64,000 nt of DNA, taken from the NCBI GenBank assembly GCA_963807635.1, contig CAWEDJ010000028.1:60823-124822 (forward strand), given 5' to 3'. This DNA is from an uncultured cyanobacterium (GTDB taxonomy: Bacteria > Cyanobacteriota > Cyanobacteriia > Cyanobacteriales > Microcystaceae). Positions 1-64,000 of the stretch are shown here, in pieces (the stretch's first letter is position 1; every line of letters begins with the position of its first letter). The translations under genes and the position numbers were made by a program. The notes under the pieces are model-generated. The model saw only the letters and a list, made by a program, of their open reading frames with translations, had not been told where the DNA came from and did not search any database.

Positions 1-1
1 A

Positions 2-898
2 GATGTAGGGCAGTACGGCGGTTCCTACAAAGTAACGAAAGATTTATACGAAAAATACGGTGAATGGCGGGTACTGGATACACCCATTGCTGAAAATAGT
101 TTTACAGGCATGGCCGTCGGTTCAGCGATGACAGGTTTGCGTCCCATTATTGAAGGAATGAACATGGGCTTTTTGCTGCTCGCCTTCAATCAAATTGCCA
201 ATAACGCGGGAATGCTCCGTTATACTTCTGGGGGAAATTTTAAAATTCCGATGGTGATTCGGGGGCCAGGCGGAGTGGGCAGACAACTCGGTGCAGAACA
301 TTCCCAACGACTAGAAGCCTATTTTCACGCCGTCCCAGGGCTAAAAATTGTCGCTTGTTCTACTCCCTACAATGCCAAAGGTCTTTTAAAGGCTGCCATT
401 CGTGACGATAATCCCGTCCTATTTTTTGAACACGTTTTACTCTACAACCTCAAAGAAAACCTGCCCGATGGGGAATATATTGTTCCCCTAGATAAGGCTG
501 AAATCGTTCGTCCTGGGAAAGACATTACTATTCTCACCTATTCTCGGATGCGTCACCATTGTTTACAGGCTCTCAAACAAATCGAAAAAGATGGTTACGA
601 CCCTGAAATTATTGATCTCATTTCCCTCAAACCCTTTGACATGGAAACGATTGGAGCATCTATTCGCAAAACCCATCGGGTAATTATTGTCGAAGAATGT
701 ATGAAAACGGGCGGGATCGCAGTGGAATTAATGTCTTTGATCACCGAGCAGTTTTTTGATGAACTAGATTCTCCTGTGGTGCGATTATCTTCCCAGGATA
801 TTCCGACTCCCTATAACGGAGCCTTGGAACGGTTAACCATTGTTCAGCCTCATCAGATTGCCGAAGCCGTTAAGAAAATGATGAATTTAGGTTTCTAA
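2..898 (+). CDS. pdhB: Pyruvate dehydrogenase E1 beta subunit, 5' end outside the window
   Basis: Frame is open from base 2 ([16 protein letters not shown]...DTPIAE), continuing into GAEHSQRLE and [10 protein letters not shown], typical of cyanobacterial/plastid PdhB. Confidence 0.96.
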
Positions 899-1026
899 TC
901 GTAGATTTAGGTTAAATAAATCGCAATCCAGCAAACACGCACGATGGATTACAGTTTATTTAAGGATTTGTTCCATTTCTTTGGGGTTAATCTAGGTTAT
1001 TGGGTTCTACAGACTATTTAAGTTTA

Positions 1027-1050
1027 AGGGCGCACGCCATGCGCCCCTAC
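1027..1050. repeat. REP-like GTAG-tailed palindrome
   Basis: AGGGCGCA-cgcca-TGCGCCCCTAC hairpin ending in CTAC, between pdhB and secD. Confidence 0.55.
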
Positions 1051-1098
1051 TAAAACTAATTTTTTTACACAACTGTATAGTAAATTAGACTCTGTTTT

Positions 1099-1129
1099 GT
1101 TGGGTTTGTCTGTATTTAACCCAACTTAC
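1099..1129. repeat. Second REP-like palindrome
   Basis: GTTGGGTT...AACCCAAC-TTAC inverted repeat resembling cyanobacterial GTAGGTTGGG repeats. Confidence 0.45.
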
Positions 1130-1227
1130 TTTTTTAATGTCATAGCGTTAAGACCCTATTTTTTGGTAGAGTTCAAAAATATCAGGCTCAACACCTATCT
1201 TTCTATTTCTTACTTCCTTCTTCCCGT

Positions 1228-2646
1228 ATGCAAAAACAGCGTTGGTTAATTGCCCTCATCCTAACTCTAGTGGTCGGTTCCTTTGTGGTTTTGTTTAAAC
1301 TACCTCTACAACTCGGTTTAGACCTCCGAGGGGGGGCGCAGTTAACGATGGAAGTCCAACCGACCAAAGAAGTCACTCAAATTAAACCAGAAGATCTGGC
1401 CGCCGTTAAAACCGTAATTGAAAATCGGGTCAATGCCTTGGGGGTATCGGAACCCTTAGTGCAAACAGTGGGGCAGGATAAAATTTTGGTGCAATTGCCT
1501 GGGGTCACTAATCCTGAACAGGCAGAACGGATTTTAGGGGGAACGGCTCAACTAGAATTTCGGGAACAAAAGCAGGGAACGGAAGGAGAATTTCAGGCTG
1601 AATATAGCATTAAACGCCAATTAGAGGCTCAATCGGTTTTTTTGAGAAAGCAAAATGTTGATCCGACTAAATTAACAGAATTAATTAAATCTCTAGATGG
1701 TTCTAATCAAGCGATTCTAAAACTATTTGAACCGGTTGGATTGACAGGAAAAAATCTCAAGGATGCTCGTCCTTCTCCCACTCAGGCGGGTAATGCGTGG
1801 GAAGTGGCGATTCGTTTTGATGAATTTGGTGGTCAGAAGTTTGCCGAGTTAACCAAAAATTTAGCGGGAACGGGTCGGAGTATCGGAATTTTTCTGGATA
1901 ATAGTTTGATTAGTGCGCCAGTGGTCGGGGTTGAGTTTGCGAGTACGGGAATTTCGGGCGGTAGTGCGGTTATTACGGGCAATTTTACGGTAGAAACTGC
2001 CAATGATTTAGCAGTGCAGTTGAGAGGCGGATCTTTACCTTTCCCTGTAAAAGTGGTGGAAAATCGGACGGTGGGAGCAACTCTTGGGCAAGATAGTATT
2101 CGTCGTAGTATTGTTGCTGGGGCGGCTGGATTATCCTTGGTTCTCATCTTTATGGCGGTTTATTATCGCTTGCCTGGGGTTATTGCCGATGTATCCTTGT
2201 TAATCTATACCTTATTGAGTCTGGCGGCTTTTGCTTTGATCGGGGTGACGTTAACTCTTCCAGGAATTGCGGGTTTTATTCTGAGTATTGGGATGGCAGT
2301 GGATGCCAATGTGCTGATTTTTGAGCGGACTCGTGAGGAATTGCGGGCGGGGAACACGCTCTATCGGTCAGTTGAAGGCGGTTTTTATCGGGCTTTTTCC
2401 AGTATTTTGGATAGTAATGTGACGACTTTGATTGCCTGTGGCGCACTTTTTTGGTTGGGTTCAGGTTTGGTTAAGGGCTTTGCGTTGACCTTGGCGATCG
2501 GGGTTATGGTCAGTATGTTTACGGCTTTGACCTGTAGCCGCACGTTACTCTTAATGGTCGTTCTGGGAGTGCCTGGCATTCGTCAAAAACCTGAGTTATT
2601 TTGTCCCAACTTAGACAATGCCGCGATCGCGAAAGGTTCGGTGTAG
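1228..2646 (+). CDS. secD: Protein translocase subunit SecD
   Basis: LGLDLRGG, GVSEP, GMAVDANVLIFER and ILDSNVTT motifs. Confidence 0.97.
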   Translation: MQKQRWLIALILTLVVGSFVVLFKLPLQLGLDLRGGAQLTMEVQPTKEVTQIKPEDLAAVKTVIENRVNALGVSEPLVQTVGQDKILVQLPGVTNPEQAERILGGTAQLEFREQKQGTEGEFQAEYSIKRQLEAQSVFLRKQNVDPTKLTELIKSLDGSNQAILKLFEPVGLTGKNLKDARPSPTQAGNAWEVAIRFDEFGGQKFAELTKNLAGTGRSIGIFLDNSLISAPVVGVEFASTGISGGSAVITGNFTVETANDLAVQLRGGSLPFPVKVVENRTVGATLGQDSIRRSIVAGAAGLSLVLIFMAVYYRLPGVIADVSLLIYTLLSLAAFALIGVTLTLPGIAGFILSIGMAVDANVLIFERTREELRAGNTLYRSVEGGFYRAFSSILDSNVTTLIACGALFWLGSGLVKGFALTLAIGVMVSMFTALTCSRTLLLMVVLGVPGIRQKPELFCPNLDNAAIAKGSV

Positions 2647-2693
2647 GCGATCGCGATTAAATCAGTAATTAAATTATTAGGAGAAGCAAAAAA

Positions 2694-3623
2694 ATGAGAA
2701 TTGATGTGATTAAACGGGAAAAATTTTGGTGGTCAACTTCCGTTTTTATTATTGCCTTTGGTCTGATTGCGATGGCGGTTTCCTGGTCAATTATTGGCAC
2801 ACCTTTAAAGCCTAGCTTAGATTTTATCGGTGGAACTCGTTTACAATTGCAACTAGAATGTGCCGTTAATAAGAGTTGTGCCGAACCGATTGATGCGGCT
2901 AAGGTACGTTCTGTTTTAGATGAGGAAGGATTGGGAGCAAGTGGCATTCAAATTGTTGAAGATTATACTTTGTCCATTCGTGCTAAAACCCTGGATGTGG
3001 GAGAAAGAACCAAACTTCAACAAGTTCTAACGGAAAAAATTGGTAAATTTAATCCTGAAACCATTCAAATTGACACAGTTGGCCCGACCATCGGCAAAGA
3101 ATTATTTACTTCTGGACTGTTAGCGTTAATTCTTTCTTTTGCGGGTATTGCTGTTTATTTAAACTTTCGTTTTCAATCAGATTATGCCTTTTTCGCGATC
3201 GTTGCCTTATTTCACGACATTTTATTAACCGTCGGAATTTTTGCGATTTTAGGGTTAGTAGCAGGTGTAGAAGTTGATAGTTTATTTTTAGTGGCGTTGT
3301 TAACGATTATCGGTTTTTCAGTCAATGATACTGTCGTTATTTATGACCGCATTCGAGAAAATTTAGAGAAATATCCCGATGAGCCGATTAATGACATTGT
3401 GGATGATTCTGTTAATCAAACCCTATCCCGTTCTATTAATACAACTTTAACGGTGTTATTACCCCTGGTAGCAATTTTCTTCTTTGGTGGTGAGACTTTA
3501 AAATATTTTGCTTTAGCTTTAATTATTGGCTTTTCAACGGGAGCCTATTCGAGTATTTTTATTGCTAGTACCCTACTCGCTTGGTGGCGTAATCGTCCAA
3601 GTTTAAAGAAAGCAACGTCTTGA
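2694..3623 (+). CDS. secF: Protein translocase subunit SecF
   Basis: [29 protein letters not shown] and GAYSSIFIA motifs; follows secD. Confidence 0.97.
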
Positions 3624-3742
3624 TTTAACTCTTCATTACTAACGAATACTCCCAAATCTGATCACTCGTTGCTAAATTCTGATAAAATTCGATTTGGCTC
3701 CCGTTTTGATTATTCATTGACCCCTATCGAGAAAAGCACACC

Positions 3743-5013
3743 ATGATTCACGACATCTTCATGCCAGCCCTGAGTTCGACGATGACCGAAGGAAAAATCG
3801 TTTCCTGGGTTAAATCTCCTGGCGACAAAGCTGGCCAAGGGAGAAACCGTTTTGGTCGTCGAGTCAGATAAGGCCGATATGGATGTGGAATCCTTCTATG
3901 AGGGTTATTTGGCCATTATTCTCGTCGAAGCAGGTAGTGAAGCTCCCGTTGGTTCCGCGATCGCGTTGATTGCCGAAACTGAAGCTGAAATTGCGATCGC
4001 CCAGGAACAGGGTAAAGCCGCCGCCGCTCCATCCCCAACCGCAGTTCCCACAACCGCTCCCGTTGTTGTAGAAGCCTCCCCTGTGACCGTTGCAACCACA
4101 ACGAATGGCAGTGGTCGATTAATTGCTTCACCGCTTGCCAAAAAACTGGCTAAAGAATTAAAAATTGATTTAAAAGGACTCCAAGGTAGTGGCCCTCACG
4201 GTCGAATTGTGGCAGAAGATGTAGAAAAAGCGGCTGGAAAAGCCCCAACAGTGGCCGCCGTGATCACTCCATCCTCCGTTGCAACGCCTACTCCCCAACC
4301 CGTTGTTTCAACTGTACCCATACCTGTTACCGCGATCGCAGGAGAAACCGTTCCCCTCACCACCTTCCAAAAAGCCCTGGTGCAGAACATGGTGTCCGCC
4401 ATGCAGGCCCCGACTTTCCGAGTGGCTTATACCATCACCACCGATGGACTGGATAAGCTTTATAAACAGGTCAAATCCAAAGGCGTAACCATGACGGCCC
4501 TTTTAGCCAAAGCGGTTGCTGTCACCCTGAAAAAACATCCCCTTGTCAATGCCAACTACACAGAAAAAGGCATTCAACACAACGCCGCCATCAATATTTC
4601 GATCGCGGTCGCCATGCCCGATGGCGGTTTGATTACCCCTGTTTTACAAAATGCGGATCAAGTGGATCTTTATTCCCTTTCTCGTCGTTGGAAAGAATTA
4701 GTCGAACGGGCGCGGGCTAAGCAGTTGCAACCCGAAGAATACAGCACGGGAACTTTCACGATTTCTAATTTGGGAATGTTTGCGAGTCGATCGCTTTGAT
4801 GCCATTTTACCCCCTGGTCAGGGAGCGATTTTAGCCGTCGGTGCGTCTAGTCCCCAGGTGGTGGCAACCAATGAGGGCTTAATGGGCATCAAACGTCAAA
4901 TGTGTGTAAACATCACCTGTGACCACCGAGTGATCTACGGGGCTCACGCCGCCGCTTTCCTACAGGATTTGGCAACGTTGATTGAAAGCAATGCTCAATC
5001 TTTAACCCTCTAA
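3743..5013 (+). CDS. pdhC: Pyruvate dehydrogenase E2 dihydrolipoamide acetyltransferase, with two apparent frameshifts (~3831, ~4783)
   Basis: MIHDIFMPALSSTMTEGKIVSW start at 3743, lipoyl ESDKA, E3-binding GSGPHGRI and catalytic DHRVIYG, spread over successive frames. Confidence 0.93.
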
Positions 5014-5142
5014 AAACCACGTCTGTTGAATTTTCTCATCTCCCAAAAACTGCTCTAAAATGGAGGTAAGTTTCTTCTTGCTTGTTTGCAGTTAATCAAG
5101 CAGGGAAAAGATTAGCCAAATTATTGAGAATTGCCAAGATAT

Positions 5143-5430
5143 ATGAGTCCCTTATTGCCTCGGTTTGTTAAAATTGCCTATCGTAAAGAACCCATTTCTA
5201 GTTTTATTTTGATTGTGGGGGCAGTCGATGTGGTGATTGGGGGAATGGGCGAAAAATGGAGTTTATTGTCGATTGGGGTTGCAACTGCCCTCTTAGCGGT
5301 AGGAATGCGTTGGTGGCAATCCCAGAAATCCGAGGCGATCGCGGTGGAACAACCTCCCAGACGCTATTTACCCCCAGCCTCTTCCCGCGCCCCGTTACCT
5401 AATTTAACCAAAGAAAATCGGCATTACTAA
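5143..5430 (+). CDS. Small hypothetical membrane protein
   Basis: Two hydrophobic segments (YRKEPISSFILIVGAVD..., LLSIGVATALLAVG) and a Pro-rich tail. Confidence 0.7.
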   Translation: MSPLLPRFVKIAYRKEPISSFILIVGAVDVVIGGMGEKWSLLSIGVATALLAVGMRWWQSQKSEAIAVEQPPRRYLPPASSRAPLPNLTKENRHY

Positions 5431-5444
5431 ATCCGTTAACGGGA

Positions 5445-7013
5445 TTAATATTTCTCTAATTCGGCGATCGCTTCGGCTAATTCAAACAACGGTGCCAAAA
5501 CCGTTTCAAAGGGTAAGGTCTGCTTTTTTAGATCTGGTTCGTAATTTTCAGCATAGATATTCAGATTCACCCGTTCGTTGGATTGATAGGGAGTATCTAG
5601 TTTAAAAAGTAATCGTGAACCATCGGTAAAAACCAGGTTTAAGCCAACCTGTTCTACTCGTTGAAACTGTAATTCATTATAAAATTTTAGGGGCTGACTA
5701 TAGGCGACTTGATAGGGGCCGTATTCTTTCCCCTTAAGATTTAGGGTCGTCAAAGCGTGCAATTTATCATACATCGCAGAGAAGGTTAATCCTGGATAAA
5801 GTTGACAGCCGTGATAATTTCTGCCGTATTTTTGCCAATGATTTTGAACAGTTTTAAGGACGGATTGGGGACGAGCTGCGAGTAAATTTAGCCAAAATAA
5901 TAGGGCCCAGAGTCCATCAGTTTCTCGGCTATAATTTGCGCCAATTTGTCCCTCTTCGTTGCCGCCAAAAGTTACTCCTTGAATGTCCATCAGTTGACTG
6001 GTAAAAGTCCAATCAGTAGGGGTTTCATAACAGACAATATCTAAGGCGGTACAGGCATGATCGACCGCAGTACTGGCAAATAGCGATCGCGTTATGGCGT
6101 TGACCGCTCCTCGGTAAGCAGGAATGAGGGGAGAATTTGCCGTTAAAATCGCTAAACTATCACTGGCGGTTACCCCAATATTTTTGCCAAAAATCCCGTA
6201 GCGATCGCCCACCAAAATACAGGTGATATCGGGGGGATCAATTTTCCAAGGAAGATTGGTAGTTCCGATTAAAGCATCTAGAAAGATCGGAGCCATTTCA
6301 AAGGTGACAGTCCCTGGTAATAAACCCAGATTTTTTTCTAATAAATGTTGACTATAAGCGTAATTAATGGGGTCAAGACAGGTTACCACCACTCGAAAAT
6401 CTTGAGTTTTTAAAAAGTGTTGAATACTATCTAAATCAAAAATCGAAGACATCAATTTTTCGTAGATTGCGGCGGAATTAACCACTTCAACTGTCAAGTT
6501 TTCCAGGGCAACAATCCCTAAACGATTGAGGGAAATATCACTGCTGTCTAAAATTTGATAATTCTGAATAATTTGGGTGCGTTCTTGAATTCCTTCTAAA
6601 GCGTTGAAGGTTGCCTTGGAACCATTACCTAAATAATAATCGAGATGGATTTCTCCGCCCTTTTCTGAAGAATGAATCTGAATTAAAATTCCTGCGATCG
6701 CCGTGTGACGACGAATGAGGTAGGACGCGATCCCAGGAGAAAGTAATCCTTGGGAACCGACAATCACTTTCCCAAAGCCATTAGCGGCGGCTAACTTGAT
6801 AATGGTTTGTAAAAATCCCTGGGTGATATCCTGACCGTCTCCGCCTAAAACGAGAGTTTGACCCTGCCGATTGGGGAGAATTGTAAAAAAACTTTGGACA
6901 GCATTTTCTAGATAATGGGGTTGCCGAAAAACCGACAGGGGCTTACGCAGACCATAGGGGAACAGTTTTTGATCCGCAAAGGGTTGGGTGGGAACTGTCC
7001 GAAGAAGGGTCAT
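5445..7013 (-). CDS. Phosphoglucomutase-like protein with degenerate catalytic motifs
   Basis: Full-length PGM framework (GLRK, QPHYLEN, LGGDG, YETPT, HWQKYGRNY, FTDGSR) but no SASHNP or DxDxDR. Confidence 0.8.
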   Translation of the reverse strand: MTLLRTVPTQPFADQKLFPYGLRKPLSVFRQPHYLENAVQSFFTILPNRQGQTLVLGGDGQDITQGFLQTIIKLAAANGFGKVIVGSQGLLSPGIASYLIRRHTAIAGILIQIHSSEKGGEIHLDYYLGNGSKATFNALEGIQERTQIIQNYQILDSSDISLNRLGIVALENLTVEVVNSAAIYEKLMSSIFDLDSIQHFLKTQDFRVVVTCLDPINYAYSQHLLEKNLGLLPGTVTFEMAPIFLDALIGTTNLPWKIDPPDITCILVGDRYGIFGKNIGVTASDSLAILTANSPLIPAYRGAVNAITRSLFASTAVDHACTALDIVCYETPTDWTFTSQLMDIQGVTFGGNEEGQIGANYSRETDGLWALLFWLNLLAARPQSVLKTVQNHWQKYGRNYHGCQLYPGLTFSAMYDKLHALTTLNLKGKEYGPYQVAYSQPLKFYNELQFQRVEQVGLNLVFTDGSRLLFKLDTPYQSNERVNLNIYAENYEPDLKKQTLPFETVLAPLFELAEAIAELEKY

Positions 7014-7738
7014 AGGTTACTGTGAGAATGGGGGATATTTTCTGACGGGGACGGAGCAGTGGGGGAATGCAGGTTTTCGGGTTGACTGACCTTGGCTCGG
7101 TACAAAAGCTTTTTACCCTGGCGATAACCCACATAACGCACGATGACGGTACTGCCCGCTTCAACGGTTCCATCCATTAATTGATGCCATTGGGGATTAT
7201 AACTGACGCTTTCTCCCACCGCCGCGATCGCTTCAATTTTCCATTGTTGCAGAAGATTCGCCAATGGTTTCATCAGAGGTAATAACTTAATGGCAGGAAA
7301 TTGGGGATTTTTATGGGCGGCGGCCGCGGCAGTAGGCCATTGCAGTAACCAGGATTCTAAAATCGTGATGGCGTGATTTTGAAATTCCTGAACTAAGGTT
7401 TCCCGTTGTTGATCAAATTTTTGCTGGAGTTTTTGATATTCCGACTCTAACCGTTCGATCTCTGCACTGCGATCGTCAGTGTTGGGTTCGATTTCCGTTG
7501 GGGAATAGCCTGAATCAGGACAAAGCTGGGCTAACACTTTTTCAGGAGAAAGTTTGAGAGCAGTGGCTAATTTAATCAAATTTTCCACAGACATTTTAGA
7601 CAATAACCCGTACTGAATACGAGCTAATTGCCAACTAGAGAGTCCCGAAATTTGGCTTAATTCGTCAAGATCAGCAATTCCCGCCTGTTGCATCAGGTCG
7701 GCTAAAGGGAGGGCATAGGGAGGAAGCGTTGATTTCAT
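7010..7738 (-). CDS. XRE-type HTH, coiled coil and GrpE-like C-terminal domain protein
   Basis: N-terminal HTH; C-terminal YNPQWHQL...VRYVGY...LLYRAKV resembles the GrpE beta domain. Confidence 0.7.
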   Translation of the reverse strand: MKSTLPPYALPLADLMQQAGIADLDELSQISGLSSWQLARIQYGLLSKMSVENLIKLATALKLSPEKVLAQLCPDSGYSPTEIEPNTDDRSAEIERLESEYQKLQQKFDQQRETLVQEFQNHAITILESWLLQWPTAAAAAHKNPQFPAIKLLPLMKPLANLLQQWKIEAIAAVGESVSYNPQWHQLMDGTVEAGSTVIVRYVGYRQGKKLLYRAKVSQPENLHSPTAPSPSENIPHSHSNL

Positions 7739-7887
7739 AATTTCATAGTGGAGTAAGAGTAAAACTTAATAATAGTTGAAAATTTTAACCCCCATTCCAC
7801 CAGTACCGAAGAACTTTTAAACAATTTCACAATCCTTACCGAACAAGGACTTTAAGCTTTCGTTCAGTTCCGCAGTCCAGCGATCGC

Positions 7888-9394
7888 CTAAACATCATAA
7901 CCAAATAAATTAGGATTCACCTCGGTTAAATTGAGATCCCCTAAACCGTATTCTTGCCAACGTTGAGTCACTTTTTCTGCCGTATCAGGATCGGACTCTA
8001 ACACCGCACCCCATTCATGATCGGTCTCAGGAGGAATTTTTGTGGTGGCATCAATGCCCATTCGTCCGCCTAAACCAATTTTTTCGCTGGCAAAATCCAG
8101 GGTATCAAAGGGTGTTTCGGGCAAAATAAAGACATCGCGCACAGGGTCAACCTTGGAACTGATCGCCCAAACCACTTGACGAGGATCGCGGATATTAATC
8201 GATTTATCGACCACAATCACAAATTTTGTATAGGTAAACTGGGGTAAGGCACTCCAAAAAGCGAGGGCGGCTCGTTTGGCTTGACCTGGATAGGCTTTAT
8301 CGATAGAAATAATGGCCGCTTTATAACTCAGGGCTTCCATCGGTAAGAAAAAGTCGGTAATTTCCGAAACCTGTTGGCGCAAAATGGGGGTATAGATGCG
8401 GTTAAGTGCGATCGCCATCATCGCTTCTTCCTTGGGAGGTCGGCCACTAAAAGTCGTGAGATAAATGGGATCTTTGCGATGGGTGATAGCATGAAAACGC
8501 ACTAGAGGAGAATCTTCCACACCGCCGTAATACCCCATGTGATCGCCAAAGGGGCCATCGGGTAACATTTCGCCAGGGGTCATGGTTCCTTCTAATACAA
8601 ATTCTGAGTCGGCAGGAACTTCTAAATCGACCGTTTTACAGCGAGCCAATTTTACGCCTGATCCCCCGTATAGACCCGCAAATAACCACTCCGATAGATC
8701 CACAGGAATGGGAGTAGCCGCCGCCATGATGATCAACGGATCGACTCCTAACGCGATCGCAATTTCTAATTTTTTTCCTGCTTCTGCGGCCTTGCGTAAG
8801 TGTCTGGCTCCTCCCCGCACCGAGAGCCAATGAACGGTCATGGTATTTTTGGATTGCAATTGCAGACGATAAACCCCCACATTGGGCGTACCTGTTTCGC
8901 AATCTTTGGTAATGACTAATCCCAAGGTAATAATTTGACCTGCATCGCCTGAATAGGGACGAATCATGGGGATTTGGGTTAAATCTACATCATCGCCTTC
9001 GATGACTATCTGTTGACAGGGGGGAAAATAATCGCGGCTCGGTTTGGCTTTGAGGACATCAAATAGCACTTTGCCAAAATCGATCGCTTGGGAGACGGTT
9101 TTGGGTGGTTTGGGTTGTTGCAACATGGACAATTTTTTGCCTAAATCCTCTAATTCCAAGGGATTTTCCATGTTCATTGCCCGACCAGATGCGTTCGACG
9201 GTTCCCATTAAATTGACGGCAATGGGAAAGGCTGAGTCTTTGACGTTTTCAAACAATAGGGCTGGGCCGCCTGCTTGCAACATTCGGTTGGCAATTTCTG
9301 CAACTTCGAGGTCGCGATCGACTGGGGCTGTGATGCGTCGTAATTGTCCCCGTTCTTCGAGCAGTTGGATGAATCCCCGTAAGTCTCTGGCCAT
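7888..9394 (-). CDS. ubiD: UbiD family prFMN-dependent decarboxylase, frameshift ~9180
   Basis: MARDLRGFI, GPALLFENV, NVGVYRLQ, DGPFGDHMGYY and GRMGIDAT motifs. Confidence 0.92.
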
Positions 9395-9500
9395 GATGAT
9401 TAAAAAACTATTAAGTTTAGAGTTATTTGTGTGATCCTAACAAAAATCAATCCCTTAAAACAAGCTATAATCGCGATAGTACTAAATTTTCCTGTCAAAA

Positions 9501-10865
9501 ATGTCCGATCAAGTAGAACTAACTGCTCAAAATGAATCCAACGAAAACCTTGACATAGGCAAATATCTTTCTTTGATTCTTCTAGAAATTATTAAAGATA
9601 ATCCCGATTATTTGCTAGACAAATATAAAGAACGTAACTGGCAAGATAAAAAATTTCAAGAAAGATTAATACAATATTTTTCTCAGAGTTTTAAAGAAAA
9701 TATTAGGCGAGAAGAGTTTTTAGCCAAGGCCATTTCCTTATTTCGTTTATTCCTTGTTCCTTTTACTTTCAATGACGAAAAAATTATTGACTTATGCATT
9801 AATACTTATTTCTCCGAAACCCATAGCTCAAACCAAAAATTAATCCAATCAACTTTAGAATTTTCGATTCTTTTAGTTGATATTGAAAACATTAGTTTAG
9901 ACGTTTTAGCAGAAGATTATATTAAAAAATCTTGCACCTATCCTTTAAAGCACTGTTTAGCATTTGGGAACTGGAAAAAGCTAGGACAAAAAGACGAAGA
10001 GCTTCATGAGAGAGGTTATGAACTATTTCATGTTCCTCAAGGGAAAAATAATGCAAATCATAGAATGACAAACATTGGTTCTTTTATTTGCCTAAATTAC
10101 CCTGGCATTAGGGAAATCTTTGTATGCTCTTCTGATAAAGATTTAGATATTTTATGTAATTTTCTATCAAAAAAAGATGTTATCGTTTATCGAGTCTTCA
10201 AAGAAATAAACAATTTGTGTATTAAAAATTTAAAGACAGAAGAAGCTTCATTATTTCCTATTATTTCCAATAGTAAACTTTTAAAATTAGAAACATTTAT
10301 TGAAGAGCTTAAACAGATCATCTATCAAGAGATTATAAATAATGAAAATAATCAACAGTGGTTCAGAATATCCCAAATCTCAGCTTTATTTTATAAAAAA
10401 CATAATCTTAGCCTTAATCAGGTTGTTGATTATCATTTTCCAGGGAAAAAAGCTAAATTTATCTTTGGTGAATATAAAAATGATTTTGTGATTCATAATC
10501 TTCCTGATACTCAAGAAATGTTTATTACTTTATTTGATATTAAATCAATAACTACGACATCAAGTAATCATTCTAAAAATATCAGCCAATCAAAATCAAC
10601 TTATTCTAAAGAATCTATAGAAAAAATACTTCTTACAATTGTTCAAGAAGAAATGAAGAAAGACAATAGCAAAAAAGTTGAGTCAAGCAAGATTGCTTCA
10701 CGTTTTATGTTACAGTGTAAAATCCCCATTACAAAAGCTCTTAAAGAAGCGAAATTGCCTAGCCAATATAAGTCATTTATTCAATCTACAGAAAAATTAG
10801 AAATTATAGTTAAGGGGAATAAACAATTTATTGGTCTTCGCTCAGATAAAACGAAGCCAACATAA
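9501..10865 (+). CDS. NYN-domain protein with C-terminal HTH/LOTUS-like regions
   Basis: LLVDIEN, AFGNW, HVPQGKN and CSSDKDL NYN motifs; AT-rich. Confidence 0.7.
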   Translation: MSDQVELTAQNESNENLDIGKYLSLILLEIIKDNPDYLLDKYKERNWQDKKFQERLIQYFSQSFKENIRREEFLAKAISLFRLFLVPFTFNDEKIIDLCINTYFSETHSSNQKLIQSTLEFSILLVDIENISLDVLAEDYIKKSCTYPLKHCLAFGNWKKLGQKDEELHERGYELFHVPQGKNNANHRMTNIGSFICLNYPGIREIFVCSSDKDLDILCNFLSKKDVIVYRVFKEINNLCIKNLKTEEASLFPIISNSKLLKLETFIEELKQIIYQEIINNENNQQWFRISQISALFYKKHNLSLNQVVDYHFPGKKAKFIFGEYKNDFVIHNLPDTQEMFITLFDIKSITTTSSNHSKNISQSKSTYSKESIEKILLTIVQEEMKKDNSKKVESSKIASRFMLQCKIPITKALKEAKLPSQYKSFIQSTEKLEIIVKGNKQFIGLRSDKTKPT

Positions 10866-11005
10866 ACTTCAATCCCCAAAATTTTATTTCGTAGACTGTC
10901 GAAAAGAAACCAATATATCAAAATAATGACAATCTTGCTAGAAATAATAAAGGTCTTTGCACATATCCAAAAGTCAGTTTGAGTCTAGGTTTTAAAATAT
11001 GTGCT

Positions 11006-11977
11006 TTAAACGATCGCCCCATAGGTTAATCCTAATTGTTTCAACCATTTACGATAGGCCAAAGAACCGCGATCGCAGGGAAGATGGAACTCCATTTTTA
11101 GATCTAAGGGTAAGCGTTTAGGATTGTGGGTTTCGAGAATCGCAAAATCTTCAGCAACCAGGTGATTTTGAAACTTCTCTACTTCTGCATCAGGGATATC
11201 CTGGGCGTAATTCATGGCGATCGCCATCCATCCCACGCATTCTTCCTCAGTAACAGGCGTAACCTGAAACAGAATTGCCAAACAATTGCCATTGGGAGCT
11301 TCTTTGCGGAAATAGGCCGTGAACGGACGAAAAACACGGTAATTGTAAATCACAAATTCCCCCTGACCTGTCCCATCGGGATCGGGTTGCCAGACGCGAA
11401 TATTGTGCAGTGCTACCCCCTGATCGTCGGTAGAAACGGTGAAATCTTCAATAGTAGTTTGGCTGATATCACCTAACGTTCCAGGATGAACAAAGGGAAA
11501 ATGGGAGACATCCAAAAAGTTTTCGATCGCCCGCAATCCACTCGTTTGACAATGATAGGGGCCAGTGAGACAGATACGGTAACTAGGATCATCCCATTCT
11601 GAGAAGATGGGAATTTCTCCGATAGGTTCGCCCAAGCAAACATAAACTAAGCCATACTTTTCTAGAGCATTAAAGGTTTGGACGCAAGCTTGTTTTGGTG
11701 GCGTGTAATGGGGATAGGCGGGGGCGGTGATACATTGCCCTGCATCATTAAACACCAAACCATGATAGGCACAAACCACCGTATTATTCACAATTCGTCC
11801 TCCCGAAAGCCGAACACTGCGGTGAGGACAACGATCTTGCCAGACCAGAATTTGAGCCTCGTTATTGCGCCAAATAACGAGATCCGTATCGAGCAATTTC
11901 ACTTTCGTCAATGTACCGCATTCGATCGCTTCTGAACGGGCAACCACGTGCCAGTCGTTTAATAAAACAGCATCCAT
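11006..11977 (-). CDS. Rieske non-heme iron oxygenase (VanA/NdmA-like demethylase family)
   Basis: Rieske CPHR...CAYHG motif; mononuclear iron motif ENFLDVSHFPFVH. Confidence 0.9.
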   Translation of the reverse strand: MDAVLLNDWHVVARSEAIECGTLTKVKLLDTDLVIWRNNEAQILVWQDRCPHRSVRLSGGRIVNNTVVCAYHGLVFNDAGQCITAPAYPHYTPPKQACVQTFNALEKYGLVYVCLGEPIGEIPIFSEWDDPSYRICLTGPYHCQTSGLRAIENFLDVSHFPFVHPGTLGDISQTTIEDFTVSTDDQGVALHNIRVWQPDPDGTGQGEFVIYNYRVFRPFTAYFRKEAPNGNCLAILFQVTPVTEEECVGWMAIAMNYAQDIPDAEVEKFQNHLVAEDFAILETHNPKRLPLDLKMEFHLPCDRGSLAYRKWLKQLGLTYGAIV

Positions 11978-11991
11978 AGGTCAAAGGCAAA

Positions 11992-12984
11992 TTAATCTTG
12001 TTGGAAAGTCCGCCCTAAAGCGGCAGGGGGTGTACTGCGAATGGTTTGAGCGATCGCCCAGGCAAGTCTGGGAGGCAAAAACTTGAGTAACTGTTCTAAC
12101 CAATGGCTGGAGGTCAGCACTAAAAATAGAATCATTAATACAAAGGGAGCCACCGTAAATACCTGGGTCGGCACGTTGGGAATGGTACTTTGAGCCACGC
12201 TGGCCAAGGATTGGAGAATGCCAAACAGGTAACAACTTAAGGCAACCCGTAGGGGATTCCAGCCGCCAAAAATGACGATCGCCAAGGCAATCCAACCATA
12301 ACCTGCGGTATGTCGGTGACTCCAGCCTGCTTTAAAATCGAGGGAAAAAGCCGCTCCTGCAATACCCACGAGGGAACCGCCCAATAGGGTATAAAAATAA
12401 CGCATAAAAACTACGTTAGTTCCGCGCACAAAAGCCGCCGCAGGTTGTTCCCCTATCGCCCGTAACATCAACCCAGGTCGGGTGCGATAAAAGAAAATCC
12501 AGGTGATAATGATCAGCAAGAAACTCAGATAAACTAGCAGATCACTCTGGAAGAACAACGGCCCAAGGATGGGAATAGCTTGCAAAATTGGGATCTTCAA
12601 ACTGGGAACTGTCGGGCCAGGAATTCGCACAAAGGGATTTCCCAAAAAGGAAGACAAATCCGCACAGAGCAAAGTCAAAACAAAGCCGATCGCTACTTGA
12701 GATTGTCGTAGGGTTAATGCACCAAAGGCCACAATCAGAGCGATCACTGCACCTGTCAGAGCGGCGGCCCCAAACCCTAGTAATAAGCTGGGAACAGTCC
12801 CCAATCCTTCGCTCGTTTTGGCAACCGCAAAGCCCACCATTGCAGACAGTAGGATCGTCCCCTCCGTCGAGAGGTTAATCACTCCAGCCCGTTCAGTAAT
12901 GGTTTCCCCAATGGCGGCAAAGACCAAAGGCGTGGAAGTGGCGATCGCAACGGACAGAATTGAAATGATTTGGGCAGTATCCAT
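11992..12984 (-). CDS. ABC transporter permease, nucleoside/BMP-associated type
   Basis: ERAGVINLSTEG, GLMLRAIGE and GWIALAIVIFGGWNP motifs. Confidence 0.88.
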   Translation of the reverse strand: MDTAQIISILSVAIATSTPLVFAAIGETITERAGVINLSTEGTILLSAMVGFAVAKTSEGLGTVPSLLLGFGAAALTGAVIALIVAFGALTLRQSQVAIGFVLTLLCADLSSFLGNPFVRIPGPTVPSLKIPILQAIPILGPLFFQSDLLVYLSFLLIIITWIFFYRTRPGLMLRAIGEQPAAAFVRGTNVVFMRYFYTLLGGSLVGIAGAAFSLDFKAGWSHRHTAGYGWIALAIVIFGGWNPLRVALSCYLFGILQSLASVAQSTIPNVPTQVFTVAPFVLMILFLVLTSSHWLEQLLKFLPPRLAWAIAQTIRSTPPAALGRTFQQD

Positions 12985-13040
12985 AGGAAATCAGGAATAG
13001 GGAATAGCGGACTTGGAAAAGGCCAATTGCAGTCTATTAT

Positions 13041-14357
13041 TTAACAATCCAAGGTATTTTCGGTTTCCCAAGGTGTAATGCGATCGCAGAAATTTTGCCA
13101 TTCCTGATGTTTGAGTTTGAGATAGGAAGCCACGAATGGTTCACCCAAAGCTTGAGCAATCAGGGGATTAGAGTCTAAGCAACGCAGAGCATCTAGTAAA
13201 TTGCCTGGTAATTTTTTGGCGACTTCTTCGGGTAACGGATCGGTATAGGTATTGTTGGAATAGGGTTTCCCTGGATCGCGTTTTTGCTCAATGCCATCCA
13301 GACCCGCCGCAATCAAAGCCGCAGCTAAAAGGTAGGGATTGGCTGAACCATCGGCTAGGCGAAACTCAAATCTGCCTGCTTCGGGAATGCGGATCGTATG
13401 GGTGCGGTTATTGCCACTATAGCTAATGGAGTTGGGCGACCAGGTTGCACCAGAAGCGGTGATGGGGGCATTAATGCGTTTATAGGAATTAACGGTGGGA
13501 TTGGTAAAGGCGCAAATCGCGTCGGTAGAGTGCAAGACTCCGCCGATAAATTGGTAAGCCAGACCTGAAAGCCCTAATTCTCCTTGATTATCCTCAAAAA
13601 GATTGGTATTTCCCGCTAAATCCCAGACAGAAAGGTGGGTATGGCAACCATTCCCAGTGAGGTGAGAAAAGGGTTTAGGCATAAAGGTTGCTCGCATTCC
13701 GTGTTTTTCCGCGATCGCCTTGACCATATATTTAAAAAAAGCATGACGATCTGCTGTAACCAGAGCATCGGCATACATCCAGTTCATTTCAAACTGCCCA
13801 TTAGCATCTTCGTGATCATTTTGATAGGCTCCCCAACCCAAGGCCAGCATGGCATCACAGATTTCTGCAATAATATCAAATCGTCGCATCAAGGATTGTT
13901 GGTCATAGCAGGGTTTACTTTGGCGATCGCGTTTATCCGAGAGTTGTTCACCGTCGGCGGATAAAAGAAAAAATTCGCACTCTACCCCCGTTTTGACTCG
14001 ATATCCTTTGGTTTCTGCTTGATTGATAACTTGCTTGAGAACCAGTCGGGGCGTTTGCATAATGGGTTCTCCTGCCGTTGTGTGCAGATCCGCCGCTAAC
14101 CAGCCCACATCGGGTTGCCAGGGTAATGGGATCAGACTAGATTGATCAGGAATCGCCAACACATCAGGATCGGCGGGAGTCATATCCAACCAAGCCGCAA
14201 AACCTGCAAAGCCCGCCCCATTGGTCGCCATTGTATCGATCGCCTGGGCAGGAACCAACTTTGATCGCTGGACTCCGAAAAGATCGGTAAAACTAATCAG
14301 GAAATAACGAATACCTTTTTGGCGGGCAATTTCAGAAAGAAGAGTCATAAAATACAT
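13041..14357 (-). CDS. glnT: Type III glutamate-ammonia ligase / gamma-glutamylmethylamide synthetase-like
   Basis: YFLISFTDLFG, GAGFAGFA, QNDHEDANGQFE, TFMPKPF and GNNRTH motifs. Confidence 0.88.
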   Translation of the reverse strand: MYFMTLLSEIARQKGIRYFLISFTDLFGVQRSKLVPAQAIDTMATNGAGFAGFAAWLDMTPADPDVLAIPDQSSLIPLPWQPDVGWLAADLHTTAGEPIMQTPRLVLKQVINQAETKGYRVKTGVECEFFLLSADGEQLSDKRDRQSKPCYDQQSLMRRFDIIAEICDAMLALGWGAYQNDHEDANGQFEMNWMYADALVTADRHAFFKYMVKAIAEKHGMRATFMPKPFSHLTGNGCHTHLSVWDLAGNTNLFEDNQGELGLSGLAYQFIGGVLHSTDAICAFTNPTVNSYKRINAPITASGATWSPNSISYSGNNRTHTIRIPEAGRFEFRLADGSANPYLLAAALIAAGLDGIEQKRDPGKPYSNNTYTDPLPEEVAKKLPGNLLDALRCLDSNPLIAQALGEPFVASYLKLKHQEWQNFCDRITPWETENTLDC

Positions 14358-14381
14358 TTTTAGAGAATGGCTTTAATCTTT

Positions 14382-15554
14382 TTAATAGCTTTGCTTTTCA
14401 ATAATTCTGATCATCACCTTTTCGATGCTTCCCTTCATAAAACCGATAAAGAAGCTAAAAAAATGAGAAGACTGGGCTATTTTTAGGGATAATTTACTAT
14501 AGCTTAACAGCTTGCCGAATTTTTGGGATAAAAGACCTTCATATTCAGCAAAAAATGAGCTATCGAAACATTCTTTTTTCAAGGCTTCCTGAATTTTTTT
14601 TGCAGCGATTAATCCCGACATCATGCCCGTGCCAACTCCCTCTTTATAAAAAGGATTTGCCAAACCTGCCGCATCACCCACTAATAAAAAATTATCCCCA
14701 CTAACCCTTAAATGACCAAAGAAAGAGGGGATTCCCCAGCCTCTCCAATCCCCCAAGCGATGGGCGGAAGTGAATTTTTCTTTGATTTGGGGATGGGTTG
14801 TAATAATATTTTCTATTTCTGTTTTGAGATTAATTTTATGTAAACCAATTTTCGCGGTATTTCCACCAAAACTCACGTTGCTAATTCCGTCTACTAAAGG
14901 AAAAATATAAAAGAAGAGTGGCATATTTTGATAAATAAGACGAATTTCTGCAATATTTTCTGGTAATAAGTCTTTTATTCCTTCAAAATAAGCACTAATA
15001 AAGGTCGAAGTATGCTTTTTATCGGGCTTATTGTTACCCAGCTTACGGCGTACTAGGGACTGAATACCGTCCGCCCCCACAAGAATTTTGGTTACCACTT
15101 CGTTGCCGTCTTCTAGAGTCAGTTTTAATCCCTGTCCGTTTTTAAGTCTTTCAATGTCTTTTAGACCAACTCCTAGCCGTACATCAGCATAATTGGAAGG
15201 TAAATTTTCTACTAAAAAATTATCAAAATCGATTCTTTTACCGTAAAAAAATGGAGCATAGGGTTTTCTTTCTTTGCTTGGATAAATATCCAAACAGATT
15301 TTATCTGAAGCATAAAAATTAGTTTTATAAGAATGCAAAAAAGCAGGACTTTCGATAAATTTAGTCAATAGTTTTGGGTCAATTTCTTTTAATACTTGAA
15401 ATACATATAAAACAAGTCCATCTCGACAGGTCTTATCCCTGGGAAAAACAGCTTTATCCACTACAACATGGGAGATTCCCATTTTAGAAAGCATCAAGGA
15501 AGTTGTTGCTCCTGAAGGGCCAGCCCCCACGACACAGACATTAGTTGTTTGCAT
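14382..15554 (-). CDS. Geranylgeranyl-reductase family FAD-dependent oxidoreductase
   Basis: GAGPSG, FPRDKTC, GADG and LVGDAAG...EGV motifs. Confidence 0.85.
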   Translation of the reverse strand: MQTTNVCVVGAGPSGATTSLMLSKMGISHVVVDKAVFPRDKTCRDGLVLYVFQVLKEIDPKLLTKFIESPAFLHSYKTNFYASDKICLDIYPSKERKPYAPFFYGKRIDFDNFLVENLPSNYADVRLGVGLKDIERLKNGQGLKLTLEDGNEVVTKILVGADGIQSLVRRKLGNNKPDKKHTSTFISAYFEGIKDLLPENIAEIRLIYQNMPLFFYIFPLVDGISNVSFGGNTAKIGLHKINLKTEIENIITTHPQIKEKFTSAHRLGDWRGWGIPSFFGHLRVSGDNFLLVGDAAGLANPFYKEGVGTGMMSGLIAAKKIQEALKKECFDSSFFAEYEGLLSQKFGKLLSYSKLSLKIAQSSHFFSFFIGFMKGSIEKVMIRIIEKQSY

Positions 15555-16569
15555 AATTTTCTAGTAATTTATGAACGGCTTGACGAATAAAGGCTTGATC
15601 CCCTGGATTTTGATAGGGATTTCCCGCTCGATGACCCCAAATGGAAGGAATCGGTAAAAATTCAGCATTCGGAATCAAATTTGCCTCGGCTTCGCAATCT
15701 TCGGAGGTGAAATATAAATCCGTTGTTGAGGGCATCACGAGGGTTTTGGCTTGAATCGAACTTAAGGCACGATGATAATCCCCTTGATAAATAGAATTAT
15801 TGCTTATATCACAGCGTAACCAGGTATCAATCATTGCCAATAAGTTATGGGGATCGCGTTTACGATAGCCCGCCTCCCAGCCCCGTTGCAAATAATCTTC
15901 CACAGATTCATAACCCAATTGATAATAAATTCCTTCTCGATAAAAGGCTTGGGATGCGGCCCAACTGGCATAAATCCGCGCAAAAGTCCGAAAACCCCGT
16001 TCTGGAATGCCTTCAAAATGAGTCCCTGTCCAAGCGCGATCGCAGGTTAATGCTAATCTCAGACTTTCTAAAAAAATACGATTGTGGTCAGTCGTTCGAG
16101 CGGTTCCACAGAGAGCGACGATTCTTTCGACTTTATCTTTAAATAAAGCTCCCCAATGATAGGCTTGTTGCGCTCCCATCGACCAGCCATAGATCATTGC
16201 CAGTTTTTCGATACCAAACACTTCTCGGAGTAATTTTTCCTGAGCGAAAACATTATCCCCATGACTAAACCAAAAACCCTGTTCCGCTAAACCGCACGCC
16301 TGACAATTACTCGGTGAACTGGATAGCCCATTGCCAAACATATTGGGAATAACAATAAACCATCGCGTTGGATCAAGAATGCCGTCGGGACGAATCAGCC
16401 ACTCAATATCTAGGTGAGTTGCGCCGTAGGAAGTGGGATAAAGAATGACATTACTGCGATCGCGGTTTAATTGACCATAGGTTTGATAGACCAATTGAGC
16501 TTGGGGCAGAATTGCACCACATTGAAGAGCCAAGTTTTCAATCGTAAAAGTGCCAGCACTGGTTATCAT
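15541..16569 (-). CDS. Alpha/beta hydrolase (homoserine O-acetyltransferase-like)
   Basis: GWSMG nucleophile elbow, DLYF Asp and WGHRAG His. Confidence 0.85.
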   Translation of the reverse strand: MITSAGTFTIENLALQCGAILPQAQLVYQTYGQLNRDRSNVILYPTSYGATHLDIEWLIRPDGILDPTRWFIVIPNMFGNGLSSSPSNCQACGLAEQGFWFSHGDNVFAQEKLLREVFGIEKLAMIYGWSMGAQQAYHWGALFKDKVERIVALCGTARTTDHNRIFLESLRLALTCDRAWTGTHFEGIPERGFRTFARIYASWAASQAFYREGIYYQLGYESVEDYLQRGWEAGYRKRDPHNLLAMIDTWLRCDISNNSIYQGDYHRALSSIQAKTLVMPSTTDLYFTSEDCEAEANLIPNAEFLPIPSIWGHRAGNPYQNPGDQAFIRQAVHKLLENYANN

Positions 16570-17525
16570 CGGACAGTCTCAATGGATTGACCGAAACCAG
16601 CGATAATATTGCGATTCACCTTCACATAACCCGATTCAACTCGTTCTAACTGGGGTAATAATTTAATATGAGCCTTCGCCAGAGAATGAAAGGGAATCGA
16701 GGCATAGAGATGATGCTCGGCGTGGTAGGGCATATTCCACATTAAAAACCGAATCGGCCAGAGAGTTAGAGTCGTGCGGGTATTGGTTAAAGGATTTTTA
16801 TCATAAGTACAGCCCGTATGTTCCGCCAAAAGAATCATTCGCAAAATCGGTTGCCCGATCGCCAAGGGCAATAACCAATAGATTAAAAACCAGGGTTGTT
16901 TAAAAAAGATTGAAACGGCGATCGCGAGGAGATAGACTAGTAATTGTAATCGAGTGGAACGAATCACTTCCTGTCGTGCTGTTTCTGAAATATAGGGACA
17001 ATTCTCTAATTTTCCTAACGCAATGCGAAAATGCCCTAATATTTTTCCTCGCCACCAGGGAAGCGCGCTAATTTCTAACAGGTATTCGCGTAAATTTTGG
17101 GGTTTGGGGTCTTCGAGTTCGGGATCTTTATCGGGAATTTGGGTATAACGATGGTGCCATTTGTGATAACGCCGATAAAAAGTACTGTTATAAAACGACA
17201 ACAGGCCAGCAAACCAGGCAACGCCGTCATTCAAGCGATTATTCTCAAAGGCCGTGCGATGACTACATTCATGCAAAGTCGCAAACATCGTCGCCAGACT
17301 CAAACCATAAACCACCACCGCAGGAAAGGAAATAAACCAATGACTATTTGTTACCCAGAGATAGACACTGGCAAGGATTACTGCTAAATGTCCTAAAAAT
17401 TGAAGCATTCCTTTAAGATTAGAACGCTCATTCAGAATTTTTAGATCTTCTGGGGAAAGAAGCGGATTAGCTTTGGTCTTATTATCATTCTCTGGTGGCG
17501 ATAAAACAGGTTCGGCGATCGACAT
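16566..17525 (-). CDS. Membrane di-iron fatty acid desaturase-like protein (MocD-like)
   Basis: Three His boxes: HECSH, HKWHH and HAEHH. Confidence 0.88.
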   Translation of the reverse strand: MSIAEPVLSPPENDNKTKANPLLSPEDLKILNERSNLKGMLQFLGHLAVILASVYLWVTNSHWFISFPAVVVYGLSLATMFATLHECSHRTAFENNRLNDGVAWFAGLLSFYNSTFYRRYHKWHHRYTQIPDKDPELEDPKPQNLREYLLEISALPWWRGKILGHFRIALGKLENCPYISETARQEVIRSTRLQLLVYLLAIAVSIFFKQPWFLIYWLLPLAIGQPILRMILLAEHTGCTYDKNPLTNTRTTLTLWPIRFLMWNMPYHAEHHLYASIPFHSLAKAHIKLLPQLERVESGYVKVNRNIIAGFGQSIETVR

Positions 17526-17636
17526 TGGGATTAAGGCAGATGAATTGGAGAAAATTCTAGTTTATAGCTTTGGACGGGCTATGAAGTTGTCATTAAGAAT
17601 ACGAAATTCACAAAGAATGCTTCTGCTTCCTTGTAG

Positions 17637-19162
17637 CAGCAATTCCAAATTCAGAATGTAGCTAAAGACAAAAAAAACTCAAGCTTTTTACTGGCAAGGG
17701 TTTTACCTTGAAGATTTCCAAGTAAGAAATTAAGAAGAATTGGAAGCAGCAGGAGAAAGGGGGTCATCAAGCATAAAATCTAAAAGATGATGCCAGCTTT
17801 CAAAGAGTAGATATTTGGTTAAAGAAAGAAAGTCTTGGAAGAATCCCTTACGAGTACAGCGTTGGACGCGAATCCTCTGGTAACGTTCATCAACCAAACC
17901 CAAAACCGTGTGGAAGAGAAAAGCCAGTAGATTGAGAGTGAGCAAAACGGAGGCAAGGTGTTGTTTTCCATGCCCAAAATTATGTTCTAAATGATAGCCC
18001 CGATTTTTGAGAATATTGTGATTCTCATTCTCCGTGCGCCAACGAGTCCGTCCAGCACGACAGACATCAAGAACGACTTGAGGGGTGAGAAAATGGTTGG
18101 TAATCCAACTATTGTGATGGAGGAGTTGAGCATCGGATTCGCGGTAGACTTTTAGTTCACACCAGTTAACCAACAAAGCAGGCTGTTGCTCTCGCAGGGG
18201 GATTTGATTGAGATAACGACATTGCCAAATCTCAAAATACTTCCCATTCCAGCGTCGGTGTTGAGTAGTTTTGAGTTCCCCGTTGGCTTCTAAATAGGCT
18301 AACCACTCATAAAGTGTGGGATGAGAAGTCGGCAAACAGACGAAGATAAAGTTGAAGTCGTGGTCTAGACTATGCTGACAAGTCGGCTGACGACTGAACA
18401 AGTCATCCCCTAGTAGCGTTATCTTCTGCCATGCAAACAAACTGGCATGATTACTTATCCAGCGTTTTGCCGCATTTTGCTCGCAATCCTGTTTTTCCGA
18501 CCCGTCTTGAGGAGTGATAAATTCAGGAGCTAAGGAGAAAACTGATTCATGGTCTGGGGAAACAATCACTGGTAATAATGCTTGATGAAAGTAGGTGACT
18601 TTTCCCTGTTTTGACGTTTTGGTTGAACAGCATGGACAATTGACTTTCCCTGAACTGTGATAATTTGTTCCATCCATCGCCACTAATAGATTTCCCCCCA
18701 ATATCTCATAAGATTTTAGGAATCCCATGTTTCTCAATGCTTGGTAAATCAACCCAAACAATGGGAATAGACTGCTCGCTGTTATCCCATCCACAATATT
18801 ACGAATCTGCTCTACTGTCGGTATTTTGTTTAGTCCAAACAAACTTTGAGCATTATCTCGCCCACAACGACTGTTGAGTTGACGTTGGTACTCTAAAAAT
18901 GACTCATTTTGCGTAAAAAAGGCGGCAAATGCACCCAATATCGCCTCTCTTAGACTATATTTCGTTGCGTTACTCGCTGAGCGCGGGTCATCTATTTTTG
19001 CGATAACCTCGTTTAAACACTCCATGATTCCATCAAAACTTAGGTCGGTTACTTTCATTTCACACTCTACAAAACCAGCAAAAGTTTCTCTTCTTGTTCA
19101 TAGACCCCTAAATGCGAATACCATTCTGTTTTTGTTTATACCATTTGAATTTGGAATTGCTG
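17637..19162 (-). mobile_element. Complete IS element (ISNCY-type), 1526 bp
   Basis: 17-bp perfect terminal IR CAGCAATTCCAAATTCA; 9-bp target duplication TCCTTGTAG at 17628-17636 and 19163-19171. Confidence 0.93.
17730..19058 (-). CDS. ISNCY-type DDE transposase
   Basis: AMDGT, QDCEQNAAKRW, LGDDL and RWRTENE...LEHNFGHG motifs. Confidence 0.9.
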   Translation of the reverse strand: MKVTDLSFDGIMECLNEVIAKIDDPRSASNATKYSLREAILGAFAAFFTQNESFLEYQRQLNSRCGRDNAQSLFGLNKIPTVEQIRNIVDGITASSLFPLFGLIYQALRNMGFLKSYEILGGNLLVAMDGTNYHSSGKVNCPCCSTKTSKQGKVTYFHQALLPVIVSPDHESVFSLAPEFITPQDGSEKQDCEQNAAKRWISNHASLFAWQKITLLGDDLFSRQPTCQHSLDHDFNFIFVCLPTSHPTLYEWLAYLEANGELKTTQHRRWNGKYFEIWQCRYLNQIPLREQQPALLVNWCELKVYRESDAQLLHHNSWITNHFLTPQVVLDVCRAGRTRWRTENENHNILKNRGYHLEHNFGHGKQHLASVLLTLNLLAFLFHTVLGLVDERYQRIRVQRCTRKGFFQDFLSLTKYLLFESWHHLLDFMLDDPLSPAASNSS

Positions 19163-19347
19163 TCCTTGTAGTCTTCTAGTTGACTTTTTCTGGTTGAGCC
19201 TACTCGTTTCGGTTTTAGGTTCCCCTATTATCGTTACAATTTCAGCCATTGATTAACTGTACTCTTATTCACCTTAGGCGATCGCATTAATTGGATCGCC
19301 TTGGTTGGAAACCTCACTCAGAAAGGGGGAAGCTTAGGGCAAAGCTT

Positions 19348-19365
19348 GTTACAATAGTTTACATA
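19348..19365 (+). promoter_or_regulatory. HLR1 (RpaB-binding) direct repeat upstream of the ABC1 kinase gene
   Basis: GTTACAAT-AG-TTTACATA fits (G/T)TTACA(T/A)(T/A)-N2-(G/T)TTACA(T/A)(T/A), 23 bp before the ATG. Confidence 0.7.
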
Positions 19366-19388
19366 GTCTGTATTCTCAGTGTTCACCT

Positions 19389-21337
19389 ATGATCCAAGCG
19401 ATGATTACGCCCCCTTCTAACTCTGTGGAACTCGCAGAAGAGATTATTTCCGTAGAAGTACAACCGATTCATATCCCTCTCGGCCATACCGAAGATTTGG
19501 GGCCTGTCAGTGATATGTTCCCCGAAAGCTGGCGTTATCATCCTGAATTAATTACTGAGTTCTATAAACAGCGTCCTTTACAAGTTTTTGCTCGTTTATT
19601 GAATATCATCATCCCCTTTCTCTCCTTTATCGTGAGTTTATGGTGGGATAAATTCTGCGGCAAAGATCCTAAAGGCGATCGCAAACGGGCGATTCAACTG
19701 CGAGAATTATTAACGAAACTAGGGCCTACCTATATCAAAGTCGGACAAGCCCTCTCCACCCGTCCCGATCTGGTTCCGCCGATCTATTTAGATGAACTGA
19801 CGACTTTACAGGATCAACTACCGCCCTTTTCTAATGAAATCGCCTATCAATTAATTGAAGAAGAACTGGGTGCGCACCCTTCAGAAATCTATGCCGAAAT
19901 TTCCCCCGAATCCATTGCCGCCGCCTCATTAGGTCAGGTTTATCGAGGAATCCTCAAAACAGGTGAAAAGGTTGCAATCAAAGTCCAACGCCCCGATTTG
20001 ATCAAACGCATCACCCTCGACATTTACATTATGCGATCGCTATCTTTGTGGGCAAATCGCAATGTAAAAAGAGTCCGCTCTGACTTAGTTGCCATTACCG
20101 ATGAATTGGCCAGTCGGATTTTTGAAGAAATGAACTATATCCAAGAGGGACGCAACGCCGAAAAATTTGCCCAACTCTATGGACACATGAAAGAAATTTA
20201 CGTTCCCAGTATTTATTGGCAATATAGCGGTCGTCGAGTTTTGACGATGGAATGGATTGAAGGAACAAAATTAACCAATATGCGGGCAATTCAAGCTCAG
20301 GGGATTGATGCCACCCATTTAGTTGAAGTAGGGGTGCAATGTTCTTTGCGTCAATTATTAGAAAATGGCTTTTTCCATGCCGATCCCCATCCTGGAAATT
20401 TATTGGCCATGAAAGATGGCCGTTTAGCCTATCTGGATTTTGGCATGATGAGTACGATTAAGCCCTATCAACGCTATGGTCTAATTGAAGCGGTGGTGCA
20501 TCTGGTAAATCGAGATTTTGAGTCCCTGACCAGGATTATGTGAATCTAGATTTTCTCAAAGCGGATACGGATCTCAGACCGATTGTTCCCGCCCTTTCCC
20601 AGGTTTTCGGCAATGCTCTGGGGGCGAGTGTGGCGGAGTTGAATTTCAAAAGTATTACCGATCAAATGTCGGCCATGATGTATGAATTTCCCTTTCGAGT
20701 TCCCGCCTATTATGCCCTGATTATTCGCTCAATGGTGACGTTAGAAGGGATTGCGATCGGTATTGACCCCAATTTTAAGGTATTAACGAAAGCCTATCCC
20801 TATGTGGCAAAACGGCTTTTAACGGATGAGTCTCCCCAATTACGATCTTCTCTCCAGGACTTGTTATTTCAAGATGGGAGCTTTCGTTGGAATCGGTTGG
20901 AAAATTTGTTAAATAATGCCAAAAATTCTAGTGATTTCGATTTTGATAAGATTTTAGACCAGGCTACTGAGTTTTTGTTCTCCGATCGCGGTAATTTTAT
21001 TCGGGAACGGGTGGTCAAGGAATTGATTAATGCGATCGATTTGTTTGGTCGTCGTAGTTGGTTTAATTTGACAACGGGGATTCGGGAACAGGTGGGTTTG
21101 GCTCTCCAGGAAAGGCCGATAGAACTGCAAGATAATGCTAAGACCTTCGAGCATCTTAAGAGTATCTGGCAGATTTTACGAAATACGCCAGGTTTTGAGC
21201 CGATGAAATTAGTTCCTGTTCTCAGTAAACTGATTACCAATCCTGAAACCCATCGCATGGGCCAACAGGTAGCTGAGGGTCTAGCCCAAAAAGCGATCGC
21301 CCGTTTAATCCGCAATGTGGTCTTAGAGTGGGATTAA
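19389..21337 (+). CDS. ABC1/AarF/UbiB atypical kinase, frameshift ~20530
   Basis: LGPTYIKVGQALSTRPD, AASLGQVY, VAIKVQRP, FHADPHPGN and LDFGMM; C-terminal half in the next frame. Confidence 0.92.
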
Positions 21338-21344
21338 ATCAGCC

Positions 21345-22472
21345 TTAAAAACTCATGCGTCTGCCCCGATACAGGATTTGTTCATCGGAGTCGGCCAACA
21401 CTTCACCCATTTCATCTTCTTCCTCTAGATCGTCCCAGAGGGGAGAAAATGGCACAAAAATCTCGTTGTTTTGGTGAATAGATTGAATTTTTTTGACGAT
21501 GCGTTTGATTTCTACTTCTAATAAGCCCGTTAAAACCTGGCTTGCCTGAATAAATAAAAATGCATCGGGTAAGCAGGGAGTTAGCATCAAATGACCGTCC
21601 GAACTATGGGCCGCGATCGCCTCCCAATCCTGCCATTCCATCTCCGTCTGACTTTTTTTCGCTAAGGCCAACATCCGACCCGCCATTCTCAACGCTTGGC
21701 TTTCATCCAGACCAATGCCCCTAGTCAGCGATCGCCCCTCTTCGGAAATCAGGATCGCCCCTTGAATGCCCATACCTTCCTGCACCACATCCTCAAAAAT
21801 TCGTTCAATCTGGGATGAATTTAATTCTGTCGGGGCAGTAAGTTGGGATTTTTTCTCTGAAATCGTTATTTTTTTGCTAATTTCTGTCGTTTCAACCGTC
21901 AGCTCTAGGAAAGGAACCTCCGTAATATCAGGAATATTTCCCCGATCCGTGACGGGTTCGGGCAGGGCGAGATCATCGGAACAAACCAAAAGCTTTAAAA
22001 TTTTCTTTTTTTGGAGATCCCTCTGACTTTTAGCCCTGATTTCTGGAGAAATCACCAACCCCGAACGGGGAGAATTATATTCATCAACGTCGGGAACAAT
22101 AACATTCTGTAGATTACTTTCTAGGCGTTCCCGTTCAATAAAATAGACTGGCCCCTTTTCCAAATGTCTTAAAAATCTTTCTAAACGAGCATCATCGAGA
22201 TTGCCCGTCCAGTAATAGGCCAAAAAATAGGGAATGTGGGAGCGACCGAGTTCATCCCTGCCTTCGTTATATAACCAGCCAAACAAAAGATGGGTAGCAG
22301 AAATCTGATGGAGATAGACCGCCTGATAATCATGACTAGGAGGATTATAGACATTCCAATGTTGATAAACAATGTTCTGCACAAAAGAATCCTGAATATG
22401 AATCGGAATCCGTTGGCTCACCAATAGTTGAAACCCACTATTCGGTAAGGTTGTATAGATCAAATTGGCCAA
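21345..22472 (-). CDS. Hypothetical protein with a C-terminal Roadblock/LC7-like domain
   Basis: GIQGAILISEEG...GHLMLT...FLFI pattern typical of Roadblock; TTG start. Confidence 0.6.
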   Translation of the reverse strand: MANLIYTTLPNSGFQLLVSQRIPIHIQDSFVQNIVYQHWNVYNPPSHDYQAVYLHQISATHLLFGWLYNEGRDELGRSHIPYFLAYYWTGNLDDARLERFLRHLEKGPVYFIERERLESNLQNVIVPDVDEYNSPRSGLVISPEIRAKSQRDLQKKKILKLLVCSDDLALPEPVTDRGNIPDITEVPFLELTVETTEISKKITISEKKSQLTAPTELNSSQIERIFEDVVQEGMGIQGAILISEEGRSLTRGIGLDESQALRMAGRMLALAKKSQTEMEWQDWEAIAAHSSDGHLMLTPCLPDAFLFIQASQVLTGLLEVEIKRIVKKIQSIHQNNEIFVPFSPLWDDLEEEDEMGEVLADSDEQILYRGRRMSF

Positions 22473-22879
22473 CCATTAAGGACATATTTTCTAGGATTTT
22501 AGGAGATGAACAACAACACTGCTCGGAATCTCGTGTTTGAGTCCCTGATTTCAATGGCTTTCACCCAAGAAATTGAACAAAGGACTATGGTGCAAATCAG
22601 TCAATCATACATTATGCCTGAAACGCGCTTTAGTTCCATCCTAACCCCTAATATAGTAACGGTAAAGCAACACTATAGCGGTCTTCACAGAAGTAAGATA
22701 GTCTCAATGTTTATAAACAAGGGATTTAAACTCCTTGCCCGTCCCTGATTATCGCTTTTGCCTACTCGTTATCCAGGATTTTCCAATACCTTGACAAAAA
22801 TCTGCGCGATCGCGATACCCGTCATAACCACAATCCCAATTAATGACTTAGTTAATTAGGATATAGCTTCTGTGTCATC

Positions 22880-24193
22880 ATGAAAATTATTGCCTATATT
22901 TATAGTGATCCCCTATTAGAAAAAAAACCTGATATTGCTATTTGGGGATTAGAAGTCGATCGCATCTATGAAGACTTAGGACAACATCAACAATTAGATA
23001 TTTTAATTCAAGATTGTCAGATTGAATCCCCTGATTATTTATTACTCCGCCGTTTAGAAGAGTTGGGCAATTCTATGGCAGAAATCAGCGATCGCCTGAA
23101 TGAGTTAGAAAAATTAGGCATCGAAATTATTGCTATTGAACAAGATTATCATACATCGCAATTTCAACAGACATTATCAACGGAGGCACGACAACACTTC
23201 ACCCAATTATTACAAGAGATTCAAAAAAATCAACGAAGTCAGAAATTACAACAGGGTCATGCCCGCAATCGTCTCAAAGCCCTGCCGCCCCCTGGAAAAG
23301 CTCCCTACGGTTATCGTCGGGGCAAAGACCGCTATATTCTAGACCGTAGCACTGCGCCTGTTGCTAAAGATTTTTTTGAACAATTTTTGCGGTTTGGCTC
23401 GTTGCGGGGAGCCGTTCGTTATTTAGAAAAACGCTATGGCAAAAAAATTTCCGTTTCTACGGGTCAACGTTGGCTCACGAATCCTGTCTATCGAGGGGAT
23501 CTGGCCTATCAAAATCAGGATATTATTGCCGATACCCATGTCGCAATTATTTCTAGGGAAGAAGCCGCCCAAATTGAGCGATTACTCAGGCGAAATGCAA
23601 CCATGCCCGCTCGGACTGCCAGTGCGCCCCGTTCTTTGGCGGGTTTAGTGTTTTGTCAAAGCTGTCAATCCCCCCAGACGATCACCCGTGTAACCAGACG
23701 CAATCAAAACCAAGAATATCTCTATCTACGACCCCGCCATTGTCCCTTAGAAAAAAAATGTTCCGCGATCGCCTACGAAGAAATTTTGAGGTTAACGATT
23801 GAAAAAATTTGCCAAGAGTTACCCCCGACCGTTGCCCAATTAAACTTACCCAATTTAGATTTTGTTAAAAATAATTTAATCGAAAAAATTCAACAAAAAC
23901 AAGGAATCATTGAGCAGTTGCCTTTATTAAAAGAACAAGGAATTTTAGACCAAGAAACCCTAGAGTTAAGAACCTATACTTTAAAAACCGAAATTTCTAA
24001 ATTACGGAGTCAGTTAGACCAATTGCCCCCAGGAGATTTAAAAATGATTGTCAAAGCGGTTTCCCTTTCTCAATTTTGGTTAGATCTATCCGAAACGGAA
24101 CGACGGTTTTATTTTCGAGAATTCATCAACAAGATCGAAATTATTCGCACAGAATCAAAGGATTGGGCATTAAATCTGGTTTTTGTTTTTTAA
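22880..24193 (+). CDS. Serine recombinase family protein with a degenerate catalytic domain
   Basis: GKAPYGY, LTNPVYRG, HVAIIS, LAGLVFCQSC zinc ribbon and coiled coil. Confidence 0.8.
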   Translation: MKIIAYIYSDPLLEKKPDIAIWGLEVDRIYEDLGQHQQLDILIQDCQIESPDYLLLRRLEELGNSMAEISDRLNELEKLGIEIIAIEQDYHTSQFQQTLSTEARQHFTQLLQEIQKNQRSQKLQQGHARNRLKALPPPGKAPYGYRRGKDRYILDRSTAPVAKDFFEQFLRFGSLRGAVRYLEKRYGKKISVSTGQRWLTNPVYRGDLAYQNQDIIADTHVAIISREEAAQIERLLRRNATMPARTASAPRSLAGLVFCQSCQSPQTITRVTRRNQNQEYLYLRPRHCPLEKKCSAIAYEEILRLTIEKICQELPPTVAQLNLPNLDFVKNNLIEKIQQKQGIIEQLPLLKEQGILDQETLELRTYTLKTEISKLRSQLDQLPPGDLKMIVKAVSLSQFWLDLSETERRFYFREFINKIEIIRTESKDWALNLVFVF

Positions 24194-24483
24194 AATCTCA
24201 CCAATACAATTTGGTGAACTATTCTGGATAATTTACTTTATTTTACCGTTGACTCTAACCCTAAAAAAGACAGGTGCAACTTCTCTAAATCGTATAATCT
24301 CGGTCACGAAGTATGCCTACGGCATCGCCTAGCGTTAGTTTATGGGCGCGACATTCCCCTCTCAAGCCTAACTTTGATAAAATGAATAGACAAATAACTT
24401 AATTTTTCAGGGTTGACCCCTTTGATTAAGTCTCGCTCTCAGCCCAGCTCCATATTAAATCCCTAATAATTCCGTAAATTCCC

Positions 24484-26409
24484 ATGTTTAAGACCCTTTT
24501 TGGCGATCCTAATACCCGTAAATTAAAGAAATTTCAGCCCTACATAGCCGAAGTCAATGTCATCGAAGAAGATATGGTCGCTTTATCCGATGATGAACTG
24601 AAGCAAAAGACGATCGCCTTTCGGGAATTGTTGGACAAGGCAAAAACGGACGAAGAAACCGAGGATATTTTGGACGAAATCTTGCCCGAAGCCTTTGCTG
24701 TGGTGCGAGAAGCGGGAAAACGGGTCTTGGGGATGCGCCACTTTGATGTGCAATTATTGGGTGGCATCATTCTCCACAAGGGACAAATTGCTGAAATGAA
24801 AACAGGGGAGGGAAAAACCCTGGTCGCAACCCTGCCTGCCTACCTCAATGGCTTGACGGGAAAAGGGGTTCATGTTGTCACCGTTAACGATTATCTCGCC
24901 CGACGGGATGCGGAATGGATGGGACAAATTCATCGCTTTTTAGGTTTGAGTGTGGGATTAGTCCAATCGGCGATGAGTCCCGAAGAAAGGAAGAAAAATT
25001 ATGCCTGTGATGTCACCTATACGACTAATAGTGAATTAGGCTTCGATTATCTCCGCGATAATATGGCTACCTCCATGCAGGAAGTCGTTCAACGTCCTTT
25101 TAATTACTGTGTGATCGATGAAGTCGATTCTATTTTGATTGATGAAGCGCGCACACCGTTGATCATTTCAGGGCAAGTCGAACGTCCAACAGAAAAATAT
25201 TTACAGGCTTCTGAGATCGCGGCCCAACTCACTAAGGATGAGGATTACGAAGTTGACGAAAAACAACGTAATGTCTTGATGACCGATGAGGGTTTTGAAA
25301 AGGCTGAAAATTTATTGAAAACGAGTGATCTCTTTGATAAGGACGATCCCTGGGCTCACTACATTTTTAATGCGGTCAAAGCGAAGGAATTATTCATCAA
25401 AGATGTTAACTATATCGTCCGCGATAATGAAGTGGTAATTGTCGATGAATTCACGGGACGGATCATGGTCGGTCGTCGTTGGAGTGATGGTTTGCATCAG
25501 GCGATCGAAGCCAAGGAACGGGTGGAAATTCAACGGGAAAGCCAAACCCTGGCAACCATTACCTATCAAAATTTCTTCTTGCTTTATCCCAAATTATCGG
25601 GAATGACGGGGACAGCCAAAACAGAAGAAACGGAATTAGAAAAAGTTTACAACCTCCAAGTAACGATTACGCCGACCAATCGCCCTTCGGGTCGTCAGGA
25701 TTGGCCTGATGTGGTTTACAAAACCGAAGAAGCGAAATGGAAAGCGGTTGCCCTGGAGTGTCAGGAACTCCACGCAGAAGGTCGCCCGATCTTGGTGGGA
25801 ACAACCAGTGTGGAAAAGTCTGAAGTGATCGCGAGTCTCTTGAATGAGTTGGAAATTCCCCACAATATCCTGAATGCACGACCTGAGAATGTGGAACGGG
25901 AATCGGAAATTATTGCCCAAGCAGGACGGAAAGGAACTGTTACCATTGCCACCAATATGGCGGGTCGGGGTACGGATATTATTTTGGGGGGAAATTCGGA
26001 TTATATGGCTCGCTTGAAAGTGCGGGAATATTTGATGCCGAAGATTGTTCGTCCAGAGGATGATGAGTTGGGCTTTAGTCCCCAAGGTTTTGGAGGACGC
26101 GATCGCCCAGAGGGTTTTGGTCAGGAGAAGAAAAAGAAAACTTGGCGCGTTTCTAAGGATATTTTTCCAACGGAAATTTCGGCAGAAGCGGAAACAATGC
26201 TAAAGGAAGTGGTAAAGTTCGCCGTCTCTGAATACGGTGAGCAGAGTTTGACGGAACTAGAGGCAGAGGAAAAACTCGCGGTTGCGGCGGAAAAAGCTCC
26301 TACCGATGAGCCAGCGATTCAAAAGCTACGGGAAGTTTATAACCTAATTCGTAAGGAATACGAGAAATTTACCAGTGCAGAACATCAAGAAGTGATCAAT
26401 CTCGGTGGC
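24484..26409 (+). CDS. secA: Protein translocase subunit SecA, truncated at the segment junction
   Basis: [17 protein letters not shown] and [11 protein letters not shown] motifs; homology stops at EVINLGG, just before the expected LHVIGTERHESRR. Confidence 0.95.
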
Positions 26410-26437
26410 TGCTCCGCCGTCCTGACTTGCTTCTGCC

Positions 26438-26445
26438 GTTAAAAG
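26438..26445 (+). promoter_or_regulatory. Archaeal TATA box of pilin 1
   Basis: GTTAAAAG with TTAAAA 31 nt before the ATG; the same motif precedes four other genes of the locus. Confidence 0.65.
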
Positions 26446-26469
26446 GTGAAACAAATCTAGTCCCCGGCA

Positions 26470-26901
26470 ATGTTCACCACGCAACGAAGAGCAATCAGCC
26501 CACTTCTCGCTACGGTCATCCTGATCGCCATATGCATCGCTGGAGGCCTGATGGTCTACGCACTCTTCAGCACTTCAATGAACACGGCGAGCTCGAAGGC
26601 GCAGCTCAACGTAGTGTCTTCACAGCTCGAAAGCGGCAGCCTCATCCTGAACGTGCAGAACGCAGGCAGCAAACCGGTAACCTCGCTGGCGATGACGGCG
26701 CCATCAAGTCTGACGAACTCGACGGAACCTACGATCTCGCCCACCCCGTCAGCAGTCGCCCCGCTCACGCCGGGCCAGTCGGCCAGCATAACAGTCAGCT
26801 ACACAGGCGACACCATCGGCAACAGCTACACGTTCGTCCTGACGGCGACCTTCTCCGACGGCTCCGTGTTCAGCTACGCGGTCCAGGTAACGGATACATA
26901 G
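26470..26901 (+). CDS. Archaeal type IV pilin 1
   Basis: Class III signal peptide RRA/ISPLLATVILIAI; NAGS, PGQS and SYTF...DGS pilin motifs. Confidence 0.9.
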   Translation: MFTTQRRAISPLLATVILIAICIAGGLMVYALFSTSMNTASSKAQLNVVSSQLESGSLILNVQNAGSKPVTSLAMTAPSSLTNSTEPTISPTPSAVAPLTPGQSASITVSYTGDTIGNSYTFVLTATFSDGSVFSYAVQVTDT

Positions 26902-26944
26902 ACGGGCAAAGCGAACGCCGCAGCGACTCCACCCTCCTTTTTCT

Positions 26945-26952
26945 GTTAAAAG
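26945..26952 (+). promoter_or_regulatory. Archaeal TATA box of pilin 2
   Basis: GTTAAAAG with TTAAAA 35 nt before ATG 26981. Confidence 0.65.
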
Positions 26953-26980
26953 TGCCCCCAGCATCATCTGTCGAGACAAG

Positions 26981-29342
26981 ATGGAACACAAGCGCGCGGT
27001 CAGCCCGCTTCTCGCGACCGTCATCCTGATAGCCATCACGATCATGGGCGGAGCCGCGGTCTACGCTGTCTTCTCGAACCGCTCTGACGTAGCCGGAGAC
27101 ACCCATTCCATACAGGTTGAGAACGCCCAGCTAGTCGATCCGGCGACGGTCAACGTCACGGTGGATTCAGCACCCTCAGGCCTTACCGACGCGCTCGTCG
27201 TGGACGGCGTCACCTACACTGGCCCAGTGACTTTCACCTGGCAAGCGGACACTCAGCATTCGATCGATGCCCTGAGCCCGATGGGAGGATACACCTTCGT
27301 CTCCTGGAGCGACGGGAACGACCAGTCCCACACGATATGGACTAACAACGGCAATGCCAACTACACGGCGACATACGGGAATGCCAATGTGACGCTCGAT
27401 ACATCCCCGTCTGGCGAGTGGGTCCTGATCGTGGACAACGTGCAATACACGTCTCCTGTGACCTTCAACTGGATCATCGGAGACACCCACCACATAACAG
27501 CGGAGGGCTTCACTGGTTACGCGTTTGACTATTGGAGCGACAACAACACGGACGATCCTCGCAACTTCACGGTGACCGGAGATGTGACCCTCACTGCGGT
27601 GTACGCACAAGCCATATTGGTCGAGATAAGTTCCTACTCATACGATGCAAGGCTTGGCACTGGTGAAGACCAGACGCAGTTCACAATCGACAATCAGCCT
27701 CTTCTCGTGGATGGTGTTAGGACAAACTACGGGTCGTATTTCTACTGGAAGGTCGGAAGCACTCACACATTGCAGGCACTGACGTGGTACGGATTCGGCT
27801 ACAACTTCTCCTGTTGGTCTGGAATACCGACCTACTATTCGTCGATGAACACTTCGAGCCCCTCCATCACCTACACCGTTGCGGCTAACGATAGCCTCTG
27901 GACTTACTACAATATCCCAGCAGTGCGTTTCTGGGCAGACTACAGCGCCGATTGGAATTACATCGTCTCGACTTCAGGTCCGAACTTCACCATTGATGGT
28001 GCCGCCCAGTTGAATGGTGGTCTAATCTGGCTCGATGGAGGGAATCACACCTTCACATTCCCAACGACTTACGACTCCAACGGATGGACCTACTCTTTCA
28101 TCGGGAACAACACCTTCTCAAACGGCGATCTCTCCAGTCCGAACAACACGTGGGGCGGATGGCCAACGAGCGTCGAGAGGATATATGGTGCCCTGTTTGC
28201 CGAGTTCTCTAACATATTCGTCGGCGGTCCGGTGCAGATTACTACTTCTTACATAACCAACGTCACTGTCTCCGGCGATGTCACGACGGTGTTTGTGGAT
28301 GTGCCAGACGACCTTTGGATTGGCACGACGAGCTTTGCTTACAACCCAGTAGTGATGCCACTCACTGTCTACACTTCATATGTCAATTGGGGCGGCGATT
28401 TCAATGCGACGAACTCGGTGTCCATCAACGGCGTTCGGCGTAGCACGACGATCACGATTGGTATCAACCTCGACGGCGTGTCAGACCCGCAGGTGTCGTT
28501 GGTGGCGAACAAGACACTTGTCCTAGGTAACGCTACGCTGTACTTCTGGAATTGGTACGGCAACGACTACACTGGCGATATTGGGAATGTCACTTACGTT
28601 CTGCATGCCGAGAGCATCTACAGCCTCGGGTATAATACCGAAGTATATGCGTTTTACGATACGGCTCCTCTTGTCAAGGTCTTCGTGAATGTGGACCCGA
28701 CTTACATCACGGACAATCGGACTGGCTCAGCAGTGTCCGTTGATGGTTACTCTGGTTATGGCGTAGGCGGGCCATACTACTGGTATGCAGGCTCGACTCA
28801 CAACGTAACTGCAATATCCATTGGTTACAATGTGACTGCCACCCGTTGTTACATTGGCGACTCAAGAGTTCCTGGGACCTTCAATCTCGCTTCAATCAGA
28901 CCAGACACGATGGTATGTACCCCGACGTACAACGTCACGGAGGCGCTGCAATTCTCAAGTTGGTCAGACGGCGGCGCCATCAGCCACACCGTCGTGGTTC
29001 CTTGGGTTGACAGCATCAACTACACCGCGTTCTACGCCAACTCTACAACACCTCCACCTCCGCCTTCGTCCAGCAAGCATTGGATCCTGGTCTTGACGTT
29101 GAAGGACACCGGAAGCGTTCCAATCGTCGGCGTCTCGCTCTCCTTCAATGGCTCGATACTCCCCGCGACCTGGATGCCCAACCCAGCCACCACCTCGATA
29201 AGGCCTGGTTCCAGCTTCTCGACGGTATATACTTTCGACAGTTCCGGCATCTTACGCAGGTGGAACCTACGTCTTCTCCGTCGCGATCACCTATGCCGAC
29301 GGCTCCACGTTCACGTACTTCATACAAATCGTAGCCGCATAG
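26981..29342 (+). CDS. Giant archaeal pilin/adhesin (~790 aa), one apparent frameshift ~29252
   Basis: KRA/VSPLLATVILIAI signal; repeated Ig/InlB-B-like modules; after removing one base at ~29252 it ends YAGGTYVFSVAITYADGSTFTYFIQIVAA* (TAG 29340-29342). Confidence 0.8.
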
Positions 29343-29380
29343 CACCAACCGGCCGGATCGACGCCCCTTCTTTTGTCCCT

Positions 29381-29388
29381 GTTAAAAG
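29381..29388 (+). promoter_or_regulatory. Archaeal TATA box of pilin 3
   Basis: GTTAAAAG with TTAAAA 35 nt before ATG 29417. Confidence 0.65.
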
Positions 29389-29416
29389 TACCTTACCGCA
29401 TGTCTGTCGGCACAAG

Positions 29417-29932
29417 ATGAAGCACAGACGCGCGGTCAGCCCGCTTCTCGCGACCATCATGCTGATAGCCATAACATTGGCTGGCAGCCTGCTGGTCTGG
29501 AACTTCTTCACGTCCATGGCGCAGACGCAGGGCGAGTCCGTCCAGGTTCAGCTGGTCGACGTGGCGCTGCTCCAGTCCGGCACAGGCACCACGGTCTTCT
29601 CGGTGACCGCCAAGGATACAGGAAGCACGCCCATAGCATCATTGGGCATCCTGCTGAACGGCGCGAGCGTGATGAACGATACGGGGCCGGCCCTCCTCCC
29701 CGGACAATCGTGGTCCGCCCAGACCACTGCGATGCCATCGAACGTGACGGTGACGATAGGGGAAACATACATCGTGACGGCGACCGCGACGACCTCGAGC
29801 GGGGGCAGCGCGACCACTTCTCAGAGCGTCCTGTGTCAAGGGGCACTGAGCCGGCTTGGGGCACTTGTCCTGTGTGGCTACCGACGACCAAGCCCCTCAT
29901 TGGTTAAAAGCCCTTTGACATGCATTTCCTGA
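29417..29932 (+). CDS. Archaeal type IV pilin 3 (true stop possibly ~29849)
   Basis: MKHRRA/VSPLLATIMLIAI signal, KDTGS, PGQS and GETY motifs; hidden inside the fused 983-aa ORF of the track. Confidence 0.85.
   Translation: MKHRRAVSPLLATIMLIAITLAGSLLVWNFFTSMAQTQGESVQVQLVDVALLQSGTGTTVFSVTAKDTGSTPIASLGILLNGASVMNDTGPALLPGQSWSAQTTAMPSNVTVTIGETYIVTATATTSSGGSATTSQSVLCQGALSRLGALVLCGYRRPSPSLVKSPLTCIS
29903..29910 (+). promoter_or_regulatory. Archaeal TATA box of the ATPase gene
   Basis: GTTAAAAG with TTAAAA 29 nt before ATG 29933. Confidence 0.6.
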
Positions 29933-31542
29933 ATGAAGGTGCCTCTTTTCGGCGGCCTCTCCGGGAGGAAGCCGCCAGACGCCTCATCGTTGCAGTTCAG
30001 GATAGAGCAGCTGCCCGTTCAGTTCACGGGGACGGTCCTGGCCGAGTACGACGTCGGCCTCGACCACATCTACATAGTCGACGAGAACGGCAGCGGGAAG
30101 TACATAATCTCCGAGCCCTCTCTCACGGAGGACGAGCGGCGGACCTACTCGTTCATCATGAACGACCTCTACTCCTCCCTCCCCGGGTCCATGGAGATGG
30201 AGGCGGACCCCGTGCAGTACATCGAGAAGCACATCTGGGAGGTCTCGGAGAGGCTGGGCATCGTAGAGCAGGTCAAGGAGGCGTACCCCAGGTTCAAGTA
30301 CTTCATCACGAGGGAGACGACGGGCTACAGGCAGATCGACGCGCTCATCAGCGACCCCGACGTGGAGGAGGTGTCCTGCGTGGGGCCGGGGAAGCCGGTC
30401 CAGGTCATACAGAGGGAGTTCACGAAATACGACTGGCTGGAGACGAACGTCGTCTTCGGCACCGAGGAGGCGCTCAGGAACTTCGTGCAGAAGCTGGCCA
30501 TGAAGGCCGGCAAGAACGTCACGATAGCGATCCCGTTCACCGACGCGATCATGAAGGAAGGCCACAGGGTTGCCGTGACCGTCGCAGGCGAGGTCACCCT
30601 CCCGGGCTCGACTTTCGCGATACGCAAGTTCCCCAAGGACCCCTACAGCATCGCCTCCATCCTGAAGTTCGGGTCCATGTCGCCCCTGATGGCGGCGTAC
30701 TACTGGCTTCTCATCGAGTACAGGCGGTTCACGCTGGTCATAGGGCCCATGTCATCCGGGAAAGACCTCCATGATCAACGCGCTGGCGACGATGATCGCG
30801 CCGAACATGAAGATAGCGACCATCGAGGACACCCCCGAGCTCAACCTTGCTCATTCTCACTGGCAGAGGTTCAAGACGAGGAAGACGTACTCGATAACGG
30901 AGTCAAGGTTCGACGTGGACCTCAACGACCTGACGATCCTCTCGCTGCGGTATCGCCCGGACTACATCATAGTGGGCGAGGTCAGGGGGGCCGAGATCTC
31001 CGCCCTGGTGCAAGCTGCGAGTTTAGGCCACGGATGCATCTCATCCTTTCACGGCGACTCCCCCGAGGCAGCCCTCGTCAGGATGACGACGCCCCCAATG
31101 AACGTCCAGCTCGGCGGCCAGCTGCTCATCTCGTCCTTCCTGATGATGAACAGGGTCCGCGCCGCCGACGGCTCTGTGAAGAGGCGCGCCCTGGTCAGCA
31201 AGGAAACAGTGCCGGACGGCGACAGGCTGCGGCTGGCGGAGATCTTCAGCTGGGACGCGGGCAGAGATGCGTTCCTGCCGGATGACCCGGACGAAGTCGT
31301 CAGGAGGAGCCGCCAGCTGAAGAGCATAATGGGCCTTACGGGCTGGGACGAAGCGAAGCTTGCGGAGGAGCTGAGGATAGAGGGCGAAGCTGCTCGGCGG
31401 CCTGGTGAGAGATGAAAAGCTGGGCTACAGGGACGTGGCGGAGGAGATCACGAAATTCTACCACGCGCGCTACGGGCTGGGGGCTGTCGCCCAGCCCGGA
31501 CTGGCCGAGGGAGAGGGGATGAAACATGTCCCAGCAGGCTGA
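29933..31542 (+). CDS. Type II/IV secretion pilus assembly ATPase (FlaI/TadA family), frameshifts ~30763 and ~31380
   Basis: DPDVEEVSC, FAIRKF, Walker A GPMSSGK(T), TIEDTPEL, LRYRPDYIIVGEVRG and GHG...FH. Confidence 0.9.
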
Positions 31543-33478
31543 GAGCAAGAAGAGGACCAGATTCAAGGTCGATGCCAGGCTCGTCTTCATAGCCCTTCTG
31601 GCATCCGTCGCCTTCTCATCGTACCTTGCGTACTCCACGTTCGTTACCGCTTCCGTCGCATATGGCAAGCTCTCGGCAGACCTGCTGCTGGGCTGCTGCA
31701 TAGGGATCGGGGTGGGGGGCGTGGTGTACCTGGGCGACTACTGGGGGGAGACGTTCGAAGCGAACATACCCTTCATCATGAGGGAGAGGCCCACGGTCGC
31801 GCGGATCAGGGAGAGCTACTCCACCAAGTTCATCTCGTCCCACAGGAGGCTCGCGGACGCCGCGCAGGGCGGCGCCATCGGGCTCAGGAAGGACATAACG
31901 GAGGCGGGCATCGCCGCCAGCCCGTACGAGCTCGTCAGCAGGTCCATCTTCTTTGCCCTCGTGGCTGCCTTCATAGCGATACCGGGGTCCATCGTCCTGA
32001 CCGTGGTCCTCAGGAGCCCGCTGTTCCTGGGGATCGCCGTCGTCCCGGCCATCGTCCTCGCCTTTCCGAGGGTCCGCCTGAAGAGCCTGAGGGGTGACAG
32101 GAACAGGAGGCTTGAAGACGAGATGCCATTCTTCGTGACGTATGCCGCGATAATGCAGATGGTGGGCCTCTCCCTCTACAACTCCTTCATGAACATCATA
32201 GGGAGGGGCGCGTTCAGGCAGATAGAGCAGGACGCGCTCCTGATCAAGCGCGACGCCATCTTCTTCGAAGAGGACCCCGTCAGCGCCCTGGAGGCGATCG
32301 GAAGGACCCATCCGAACGAGAAGATGAAGACCCTCCTGCTCGGGTATACGTCAGTGTGGCGCTCCGGGGGAGATATGACCTCCTACCTGGAGGCCAAGGC
32401 CAGCGACTACCTCCACGACATGAGGTTCCGGTGGCAGAAGTACGCGAACTCCACTTCAGACATCGGCGAGATGATGGTCTCCCTCTTCTTCGTCCTGCCC
32501 ATCCTCATCCTCACGGCGATGTTCGTCATGCCCTCGGCGATGGCCTCCATGATGAGCCTGCTGACGATAGTCGTCGTCCCGACCCTCATAACGGCGACGC
32601 TGATGGCCGTCTCGGCGGCGCAGCCGAAGACGGGGGACGAAATCTCGGGGAACTGGAAGGGGGCCGTAGTAGCCGGGGGGCTGGCCGGCCTGGTCACCCT
32701 CCCCCTCAACCAGCCGTGGATATCCCTGGCCGCCGGCGTGATAGGCGCGACCGCCCTCTACGGCCTGTCCGTTACGTTGCAGCTCAAGGAGATAAGGATG
32801 GTCGAGGGCGCCCTCCCCCAGTTCGTGAGGGACCTGACGGAATACATGAAGATGGGCTACGACATGCAGAAGGCGCTGGCGAAGATAGCCAAGGAGAACA
32901 GGTACAACAGGCTCTTCGACGCGTACGTCAGGGCCGTGGTCAGGCACCTGGACCTGGGGTTGAGCATGGGGGAGATCCGCATAAGGCTGAGGTCCTCGCT
33001 CGCCAACACCGTCTTCTTCCTCCTCTCCGAGGTCCTGGAATCGGGAGGGGGCTCCCCCGCGGCGCTGGAGGGCCTGAGCAACTTCATCAACGAAGTGAAC
33101 AGGATCAAGAGCGAGACGAAGACGCTCATGCGCATGTACGACGTTCTGACGTACGCCACGCCCCTCGGCCTGGCCTTCGCGATGACCATCATGACGGTCC
33201 TGCTGACGTCCTTCTCTTCGACCCTGGGGTCGAGCGCCGCCGCGATGGGCGGCCTCTTTTCGGGGACCATATCCCCGGCGGCGGTGCAGATCTCCGACCT
33301 TTTGGTGGTGATCGCCTCCGCCGGCGTGGCCCTGATAGGGGGGAAGGCGATAGACTTCACGTCGAAGAGCACCCTGAGGGTGGCCGTCAACGTGGCCCTT
33401 GCGGCGGTTTCGATATCTCTCGTCACGACGTACGCCCAGGGCATGATAACGGGCCTGCTGGGGGCGTTTCACGTTTAG
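31526..33478 (+). CDS. Type II secretion F family platform protein (TadC/FlaJ-like, two domains)
   Basis: Polytopic membrane protein with duplicated EMPFFV/ALPQFVRDL...SGG motifs; follows the ATPase. Confidence 0.85.
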   Translation: MSQQAESKKRTRFKVDARLVFIALLASVAFSSYLAYSTFVTASVAYGKLSADLLLGCCIGIGVGGVVYLGDYWGETFEANIPFIMRERPTVARIRESYSTKFISSHRRLADAAQGGAIGLRKDITEAGIAASPYELVSRSIFFALVAAFIAIPGSIVLTVVLRSPLFLGIAVVPAIVLAFPRVRLKSLRGDRNRRLEDEMPFFVTYAAIMQMVGLSLYNSFMNIIGRGAFRQIEQDALLIKRDAIFFEEDPVSALEAIGRTHPNEKMKTLLLGYTSVWRSGGDMTSYLEAKASDYLHDMRFRWQKYANSTSDIGEMMVSLFFVLPILILTAMFVMPSAMASMMSLLTIVVVPTLITATLMAVSAAQPKTGDEISGNWKGAVVAGGLAGLVTLPLNQPWISLAAGVIGATALYGLSVTLQLKEIRMVEGALPQFVRDLTEYMKMGYDMQKALAKIAKENRYNRLFDAYVRAVVRHLDLGLSMGEIRIRLRSSLANTVFFLLSEVLESGGGSPAALEGLSNFINEVNRIKSETKTLMRMYDVLTYATPLGLAFAMTIMTVLLTSFSSTLGSSAAAMGGLFSGTISPAAVQISDLLVVIASAGVALIGGKAIDFTSKSTLRVAVNVALAAVSISLVTTYAQGMITGLLGAFHV

Positions 33479-33483
33479 CCGCC

Positions 33484-33489
33484 TTAAAA
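33484..33489 (+). promoter_or_regulatory. Archaeal TATA box of pilin 4
   Basis: TTAAAA 35 nt before ATG 33519. Confidence 0.55.
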
Positions 33490-33518
33490 CCAGCCCGGAC
33501 ACATGCCGGCGACCAACG

Positions 33519-33986
33519 ATGCCACACCGCAGGGGCGCAAGCGAAGTGCTCGGCGCTCTCGTACTGCTGGCCATCGTGATAGCGGCCTTCGGGTTCGTGG
33601 TCAGCACGTTCTACGCCAGGACGCAGGAACAGACGGCGAACATCATGGAAGAGTACGACAAGGGGACGATAAGGCAGGGGGAGCTCCTCACCCTCATATA
33701 CCACTGGGAGCAGGTGAGTGCCAACCAGACGGTGATCAGGGTCGGGCTTTTCAACGCCGGGTTCTACAACGTATCCATACAGGATGTCTTCATTTCTGGG
33801 CAGCAGTCGAGCGACTGGGAGCTTACCGATGCCGACGGGAACCCGATGAGCGCGATCGCGCCACAACAGCTGGCGATCCTGACGGTAACGGTTCCCTATT
33901 CGGTCCCCGGGGCAGGGCCCGGAGGGAGCGGCTACGAGGTCTTCCTCTACGGGACCGACAACCTGGCCTATGTGTGGGAGCTGTGA
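33519..33986 (+). CDS. Archaeal type IV minor pilin 4
   Basis: RRG/ASEVLGALVLLAIVI class III signal; FNAG motif. Confidence 0.8.
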   Translation: MPHRRGASEVLGALVLLAIVIAAFGFVVSTFYARTQEQTANIMEEYDKGTIRQGELLTLIYHWEQVSANQTVIRVGLFNAGFYNVSIQDVFISGQQSSDWELTDADGNPMSAIAPQQLAILTVTVPYSVPGAGPGGSGYEVFLYGTDNLAYVWEL

Positions 33987-34072
33987 ACTACCCACGACCG
34001 AAGTCGTGGGCTTCCCGCTTCCTCGACTGAAACTTGCTTATCCGTCTGACAAGTAGAGGCTCTGTCTCAGCG
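33983..34072 (-). mobile_element. IS200/IS605 right-end remnant with a TnpB omegaRNA-like scaffold
   Basis: Minus strand reads GAGCCTCTAC...GCAAGTTTCAGTCGAGGAAGCGGGAAGCCCACGACTTCGGTCGTGGGTAGTTCAC, with a subterminal hairpin, a TTCAC end and a TnpB-like tail AETEPLL...REAHDFGRG*. Confidence 0.75.
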
Positions 34073-34243
34073 CGGACCCGTTACAGAAGTGGATCCAGAA
34101 GGACTAGTCTACAAGGACTTGAACCAATAGATATCCGGGTGTTACTGATTTGCCTGCATAGAAGACTGTCAGGGAGAGGCGCCCATGCATTGGCCCCCAG
34201 CGAAAGCAAAGTATTATGAACATGACAAGTCACAGGTAGTTCA

Positions 34244-37214
34244 ATGCCCACGAACTCGTCTGCCGGTGCGGCCGGCGAGAATACCTTTAGTGCAAGGCTG
34301 GCGGCACTGCTTCGGCGACGGGGTTTCCCGGACGCCGATTTCGAACGTCTCTTTGAAGTGGTCGACTCGATTACGGCCAAGAAAGTGCAGCGGAAACCCG
34401 ATGTGGTGTTCTCGAATGGTGGCGTCAACATCGTCAGTGCGAAGGAAGGGGAGCGCAGGGAGAGAGAGGCCATAGCTACTGCGATTGGGTATCTACGTGA
34501 TATGTCCGCATCGGTCAGGTTGGGAGAGGTCTTCGCTGTCACCTACCCCATCAAAAACAAGGATGAGAAATACCATCTTCACGTGCTTCCAACTCAGGGT
34601 CACCAGGAGGTCTCTCTGGTCCTGGAGAACATGGATGAGGTGTGCAGCGCGATGCTGGAGGCAGTTCAAGGGAGAGTCGCAGAGATTGAAAGAAGGCAGG
34701 AACCTGTGCAAGATGAAGCGAGGCGTATACTACGATATGCGGCCTTCGACCTTTCTGAATCGCTGCGCGGCATTTCCGAATCAAGCCTTGAGGAGATTTT
34801 CGGTGGTCACCATTTCTTTCAGGCCGCATTGGCAACACTGTTGAAGCCAGATGAAAGGATAGAGGCGCTTCATCTAGGCCCTGCTTATCTCTTCATCGAC
34901 CAGATACTTTTCTATGTGTTGCTGTCCCAGGCTGCGACTTCATCAGGAAAGCCTCACCTCTATCCGCGCATAGCCATCGGAGACCGGAATTCCCCCGTCT
35001 CGCTGAGTGAGAAATACTTCGATAGAGTGAGGAGCAAGGACTATGATCCGATATACGGACCGGATGTTGCGAGACTGTTCGAAGGTGCCAAAGTTGGCCA
35101 GCCTGTAGAAGAAATCGTGGATACCATAATGGAATTGGGACCAAAATTGGCGGTCCCTGACCTAGTCGGACAGATATTCCAGAGCCTTATCCCGCTCTCA
35201 ATTAGGAAGCCGCTCGGCGCCCACTACACCAATCCTAATGCCGCAGCCCTCCTCGCCCGTCTCTCTATTGATGACAAGGACGCTGTCATTCTGGACCCAG
35301 CTTGCGGCAGCGGAACTCTTCTCGTAGCTGGATACAAGAGGAAGATGGAGTTGTCTGGACCTTCTGGTCGAGGCGATAAGCATCGCCAGTTCGTTGAGCA
35401 TGACATAACCGGGATTGACGCGATGGCATTCTCATGCCACTTGGCAGCGGTGAATCTCGCTTTGCAACAGCCGCTGCTTGAGACAGACTATGTCAGAATC
35501 GGAAGGGCCGATTCGACGCTGCTCCACCCAAAGGACATCATCAAGCCTCCTAGCGAGTCCATGCAATATGAGTCGAAGCAGACCAGAATCTTGGATGATT
35601 TCTCAAAGAAGGGTTCTTCTGCTGCTCGAATCCCGTCAATGAAAGAGGGACATGCTGAACCAATCACGCTGTCGAAAGTCGACCTTGTGATCATGAATCC
35701 CCCCATTTACTTCACAGAATAACTTGGCCCCTGAGTATCGCGCTTCCCTGAAGAACAATTTTTCATATCCAACGGAGCATCAAAAAGTCGTTTTCTGGAA
35801 GACAAGTCAACAGGTCTACTTTCTGTTGCTTGCTGATAGATTCCTGAACTCTGGTGGGAAGATTGCGGCAGTTCTGCCCCTTACGACCTTCACCGGCCAT
35901 GCCTTCCATCCGCTAATTCGCTTCCTCGTAAGCAACTACAAGATTGGATATGTCATCGTTGGGCTCGGACGATCCTCTTTCAGTGAAGATACTAGCTTGA
36001 CGGAGTGCCTCTTTGTCGGGAGGAAGGAGAAGCCTGCACCGGGCTCAAAGTTCAAGCTCATAGGCATCAGTGATCGCACTGAAGAGTTGACGACCGGAAT
36101 AATAGACCGAATTGTGCGCAGCGCGGTAGATGGCTCTAGCACACCGCAGGAAGTTGTCGTCAGAGAGATAGACCAACTCGACCTTCTGCCGGAGAACTCA
36201 ACCCTGTCAACGCTGGTGTTCAGGCTTGATCCCGACTTTGAGGAAGCCTGGCTCGAACTGGCGCGCGCTCAATCCTCATCCCGCATCCCTCTAATCAAGG
36301 TCAGGGACCTCTTTGGGAGGGGAGTGGAGGTCACCGAGGTGTATCATGGCGATTATAGACCTCTTAAAGTTGGACCCAAGGCCATAATGGGATGCAGGAC
36401 CGAAGAGAGGGCGCTCAAGGATGTTGACCGGCTTGTATTCGATAGGCAGGAAGGAGATTTCGCATACTTTGTCGACAAGGATAATCCTGCAGCGATATAC
36501 TCCTTTCCGGCCACTGAGCTTGCTGGCTGTCTGAGGCGATTCTCATACCTTCAGACAATCGATATCTCTGGGAAGACGGACTTCATTGTGAGCAAGGTAA
36601 GCCCCTACCTGGAGAAGACGATGCTCGCGTTCTATACGACTCATCAAGCGAAGCGGTTCATGCAGGATATCCGACGGTCTAAATGGACTGACATCATTCG
36701 AAATGGGTCCTCGCGAATCAACATCATGGCCAGAGTCAATCTAGCTGCTCCCGGGACTATCATGCTCTGCTATAGAGCAAGTGAAACCGTCTTCTTAGCC
36801 GGCGCTTATGGATATAATGTGAAAGGACTTGCAAATCCTAGGCAGGAGAAGCTGTTCACGCTTTGGTATAATTCCAGCATGTCCCTCATAGAATTGTTGT
36901 CAAAGGCGACCGTCACACAAGGCACCTACATGAAGTTCGAACAGTTCACCACGGAGCGAGTAACGATGCCTGACCCAGACCTTCTGACCGACATACAATG
37001 GAATCGGGTTGAGAAGCTTTGGGACGACGTCTCTACCGAGCCCCTCCCATCCCTACTGACCCAGCTGCAAGATGGTAACGCTGTGAGGGACAGACTCGAT
37101 GTTGAACTCCTAGAATTGGTCGGACTTCACCACACTGAGGCTCAAGCAGTATCTAAGAAGTTGCAAAGGGGCGCGTTATCCGTCATTACACTGTTACGAA
37201 AGACTATGGAATAG
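34244..37214 (+). CDS. Type IIG-like restriction-modification enzyme / N6-adenine methyltransferase (~990 aa), frameshift in a C-run ~35703
   Basis: LGAHYT, ILDPACGSGTLL (motif I) and MNPP(F) (motif IV); N-terminal KPDVV...SAK could be a PD-(D/E)xK nuclease. Confidence 0.8.
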
Positions 37215-37411
37215 CTACGACCTCCATCTTAGCCTTGGAAAGATTAGTCAACGGCGCGACCCACTATGCGAGCAGGTACGGAAGGATTCGAACCGAGGAC
37301 AACTTAAACCGCGATTCGGCCCCGAACCAAGTCTACGGAGAAATTTCCCGCATCGCGACATGATTCCGTTGTAGTATTACAGAGAATGCTGGATCTAGCA
37401 TAGAAGAATCC

Positions 37412-38170
37412 CTAAATGATGTTGGTCATTCGTGCCAAGTCGTCTATATGCCCTATATGGAAGAAGTAACTCGCATAAGTACTGACATCCTCAAGCTTGG
37501 AATAGTAGTTCAACAATTCAAGATAATCGAACTCCCTGTACGGCCACGAAACAGAGCCCGAACCGGGTTGGTAGTCCTCGAACCCATTTTTTGGTTGGTG
37601 GGATTAAAAGTTAAATAGGAATGAGCTATGGCGTTGCGCAAATGGTTTTCATAGCCATTAAAGAGAACATCGGTGTTTCTTAGGTTTGACATTCAGCCCA
37701 GTTCACTTTGCAGACTCAGACAAACTCATCGCGTGTGGCGTTGGAAAAGACATCGGATTCCCACCAGCGTGACTGGCTAGAACGTAAACGACTCTAATTG
37801 ATTGGTCGTAAACCCCTTCCACGGCCATCAGGTACACAAAGCTGAGAAGCAGCATTCTCTCGTACATGTCACTGGTGTTTTTGAAGACCGAAACAACATT
37901 CTTAATATTAATCTCTGCCTTTCTTCGCGTTTCTATATTGGGCAGGACGGCGCTTAGTGCGTTATAGTGTTGCATAGACCCACGGATTCCCCTGTAGTAG
38001 GTTGGAGCTCTCCCAAGGCATCGTGGATTTCCTTCCTGTATGGTTGGGCGGACCATTCGGTCTCAAAGGTGACATATACGTGGTCCAATCGGATCGGCCA
38101 AATCTTCTAAAGTCGACGCTGACCTCATACTAAACTCCAATGCTTCAACCGCTCTTGCGGTTGCAGGCAT
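37412..38170 (-). CDS. HEPN-like protein with several apparent frameshifts
   Basis: Helical protein with HLRNAIAH (RxxxxH) motif, pieced together from ORFs 37703-38056, 37510-37692 and flanking frames. Confidence 0.45.
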
Positions 38171-38247
38171 TCAATCTCCATCAAAAGATAACACAAAAGG
38201 ATGCAAAGCATCGGCTCTTTGGGCAGCGTTAGTCCATATTTGGGTAA

Positions 38248-39090
38248 TGGCCAAGACGGTCGCGCTGGTATGGCGGAGAGACGGCCAGGTCACCGAGTGG
38301 AACCCGACCTTCGCGGCGGTCATGCTGGAACTGGGGGTCGGGGTGGAGCTGTGCTGGCCGGCGAGCCCTGAACAGAAAGGGGCGGTCGAGAACCTGGTCG
38401 GATGGGTCAAAGGCTCGTTCTTCAAACAGAGGCGTTTCCTGGACGAGAAGGACCTGCACGAGCAGCTGGCGCAGTGGCTGCAGGAGACCAACGAGAGCCG
38501 CCCCTCGCGTGCCACCGGCGTCATCCCCGCCGTTCGCCTGACCGAGGAACGGCCACGATTGAGGCCCCTGAAGGTCAGCCCCCAACAGTTGGCGCTGCGC
38601 GTCCCGGTGTTCGTCGGGCCCACCGGCATGGTGACCCATGACGGTCATCTGTACTCGATGCCCGCAGAGGCGATCGCGATCTCGGGCGCTGTGTACCTCT
38701 ACCAGGATCGCTTGTGCATCGTTGCCGGTCGCCATGAGGCCACTCATCCGCGGTTGACCGACCCCCGGCGCCCGCTCGATTCTGCCCGAGCACCGCGCCT
38801 CGGCTGTGGCGGCAGTCTCGGGCAAGCGCGCCCGCCGTTACCTCAAGCGCGAGCATCTGCTGCAGCTCGGGGAGGCAGCTCACAGTTACCTCACCGAACT
38901 CGTTCACCGACGGCCCAATCTTTGGGTCATCGAGGTCGAGCAGTTGCACGACCTGCTGCTGACCCACGGCGACGATGCCCTGCGCAACGCATTCCTCAAG
39001 GGGCTTCAGGAGCAACTGTTCGGTGCCAAGTACGTCCGACACTACCTCGCTGCCACCCCGCTGCTGGCCGCCTCGGGGGTCACGCCATGA
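38248..39090 (+). pseudogene. istA: IS21 transposase, 5'-truncated, frameshift ~38767
   Basis: KTV...QKGAVENLVGWVK and HLYSMP motifs; begins mid-catalytic domain. Confidence 0.85.
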
Positions 39091-39896
39091 ATCCTGCGCC
39101 CACGGACATCGATCTGGAGGCGGTGTTGAAGCGGCTGAACCTCGCCAATACACGTAGGGTCTATCGATCTCTCATCCAGAGAGCCGAGAGCGAGCAGTGG
39201 TCCTACGGTGCCTTTCTCTCGGTGCTGGTCTCCGAGGAGGTCGCCCATCGGTATCAGACCCGCATCCAGCGACTGACACGCCGCGCCGGGTACCCGTTCC
39301 TCAAGACCGTCGAGGAGTTTGACTTCAGTTTCCAGTCCACGGTGCGACTGGCCTTGCTGGGATCCTCCCTCTCTGCCGACTTCGTCACCGAGGGTCGCTC
39401 CCTGGTCTTCATCGGCAAGCCAGGACGCGGCAAGACCCACTTGGCGGTCGCCATCGCTTATCGCGCAATCCAGACCGGCTTCGATGCCCTGTTCGTCACT
39501 GCCGCGCAATTGATCGACGAGCTGTCCACCGCCTTCCGTGCCGGCCGACTCTCCCAGGCCCTCCCGCGCTACACTCACCCGGCGGTCTTGGTCGTCGATG
39601 AGGTCGGTTACCTGACCTACGGAACCGACGCTGCCAACGTGCTCTTCCACGTCGTCAACGACCGCCACCTGAAGCGCCGCTCGATGATCTTCACCACCAA
39701 CAAACACCCCAGGCAATGGGGAGCGGTCCTTCACGACGACGATCTGGCCGCCGCCATCGTCGACCGCATCCTGGAGCGCGGACGCACGATGCAGCTCGAC
39801 GGTCCCTCCATGCGCACACGCCACCTCGGACTTGACGAACCGACAGCCTCGGGGCTATCCAGTCAACCTGTCAGAATTTCTGGAATCCACCCTTAG
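39087..39896 (+). CDS. istB: IS21 helper AAA+ ATPase
   Basis: FDFSFQ, GKPGRGKTHLA, VVDEVGY and AIVDRIL motifs; ATGA overlap with istA. Confidence 0.93.
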   Translation: MNPAPTDIDLEAVLKRLNLANTRRVYRSLIQRAESEQWSYGAFLSVLVSEEVAHRYQTRIQRLTRRAGYPFLKTVEEFDFSFQSTVRLALLGSSLSADFVTEGRSLVFIGKPGRGKTHLAVAIAYRAIQTGFDALFVTAAQLIDELSTAFRAGRLSQALPRYTHPAVLVVDEVGYLTYGTDAANVLFHVVNDRHLKRRSMIFTTNKHPRQWGAVLHDDDLAAAIVDRILERGRTMQLDGPSMRTRHLGLDEPTASGLSSQPVRISGIHP

Positions 39897-39960
39897 AGTT
39901 TCTCGGAACCCACAGCGGACTCGGATGGCGCTTTCGCTTCTATCACATGAAACAGATACT

Positions 39961-40069
39961 CAGGCTGTCGATTTATCGCTTTTTCCCACTTTGGCAAATT
40001 CGTAATTCTATACAATGCAAGTAATTACTATTTTCAGAATTCTCCAAAATAGGTTAAATCGACAGCCTG
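39961..40069. mobile_element. 109-bp MITE
   Basis: 15-bp perfect IR CAGGCTGTCGATTTA / TAAATCGACAGCCTG; ACT on both flanks; AT-rich non-coding core. Confidence 0.7.
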
Positions 40070-40215
40070 ACTGATTGGTTGTTGCATAGGTTCGATAGGC
40101 CCTGTCACGACACGCCGAACCTTTCTTTTTTGACAAGCCGGCTCCGTATGGCTATGTCTCGCGGGACCGTCTCCGGCGGCATTCAAAAATCAATAGCGTC
40201 AAAAGCGGAGGCCTA

Positions 40216-41497
40216 AGTGGTCCGTTTCGCAATCTCGATGACGTATTCATGCGGTGAGCCTGCTCTGTTCAGCATCCTCGCGGAGCTTCCTCAGCATCCG
40301 TGACAGGTCCTCTCGGGTGAACTTCCATTCGAATGGCTTCGCAACTCTCTCATAGTGCCTCTCGAACTCCTTCAGTCGTTGCGCTACCCCGTCCAGAGAG
40401 ACGAAGTCATTCGGCGTGAGCACCTTCCTCTGAACGATGCCGAAGTAGATCTCCATCTGATTCAGCCAACTCGCATGTACAGGGAGGTGCACCAGCTGCG
40501 CATTCGGCCACTTGCTCCTCATCCGTTCGATGGACGGCTTTCCACGATGAGAGGAACCGTTGTCCACGATCCAGAAGACCCGTCGCGCCGAACGGTACGG
40601 CTCTCGGCTCATCACATCGGCAACAAGCCGCTCAAAGGCGGCAATCCCCGACTTCCTTTCGCACCGCCCGAAGACCTTCGCCCCCTTGACGTCCCATGCA
40701 GCCATGTAGGCCAGAGCACCACCCCGCTGGTATTCATGTTCAACCCTCATGCTTTGGCGCCCCTGAGGCGGCTGCGTCGGATGAATGCGTACGCGTGCCT
40801 GGATGCTGGTCTTCTCGTCGGAGCAGATCACGTATTCATCCGCTCCCAAGGCCTCTCCACCCCATATTCCCTGATACAGATCCAGCACTTGTCCCGCTTT
40901 CCCCTCAAACTCCGGGTCCCGCGGATAAATCCAACTCCGATGCTGCCATGGCTTTATCGCATCCTCATCCAGCCAGCGCCACACCGTCGCGCCGCTGATC
41001 TGGGCAACGATCCCCCTGACGCACCGCCTCCGCCGCTATCTCGCGACAACTGAACCGGGACAAGGGGATGCCCCTTTCATACGGAAGCTCGCAGGCAAGT
41101 GCCTTCACCTGCACGACTACCTCAGGGGGGAAAACCGGACGGCCGTCCGGGTCTCTCTCGATCCTCCAACCCTCCCATCCGTTCGAAGTAGAACCGTTTC
41201 CGCCATTTGGAGACGATCTGGCGCGGCAAATCCAGTCTCTGCCCGATTGTCTCGTTGTCCAATCCTTCCGCCGCCAGAAGGAGTACCTTCGCTCGCACAA
41301 CAACGTTGTAAGGGGCAGTGTACTTGCGGGAGAGCCTCTCCAGATACGCCTTCTCCCCTGCGGAAAGCACGATGGAATACGGGCTTTCGCGTGGCATATT
41401 CCCCTCCCAGAAGAAAATGCTACGCCCCTATTCTACCGTCTCAGTGATCCGCCGAACAACCTCCTCTTACGTCACCGTACTTGCGAAACAGACCACT
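40216..41497 (-). mobile_element. IS630 family element
   Basis: ~30-bp imperfect IR (AGTGGTCCGTTTCGCAA / AGTGGTCTGTTTCGCAA); TA duplication at 40214-15 and 41498-99. Confidence 0.9.
40247..41397 (-). CDS. IS630 transposase in split frames
   Basis: HTH ORF 41397-41122; DDE part with CSDEKT, VDNGSSH and SWLNQME; TTTTCCCCCC slippery site ~41125-41134. Confidence 0.88.
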
Positions 41498-41499
41498 TA

Positions 41500-41699
41500 G
41501 ACCCAAGTTCTACCTTCGGCAGGTCGAGCGTGAGCGTGACGACGCCTTGCACCGGATCCACGCCCATGCTCGTCAGCCTCAACCTCATCTCCCCGAGCGC
41601 CTGCACGGCCGGCGCCATACGACGCACCACGGCGCGGAGGTTCGATGCAATGACCTCATTCTCGTTCTTCGCCTTCTTCATGCGTTCCTCCTTCTTCAT
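41500..41699 (-). pseudogene. Small hypothetical ORF interrupted by IS630
   Basis: RBS-preceded MKKEERMKK... ORF runs into the IS630 end. Confidence 0.4.
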
Positions 41700-41724
41700 G
41701 CGCTCGCCCTCCCTCCTAAGATAA

Positions 41725-42120
41725 TCAGAACACCTTCAGACGGCCGGTGAAGCTCATGTACAGCTCGTCCCGGTTCGCCAAGAACCCCTCGGCAGGCAGG
41801 CTGAAATCCGACAGGCTGATATGGTCGCACTCATGCCGCCATCCGATCTCAATACCGGCCAAGCGCGCCCCTACGGAAAACGTATAAATGCTCTGCATCG
41901 GGCCGAAGGTACCCTCGGCATTCGCTGGCGCCGTCTCCCAGGTCTGGACTGAGCCCGCGGCGAACAGGTGGTCCGCGAACAGGGCCTCCACCCCGAACGT
42001 CGTCTGGAAAGTCCCGGAGGGGGTGTCATAGGGCGTCACGTTTTGAGGCCCCATGTGGTATTCCGCCTGGTAACTCATTATCCCTAGTGACAGGAAATGG
42101 GTCAGAACGAGCCAGTTCAT
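41725..42120 (-). CDS. Hypothetical beta-strand-rich protein
   Basis: Good RBS (AAGGAG); amphipathic strands; C-terminal Phe. Confidence 0.55.
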   Translation of the reverse strand: MNWLVLTHFLSLGIMSYQAEYHMGPQNVTPYDTPSGTFQTTFGVEALFADHLFAAGSVQTWETAPANAEGTFGPMQSIYTFSVGARLAGIEIGWRHECDHISLSDFSLPAEGFLANRDELYMSFTGRLKVF

Positions 42121-42169
42121 AGCGCGGCTCCTTGCCAGCGCTCCTTATCTCCGACGATGATCAATCTGC

Positions 42170-42871
42170 TCATGCGAGTTTGACATAGTAGACGGCGTCT
42201 GTTTGGGTTGCGTGCAATTGCATGTTCGTTCCATCAGAAAAAACCACTTGTGGAGTATTGAGATTCCCCGGGAGGCTCCTCCAACCCCCATTTATGTAAA
42301 CTTGAATGACGGTGTAGGCGTTCGCGCTCCACAAGATATATAGACCGGCGGCTAGAGCCCAAGCAGCCCCGGGATTGATAGGACCGCCGCTTGAGAAAGT
42401 CCAGTTTATTTTCCCAGCGCTCACCGCATTCGCCGCGAGCTGTGCATTCGTGATCTGGATCGTCCCGTCCAGATACCGGATGAATGAATTGATCTGCTTG
42501 TCCTCATAGAGCCACTTGCTGACATAATTTCCGCCGCTATCCTTGTAGCAGCCGCCGATGGCCCGGTTGATGCCCGTGTAGAAGCCCTGCTTATTTTGGT
42601 CCCATGTGGGGGCGGTGATGGTCATGGCCGCCGTGAAGGAAGCACCAGAGACGGTGAGGAGGAAATAGACCTGCGAGCTGTTCGCGATCCCGCCGTCCAC
42701 GATCGTCTCGTCGGCTGTTATGTCGTAGAGCGCCCCGGCGATTTCAACCTTTCCGCCGGCGGCGATTGCGGGAGCCGAATTGTCGGCTGGATGGGTAAGG
42801 GAGCATGCCTGATAGCCCAAACGTTCTTTGTCTATGCATGATGCGGCAATGACAACCTGACTGTTCGCCAT
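42170..42871 (-). CDS. Putative phage tail/fibre protein
   Basis: GGAGG RBS; Gly/Ala/Thr-rich beta protein with an ITNAQLAANAVSAGKI fibre-like repeat. Confidence 0.45.
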   Translation of the reverse strand: MANSQVVIAASCIDKERLGYQACSLTHPADNSAPAIAAGGKVEIAGALYDITADETIVDGGIANSSQVYFLLTVSGASFTAAMTITAPTWDQNKQGFYTGINRAIGGCYKDSGGNYVSKWLYEDKQINSFIRYLDGTIQITNAQLAANAVSAGKINWTFSSGGPINPGAAWALAAGLYILWSANAYTVIQVYINGGWRSLPGNLNTPQVVFSDGTNMQLHATQTDAVYYVKLA

Positions 42872-42881
42872 AGTGCGCCTC

Positions 42882-43160
42882 CTACCACGCCAGCGACAGC
42901 GCGGCCGCCAAAATCTCCTGGCAGCCCTCCCGGACTTTCAGGATCCGCGCTTCCCCGTGCTGGTCCAAGTAGAAGAGCTCGAGCTCGTCCTTCGCACTCT
43001 TCATTGCGCGCGAGGGAATGCATATTCCCCCGCCGACAGAGAGCGCCCCGGTGACGATCGTCTCTTCGCCCAGCTTCAACTTGAACCTCTCGAATGCCTC
43101 GGCCTCAGTTGCCGGCCCTTCAGAGTGCCAGCTCTCACCTATTCCCATTGCCGTCGTCAT
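42882..43160 (-). CDS. Hypothetical protein
   Basis: GGGAGG RBS; 92 aa; co-oriented with the phage-like genes. Confidence 0.45.
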   Translation of the reverse strand: MTTAMGIGESWHSEGPATEAEAFERFKLKLGEETIVTGALSVGGGICIPSRAMKSAKDELELFYLDQHGEARILKVREGCQEILAAALSLAW

Positions 43161-43732
43161 GATCTGATCCCTCCCCTTTGATAAGACTTGAAAACTGATA
43201 CGGGCGGCTGGGCCCGGATCACTTCCCCAGAAATGCCCTCATGTTCTCGACCTGCTTCCGCAGTAGATCCTCCTGCCCGGTCGGCCCCGAGCGGATGCCT
43301 TCCTGCATCATTGCGAAGGTCCGCCTTTGGCCGTTGCGGTTGACCGCTGTGCGCCATTTTGTGTACGCCGCATCTTCCGCCGCCCTCGCGCGGGAAAGTG
43401 CATCCTCGGCAATGATGAGAAAAGATCTGCATGCTTGCTGAGTCGCAAGGTCCGGCGCCGTGGAATCGAGGCCGATGGCAGCGCTGTAAAACGTTCGACC
43501 GCCGGTCGGCCAGCGAGCGCTTCCTGAGAGCTAAGAGATCTGCCTCCGCACTCGCCCGGGCCGCCTTCGCAAGGTCGAGCGCGGCTTGAAGTAACGTCTC
43601 CTGGGCGATCTCGGGTGCCCGGAGCCTCTGCTCCTCTGCGGAGATCTCCGGCTTCGGAGTCGGAGCCAGATCCTTGAGCATAGCCGGGATGGTGAGAATG
43701 ACGGGCGCGGGTGCTTCTGAAACTTTCGTCAT
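43157..43732 (-). CDS. Hypothetical phage-like protein, probably frameshifted
   Basis: ATG at 43732 directly abuts the IS5 target duplication; helical N-terminus. Confidence 0.4.
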   Translation of the reverse strand: MTKVSEAPAPVILTIPAMLKDLAPTPKPEISAEEQRLRAPEIAQETLLQAALDLAKAARASAEADLLALRKRSLADRRSNVLQRCHRPRFHGAGPCDSASMQIFSHHCRGCTFPREGGGRCGVHKMAHSGQPQRPKADLRNDAGRHPLGADRAGGSTAEAGREHEGISGEVIRAQPPVSVFKSYQRGGIRS

Positions 43733-43734
43733 AG

Positions 43735-45000
43735 GGGAGCCTCTAAAAACTAGCAATTTTCATTGAGTGTCTCGGCATCCCATGCTAAAATCCCATCAGG
43801 TGTTAGGCGATGAATGAACAACGCGGTTTCTAGTGACGAGCAAGATCGTCTTGAGAAGTTGAGCAAACAAGGCGATCCGCTGGAAAAACTCGACGCAATG
43901 ATGGACTGGGAAATCTTTCGTCCGCTCTTGAAGCGATGCTTCAAAAAGGAACCCAAAGGACCGGGTGGCCGCCCTCCCTTCGATTACGTACTGATGTTCA
44001 AGATCTTGATTCTGCAACGTCTGTATAACCTGTCCGACGCCCAGATGCAGTTTCAGATTTTGGATCGCTTGAGCTTCCAGCGGTTCCTGGGCCAGGGATT
44101 GTACGCGACGGTGCCGGATGAGAAGACCATCTGGCTTTTCCGTGAAGTTCTGAGCAAGCGCGGGATGATCGAAAAGCTTTTCTCCCTCTACAGTGCGCAT
44201 TTGGAGAAGCTGGGGCTGATCGAAAATAACGGCAGCATCATTGATGCCTAGTTTTGTGGAAGTCCCCAGGCAGAGGAACAGTCGGGAAGAGAATCAAACG
44301 ATCAAAGCGGGAAAGATCCCTGAGGATTGGAAAGAGGATCCTGCGAAACTGAGGCAGAAAGATGCAGAGGCACGTTGGACGAAAAAGAACGAGCAGACCT
44401 ACTACGGTACAAGGATCACGTGAAAGTGGATACGCAGAGCAAATTGATCACGACCTATGAGATCACCGATGCCAGCGTCCATGATTCACAAGTGCTGCCG
44501 TCGTTGATCGAGGGAACCGATGCGGATACGCAGCTGCATGCTGACAGTGCCTACCGCTCAACGCAGATCGAGGAAACCCTCCAGAAGCGAGGAGTGCGAA
44601 GCAAGATCCATGAGAAGGGGAATCGCAATCAACCGTTGACGAAAGCTCAGATGAGGAGTAATCGGGCGAAGTCGCGCATACGTGCCCGCGTTGAGCACGT
44701 CTTCGCGCACATCACGAATTGCATGAATGGCTTTCGTATCCGCTCGATAGGGATCAGGCGAGCGCGCTCGAGCATCGGACTGATCAATTTGACCTACAAT
44801 ATCGTACGCTCGGTTTATCTTCAGGGTGCGTAATCTGCCCTAACGGCATCTGGAGAGCCAAAAGGGCAAGGGAATAGGGTTCTGGAGCCTGGGAAACGGA
44901 GCCAGAAACCGTTGGAAATCTGGAAATCAAGCAAAGACCACAGCTTCAGCGACCAGCCAGGAAGAAAAAATGCAAAAACAGCAAGTTTTTCGAGGTTCCC
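43735..45000 (+). mobile_element. IS5 family element
   Basis: IRs GGGAGCCTCTAAAAACTAGC / GGGAACCTCGAAAAACTTGC; ATAG duplicated at 43731-34 and 45001-04. Confidence 0.9.
43814..44833 (+). CDS. IS5 transposase with two apparent frameshifts
   Basis: GGRPPFD, VPDEKTIWLFRE, IIDA, ASVHDS, HADSAY and RARVEHVF motifs. Confidence 0.9.
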
Positions 45001-45067
45001 ATAGATATATCCCTTTTTCCGCAGGTCACGAATCGAATATCTCCCCCCATTTCGCGGTGTAAGCGGT

Positions 45068-45445
45068 TCACCCTGAGTTTTTCATCTGGTGAAGGCGTAC
45101 TCTGATAACAGCCTTCAGTGCTTTCTGCGAGAGCATGTTCAGTGCGCGTAGAATGCCATCTACTTCCTTTCGGTTCTTCACCCATTCCTGGAGGATTTCC
45201 GATTCAGGCGGGTGAAGGAGTCTGGCGACGGATTTCCCCTTTTGCTTGCTGGTCCAATAGAGGTATGGGCCATGCCGCGCCTGAGGGTCTGTGGCACATT
45301 CGCAATCCGCTCTGCCACAGGTCAGCCATCGTTCACTGATACTCCCGTTCCATATGAAGCCGATCTCGGCGAGTCGAGCAGCCACGCTATGAAACTGAGA
45401 ACGGAAACGTTGCAGAGTTTGCAGGTCGGAAGTCAGCCGACCCAC
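45068..45445 (-). CDS. DUF6788-like Cys/His zinc-binding protein inside IS1634
   Basis: CGRADCEC...HGPYLYW motif; GTG start after AAGGAG. Confidence 0.7.
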   Translation of the reverse strand: MGRLTSDLQTLQRFRSQFHSVAARLAEIGFIWNGSISERWLTCGRADCECATDPQARHGPYLYWTSKQKGKSVARLLHPPESEILQEWVKNRKEVDGILRALNMLSQKALKAVIRVRLHQMKNSG

Positions 45446-45454
45446 ACGTACTCC

Positions 45455-45506
45455 TTGACACCATGCATAATTACTGTAATATACAGTAAACAACAGGAGG
45501 TGTCAA
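45455..45506. promoter_or_regulatory. Overlapping bidirectional sigma70 promoters with a central palindrome
   Basis: TTGACA on + (45455) and on - (45506); shared -10 region within TTACTGTA-ATA-TACAGTAA. Confidence 0.65.
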
Positions 45507-45510
45507 CCCC

Positions 45511-47208
45511 ATGAAGCGCAACCGTCCCTTCAGTCTCGATTCCAAGTCCATGGCCGCCCTCCCCATAGTCAACCGCTTCCTCGCGCGTTTGCACCTCCCC
45601 GACATCTTCGCCAACTACCTTCCCCCGCCCGATCCTCGCACCCACCTCGACCCCGTCGCCACTCTCGGTGCCTTCCTTCGCTGCCTCATCATCGCCCGTA
45701 CCCCCTTGTATTCCGTCATCGAATGGGCACAGCCTTTCCATCCTATGCTTCTCGGCTGCCGCCCCGAGCAGCTCAACGATGACCGCATCGGTCGATGCCT
45801 CGACCGACTATTCGACACCGACCGCTGCGCTCTGTTGACCGCATTCATCCTGCACATGATCAAGGAGTTCGCCATTTCCCCGCAGGAACTGCACAACGAC
45901 TCCACCTCCATCACCTTGAGCGGATGGTACGGGCAAGCCGACGGACGACCGATGCGTGGCAAGCGGACTCTCCGAGTCATCTACGGGCATAATAAGGACC
46001 ATAGATTCGACTTGAAGCAGCTTGTGTGGATCCTCACCGTCACCGAGGAAGGGGTCCCCGTGCACTTCAAAGTCGCCGACGGCAACACCGAAGACTCCCG
46101 CACCCACTGGGAGACATGGCAGGCGCTGTGCCTGCTGGTTGGCAACAGCCGTTTCCTCTATGTGGCGGACTGCAAGCTATGCACCCGCATGACCCTTCGG
46201 GCCATCGATCAGAAAGGAGGACGGTTCATCACGATCCTGCCTCAGACCCGCAGGGAAGACAGCCGGTTCAGGAGCTGGTTGCGCACTCATACGCCACAGT
46301 GGCGCGAGGTGGCGCAGTATCCGGGGCGGCTAAAAGAGGATCCGCCTGACGTTATTCGCGCAGTCGATTCTCCCTTGCCTGATCCCGACGGCTTCCGCCT
46401 GATCTGGTTTCACAGCTCAGCGAAGCTGGAGAGGGACGGGGAAGAGCGGCAGCAGAGGATCGCCCGGGCACAAGGAGAGTTGGACCAGCTAAAGGCCAAG
46501 GTGGAGGCCCCACGCAGCCGATTGAAGACACGGGAGGGGATCGCGGCAAAGGCGGACAGGATCCTTGCCAGCCGGGGGGTTCAACGGTGGCTGCGCTACA
46601 CGATCGAGGAGTGGCGGGATGAGAAGTTTCGCCAGGAAAAGCGAGGGCGGGCCGGAGCGCGGACCCGGTGGCGTCGTTCAGTGCGTATACGCTTTCGGCT
46701 GAGCTTCTCGAATGTTGCGGCGACGATCGCAGAGGATGCGCGATCTGACGGGGTGTTTCCCTTGCTGAGCAACTGCCGCGATCTGTCGGAGACTCAGATC
46801 CTGGAAGCGTACAAGAGGAAACATCCTCTCATCGAGAAACGCCACGCGATGTTGAAGAGCGTGTTGGGGACGACGCCAGTGTTCTTGAAGAACATCGGGC
46901 GCGTGGAAGCGTTCCTCTTCATGGAGTTCCTGGCCATGACGGTGCATGCTTTGGTAGAGCATGAATTACGGCGGGCTATGGAACGGGAAGGCACCGAGAA
47001 GTTGTTTCTGTATCCGGAAGACAGGGACTGCAAGGCACCTACGGCGGCTCGGGTCTTCGAGGTCTTCGGGAGCGTGCAGCGGCACATCCTCCGTCAAGAA
47101 GACGGAGAGGTGATTCAGAAGTTCATGCCCGAGCTATCTGAGGCGCAAGAGCAGGTGCTGGATTTGCTTGGTATTTCTGTCAGTCAGTTTATGACGGGCA
47201 TGGGTTGA
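45511..47208 (+). CDS. IS1634 family transposase
   Basis: LNDDRIGRCLD, HNDSTS, GHNKDHRFDLKQ, YVADCKL and IEKRH motifs. Confidence 0.9.
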   Translation: MKRNRPFSLDSKSMAALPIVNRFLARLHLPDIFANYLPPPDPRTHLDPVATLGAFLRCLIIARTPLYSVIEWAQPFHPMLLGCRPEQLNDDRIGRCLDRLFDTDRCALLTAFILHMIKEFAISPQELHNDSTSITLSGWYGQADGRPMRGKRTLRVIYGHNKDHRFDLKQLVWILTVTEEGVPVHFKVADGNTEDSRTHWETWQALCLLVGNSRFLYVADCKLCTRMTLRAIDQKGGRFITILPQTRREDSRFRSWLRTHTPQWREVAQYPGRLKEDPPDVIRAVDSPLPDPDGFRLIWFHSSAKLERDGEERQQRIARAQGELDQLKAKVEAPRSRLKTREGIAAKADRILASRGVQRWLRYTIEEWRDEKFRQEKRGRAGARTRWRRSVRIRFRLSFSNVAATIAEDARSDGVFPLLSNCRDLSETQILEAYKRKHPLIEKRHAMLKSVLGTTPVFLKNIGRVEAFLFMEFLAMTVHALVEHELRRAMEREGTEKLFLYPEDRDCKAPTAARVFEVFGSVQRHILRQEDGEVIQKFMPELSEAQEQVLDLLGISVSQFMTGMG

Positions 47209-47267
47209 ACCGAAGCGAAGGGTCCAGGGTGGGGGGAGAAATCCAACCCTGACCTGCGGAAAAAAGG

Positions 47268-47790
47268 CGACATCGCTCAGTCGTAAGCCAATCAGTTCGG
47301 AAACTCGAAGGCCCGTCTGTACCGCAAGCAGAAGGAGCGTGTGGTCACGACATCCTGCCCAACTACCCTGATCGGGGACCGCAAGGAGGGCATCGATTTC
47401 TTCTTGAGTCAGAAATTCGATAGGCTTGCGCTTAAAGCGTTTGTTGGGAATGGCCAGAACGCGTTGAGCGAGGGCGATACACCGTGGCTCTTCAAGAGCG
47501 GCAAACTTGAAGAAGGAATGTATTGCGGCAAGGCGCACATTACGGGTACGGGCGGTATTTGCGCGTTCTTTCTCCAGATGATCGAGAAAGCGTCCAATAA
47601 AAGAAGGAGTCAAATCCTCGATTGTCAGCTGAGAGGGACCTTTTTTCAGACACTTGTGGGCGAAACCGAGAAGCAATCGAAAGGTATCGCGGTGGCTCGC
47701 GATAGTATTCGGGCTTGCTTGTCGCTGCCTTGTGAGACGATCGGTAAAGTAGGCTTCCACCAACGTCGGGAAGGTTGCCTTGTTGGTCAT
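47268..47790 (-). pseudogene. RIT recombinase C, 3'-truncated
   Basis: MTNKATFPTLVEAYFTDRL...ASPNTIAS...QTGLRVSEL, then cut by the IS1634 IR. Confidence 0.85.
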
Positions 47791-48722
47791 GGTAGGGGCC
47801 TCCTTTGAGATTTCTCTAATCGCAGGGTTGCCAAACGTAACAGCTGGGGCGTTGCCGAGATGTACCAGTAAGTGTCGGCGACATGTCCGTGACCCAAATA
47901 CGTGGTGAGAATGGGCATGCGCCGTTCGACGTCGACGCCGCTGCGGTACCACTTCACCAGCGTCTTAATGACAAATCCGTGGCGAAGATCATGAAGACGA
48001 GGGCCGTGGCTGTCGGTCGCACCTCGGAGGCCGATCTGGCGTGAGAGTATGACAAACCACCGACGCACGGTAAAATCGGTCAACCGAGTACCGTGGTCAG
48101 ACACAAAGAAGTTTGGACTCATCGGGTTCGGTACTAGCCGATCCCGCAGCCGAGCGTATTCACGGAGGTTTCTAACCGTGGATGCGTGCAGGGGAACAAG
48201 TCGCGACTTTCCAAACTTCGCCTGACGAATGGTCAGCACGCCCTGTTGCAGATCGACGTCGGAACGATAAAGGCCGATTGGCTCGCTGATCCTCATGCCC
48301 GTGGCTGCCAGAAGCCCAAACAGAGTTGAATAGGTATGAGCGCGTAGTCCTCTCGGGGGGCCGAGCCTTTTCGCTGCACTGATCAGCGTGAGAATCTCTT
48401 TGTCCGTATAGAAATACGGGGGTTTACGCTGATAGCGATAGGGGAGAAGGTCCTGCGGTGGTATTTCTGTTCGTGGGTCCGAAGCACTCAGGTACTCGGC
48501 AAAGCGGCGTACCATTCCCAACCGTTCCGCCCACGTGGAGCGCAGCGCGTTTGGCGGTTGTGTGGCCCACTTCAAGGCCAGTTTTCTACTGACAAAGGAC
48601 GCACCTTCGTGGTCTGCAAACGCTACGAATTGACGAAGAAGGCCAGCAGCTTCGCGAAGTTTGAACCCAAGTGCCCGACGGATCTCAAGATACTCTTCCA
48701 GCGCCTTGCGGAGTTTTTTCAT
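47787..48722 (-). CDS. RIT recombinase B (tyrosine recombinase)
   Basis: TGMRISE, KFGKSRLVP, HDLRH and YLGH...TYWY motifs. Confidence 0.9.
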   Translation of the reverse strand: MKKLRKALEEYLEIRRALGFKLREAAGLLRQFVAFADHEGASFVSRKLALKWATQPPNALRSTWAERLGMVRRFAEYLSASDPRTEIPPQDLLPYRYQRKPPYFYTDKEILTLISAAKRLGPPRGLRAHTYSTLFGLLAATGMRISEPIGLYRSDVDLQQGVLTIRQAKFGKSRLVPLHASTVRNLREYARLRDRLVPNPMSPNFFVSDHGTRLTDFTVRRWFVILSRQIGLRGATDSHGPRLHDLRHGFVIKTLVKWYRSGVDVERRMPILTTYLGHGHVADTYWYISATPQLLRLATLRLEKSQRRPLP

Positions 48723-49966
48723 CACGACGCCTCCCCGGGCCACGGCTGGGCAACCGATCGCAGAGCAGCCAGATCGACCTTCGCATAGATTTCAGTGGTA
48801 TCTGGCTGCTGGTGCCGTAAGATCTCGCCGATCTCAGCGAGAGAAGCGCCGCCATGCAACATATTGGTGGCAAGGCTATGACGGAGCAAGCTTGCTCCCT
48901 TGAAGCTTAGATTGAGTCCGACACGCGACAACCCCCGTCGAACGACATCGCAAACGGCGGCCGAGCCGTAAAAGCCCTGTCGTGGAGCCTTCATTTTTAT
49001 GAAAACCTTGCGTGAGGAGCATCGAGGACGTGAATGACAGAGATAGACTGCAAGCGCCTCGCCAACCTCGTGAGCCATCGGAAGTCGCTCTTCTCGACTG
49101 CTTTTGCCTCGCACCACGATCTCGCCGGCTTCCCAGCGGATGTCGTCCAAGCTCAGATGCACGATTTCTCCAGCGCGCAGGCCCAAGCGCGCCAGAAGCA
49201 GCAAGATCGCGTAGTCGCGTTTTCCGATCGCTGTGCTTTGATCGCAGCTGCGCAAGAGCCGTTCAACCTCTTCGGGCTGCAGAAACTTTGGGAGTTGGGT
49301 GAAACGCCGCCTTGATACGGTAGGAACGGCCGAGGCAAGGTTTGTTCTGATGTGGCCCCGTTGATAGAGAAAACGCAGAAAGCTGCGAAGCCCAGCTACC
49401 AGATTATGATTATGCGTTGCACTGTTGTGGCTCGCGGCACGCAAGGTGTGCAGAACAAAATCTGTGATTTCGTCGGGACGAAGTGAGCGTAAGAGGAGTT
49501 TCCCATCGCTGAACCGTTCGGCGAGAAACCCATGGCAAATTGAAAGGTAGTCGGCTACCGTGACTGGGCTGAGCCCCTGTTCCTGTGAGAGGTATTGCGC
49601 AAACAGGGTTTCAATCCTTTGAATCGGTGAAACTTCGGTCTTGGAAACCAAGGCAGGGACGATACCTGCATTTCTCAGAAAGTCGAGAAACTGCCTTACG
49701 GTTGCGTTATCCGCGTTTCCAAGTCGGTGTTTCTTTTTTCGATGGCTCAGGAATTCGATCCTGAGCTCATATAGATTTTGAATTGCTAACGATCGTCTCT
49801 CGAGCCACCGGCTCAGCTCGCAGAGAAGGATCAGCTTCGCTCTTACCGTTGTTCGAGTGTACCCTTGTTCGAAGAGCGCTTTTGCAAAACCATCAAGGTG
49901 GACGCACAAGGGGCCACGACACACATGTCGTAGAACCGCTGGACCCGAATCACGCCGCTCGCTCAT
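48722..49966 (-). CDS. RIT recombinase A (tyrosine recombinase)
   Basis: LGLRAGE, LLRHSLAT and LRH...TTEIYAKVD motifs; ATG 49966 after AAAGGAG. Confidence 0.9.
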   Translation of the reverse strand: MSERRDSGPAVLRHVCRGPLCVHLDGFAKALFEQGYTRTTVRAKLILLCELSRWLERRSLAIQNLYELRIEFLSHRKKKHRLGNADNATVRQFLDFLRNAGIVPALVSKTEVSPIQRIETLFAQYLSQEQGLSPVTVADYLSICHGFLAERFSDGKLLLRSLRPDEITDFVLHTLRAASHNSATHNHNLVAGLRSFLRFLYQRGHIRTNLASAVPTVSRRRFTQLPKFLQPEEVERLLRSCDQSTAIGKRDYAILLLLARLGLRAGEIVHLSLDDIRWEAGEIVVRGKSSREERLPMAHEVGEALAVYLCHSRPRCSSRKVFIKMKAPRQGFYGSAAVCDVVRRGLSRVGLNLSFKGASLLRHSLATNMLHGGASLAEIGEILRHQQPDTTEIYAKVDLAALRSVAQPWPGEAS

Positions 49967-50367
49967 GTCTACCGTCTCCTTTCGGCCCTCATATGGCCAC
50001 AAAAAAGAGAGGCGGATTATGCCGAGTGCTTAAGTGTCATAAACAGGGCATTCAGCGGGGTATCTGTAGCTTAGCAATAGAATTACGCTGTGTGACGAAC
50101 GGACTCGGCTTCTTTACTCGGCATAATCAGGTTCTCCGCATGCTGGCGCAGGTCGTGGACGCTGCAAGCGCGCGCGGGCCTCTGGCCTCGACGGGCTGCA
50201 GTTCCCTTCGATTTCTCTACGCGAATAATTGTCCCTGGTCTGTCCATGAAACACTGACGAGCTTCGCTTATAGCGAGCCTCTACGAGGCTTTTGGGGGCC
50301 CTGCCGTATGAATGGATGCCCTTACCCCGCATCGTCTCACGGCGCCCCACAGCGCGCCGGCAGAGCG

Positions 50368-51264
50368 CTACCGGTCTGTGCTGTCCTGACCTTCTGCCTC
50401 GCGAGCTGGAAGATCGCCCCACAGGTCGGCAACGTCCTGCCAGCTCGGTGCATCCTGCACGTACATGTCAAGGGTGATCGCCGTCGAGCTGTGCCCGAGC
50501 TGCGCCGCCATCTTCTTGGCCGACCAGCCCGCCTTGATCGCCGCCGTTGCGAAGGCGTGCCGAAGGCTGTGCGCCGAGATGTGCTTGCCGAGAATCCGAC
50601 GGCCGGCCCTGGTGATCTCGCGGGAAACCGACTCCCGCCCGAGTGGCTTCCCCCCAGAGGTCTCGAAGAGGTAACTGCTGCCTTGGTAGGTCTTCCTCAC
50701 TCGTTCGATGAGGTCCTGAGAAACCTTGACCGCCCGCTGTTTCTGTCCCTTTCCAAGCACCCGCACCAAATAGTAGCTGTCGGCCGCCTTCACGTCCTCA
50801 AGGCGAATCCCGATGAGTTCGGAGATGCGCAGCCCTGTGGTGGCGAGAAACTCCACAACCAGGCGCAGCTTGGACCCGCGAATGCCCTTGATGAGGGTTT
50901 TGATCTCGCCCTTTGTCGGCACCGAGTCGCGGTCGATCCTGCTGGATGCGATTTTCTGCCCTTTGATCTCCTTCAACACTTCCTCGAATCGTACCCGTTT
51001 TCCCAGGTCGAGGCCCTCGGGGCTACGGTCGAAGAGCTGTCGGATTCGCTTCTTCGCCCCTGCCAGGCGTTTGTTGAACGTCTGCGCGCTCACCCCTCGC
51101 GCTCTCATGTCCTCAAGGTATGCCTTCAGGCCCCCAAGGGTGAGGTCGAGTCCGTGCTCGTCAAGGAAAGCCACGAAGTCCCTCGCGTCCTGGGAGTAGC
51201 TGTCCTTCACGCGGAGCACGAAAGCCTTCTTGGAGTCTCTGTCCTGCCTCAGTAGTGCTGTCAT
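50368..51264 (-). CDS. Stand-alone Xer-like tyrosine recombinase
   Basis: TGLRISE, GKGQKQR, HSLRHAF and LGHSS...DMY catalytic residues intact. Confidence 0.9.
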   Translation of the reverse strand: MTALLRQDRDSKKAFVLRVKDSYSQDARDFVAFLDEHGLDLTLGGLKAYLEDMRARGVSAQTFNKRLAGAKKRIRQLFDRSPEGLDLGKRVRFEEVLKEIKGQKIASSRIDRDSVPTKGEIKTLIKGIRGSKLRLVVEFLATTGLRISELIGIRLEDVKAADSYYLVRVLGKGQKQRAVKVSQDLIERVRKTYQGSSYLFETSGGKPLGRESVSREITRAGRRILGKHISAHSLRHAFATAAIKAGWSAKKMAAQLGHSSTAITLDMYVQDAPSWQDVADLWGDLPAREAEGQDSTDR

Positions 51265-51279
51265 TGTCGGTCCACCTAT

Positions 51280-51307
51280 TTGATACATAATGATGATTAT
51301 GTATCAT
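51280..51307. other. dif-like 11-6-11 recombination/operator site
   Basis: TTGATACATAA-TGATGA-TTATGTATCAT, with arms 10/11 symmetric, immediately upstream of the recombinase. Confidence 0.7.
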
Positions 51308-51541
51308 AAATAGAGGGTGATGTCAAGAGGTATTTTTCGCTGGTCCTGTTCGAAGCGAGCCGATCAAGGCGGCCCTGGAAGCCGAGCTTACCCCGATGAA
51401 TGATCCACGCGAGGGGCAAGGGAAGAGGAAGAAGATTCGGGCCGAAAAGAAACCCACCCAATGCTGCGAAAGATATGGAGGAGTGTGGGTAGCGAGCAGC
51501 GGACAAGACAGCGTGTCAGATTACCCCGATGCTTTGCTCCT

Positions 51542-51768
51542 TCAGGGCTCGTGACCGTAGCAATTGCAACTTCACGGGGAAGCATCCCAGCTGCGAAGGG
51601 CGAGCCGCCTACCACTGAGATCGCCCCGCTACTCGGGTTCATCGCGTACGCAGATACGTTGTTGCCGACCGTGTTTGTAACGTAGACGAAGTACCGCGTT
51701 GTCTGTGCGTACGTTGAAGCCGCCATGAGGACCGCAAGAACTACGGCAACAACTATTTGCTTTTTCAC
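51542..51768 (-). pseudogene. Single-blade derivative of the neighbouring beta-propeller gene
   Basis: Same leader and first blade (AQTTRYFVYVTNTV) fused directly to the last strand (GSPFAAG...VAIATVTSP). Confidence 0.65.
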
Positions 51769-51833
51769 TTCATTTCCTCCATGGCGGACCTGAGCGCGAC
51801 TTACGTTGGCCCCCGTCGGCAAGCCGCTCCGGC

Positions 51834-51965
51834 TTACTGTGATGCTTCCTGAAGCTGCCGGTAGGCGTCGGTGCATTTCAGCTTTGCGTTTGCCTGCGCG
51901 TAATCAAGTGCTGTCTTTCCCGCGCTGTCTTTCGCCTTCGGGTTCGCGCCTGCTTTCCGGAGTAT
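51834..51965 (-). pseudogene. Ankyrin-repeat protein C-terminal remnant
   Basis: LRKAGANPKAKDSAGKTALDYA...QEASQ*. Confidence 0.7.
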
Positions 51966-52036
51966 GCGGAAGAAGTTGCGCGGCAGCGAGCATACGGACG
52001 AATCAGTGTGCCAAATCACCCCGATGCTTTGGTCCT

Positions 52037-53129
52037 TCAGGGGCCCGTGACCGGTGCAACTGCAACACCACAGGGGATCCTCCCGGCTGCGAATGGCGAG
52101 CCGCTTACCGCTGAGAGCGCCCCAGTGCTCGAGTTGATCGTGTAAGCAGATACGTTGGCGCTACCATTGTTCACGACGTAGAGGAACTTCCCCGTCGGGT
52201 CTACCGCGGCACCCTCGGGGTTCGACCCGGTGTTGAAGGGCGAGCCGCTTATCGCAGTGAGCGCCCCGGTGCTCGGGTTGATCGTGTACGCAGATACGTT
52301 AGCGTTGGTTTCGCTTGTAACGTAGACAAACTTCCCCATCGGGTCGACCGCGACACCTAGGGTTCGACCCGTCGGCGAAGGGCGAGCCGCTTACCGCTGT
52401 GAGCGCCCCGGTGCTCGGGTTGATCGCGTACGCCGATACGTTAGCGCTGCCCCAGTTTGCAACGTAGAGGAACTTGCCCGTCGGGTCTACCGCGACACCC
52501 CCGGGGTAATTCCCGACGGTGAAGGGCGAGCCGCTTACCGCTGAGAGCGCCCCAGTGCTCGAGTTGATCGTGTAAGCAAATACGCTATTGCCCTGGTGGT
52601 TTCCGACGTAGAGGAACTTCCCCGTCGGGTCTACCGCGATACCTCTGAGGTTCCACCCGGTGTCGAAGGGCGAGCCGCTTACCTGTGTGAGTGCCCCGCT
52701 GCTCGAGTTGATCGTGTAAGCAGATACAGTAGTGCTGTCTACGTTTGCAACGTAGACAAACTTCCCCGTGGGGTCTGCCGCAATACTATAGGGCCCCGAC
52801 CTGGCGGCGAAGGGCGAGCCGCCTACCTGTGTGAGTGCCCCGGTGCTCGGGCTGATCGCGTAAGCTGATACGTTTTTGCCGGCGTTGTTTGTAACGTAGA
52901 GGAACTTGCCCGTCGGGTCTACAGCGACTCCCGAGGGGCTCTTCCCGGCGGGGAAGGGCGAACCGCCTACCGCTGAAAGCATTCCGTTGCTCGGGTTCAT
53001 CGCGTACGCAGATACGTTGTTGCTGACCGTGTTTGTAACGTAGACGAAGTACCGCGTTGTCTGTGCGTACGTCGATGCAAGAGCAAACAGAAACGCAAGA
53101 GCTACAACAACGACAATTCGCTTTTTCAC
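52037..53129 (-). CDS. Secreted seven-bladed beta-propeller (lactonase/YncE-like), frameshift ~52357
   Basis: Signal peptide followed by 48-aa repeats GSPF...P.GVAVDPTGKFLYV.N...NVSAY.INPSTGAL. Confidence 0.85.
52075..53050 (-). repeat. 144-bp coding tandem repeats (~7 units)
   Basis: GGCGAGCCGC anchor recurs about every 144 bp. Confidence 0.9.
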
Positions 53130-53298
53130 TTTGTACCTCCGTGGCCCTTGCCATTATACATCCTTATCTCCGCGCCATCGCGGGCAGACGCCAATAGCGG
53201 TCCGTCGAACGGCCGTCAAACGACGCGCGTGGCGGCCCGTAGTGCGACTTTGGCGGGGGCTGCTGTATGTTTACACCCCCCTTTAAGGCCCTTTCCGC

Positions 53299-53578
53299 TT
53301 ACTTGGACGCTTCTTCGAGTTGCTTAAGGGCGTCGGTGCCTTGCAGATTTTCGTTGTACTTCGCGTAGTCAACGGCTGTCTTTCCCGCTTTATCTTTCGC
53401 CTTCGCGTCCGCGCCAGCCTTCAAGAGTGTTGTATCACGTCGGGGTTTGGTTGAAAAGTGCAGCAGCCATCAGCGCAGTTGCTCCGTCCTTGTTCCAGGC
53501 GAAGATGTCCGCCCCTTGGCTGATTGCGGCTTGAACAATTTCCAGCGTTCCATTCTTTACCAACTCTGTGAGGTTATT
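53299..53578 (-). pseudogene. Ankyrin-repeat protein remnant
   Basis: ELVKNGTLEIVQAAISQGADI...GATALMAAA...LLKAGADAKAKDKAGKTAVDYA...EEASK*, with frameshifts. Confidence 0.75.
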
Positions 53579-53827
53579 CTTTCATTCTTTCAATTTAGAC
53601 GTGTAGATTACCCGCCGCTCACCTACGGTGGATTCATCTGCGCAATCTCGGGACTATGGAGGGCTAACTTCATGGCATGGCGGCCTGCTCCTTCTCCATT
53701 CCGTTGCGTTTCGGCTGGAATTGCTTGTCCAGGCCATCCAGCACCTCGATTGTGTATTCCGCCATGAAGTATGCTGCTTAATTATGGCGATCACCCTCAC
53801 CCCGGCCAGGTACGGATCCTGCCCTCG

Positions 53828-54682
53828 TCAGCCCTTGATGGCGCCGAAGGTCAGCGCGCGAACGATATAGCGCTGGGCCAGCAGCGCCAGGATGGCCGGG
53901 GGAATGATGGCCGCCAGGAGCCGCGTTGCAATGAACCAGAACTGGATGCCCTGGGTATGCTCCACCCCCGCGATGATCACCGTCACCGGCTGCGCCTTCT
54001 GGTAGGTCAGGATCAGCCCGAAAAGAAACTCGTTCCACGCAAAGGCAAAGCAGATCACCGCTGCCACCGCGATGGCAGGTGCGGCCAGGGGAAGGGCGAT
54101 TCGCATGAAGGTGCCGAAGCGCGAGGCCCCGTCCACCAGAGCCGCCTCCTCCAGCTCCACGGGCAGCTCCTTGAACACGTCGCGCAGGATCAGAACCGCA
54201 AAGGGCATGATGAAGGTTGCGTTGGCCATGATGAGTGCCCAGTGGGTGTCCAGCAGCCTCAGGGTTTTCATGAACAGGAAGAAGGGAATGGCGGTGGCCA
54301 TGGGAGGCAGGAAGCGCTGGGAGAGGAACCACAGGGTCATGTCCTTGTTTTTCCACCGGTGGAAGCGGAAGCGTGCCAGGCCGTAGCCGGCCATGGTGCC
54401 CAGCGAGATGGCGATCAGGGTGGCCCCCCCGGCGATGATGAGGCTGTTGCGCAGCGCGCCGGTGATCTCCTTGCCGCGGGTGATGTACTCGTTCTCCCAG
54501 TTGGCGGTGGTGGGGGTGAACTGGAGGAAGGGCACCAGGGAGGGCTTGGTGAGGATGACCCCGCGAGGCTTGAAAGAGGTAATGATGGCCCAGTAGAAGG
54601 GGAAGAAGGCCCAGCAGGCGGCGATGATGACCACCACCCAGATGAGGACATTTCCGATGTTGTGTTTTCGCGCCGCAATCAT
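53828..54682 (-). CDS. Carbohydrate ABC transporter permease (MalG-like)
   Basis: ELEEAALVDGA EAA loop; AWNEF. Confidence 0.92.
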   Translation of the reverse strand: MIAARKHNIGNVLIWVVVIIAACWAFFPFYWAIITSFKPRGVILTKPSLVPFLQFTPTTANWENEYITRGKEITGALRNSLIIAGGATLIAISLGTMAGYGLARFRFHRWKNKDMTLWFLSQRFLPPMATAIPFFLFMKTLRLLDTHWALIMANATFIMPFAVLILRDVFKELPVELEEAALVDGASRFGTFMRIALPLAAPAIAVAAVICFAFAWNEFLFGLILTYQKAQPVTVIIAGVEHTQGIQFWFIATRLLAAIIPPAILALLAQRYIVRALTFGAIKG

Positions 54683-54695
54683 GGGTGTGCCTCCT

Positions 54696-55572
54696 TTAGT
54701 CGTAGATGCGCCGCAGCCTTCGGAAGAAGAAAGAGCTGATGACCAGCATGATGACCAGCAGGATATAGGCCAGCGCCGAGGCGTAGCCGGAGTTGAAGTT
54801 TCGAAGGCCCGTGAGGTAGATGTAGAAGGAATAGGTCTGAGTGGCCATGCCCGGGCCCCCCGAGGTGAGGCTGAAGGGGATGTCCAGCAGCTTGAAGGTC
54901 TCCACCATGCGCAGAATGATCACCGTGAAAAGCACCGGGCCCAGCATGGGGAATGTGATGCGGCGGAACATCTGCCAGCCCGAGGAGGTGTCAAGGACGG
55001 CCGCCTCGTAGACCTCCTCGGGAAGAGACTGCAGCCCCGCCAGGCACACCAGGAAGCAGAAGGGGGTCCACTGCCAGATATCCACGATGGAGATAGCCAG
55101 CCGCGCCAGCCAGATGTTGGAGAACCACTGTGGCGCGTGAAGCACGCCCAGGGCTTTGAGCACGGTGTTCACCGCGCCCACGTCCTCGTGGAATATTGTC
55201 AACCCTAGGTAGCCCAGAGCGATAGGTGCGACGAACATGGGCATGGTGAAAAGCGAGCGGAAGAATCGGTTGCCCTTAAGGGCCTTGCGCAGGGGGCGGG
55301 AGAAGATCATGGCCAGCAGCAGCCCCAGCACGACGGTGAGCGTAACGTCGAAGACGACGAAGAACACTGTGGTCTGCAGCACGGCCCAGAAGCGATAGTC
55401 GCCGAAGGCCTGGCCATAGTTCTGAAACCAGATGAAAAACTGAGGCCCGGTGAGGCGGGCGTGGAAGAAGCTCAGCCGCAGGGAGTACAAGAGAGGGAAA
55501 GATGGTGAACACCAGCACCCAGGCGATGCCGGGAACAACGAAGAGGAACTTGATCCGCTCTTTCTTCCGCAT
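54696..55572 (-). CDS. Carbohydrate ABC transporter permease (MalF-like), frameshift ~55495
   Basis: DIWQWTPF, EVYEAAVLD and TSGGPG motifs. Confidence 0.9.
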
Positions 55573-55631
55573 GACTTCTCCTCGTCTCTGCCGCGCCGCC
55601 GCCGCACGGGCTCTCACGGGTGACACAGAAG

Positions 55632-55657
55632 GGGAGGGCCCACGGAGGGGCCCTCCC
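55632..55657 (-). terminator. Intergenic hairpin after the binding-protein gene (mRNA stabiliser/attenuator)
   Basis: GGGAGGGCCC-N6-GGGCCCTCCC perfect 10-bp stem. Confidence 0.55.
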
Positions 55658-55678
55658 GTCGGATGAAGTGCGCAGATC

Positions 55679-57309
55679 CTACTTGTAACCGATGGACTCC
55701 TGGTAGAGCTTCAGCTCCTGGTCCTTGCCGATGTCGTTGACGATGCGCTTCCAGTCCGCCGCGGTCCTGTCCAGAGCCTGCTTTGCGCTGATCTGGCCCG
55801 TGATCGCCTCGGAGAGATGCACGTCCCAGACCTCCTCCATCTCGGGGGTGCCGGGAATGCGCAGGTAGTTCTGGAAGATGGGATAGGTGTAGAAATCGTC
55901 CTGGTAGGCATTCACGTAGTACACCGCATCGCTCTTGTTCCAGCCCGCCGCCTCATACTCATCCGGGGTCGCCGTGCCGTAAGGCGGGAACCAGTCGTAC
56001 GTGGTCCCAGGGTTCAGGCCCGACCAGCCCTCCAAGACGTGGAAGTGGTTGATGGACGGCGTAGCCTGCAGGGCCATCCAGTAGTAGCAGAGATCCTGGT
56101 TCTTGGCGTACTTGGACATGACCGGGTTCCAGGAGCAGCCGACCTGGTTGCCCACGAGGTTCGGCTTCGTGAGGTTCAGGAACTTCTTCTGCTGCATGTC
56201 ATAGGGGTGCAGGGTTCCCGGTAATCCCCGAGCGCCTTCCAGGCCCATGATCTTGGACTGCGTGGGGTCCTGACACAGCGCGCCGACATCTCCCCACGAG
56301 CAGCAGAACACAGCGTTGCCTGAAAGGAAGTCAGCCCAGGCCTCGCCCAGGCTCCAGCCCCACATTGCCGGGGACCCGGCCTTGGACAGCTTCATCAGCA
56401 TCTCGAGGGCCGCCACGTGCCCGGGAGAATTGATGAGAGGCTCCATGGTCACAGGGTCGAACCAATACACGTTGTGGTAGCGGTCCACCTTCGTGACCGG
56501 CTTGCCGGGATAGGGGATGACCACGTAGGGGGCGGACAGCGCCATGTAGTGGAAGAACCCCTGGCCTCCCACCTTCAGGTGCATGGTTATGCCGTCGATG
56601 GGCTTGCCACCAGGTCCCAAGGGCTTGCCGTTGAAGAACTGAGCGATCTCCAGCACGTCGTCCCATGTGTCCATCTTGACCGGGCATGGCGTGGCCCTTT
56701 ACCTTCTTGAACTCCGCCTGCCACTTGGGGTCACTGAGGATGTCCTGGCGCCAGTAGAGGATCATCGCGTCATGGTCGTTGTTGCTCCCGTACCAGTGGT
56801 TCCCCCACTGGTAGAGGTTGGCGACGGCGGGCGATATCGACTTGCCGGTCCCACTTGGGCATCCGCGGATCGTTGAAGTACTTGTCGAGAGGCAGGACCC
56901 AGTCGTTGGCGATGTAGTCCCCGTAGTAGCTGGAGCAGTTGATGATGATGTCGTACTTGCCCGATCCAGTCTGAAGGTCGGTGAAGATCTTTTCGCGCAG
57001 CTCTGCAAAAGGGATCTCGACGATGTCGTATGTGGCGCCCGTCAGCTCCTGGAACTTGTTCCTCCAGTAGTAGACCGGCCCGGAGATAGCGCCGCGCTGG
57101 CCCGCGGAATACACGCCAATGGTGAAGTTCTTGCCCTTCCAGGCGGGGTCGGGATTGCCCTTGTCAGCCTTGTCCCAGGCGGCCTGGGCCAGATCTGCTT
57201 CCTGCTGGGTCAAGGCCGGGACGCCGTTGATCAGCTGGGCCCACCCCGTTTTTGCCGCTCCCAGACCGAGCGCGGCAAAAACACAGATTAGAACCATGAA
57301 CCTTTTCAT
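55679..57309 (-). CDS. Sugar ABC transporter substrate-binding protein, two apparent frameshifts
   Basis: Signal peptide; GKYDIII, LYWRQD, TWDD and LRIPG motifs across ORFs 57309-56770, 57008-56331 and 56674-55679. Confidence 0.85.
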
Positions 57310-57647
57310 CCTGCAGCCTCCTGTGCAATGGAATGACGTTTTGAGAACAGCGCGAGGACCGCGGCACGCATAAAACCGCGCGCGAGACCCTCTTTTCGCT
57401 AGCCCGGCATCACCTCCTTTCCATTTTCATGCCCCCGGCGGGACATGCTGATGCAAAACCTGCCGAACCCTTGCCCCAGGATCAGGTGATGTCCATATCG
57501 ACAGTCTTCGAGCACACTGGCAATTGGCCAAGGGATCGGCCCTCGAGGCGGCACAGAGGCAACCATCTTTCCTCCCACTTTTTAAACCACTCTGTCTCTC
57601 GGAACCATTATATCATCAGGTCTCGAGAAGTCAACTCGCGGAACTCT

Positions 57648-58154
57648 CTACTTCAAGCCGCACGGGCAGGGCTCGGGAACCGTGGCGAACGAATTCTCAG
57701 ATGCATTCGGATAGGGCGCCGTTGTCGGGGTCCCGCCGCGATTGACGAGCTTGAATCCGGCTGCTTTCCAAGCCGTGATTCCGCCGTCGAGCATGAAGAT
57801 GTTCCTGAACCCGTCCTTCAGAAGATTGCGTACGGCGATGTCTGCCATCCGGTTGGTCATGCAATAGATCACGATCTTCGAATCCTTGTCATGGGGGTAG
57901 TCCCCGATCCGCGCCTCCGTATCCAGGTAGCTGATCAGCGCGTCGGTCCCCGGGATCTCACCCGCGTAGGGCACGTGCACGTTCACCAGGAAGAAATCCT
58001 TGGAAGCGAGCATCTCGGACAGCTCAGCCGCGCTGATGCTCCGGTAGGCCCCCTCTTCGATCCGCACCTGAGTCCCGCGCTCCGCCATGGCGGCGGCAGG
58101 GACCATGAGAAGCAGCACGGGAAGGATTGTCGCAAAGATAATCGGGCTGCGCAT
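57648..58154 (-). CDS. Exported rhodanese-domain protein with a C-terminal CPC motif
   Basis: Signal peptide; VNVH...EIPG, IYCMTNRM and LDGG..AW motifs. Confidence 0.8.
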   Translation of the reverse strand: MRSPIIFATILPVLLLMVPAAAMAERGTQVRIEEGAYRSISAAELSEMLASKDFFLVNVHVPYAGEIPGTDALISYLDTEARIGDYPHDKDSKIVIYCMTNRMADIAVRNLLKDGFRNIFMLDGGITAWKAAGFKLVNRGGTPTTAPYPNASENSFATVPEPCPCGLK

Positions 58155-58362
58155 GTGCACCTCCTGACACTCTTCTCATGACCAATGCTTGCGTGCCAGC
58201 GCCCTCCCGATGTCCCTGTCGTACCAGAGCGCTCCCCCCATTCCCTGCGCAAGGCAGGCACTACTTGAATGGCTCCCAGCCTCACATCATAGCGCGCGTG
58301 CAGCCGCAGTCAATCGGGACGCCGGCCGCCCACCCCGGCTGCCTCATGGAATGCCTCCTTGG

Positions 58363-59301
58363 CTACCCATGGCTCTCGGCGAACCTGAGCACGTCTTCAA
58401 AAGGCCGTGCGGCCGTTGTGGTGCCGATTTCGGTGACGCACAGGGCCCCGACAGCGTTTCCCAGTTCTGCGCATCTCCTTGTTTCCCACCCCTTCGACAG
58501 GCCCGCGAGGAAACCGGCGCAAAACGCGTCGCCTGCACCGGAGGTGTCCTTCACGACGATGTTCTTCAGGGCTGGCACGTGAAATCCCGTCCCCTTGTGC
58601 TCGGACACGTAGCAGCCGCCCGCACCTAGCTTGATCACCACGTTCCTTGCGCCCTTCTCGAAAAATACGCGCGCGATCCTCGCGGCATCTCGTTCGCCGC
58701 TCAGCTCCACGGCCTCCTCGTAGCTCGGCATGAACCAGTCGAGGTATTGCAGGGAAACCTCGATCTTCCTCATCCACATGCCGCTCGCGTCCCAGGCGGT
58801 GTCGAGGGCGCACAGCACACCCTCTTCCTTTGCCTGACGCAGCACCTTGGCCGCATCCTGGCCATCGAAGCGCGGAAGTATGAACGTCCCGCCGATGAAA
58901 AGGATCCGGGTCCGCGAAAAAAAGCTCACATCGATGTCCTCGAAGCAAAGGGTTCCATTGGTGCCGAGATAATGCATGAGCGTCCTCTCGCCGCTCGCGT
59001 CGATCGCGACAAGGGTACCGGAAGTTCCCGTGGCGCCATCCCGGGTCAACCCCGAACAGTCGACACCCGCCCTTTCGAAGGTCTTAATGATCACCTCTCC
59101 CAGGGGGTCATTACCAGTCTTCCCCAGGATCGCGGTTTTGATACCCATCACCCCGAGGTAGACGGCCGGGTTCAGACCACAACCGCCGGGAGACACATGG
59201 AGGTTGTCGATGAAGACGAGTTTGCCCTTGGGAGGGAGTGCTTCTAACGGCTTCACCATGACGTCGACGCACATATGCCCGATGACGCACACATCGTACA
59301 T
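58363..59301 (-). CDS. PfkB family carbohydrate kinase
   Basis: PGGCGLN, GERT and DTSGAGDAFCAGF motifs. Confidence 0.92.
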   Translation of the reverse strand: MYDVCVIGHMCVDVMVKPLEALPPKGKLVFIDNLHVSPGGCGLNPAVYLGVMGIKTAILGKTGNDPLGEVIIKTFERAGVDCSGLTRDGATGTSGTLVAIDASGERTLMHYLGTNGTLCFEDIDVSFFSRTRILFIGGTFILPRFDGQDAAKVLRQAKEEGVLCALDTAWDASGMWMRKIEVSLQYLDWFMPSYEEAVELSGERDAARIARVFFEKGARNVVIKLGAGGCYVSEHKGTGFHVPALKNIVVKDTSGAGDAFCAGFLAGLSKGWETRRCAELGNAVGALCVTEIGTTTAARPFEDVLRFAESHG

Positions 59302-59375
59302 GGCCGTCCTCCCCGTTCTATCAGCCCTGGCCTTCAACCGTGTCCCGGTCGAGCATGCGCAGCGGCCACTCCACG

Positions 59376-60281
59376 TTAAGCACCTGCCTTCTTCACGGAT
59401 CCGAAAATTCTCATCAGCCGCACGACCTCCGTCGCAACATCGGCGCGCGCGGCTGCCATCATGTCTAGCTCGCCTCCGGTGCTGGTCACTTCGCCGGGAT
59501 CGAGGAGGTCCGCATCATGCTTCTGGAAGTAGCCCTTCAGCGAGTTGATGAATGCGCGGCGCAGGGCTGTGCCGACATTCACCTTGCAGATCCCCGCGGC
59601 GATTGCCGCTTTCAGGTCGTCCTGGTCGATGCCTGTGCCGCCGTGGAGAACCAGAGGGATCCAGATTCTCTCTTGCAGCTGGGCGAGCAGTCCCAAATCG
59701 AGCCTCGATTTCCGCCCCTCCAGGATATGGACATTGCCGACCGCCACGGCCAGGGCATCGACGCCGGTCTTTTCAACGAATTGCTCCGCCTCCCCAGGAT
59801 CGGTCGCGATACCCACACTCATCTTTTTCTTGCCGATCTCCCAGGCGGGCAGTTGCCCAAGCTCCGCTTCGACTTCTGCACCAACCGCGTGGGCAGCGCG
59901 CACCAGCGAGATGTTGATCTGTATCGATTGCTCGAGGCTGCAGCCTTCATGATCATGCATGACCACGTTGAACCCTGCATCGAGCGCAGTATGAAGAAGC
60001 GCGGGCTCATCGGCCTCGTTGAGGATGAGAGCCATGGGAACTCGCGCATGTTCCGCGACAGAGCGCCCAAGGCTACCGTAATGGTTGATGTTTTCTTTCA
60101 CCCTTCGATGCCTGTTTCCGAGGAACTTCCCGTTGAATCCGATGATAACGGGGGATTCGGCCTGCTCAGCGGCATCCTTCACGGCAAGCAGGGATTCCAG
60201 GTTCCACGCTTCGAAATACCCGACAGCATATCCGCGATCCCGTGCATGCCTTAATAGACTGGTCATCGATACTAGTGGCAT
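59376..60281 (-). CDS. Class II fructose/tagatose-bisphosphate aldolase-like protein
   Basis: GYAVG, VEAELG, LAVAVGNVH, PLVLHGGTG and KVNVGT motifs. Confidence 0.85.
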   Translation of the reverse strand: MPLVSMTSLLRHARDRGYAVGYFEAWNLESLLAVKDAAEQAESPVIIGFNGKFLGNRHRRVKENINHYGSLGRSVAEHARVPMALILNEADEPALLHTALDAGFNVVMHDHEGCSLEQSIQINISLVRAAHAVGAEVEAELGQLPAWEIGKKKMSVGIATDPGEAEQFVEKTGVDALAVAVGNVHILEGRKSRLDLGLLAQLQERIWIPLVLHGGTGIDQDDLKAAIAAGICKVNVGTALRRAFINSLKGYFQKHDADLLDPGEVTSTGGELDMMAAARADVATEVVRLMRIFGSVKKAGA

Positions 60282-60344
60282 TAGATTCCACCTTTCTGGA
60301 TTCGGAAAGGATACGGCCCCTTTCCTCGACCGCGAATAAGACAC

Positions 60345-60433
60345 TAGTTCATGAAGTCTGTAGTTTGTGCGAATGCTGCGGAGGGAGCAAAAAGGACCGC
60401 AAGAACTGCAGCAACGGCTGTTCGCTTTTCCAC
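60345..60433 (-). pseudogene. Orphan secretion-leader fragment
   Basis: GGAGG RBS, then GTG-EKRTAVAAVLAVLFAPSAAFAQTTDFMN*, homologous to the propeller gene leaders. Confidence 0.6.
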
Positions 60434-60769
60434 TTTGTTCCCTCCTTTGCCGCGGTGTTCGTCGGCATCACATAGGTGCCAGTGGGGGGAGGAACAACTT
60501 CAGAAGAATGTGAGTAGAGGAGTCCCTCTTGGCCTTCCACTTCCACGCCATAGCACCTTCTCCCTTCGCGCCATTGGCCATCAGCTGGCTTTGCGCGCCC
60601 ATTTCACATAGGGCTGTAGATGCCTTTGGAAGGTTGTATTGAACTCAGCCAGTCACGATTGTATCAGATGCTGCAAGCGCAACAACGTAGCGGTCGGCGA
60701 TCCTCGAAGCCATGAAGAACGAGAAGCGAGGCCGGAGAGACAAACCCGGCCCGCTCAATCTCCTTCCGC

Positions 60770-62367
60770 TCACCGACGGATAACCAACCTGCGCGCCAAT
60801 AGCATGTACCCCATCGCGTGGAAGTAGTGATCGGGCTGATCACCGGCCCACACATACCCCCCTTCCCCTCGGTTCAACTCCTGGTCGAACACGCGGGTCA
60901 GCGAGGTCATGTGAGCCAAAAACTCGGGAATCGACATCGCGTTGCCCGGCAGCTTGAACCTGGTCGGTCCCAGCATGATCGCCTCGTTCACGGCGTCCAA
61001 GTTGGCCGTACGGTCGACCGTTACCACCTTGCTTCTCGGGTCGAAAACGTCCCGCTTACCTCCAACGTATCGGCACATCCACCACCGTCGGGATGAATAG
61101 GCGAGCTTTCGCGACAACCTGGTCTCTGGCATTTCGTCGATGATGCCAGCCCGAAAATCAAATCGGCGCACGAGCATCCGCAAGTCGGCAAGGCTGAGTT
61201 GGCCTGGCACCGTGCCGATCCAGACTACACGAACCGACCCATCGGGATCTTGCTGGCCTATCACGACATGCAGCACGGCTCCAACGTCGACGCCGACGAA
61301 ACAAGGACCACCAGCAGGCCCTGGGCGTAGTCTCCAACACACTCTTGCAGATCGGCGATCTGGACCTTGGCGCCTTTGGCCTCGAATGCCTCGCCCATGT
61401 CTCCGTTCCAGAACCGTTGTGCCCGCGTCGGGTTAAAAAGCCCGTTATCGAAGCGGTCCAGCATCTCGTTAATCGTCATCTTGGTCGAGAACAGCTTGCT
61501 GACGTGGTACCCCCTCCAGAGCCCGTGGACGTTCTCGATCACCCATTCGCCCTTGCCGAACCGGTCAATCGGCTTCTCGCACTTGTCGCAAATCAATTTG
61601 GCCTCTGGTCCCCCGGGGCCCTCCCATTCAGGGTCAAGCACCTCGAACTTAGCCTCATCGATCTTCCTCACAACGTGCTTTCCCCACTCGGGGCGGATCA
61701 CGTGGCCACAAGTTCCTTTGATGTACCACCTTGATTGATCTGACTCCTTGTACAGCTTGGAGATCCCAAACCCGTCGATTGTGGGGTTGCCGATCAGCCA
61801 TTTGATCCGGTGCTCCGAGTTGGAAAGCCGCTCCTCGGCCATCGGCAGGTTAGTCTGGTCGCAGTTGTCGTACTCGTCGACCAGCAGCACGTCGGCGGGG
61901 AACTCGCCGAAGGCCGAGATCGACCCCGATCCGATGAAGGCGATCGCTGCCGTGCCGAAGTGTTTCAGGCTGACACTGGCCGACTGTGCAAGTCGCTTCG
62001 TCACTTCCCCGCTGATCCGCTCCCGGTAGTATGGAGTCAGCGCGACGGAGCGGTCGAACCTGTTGCGCACGAACCTGTTTCGTAGCTGCTCGGTCGGATA
62101 GACGGCGAAAACGCTCAGCCCCTCGTCGAGCGCCGCCATGGTCTTCACCATGAACAGCTCGGTCCAGCCGCCCTGGGTGGACTTCTTGCCGACGATCATC
62201 GGCGACTGGTCCAGTAGCACGGCCCTCATGTACGGATAGGCCCCCAAGTCAAACGGTCGGTTCTTGTGAGTGACGTGGTGCTCCCCCGCGAGCCAATAGG
62301 CCCGGTAGTGATCGTGCAGGTATTGCTTCCAGTCTTCAGGCGAATCAGCCTTCAGAGCCCTTGGCAT
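60770..62367 (-). CDS. Phage terminase large subunit (GpA-like), frameshift ~61320
   Basis: KKSTQGGWT, LLVDE, GNPT, CxxC pairs, GYHVSKL, and nuclease GVDVG...IDE...DHYFHA. Confidence 0.85.
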
Positions 62368-62812
62368 TTCCGTCTTTCAGGGCCACGTGCGGCATCAGCG
62401 CGACGATCTGATCCTCGAATGTCTTGTCGCGCTCCAACTTCTTTCTGCTGTCGATCCGCTGGGTTCGGATGTCAGCACGCAGAGTGTCTTTCCTGCCCCA
62501 TTTCGCCGGGTGCTTTCGCTCCAGCCTCCAGGCCGCCGCCTGCCATGTCGTCTTGGACGCCGCGACTATGGTCGCGATGTCGCGCATCTCACTTTCGGCC
62601 TGCGCTTTTTTTACTGAGTCCAAAAACTCGATGCATACCTTCTCTTGCCCGCGCGCACCGCGCTTCAGCCAGTTGAAAAGCGTCTGCTTGGACACACCGA
62701 CGTAGGCAGCGGCTGTCTCAAGGTAGTTCCCTGTTCTGAGGCCGATCACTATGTCATCGATGATCTTCCGGGTCAGCTTCGTCGGCCTACCCCCTGGATG
62801 CTTTCTACCCAT
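62345..62812 (-). CDS. Putative terminase small subunit / HTH protein
   Basis: GRPTKLT, HTH AAAYVGVSKQTLFNW and WQAAAWRLER; directly upstream of terL. Confidence 0.7.
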   Translation of the reverse strand: MGRKHPGGRPTKLTRKIIDDIVIGLRTGNYLETAAAYVGVSKQTLFNWLKRGARGQEKVCIEFLDSVKKAQAESEMRDIATIVAASKTTWQAAAWRLERKHPAKWGRKDTLRADIRTQRIDSRKKLERDKTFEDQIVALMPHVALKDGNAKGSEG

Positions 62813-63530
62813 GCTCCGCCAACCATCCTTCCGCGCACGCGACGAGCTTGTTGAATGCCACTGCGTTGCTCTTGATGTTCTCGCGTTTCTTCACTCGCGC
62901 CAGCAGGTCTCGGAAACGGTCCTCGACCGTCAGATCGACCACGCGCACCTGGACGTCGGGCCGCAGGGCGGCCTCCTCCAGCCGCTTGGCGACCTCATCG
63001 TACTTCTCGATCTCCCCGTCCGCCATGAACAGCGTGAACTCGGCGAACAGCTTCGGGGTGAATGACACGCTCTCGATCCCGATGTCCTTCAGGCTGTCGC
63101 GCGAGCCCGCTGTACACCTTCAGGTCCACCTCGCCGATCAGATCGTACAGTCTTCTGAAGAGTGAAGGCGTCGTCCTTGCCGACGATGGCGTTGTGGGAG
63201 AGCTGCTTGGCCACCGCCTCCTGGTCGCTCTGTACCGTCGGTCACCATGACGAGGATCTTCTCGATGCCCGCCCTCTTGGCGGCCTCGATTCGATGGTGG
63301 CCGCTCAGGATCTCGAGCTCACCCTTCTTGTTTCGAAACAGCAGCGGGACGCTTTCCAGCCTTCCGTCCCGCCTGAGGTTGGACACCAGAGCGTCCATCG
63401 TCGCTGGTCCATGTACCGGGCGTTCATGTCCCGCGGCCTGCACTCCCCTGGGGACACGAGGGCGATCTCTGGGAGGTTGCTCCTTTTCAGCTCCTCATTC
63501 AGGGCCGTCGATCTGTTCGTTGATCTCCAT
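62805..63530 (-). CDS. ParB N-terminal domain phage protein with several apparent frameshifts
   Basis: NARYM...LVSNLRRDG...ILSGHHRIEAA...QLSHNAIVGKDD. Confidence 0.75.
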
Positions 63531-64000
63531 ACCTGTCCCACCACTGGACGTATGCCTCTTGAATCGTTGACGCCACCATCCTTCTGGTGCTGTAGGTCAG
63601 CTCGTATTTCAGATGTGTCCCCTTCTTCCGCTTCGCCAGGCCGAACAGGCCGCGGTACTTCATGCTGACCGGGTCGTCCGTGTACACTTTCGTCGTGTAC
63701 CCATCGTGTTCCCAGAGCGTCTTCCTGTTGACCTTCCGAGCATCTCGTCGGTCAACAGCAGGTGCAGCACCAGCTTGGAGAGCCTCCTGTAGCCTGGAGG
63801 GCGGGCAGGGGTCAGAGATTATCACCGCGAGGCTCGAGCTGAGCATCATGCCGCTTGCCACTCCGGCGACGCCGACCACCAGATCGCCGACGAAGATGGC
63901 GTAGGAGACATCCTCGGCGCTCTTCATCCGCGCCTTGTGAGTCCACAGCTGCCGGTAGTGATTGAACCTTTGCCGGTCGATCTCAAGCATCCGTACGGGG
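63499..64000 (-). CDS. C-terminal part of a putative phage DNA-modification (methyltransferase/GNAT-like) protein
   Basis: LVVGVAG, SDP...RLSKLVL and T..PVSMKYRGLF motifs; position upstream of ParB-terS-terL. Confidence 0.5.
   Translation of the reverse strand, partial: PVRMLEIDRQRFNHYRQLWTHKARMKSAEDVSYAIFVGDLVVGVAGVASGMMLSSSLAVIISDPCPPSRLQEALQAGAAPAVDRRDARKVNRKTLWEHDGYTTKVYTDDPVSMKYRGLFGLAKRKKGTHLKYELTYSTRRMVASTIQEAYVQWWDRYGDQRTDRRP

What the first reader, a model, noticed from the sequence alone, without database searches (positions are those of the whole stretch)
1..64000. The window joins cyanobacterial, archaeal and GC-rich bacterial DNA
Seen: HIP1 octamers (e.g. 2623, 2647, 26099) are dense up to ~26.1 kb and then essentially stop. 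GC and codon style jump at ~26410. Promoter grammar becomes TATA-type from 26.4 to 33.5 kb, and Shine-Dalgarno/sigma70 signals return after ~38.2 kb. Both joins cut genes mid-domain. Inference: an assembly or concatenation chimera rather than biology, so gene neighbourhoods should not be interpreted across the joins.
Basis: partly seen in the sequence, partly recalled or inferred. Interest (0 to 1): 0.75.

Follow-up and report, generated by a model that had tools for sequence, protein, structure and literature searches.

The report
Three-organism chimeric contig end
This stretch of a draft cyanobacterial genome has archaeal DNA and then other, likely bacterial, DNA attached to the cut end of an essential gene, very likely by a sequencing or assembly error, so the genes past the join should not be read as the cyanobacterium's own.

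Summary
The window is the last 64 kb of contig C28 of a cyanobacterial draft genome. Bases 1-26409 are host DNA (34 of 37 HIP1 sites). At 26410 the only secA is cut; its 3' third is missing from the genome but present in 20 of 20 relatives. From 26410 the DNA is Conexivisphaerales archaeal (95-97% to three independent records), and two of those records continue upstream into an archaeal helicase gene. The partners share one base, with no repeat, tRNA or integrase. At about 38250 an IS21 gene lacking its first ~195 codons begins a GC-rich, bacterial-style stretch of unplaced lineage. Two other contigs have similar foreign ends; in one, the missing half of the cut groEL sits at the end of another contig, 3 bases away. 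Corrections: join 1 is intergenic on the archaeal side, and the archaeal piece probably runs to ~38250. Such chimeras are in print; two word searches of earlier scan notes found no cross-domain case.

The parts
1..26409 (.). Cyanobacterial host DNA (piece A)
   Evidence: 34 HIP1 sites, 43% GC; 90-98% nucleotide matches to same-genus genomes G003/G004 over most of it; an element at 17637-19162 has 99.5-100% copies on six other contigs of G000
22880..24193 (+). Serine recombinase gene of the host; not the integrase of an element
   Evidence: Pfam Recombinase/Resolvase; same place beside an intact secA in G004
24484..26409 (+). secA cut after codon 642; wing/scaffold domain missing from the whole genome
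26409..26410 (.). Join 1 (cyanobacterium to archaeon); one shared base (T at 26410), no extra bases
   Evidence: In-register view of the window, G004, L032 and L033
26410..34125 (+). Conexivisphaerales archaeal type IV pilus locus: pilins (26470, 26981, a third near 29400, 33519), assembly ATPase (29933-31415, two single-base frameshifts), TadC/UpsF-like membrane protein (31526-33478)
   Evidence: 97.3% to a Conexivisphaerales MAG contig L012 over 29056-32984; 94.9-97.2% to L032 and 95.4% to L033; NCBIfam TIGR02537 and UpsA/UpsF/BasE-like hits; contigs of 5 laid runs
34126..38249 (+). Probably archaeal variable slot: one ~990-codon restriction-modification-type methyltransferase gene (34244-37214) split by a frameshift near 35710, plus an unassigned minus-strand frame
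   Evidence: 55-64% identity to ~980-aa single proteins; the only two taxon-named hits of 120 listed are Thermoplasmata; TATA-like box; L032, X2 and X8 leave the window at 34118-34125
38249..38252 (.). Join 2 (archaeon to GC-rich piece), inside istA
   Evidence: Residues 1 to about 195 of 473-aa IstA relatives (89-91% identical) have no match in the window or in G000
38250..39916 (+). 5'-cut IS21 remnant (istA 3' half, istB)
   Evidence: Pfam IstB_IS21 and NCBIfam IS21; a contig of X10 matches 38885-39916 with 44 other letters in about 1030
39917..64000 (.). GC-rich, bacterial-style piece of unplaced lineage: IS630-like element (inverted repeats 40210-40245 and 41468-41503), IS5-like and IS1634-like transposases, four tyrosine recombinase genes, lactonase-repeat genes, sugar ABC transporter, rhodanese, PfkB, aldolase, terminase genes; ends at the contig end
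   Evidence: Pfam, repeats, SD motifs; no match in 5 same-genus cyanobacteria or, for 45001-64000, in 31 archaeal genomes around G021

Best explanation
The window is the end of a cyanobacterial contig on which archaeal DNA and then a third, likely bacterial, piece follow a cut secA gene, most likely because chimeric long reads (unrelated fragments joined end to end during library making) were kept by the assembler. Shown: the positions of both joins, the lineages of pieces A and B, the natural continuation of both partners at join 1, the one-base overlap, and two further foreign contig ends in this assembly. Inferred: that the joined molecules arose before assembly, and that the assembler followed them instead of the true path, which was left as a separate contig (binned for groEL, lost from the bin for secA). 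Artefact of any kind: about 0.97; this mechanism: about 0.7.
For: (1) G004 matches at 95.0% over 2085 bases up to exactly 26410 and goes on as an intact secA. The SecA frame is 931-985 aa in 19 of 20 relatives; the 20th starts at a contig edge. PF07516 rings in 20 of 20 relatives and 0 times in G000. None of the 10 G004 frames downstream of secA has an orthologue-level match in G000: 5 no hit, 5 at 31-62%. (2) L032 and L033 match from 26410 and continue upstream, L032 into a helicase-nuclease gene that is not in G000; an X8 contig also runs on about 478 letters past 26413 unlike the window (read from record coordinates). (3) The overlap is one exact base (four with one mismatch against L033); the longest shared word in 300 bases either side is 9-10 letters. 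(4) C65: host match ends at 5616 in 4 of 5 congeners; GroEL 1-226 lies on C65 and 228-542 (99.7%) at the very end of C25, 3 bases apart in G004. C102: host match ends at 54476 in G004 and G003. (5) The sequence errors are single-base insertions in the window against independent records, as expected of a long-read consensus. (6) Chimeric reads that stitch distinct genomes and can yield chimeric assemblies are described in bioRxiv 10.1101/2025.09.05.674543 (passages).
Against: No source reads were available: no listed run holds half of the junction stretch's words (best 0.20), so clipping and coverage were not measured. The expected rise in errors in the tail was not shown: 4 single-base coding insertions in 17,329 host bases against 3 in 5,500 archaeal bases, too few to differ. 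The tail is 37.6 kb, so one read would have to be very long, or several reads and at least two chimeric molecules are needed. Trigodet et al. found multi-domain chimeras through sites where all reads are clipped, which points to joins that no read supports; that favours the assembler-misjoin rival.
Confidence: 0.7

Rival explanations
1. Assembler misjoin with no chimeric molecule: the graph linked unrelated sequences at a spurious node and no read crosses the join.
For: [quoted passage not shown] Two joins within 12 kb and a true continuation starting 3 bases from the break fit a graph branch.
Against: No shared sequence at join 1 for an overlap to form on; metaMDBG's first round considers overlaps of about 600 bases on average (PMC11392814, passage). 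The assembler used for G000 is not known to me.
Confidence: 0.23
2. Separate contigs were concatenated by a scaffolding or file-handling step.
For: Blunt joins without homology; foreign DNA only at contig ends.
Against: No N in any contig; the window is inside one contig that the public protein collection holds at the same length, so the scan did not make it; only 3 of 107 contigs have such ends.
Confidence: 0.04
3. Real, very recent cross-domain transfer: a composite archaeal and bacterial island integrated into the cyanobacterial secA.
For: The tail holds many transposases and recombinases, and no read evidence excludes it directly.
Against: It would destroy the only secA, an essential protein-export motor (established knowledge). 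There is no att repeat, tRNA or edge integrase. The tail has no HIP1 enrichment and no match in 5 congeners. It would have to have happened three times in one genome, once through groEL whose other half is still present. In 8 laid runs the two sides appear in different runs and no listed piece bridges them (lists were cut).
Confidence: 0.02

Closest known systems
Multi-domain chimeric contigs of long-read metagenome assemblies (Trigodet et al., bioRxiv 10.1101/2025.04.22.649783; section 6 and passages read, figures and supplements not seen)
   Same: Three or more organisms from two domains on one contig; sudden shifts in GC and gene-level taxonomy; a cyanobacterium and an archaeon among the partners.
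   Different: There the joins were defined by read clipping and coverage, which I could not measure; here they are defined to the base by outside genomes, and the contig sits in a species-representative genome scored 93.7% complete and 3.05% contaminated.
Chimeric long reads (myloasm preprint, bioRxiv 10.1101/2025.09.05.674543; four passages read)
   Same: Segments of two or more distinct genomes stitched together, able to give a chimeric assembly and to break the true path.
   Different: No read was seen here; the link is inferred from blunt, homology-free joins.
Genomic islands and integrative elements
   Same: Foreign composition, many mobile genes.
   Different: No att repeats, no tRNA target, no edge integrase, target gene destroyed, no return to host DNA before the contig ends.
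Archaeal type IV pilus loci of the Ups/bindosome kind (piece B only)
   Same: Class III signal-peptide pilins, assembly ATPase and TadC-like protein; best NCBIfam hits UpsA, UpsF, BasE, BasF.
   Different: All scores are below those families' cut-offs (UpsF 366.7 against 400), so it is not filed as Ups or bindosome.

Membership tests
Multi-domain chimeric contig (Trigodet et al.) | Sudden shift in GC content or composition | tested here: met
Multi-domain chimeric contig (Trigodet et al.) | Shift in gene-level taxonomy across the join | tested here: met
   Cyanobacterial left, Conexivisphaerales right; third piece not placed
Multi-domain chimeric contig (Trigodet et al.) | Unexpected inventory of single-copy core genes | tested here: met
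   SecA wing domain absent in G000, present in 20 of 20 relatives; a foreign ffh-like gene on the C102 tail
Multi-domain chimeric contig (Trigodet et al.) | Read clipping and coverage shift at the breakpoint in the source reads | not testable with these tools
   No served run holds half of the stretch; all 8 laid runs are contigs of other populations
Repeat-induced misassembly | A repeat shared by both partners at the join | tested here: not met
   One shared base at join 1; longest shared words 7-10 letters around both joins. At join 2 the left partner's natural continuation is unknown, but no istA sequence lies left of the join
Genomic island / integrative element | att or target-site repeats at the edges | tested here: not met
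   Longest word shared by the two ends of the archaeal piece is 8 letters; the right end of the tail is the contig end, so a far-side repeat cannot be seen
Genomic island / integrative element | Integration at a tRNA or restoration of the target gene | tested here: not met
   No tRNA in the window; secA not restored anywhere in G000
Genomic island / integrative element | Integrase at the edge of the element | tested here: not met
   The serine recombinase at 22880 is host-syntenic; the first genes right of join 1 are pilins
Ups / bindosome pilus (piece B) | Scores above the NCBIfam cut-offs | tested here: not met
   the ATPase was scanned in two pieces, which lowers its score

The most novel reading that the evidence does not exclude
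A living cyanobacterial lineage has just taken up 12 kb of Conexivisphaerales archaeal DNA plus 26 kb of other DNA by blunt, homology-free joining inside secA, in some of its chromosome copies, with an intact secA allele missed by the assembly.
Probability: 0.02. Interest if true: 0.85.

Novelty: not a real feature. Interest (0 to 1): 0.08.

Why it matters
As biology it does not matter. As quality control it does: about 47 kb of foreign DNA (37.6 kb on C28, 5.6 kb on C65, 3.3 kb on C102) sits in a species-representative genome that passes at 3% contamination. Any note on window 26410-64000 belongs to an archaeon or an unknown bacterium, not to the cyanobacterium, and neighbourhoods must not be read across 26410 or 38250.

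Tried and rejected
Placing the third piece in a lineage failed: PfkB's closest relatives (77-83%) carry no taxon name, nor do the rhodanese and IstA relatives; plasmid IS21 matches were only 65-70%; no Atlas answer was obtained. Tetranucleotide scores separate host from tail clearly (r 0.94 with host for piece A; 0.71 between piece B and G021) but separate the archaeal and third pieces weakly. C39's foreign-looking start is an rRNA operon, rejected as a chimera. Single marginal 1-kb bins on C80 and C82 were not followed. A first indel count against G004 was spoiled by overlapping spurious frames and redone; the error-density test is inconclusive. Lack of cover of 34675-37342 in all 8 laid runs proves nothing. 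A third join at 34125 was considered, because L032, X2 and X8 leave the window there; it is thought less likely than a variable slot (about 25%), since L032 leaves 7 bases earlier and carries another restriction-modification-like gene end there, but it is not excluded. Rfam found nothing in the window. The serine recombinase at 22880 was rejected as an island integrase. A paper search on Conexivisphaerales pili gave nothing relevant in the 8 listed of 698.
Full report
Placement. The window is G000:C28:60823-124822, the last 64 kb of a 124,822-base contig in a 4.03-Mb, 107-contig genome without N. Most contigs have 38-44% GC and about 1-1.5 HIP1 sites per kb. HIP1 (GCGATCGC) is abundant in most cyanobacterial genomes (PMC13756078 and PMC4390886; search listing and start of abstract only).

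Observation. The window has 37 HIP1 sites against 1.7 by chance: 34 in 1-26409, 1 in 26410-38249 and 2 in 38250-64000; GC is 43.0, 56.2 and 58.6%. A Markov model trained on the host drops at about 26.4 kb and never recovers. TATA-like boxes precede 4 of 5 picked pilus-locus starts and the methylase start; SD motifs precede 6 of 10 picked starts right of 38250 and none of the 6 in between (crude test on hand-picked starts, 3 of 11 host starts also scored TATA).

Join 1, host side. secA begins at 24484 and loses homology after codon 642. Three recalled C-terminal SecA motifs occur nowhere in the six frames of G000, and tblastn finds only this copy. The wing/scaffold family PF07516 is absent from G000 (93.7% complete) and present in 20 of 20 relatives. 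The SecA frame is 931-985 aa in 19 of 20 relatives; the other starts at a contig edge. The closest genome, G004, is 95.0% identical over 2085 bases ending at 26410 and continues as normal secA. Of the 10 frames of at least 120 aa in the 13 kb downstream in G004, 5 have no hit in G000 and 5 only 31-62% hits, so the true continuation is missing from the bin.

Join 1, archaeal side. The ATPase finds 4 loci among species-representative genomes, all archaeal; the best is a Conexivisphaerales MAG contig (L012), 97.3% identical over 29056-32984. The first pilin finds 2 metagenome contigs, L032 and L033, which match from 26410 at about 95% and continue upstream; in L032 this is an intergenic stretch and then a helicase-nuclease gene, none of which is in G000. 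In register, the window equals G004 up to the T at 26410 and equals the archaeal records from that same T. The overlap is one exact base (four with one mismatch against L033) and there are no extra bases. No repeat, tRNA or integrase marks the site; the serine recombinase at 22880 is at the same place beside the intact secA of G004.

Extent of the archaeal piece. Relatives follow the window to 34118-34125 and then diverge (L032, X2, X8). The next gene is one ~990-codon methyltransferase split by a frameshift. The only two of its 120 listed relatives with a taxon name are Thermoplasmata, it has a TATA-like box, and L032 has the end of another restriction-modification-like gene at that site (my reading of the translation, not scanned). 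I read 34126-38249 as a variable slot of the same archaeon (about 75%); a further join at 34125 is not excluded.

Join 2. IstA relatives of 470-473 aa at 88-91% identity align from about residue 196; the first ~195 residues are absent from the window and from G000. The join lies at 38249-38252. The left partner's natural continuation was not found, so the overlap there is unknown, and natural decay of an IS21 cannot be excluded from this join alone. What follows is rich in insertion sequences, recombinases, a sugar ABC cluster and terminase genes, uses SD motifs, and matches nothing in 5 congeners of the host or, for 45001-64000, in 31 genomes around G021 (a search without a positive control). 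Its lineage could not be named. In a viral relative the terminase is followed by further phage-like frames with no match in the window, where an aldolase operon follows instead; this may be a remnant or another join.

Sequencing runs. None of the 24 listed runs holds half of the words of 21500-31400 (best 0.20), so the source reads were not available. Of 8 laid, X4, X11 and X16 cover the cyanobacterial side and have only traces right of the join; X1, X2, X3, X8 and X10 cover the archaeal side within 26413-34125. No listed piece or joint bridges 26410 or 38250, but the lists were cut (210 and 536 pieces not shown) and these are other populations, so this is weak.

The same assembly repeats the pattern. 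The Markov scan flagged six of 107 contigs. C39 is an rRNA operon and C80 and C82 are single marginal bins that I did not follow. C65 begins with 5.6 kb and C102 ends with 3.3 kb of GC-rich, HIP1-free DNA. On C65 the host match ends at 5616 in 4 of 5 congeners, inside groEL: residues 1-226 are on C65 and residues 228-542 (99.7%) start at the last base of C25, three bases further on in G004. The true path therefore exists in this very assembly. On C102 the match ends at 54476 in G004 and G003, just before the chlI-like frame.

Mechanism. Blunt joins without shared sequence, at contig ends, three contigs in one assembly, fit chimeric long molecules that the assembler followed in place of the true path. 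The errors are single-base insertions relative to independent records: 4 in 17,329 coding bases of the host part and 3 in 5,500 of the archaeal part, plus frame switches in istA, the terminase and the methyltransferase. That fits a long-read consensus but does not show lower depth in the tail. Chimeric reads are described as stitching distinct genomes and able to cause chimeric or broken assemblies (10.1101/2025.09.05.674543, four passages). The main rival is an assembler misjoin with no crossing read: Trigodet et al. report chimeras of more than three organisms and of different domains, one joining Euryarchaeota, Pseudomonadota, Bacteroidota and Cyanobacteria (10.1101/2025.04.22.649783, section 6 and 12 passages; figures and supplements not seen, and these may show how such joins look at base level). 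Against it, join 1 offers no overlap, while metaMDBG starts from overlaps of about 600 bases (PMC11392814, passages); the assembler used here is unknown. Real transfer is put at 2%, because it would delete the only secA and would need three such events.

Verdict. A known kind of artefact, now mapped to the base. Earlier scan notes held no cross-domain chimera under two word searches. One earlier first-reader note on the long pilin concerns the archaeon, not the cyanobacterium. Interest 0.08.

Noticed in passing
window 26981-29345; L032 2187-6064: The long archaeal pilin keeps its N-terminal (to 27378) and C-terminal (from 29056) parts between strains while the middle is swapped: 1.7 kb in the window, about 3.2 kb of unrelated sequence in L032 and X8. 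In L032 the gene is two frames (139 aa and 1152 aa), in the window one frame up to a single-base error at 29251. It looks like an exchangeable adhesin cassette inside a pilin of Conexivisphaerales; this may be the most interesting real biology in the window.
   Followed up: partly
window 33983-34087: A ~105-base element after the last pilin has 73-80% copies in G021, G025, G026 and G028 (5 places in G028). Its start resembles an IS200/IS605 end hairpin (recalled, not tested); no Rfam match. It borders the variable slot at 34118-34125.
   Followed up: partly
G000 C65:1-5615 (L055): Foreign GC-rich end with glycerol kinase and glycerol-3-phosphate dehydrogenase genes, joined inside host groEL; lineage not determined.
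   Followed up: yes
G000 C102:54477-57787 (L056 4477-7787): Foreign GC-rich end with an MtaA/CmuA-like and an ffh-like gene, several frameshifts; lineage not determined.
   Followed up: yes
window 47134-50002: Three tyrosine recombinase genes in a row on the minus strand, like a RIT element (name recalled), the third cut short beside an IS1634-like transposase.
   Followed up: no
window 60345-60770: Terminase genes end at 60770 and are followed by a hairpin and an aldolase/PfkB/ABC operon instead of the frames that follow in viral relative L078: prophage remnant or a further join.
   Followed up: partly
window 51388-53150: Two adjacent genes with lactonase-like propeller repeats of about 143 bases, both frameshifted.
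   Followed up: no
window 3831, 4783, 9183, 22462: Single extra bases in host coding sequence against G004 (three also against G003; 22462 also against X4, X11, X16): probable consensus errors, so apparent pseudogenes in this genome need care.
   Followed up: partly
window 9501-10865: A low-GC (27-37%) host-side stretch with no long match in G003 or G004; not examined.
   Followed up: no
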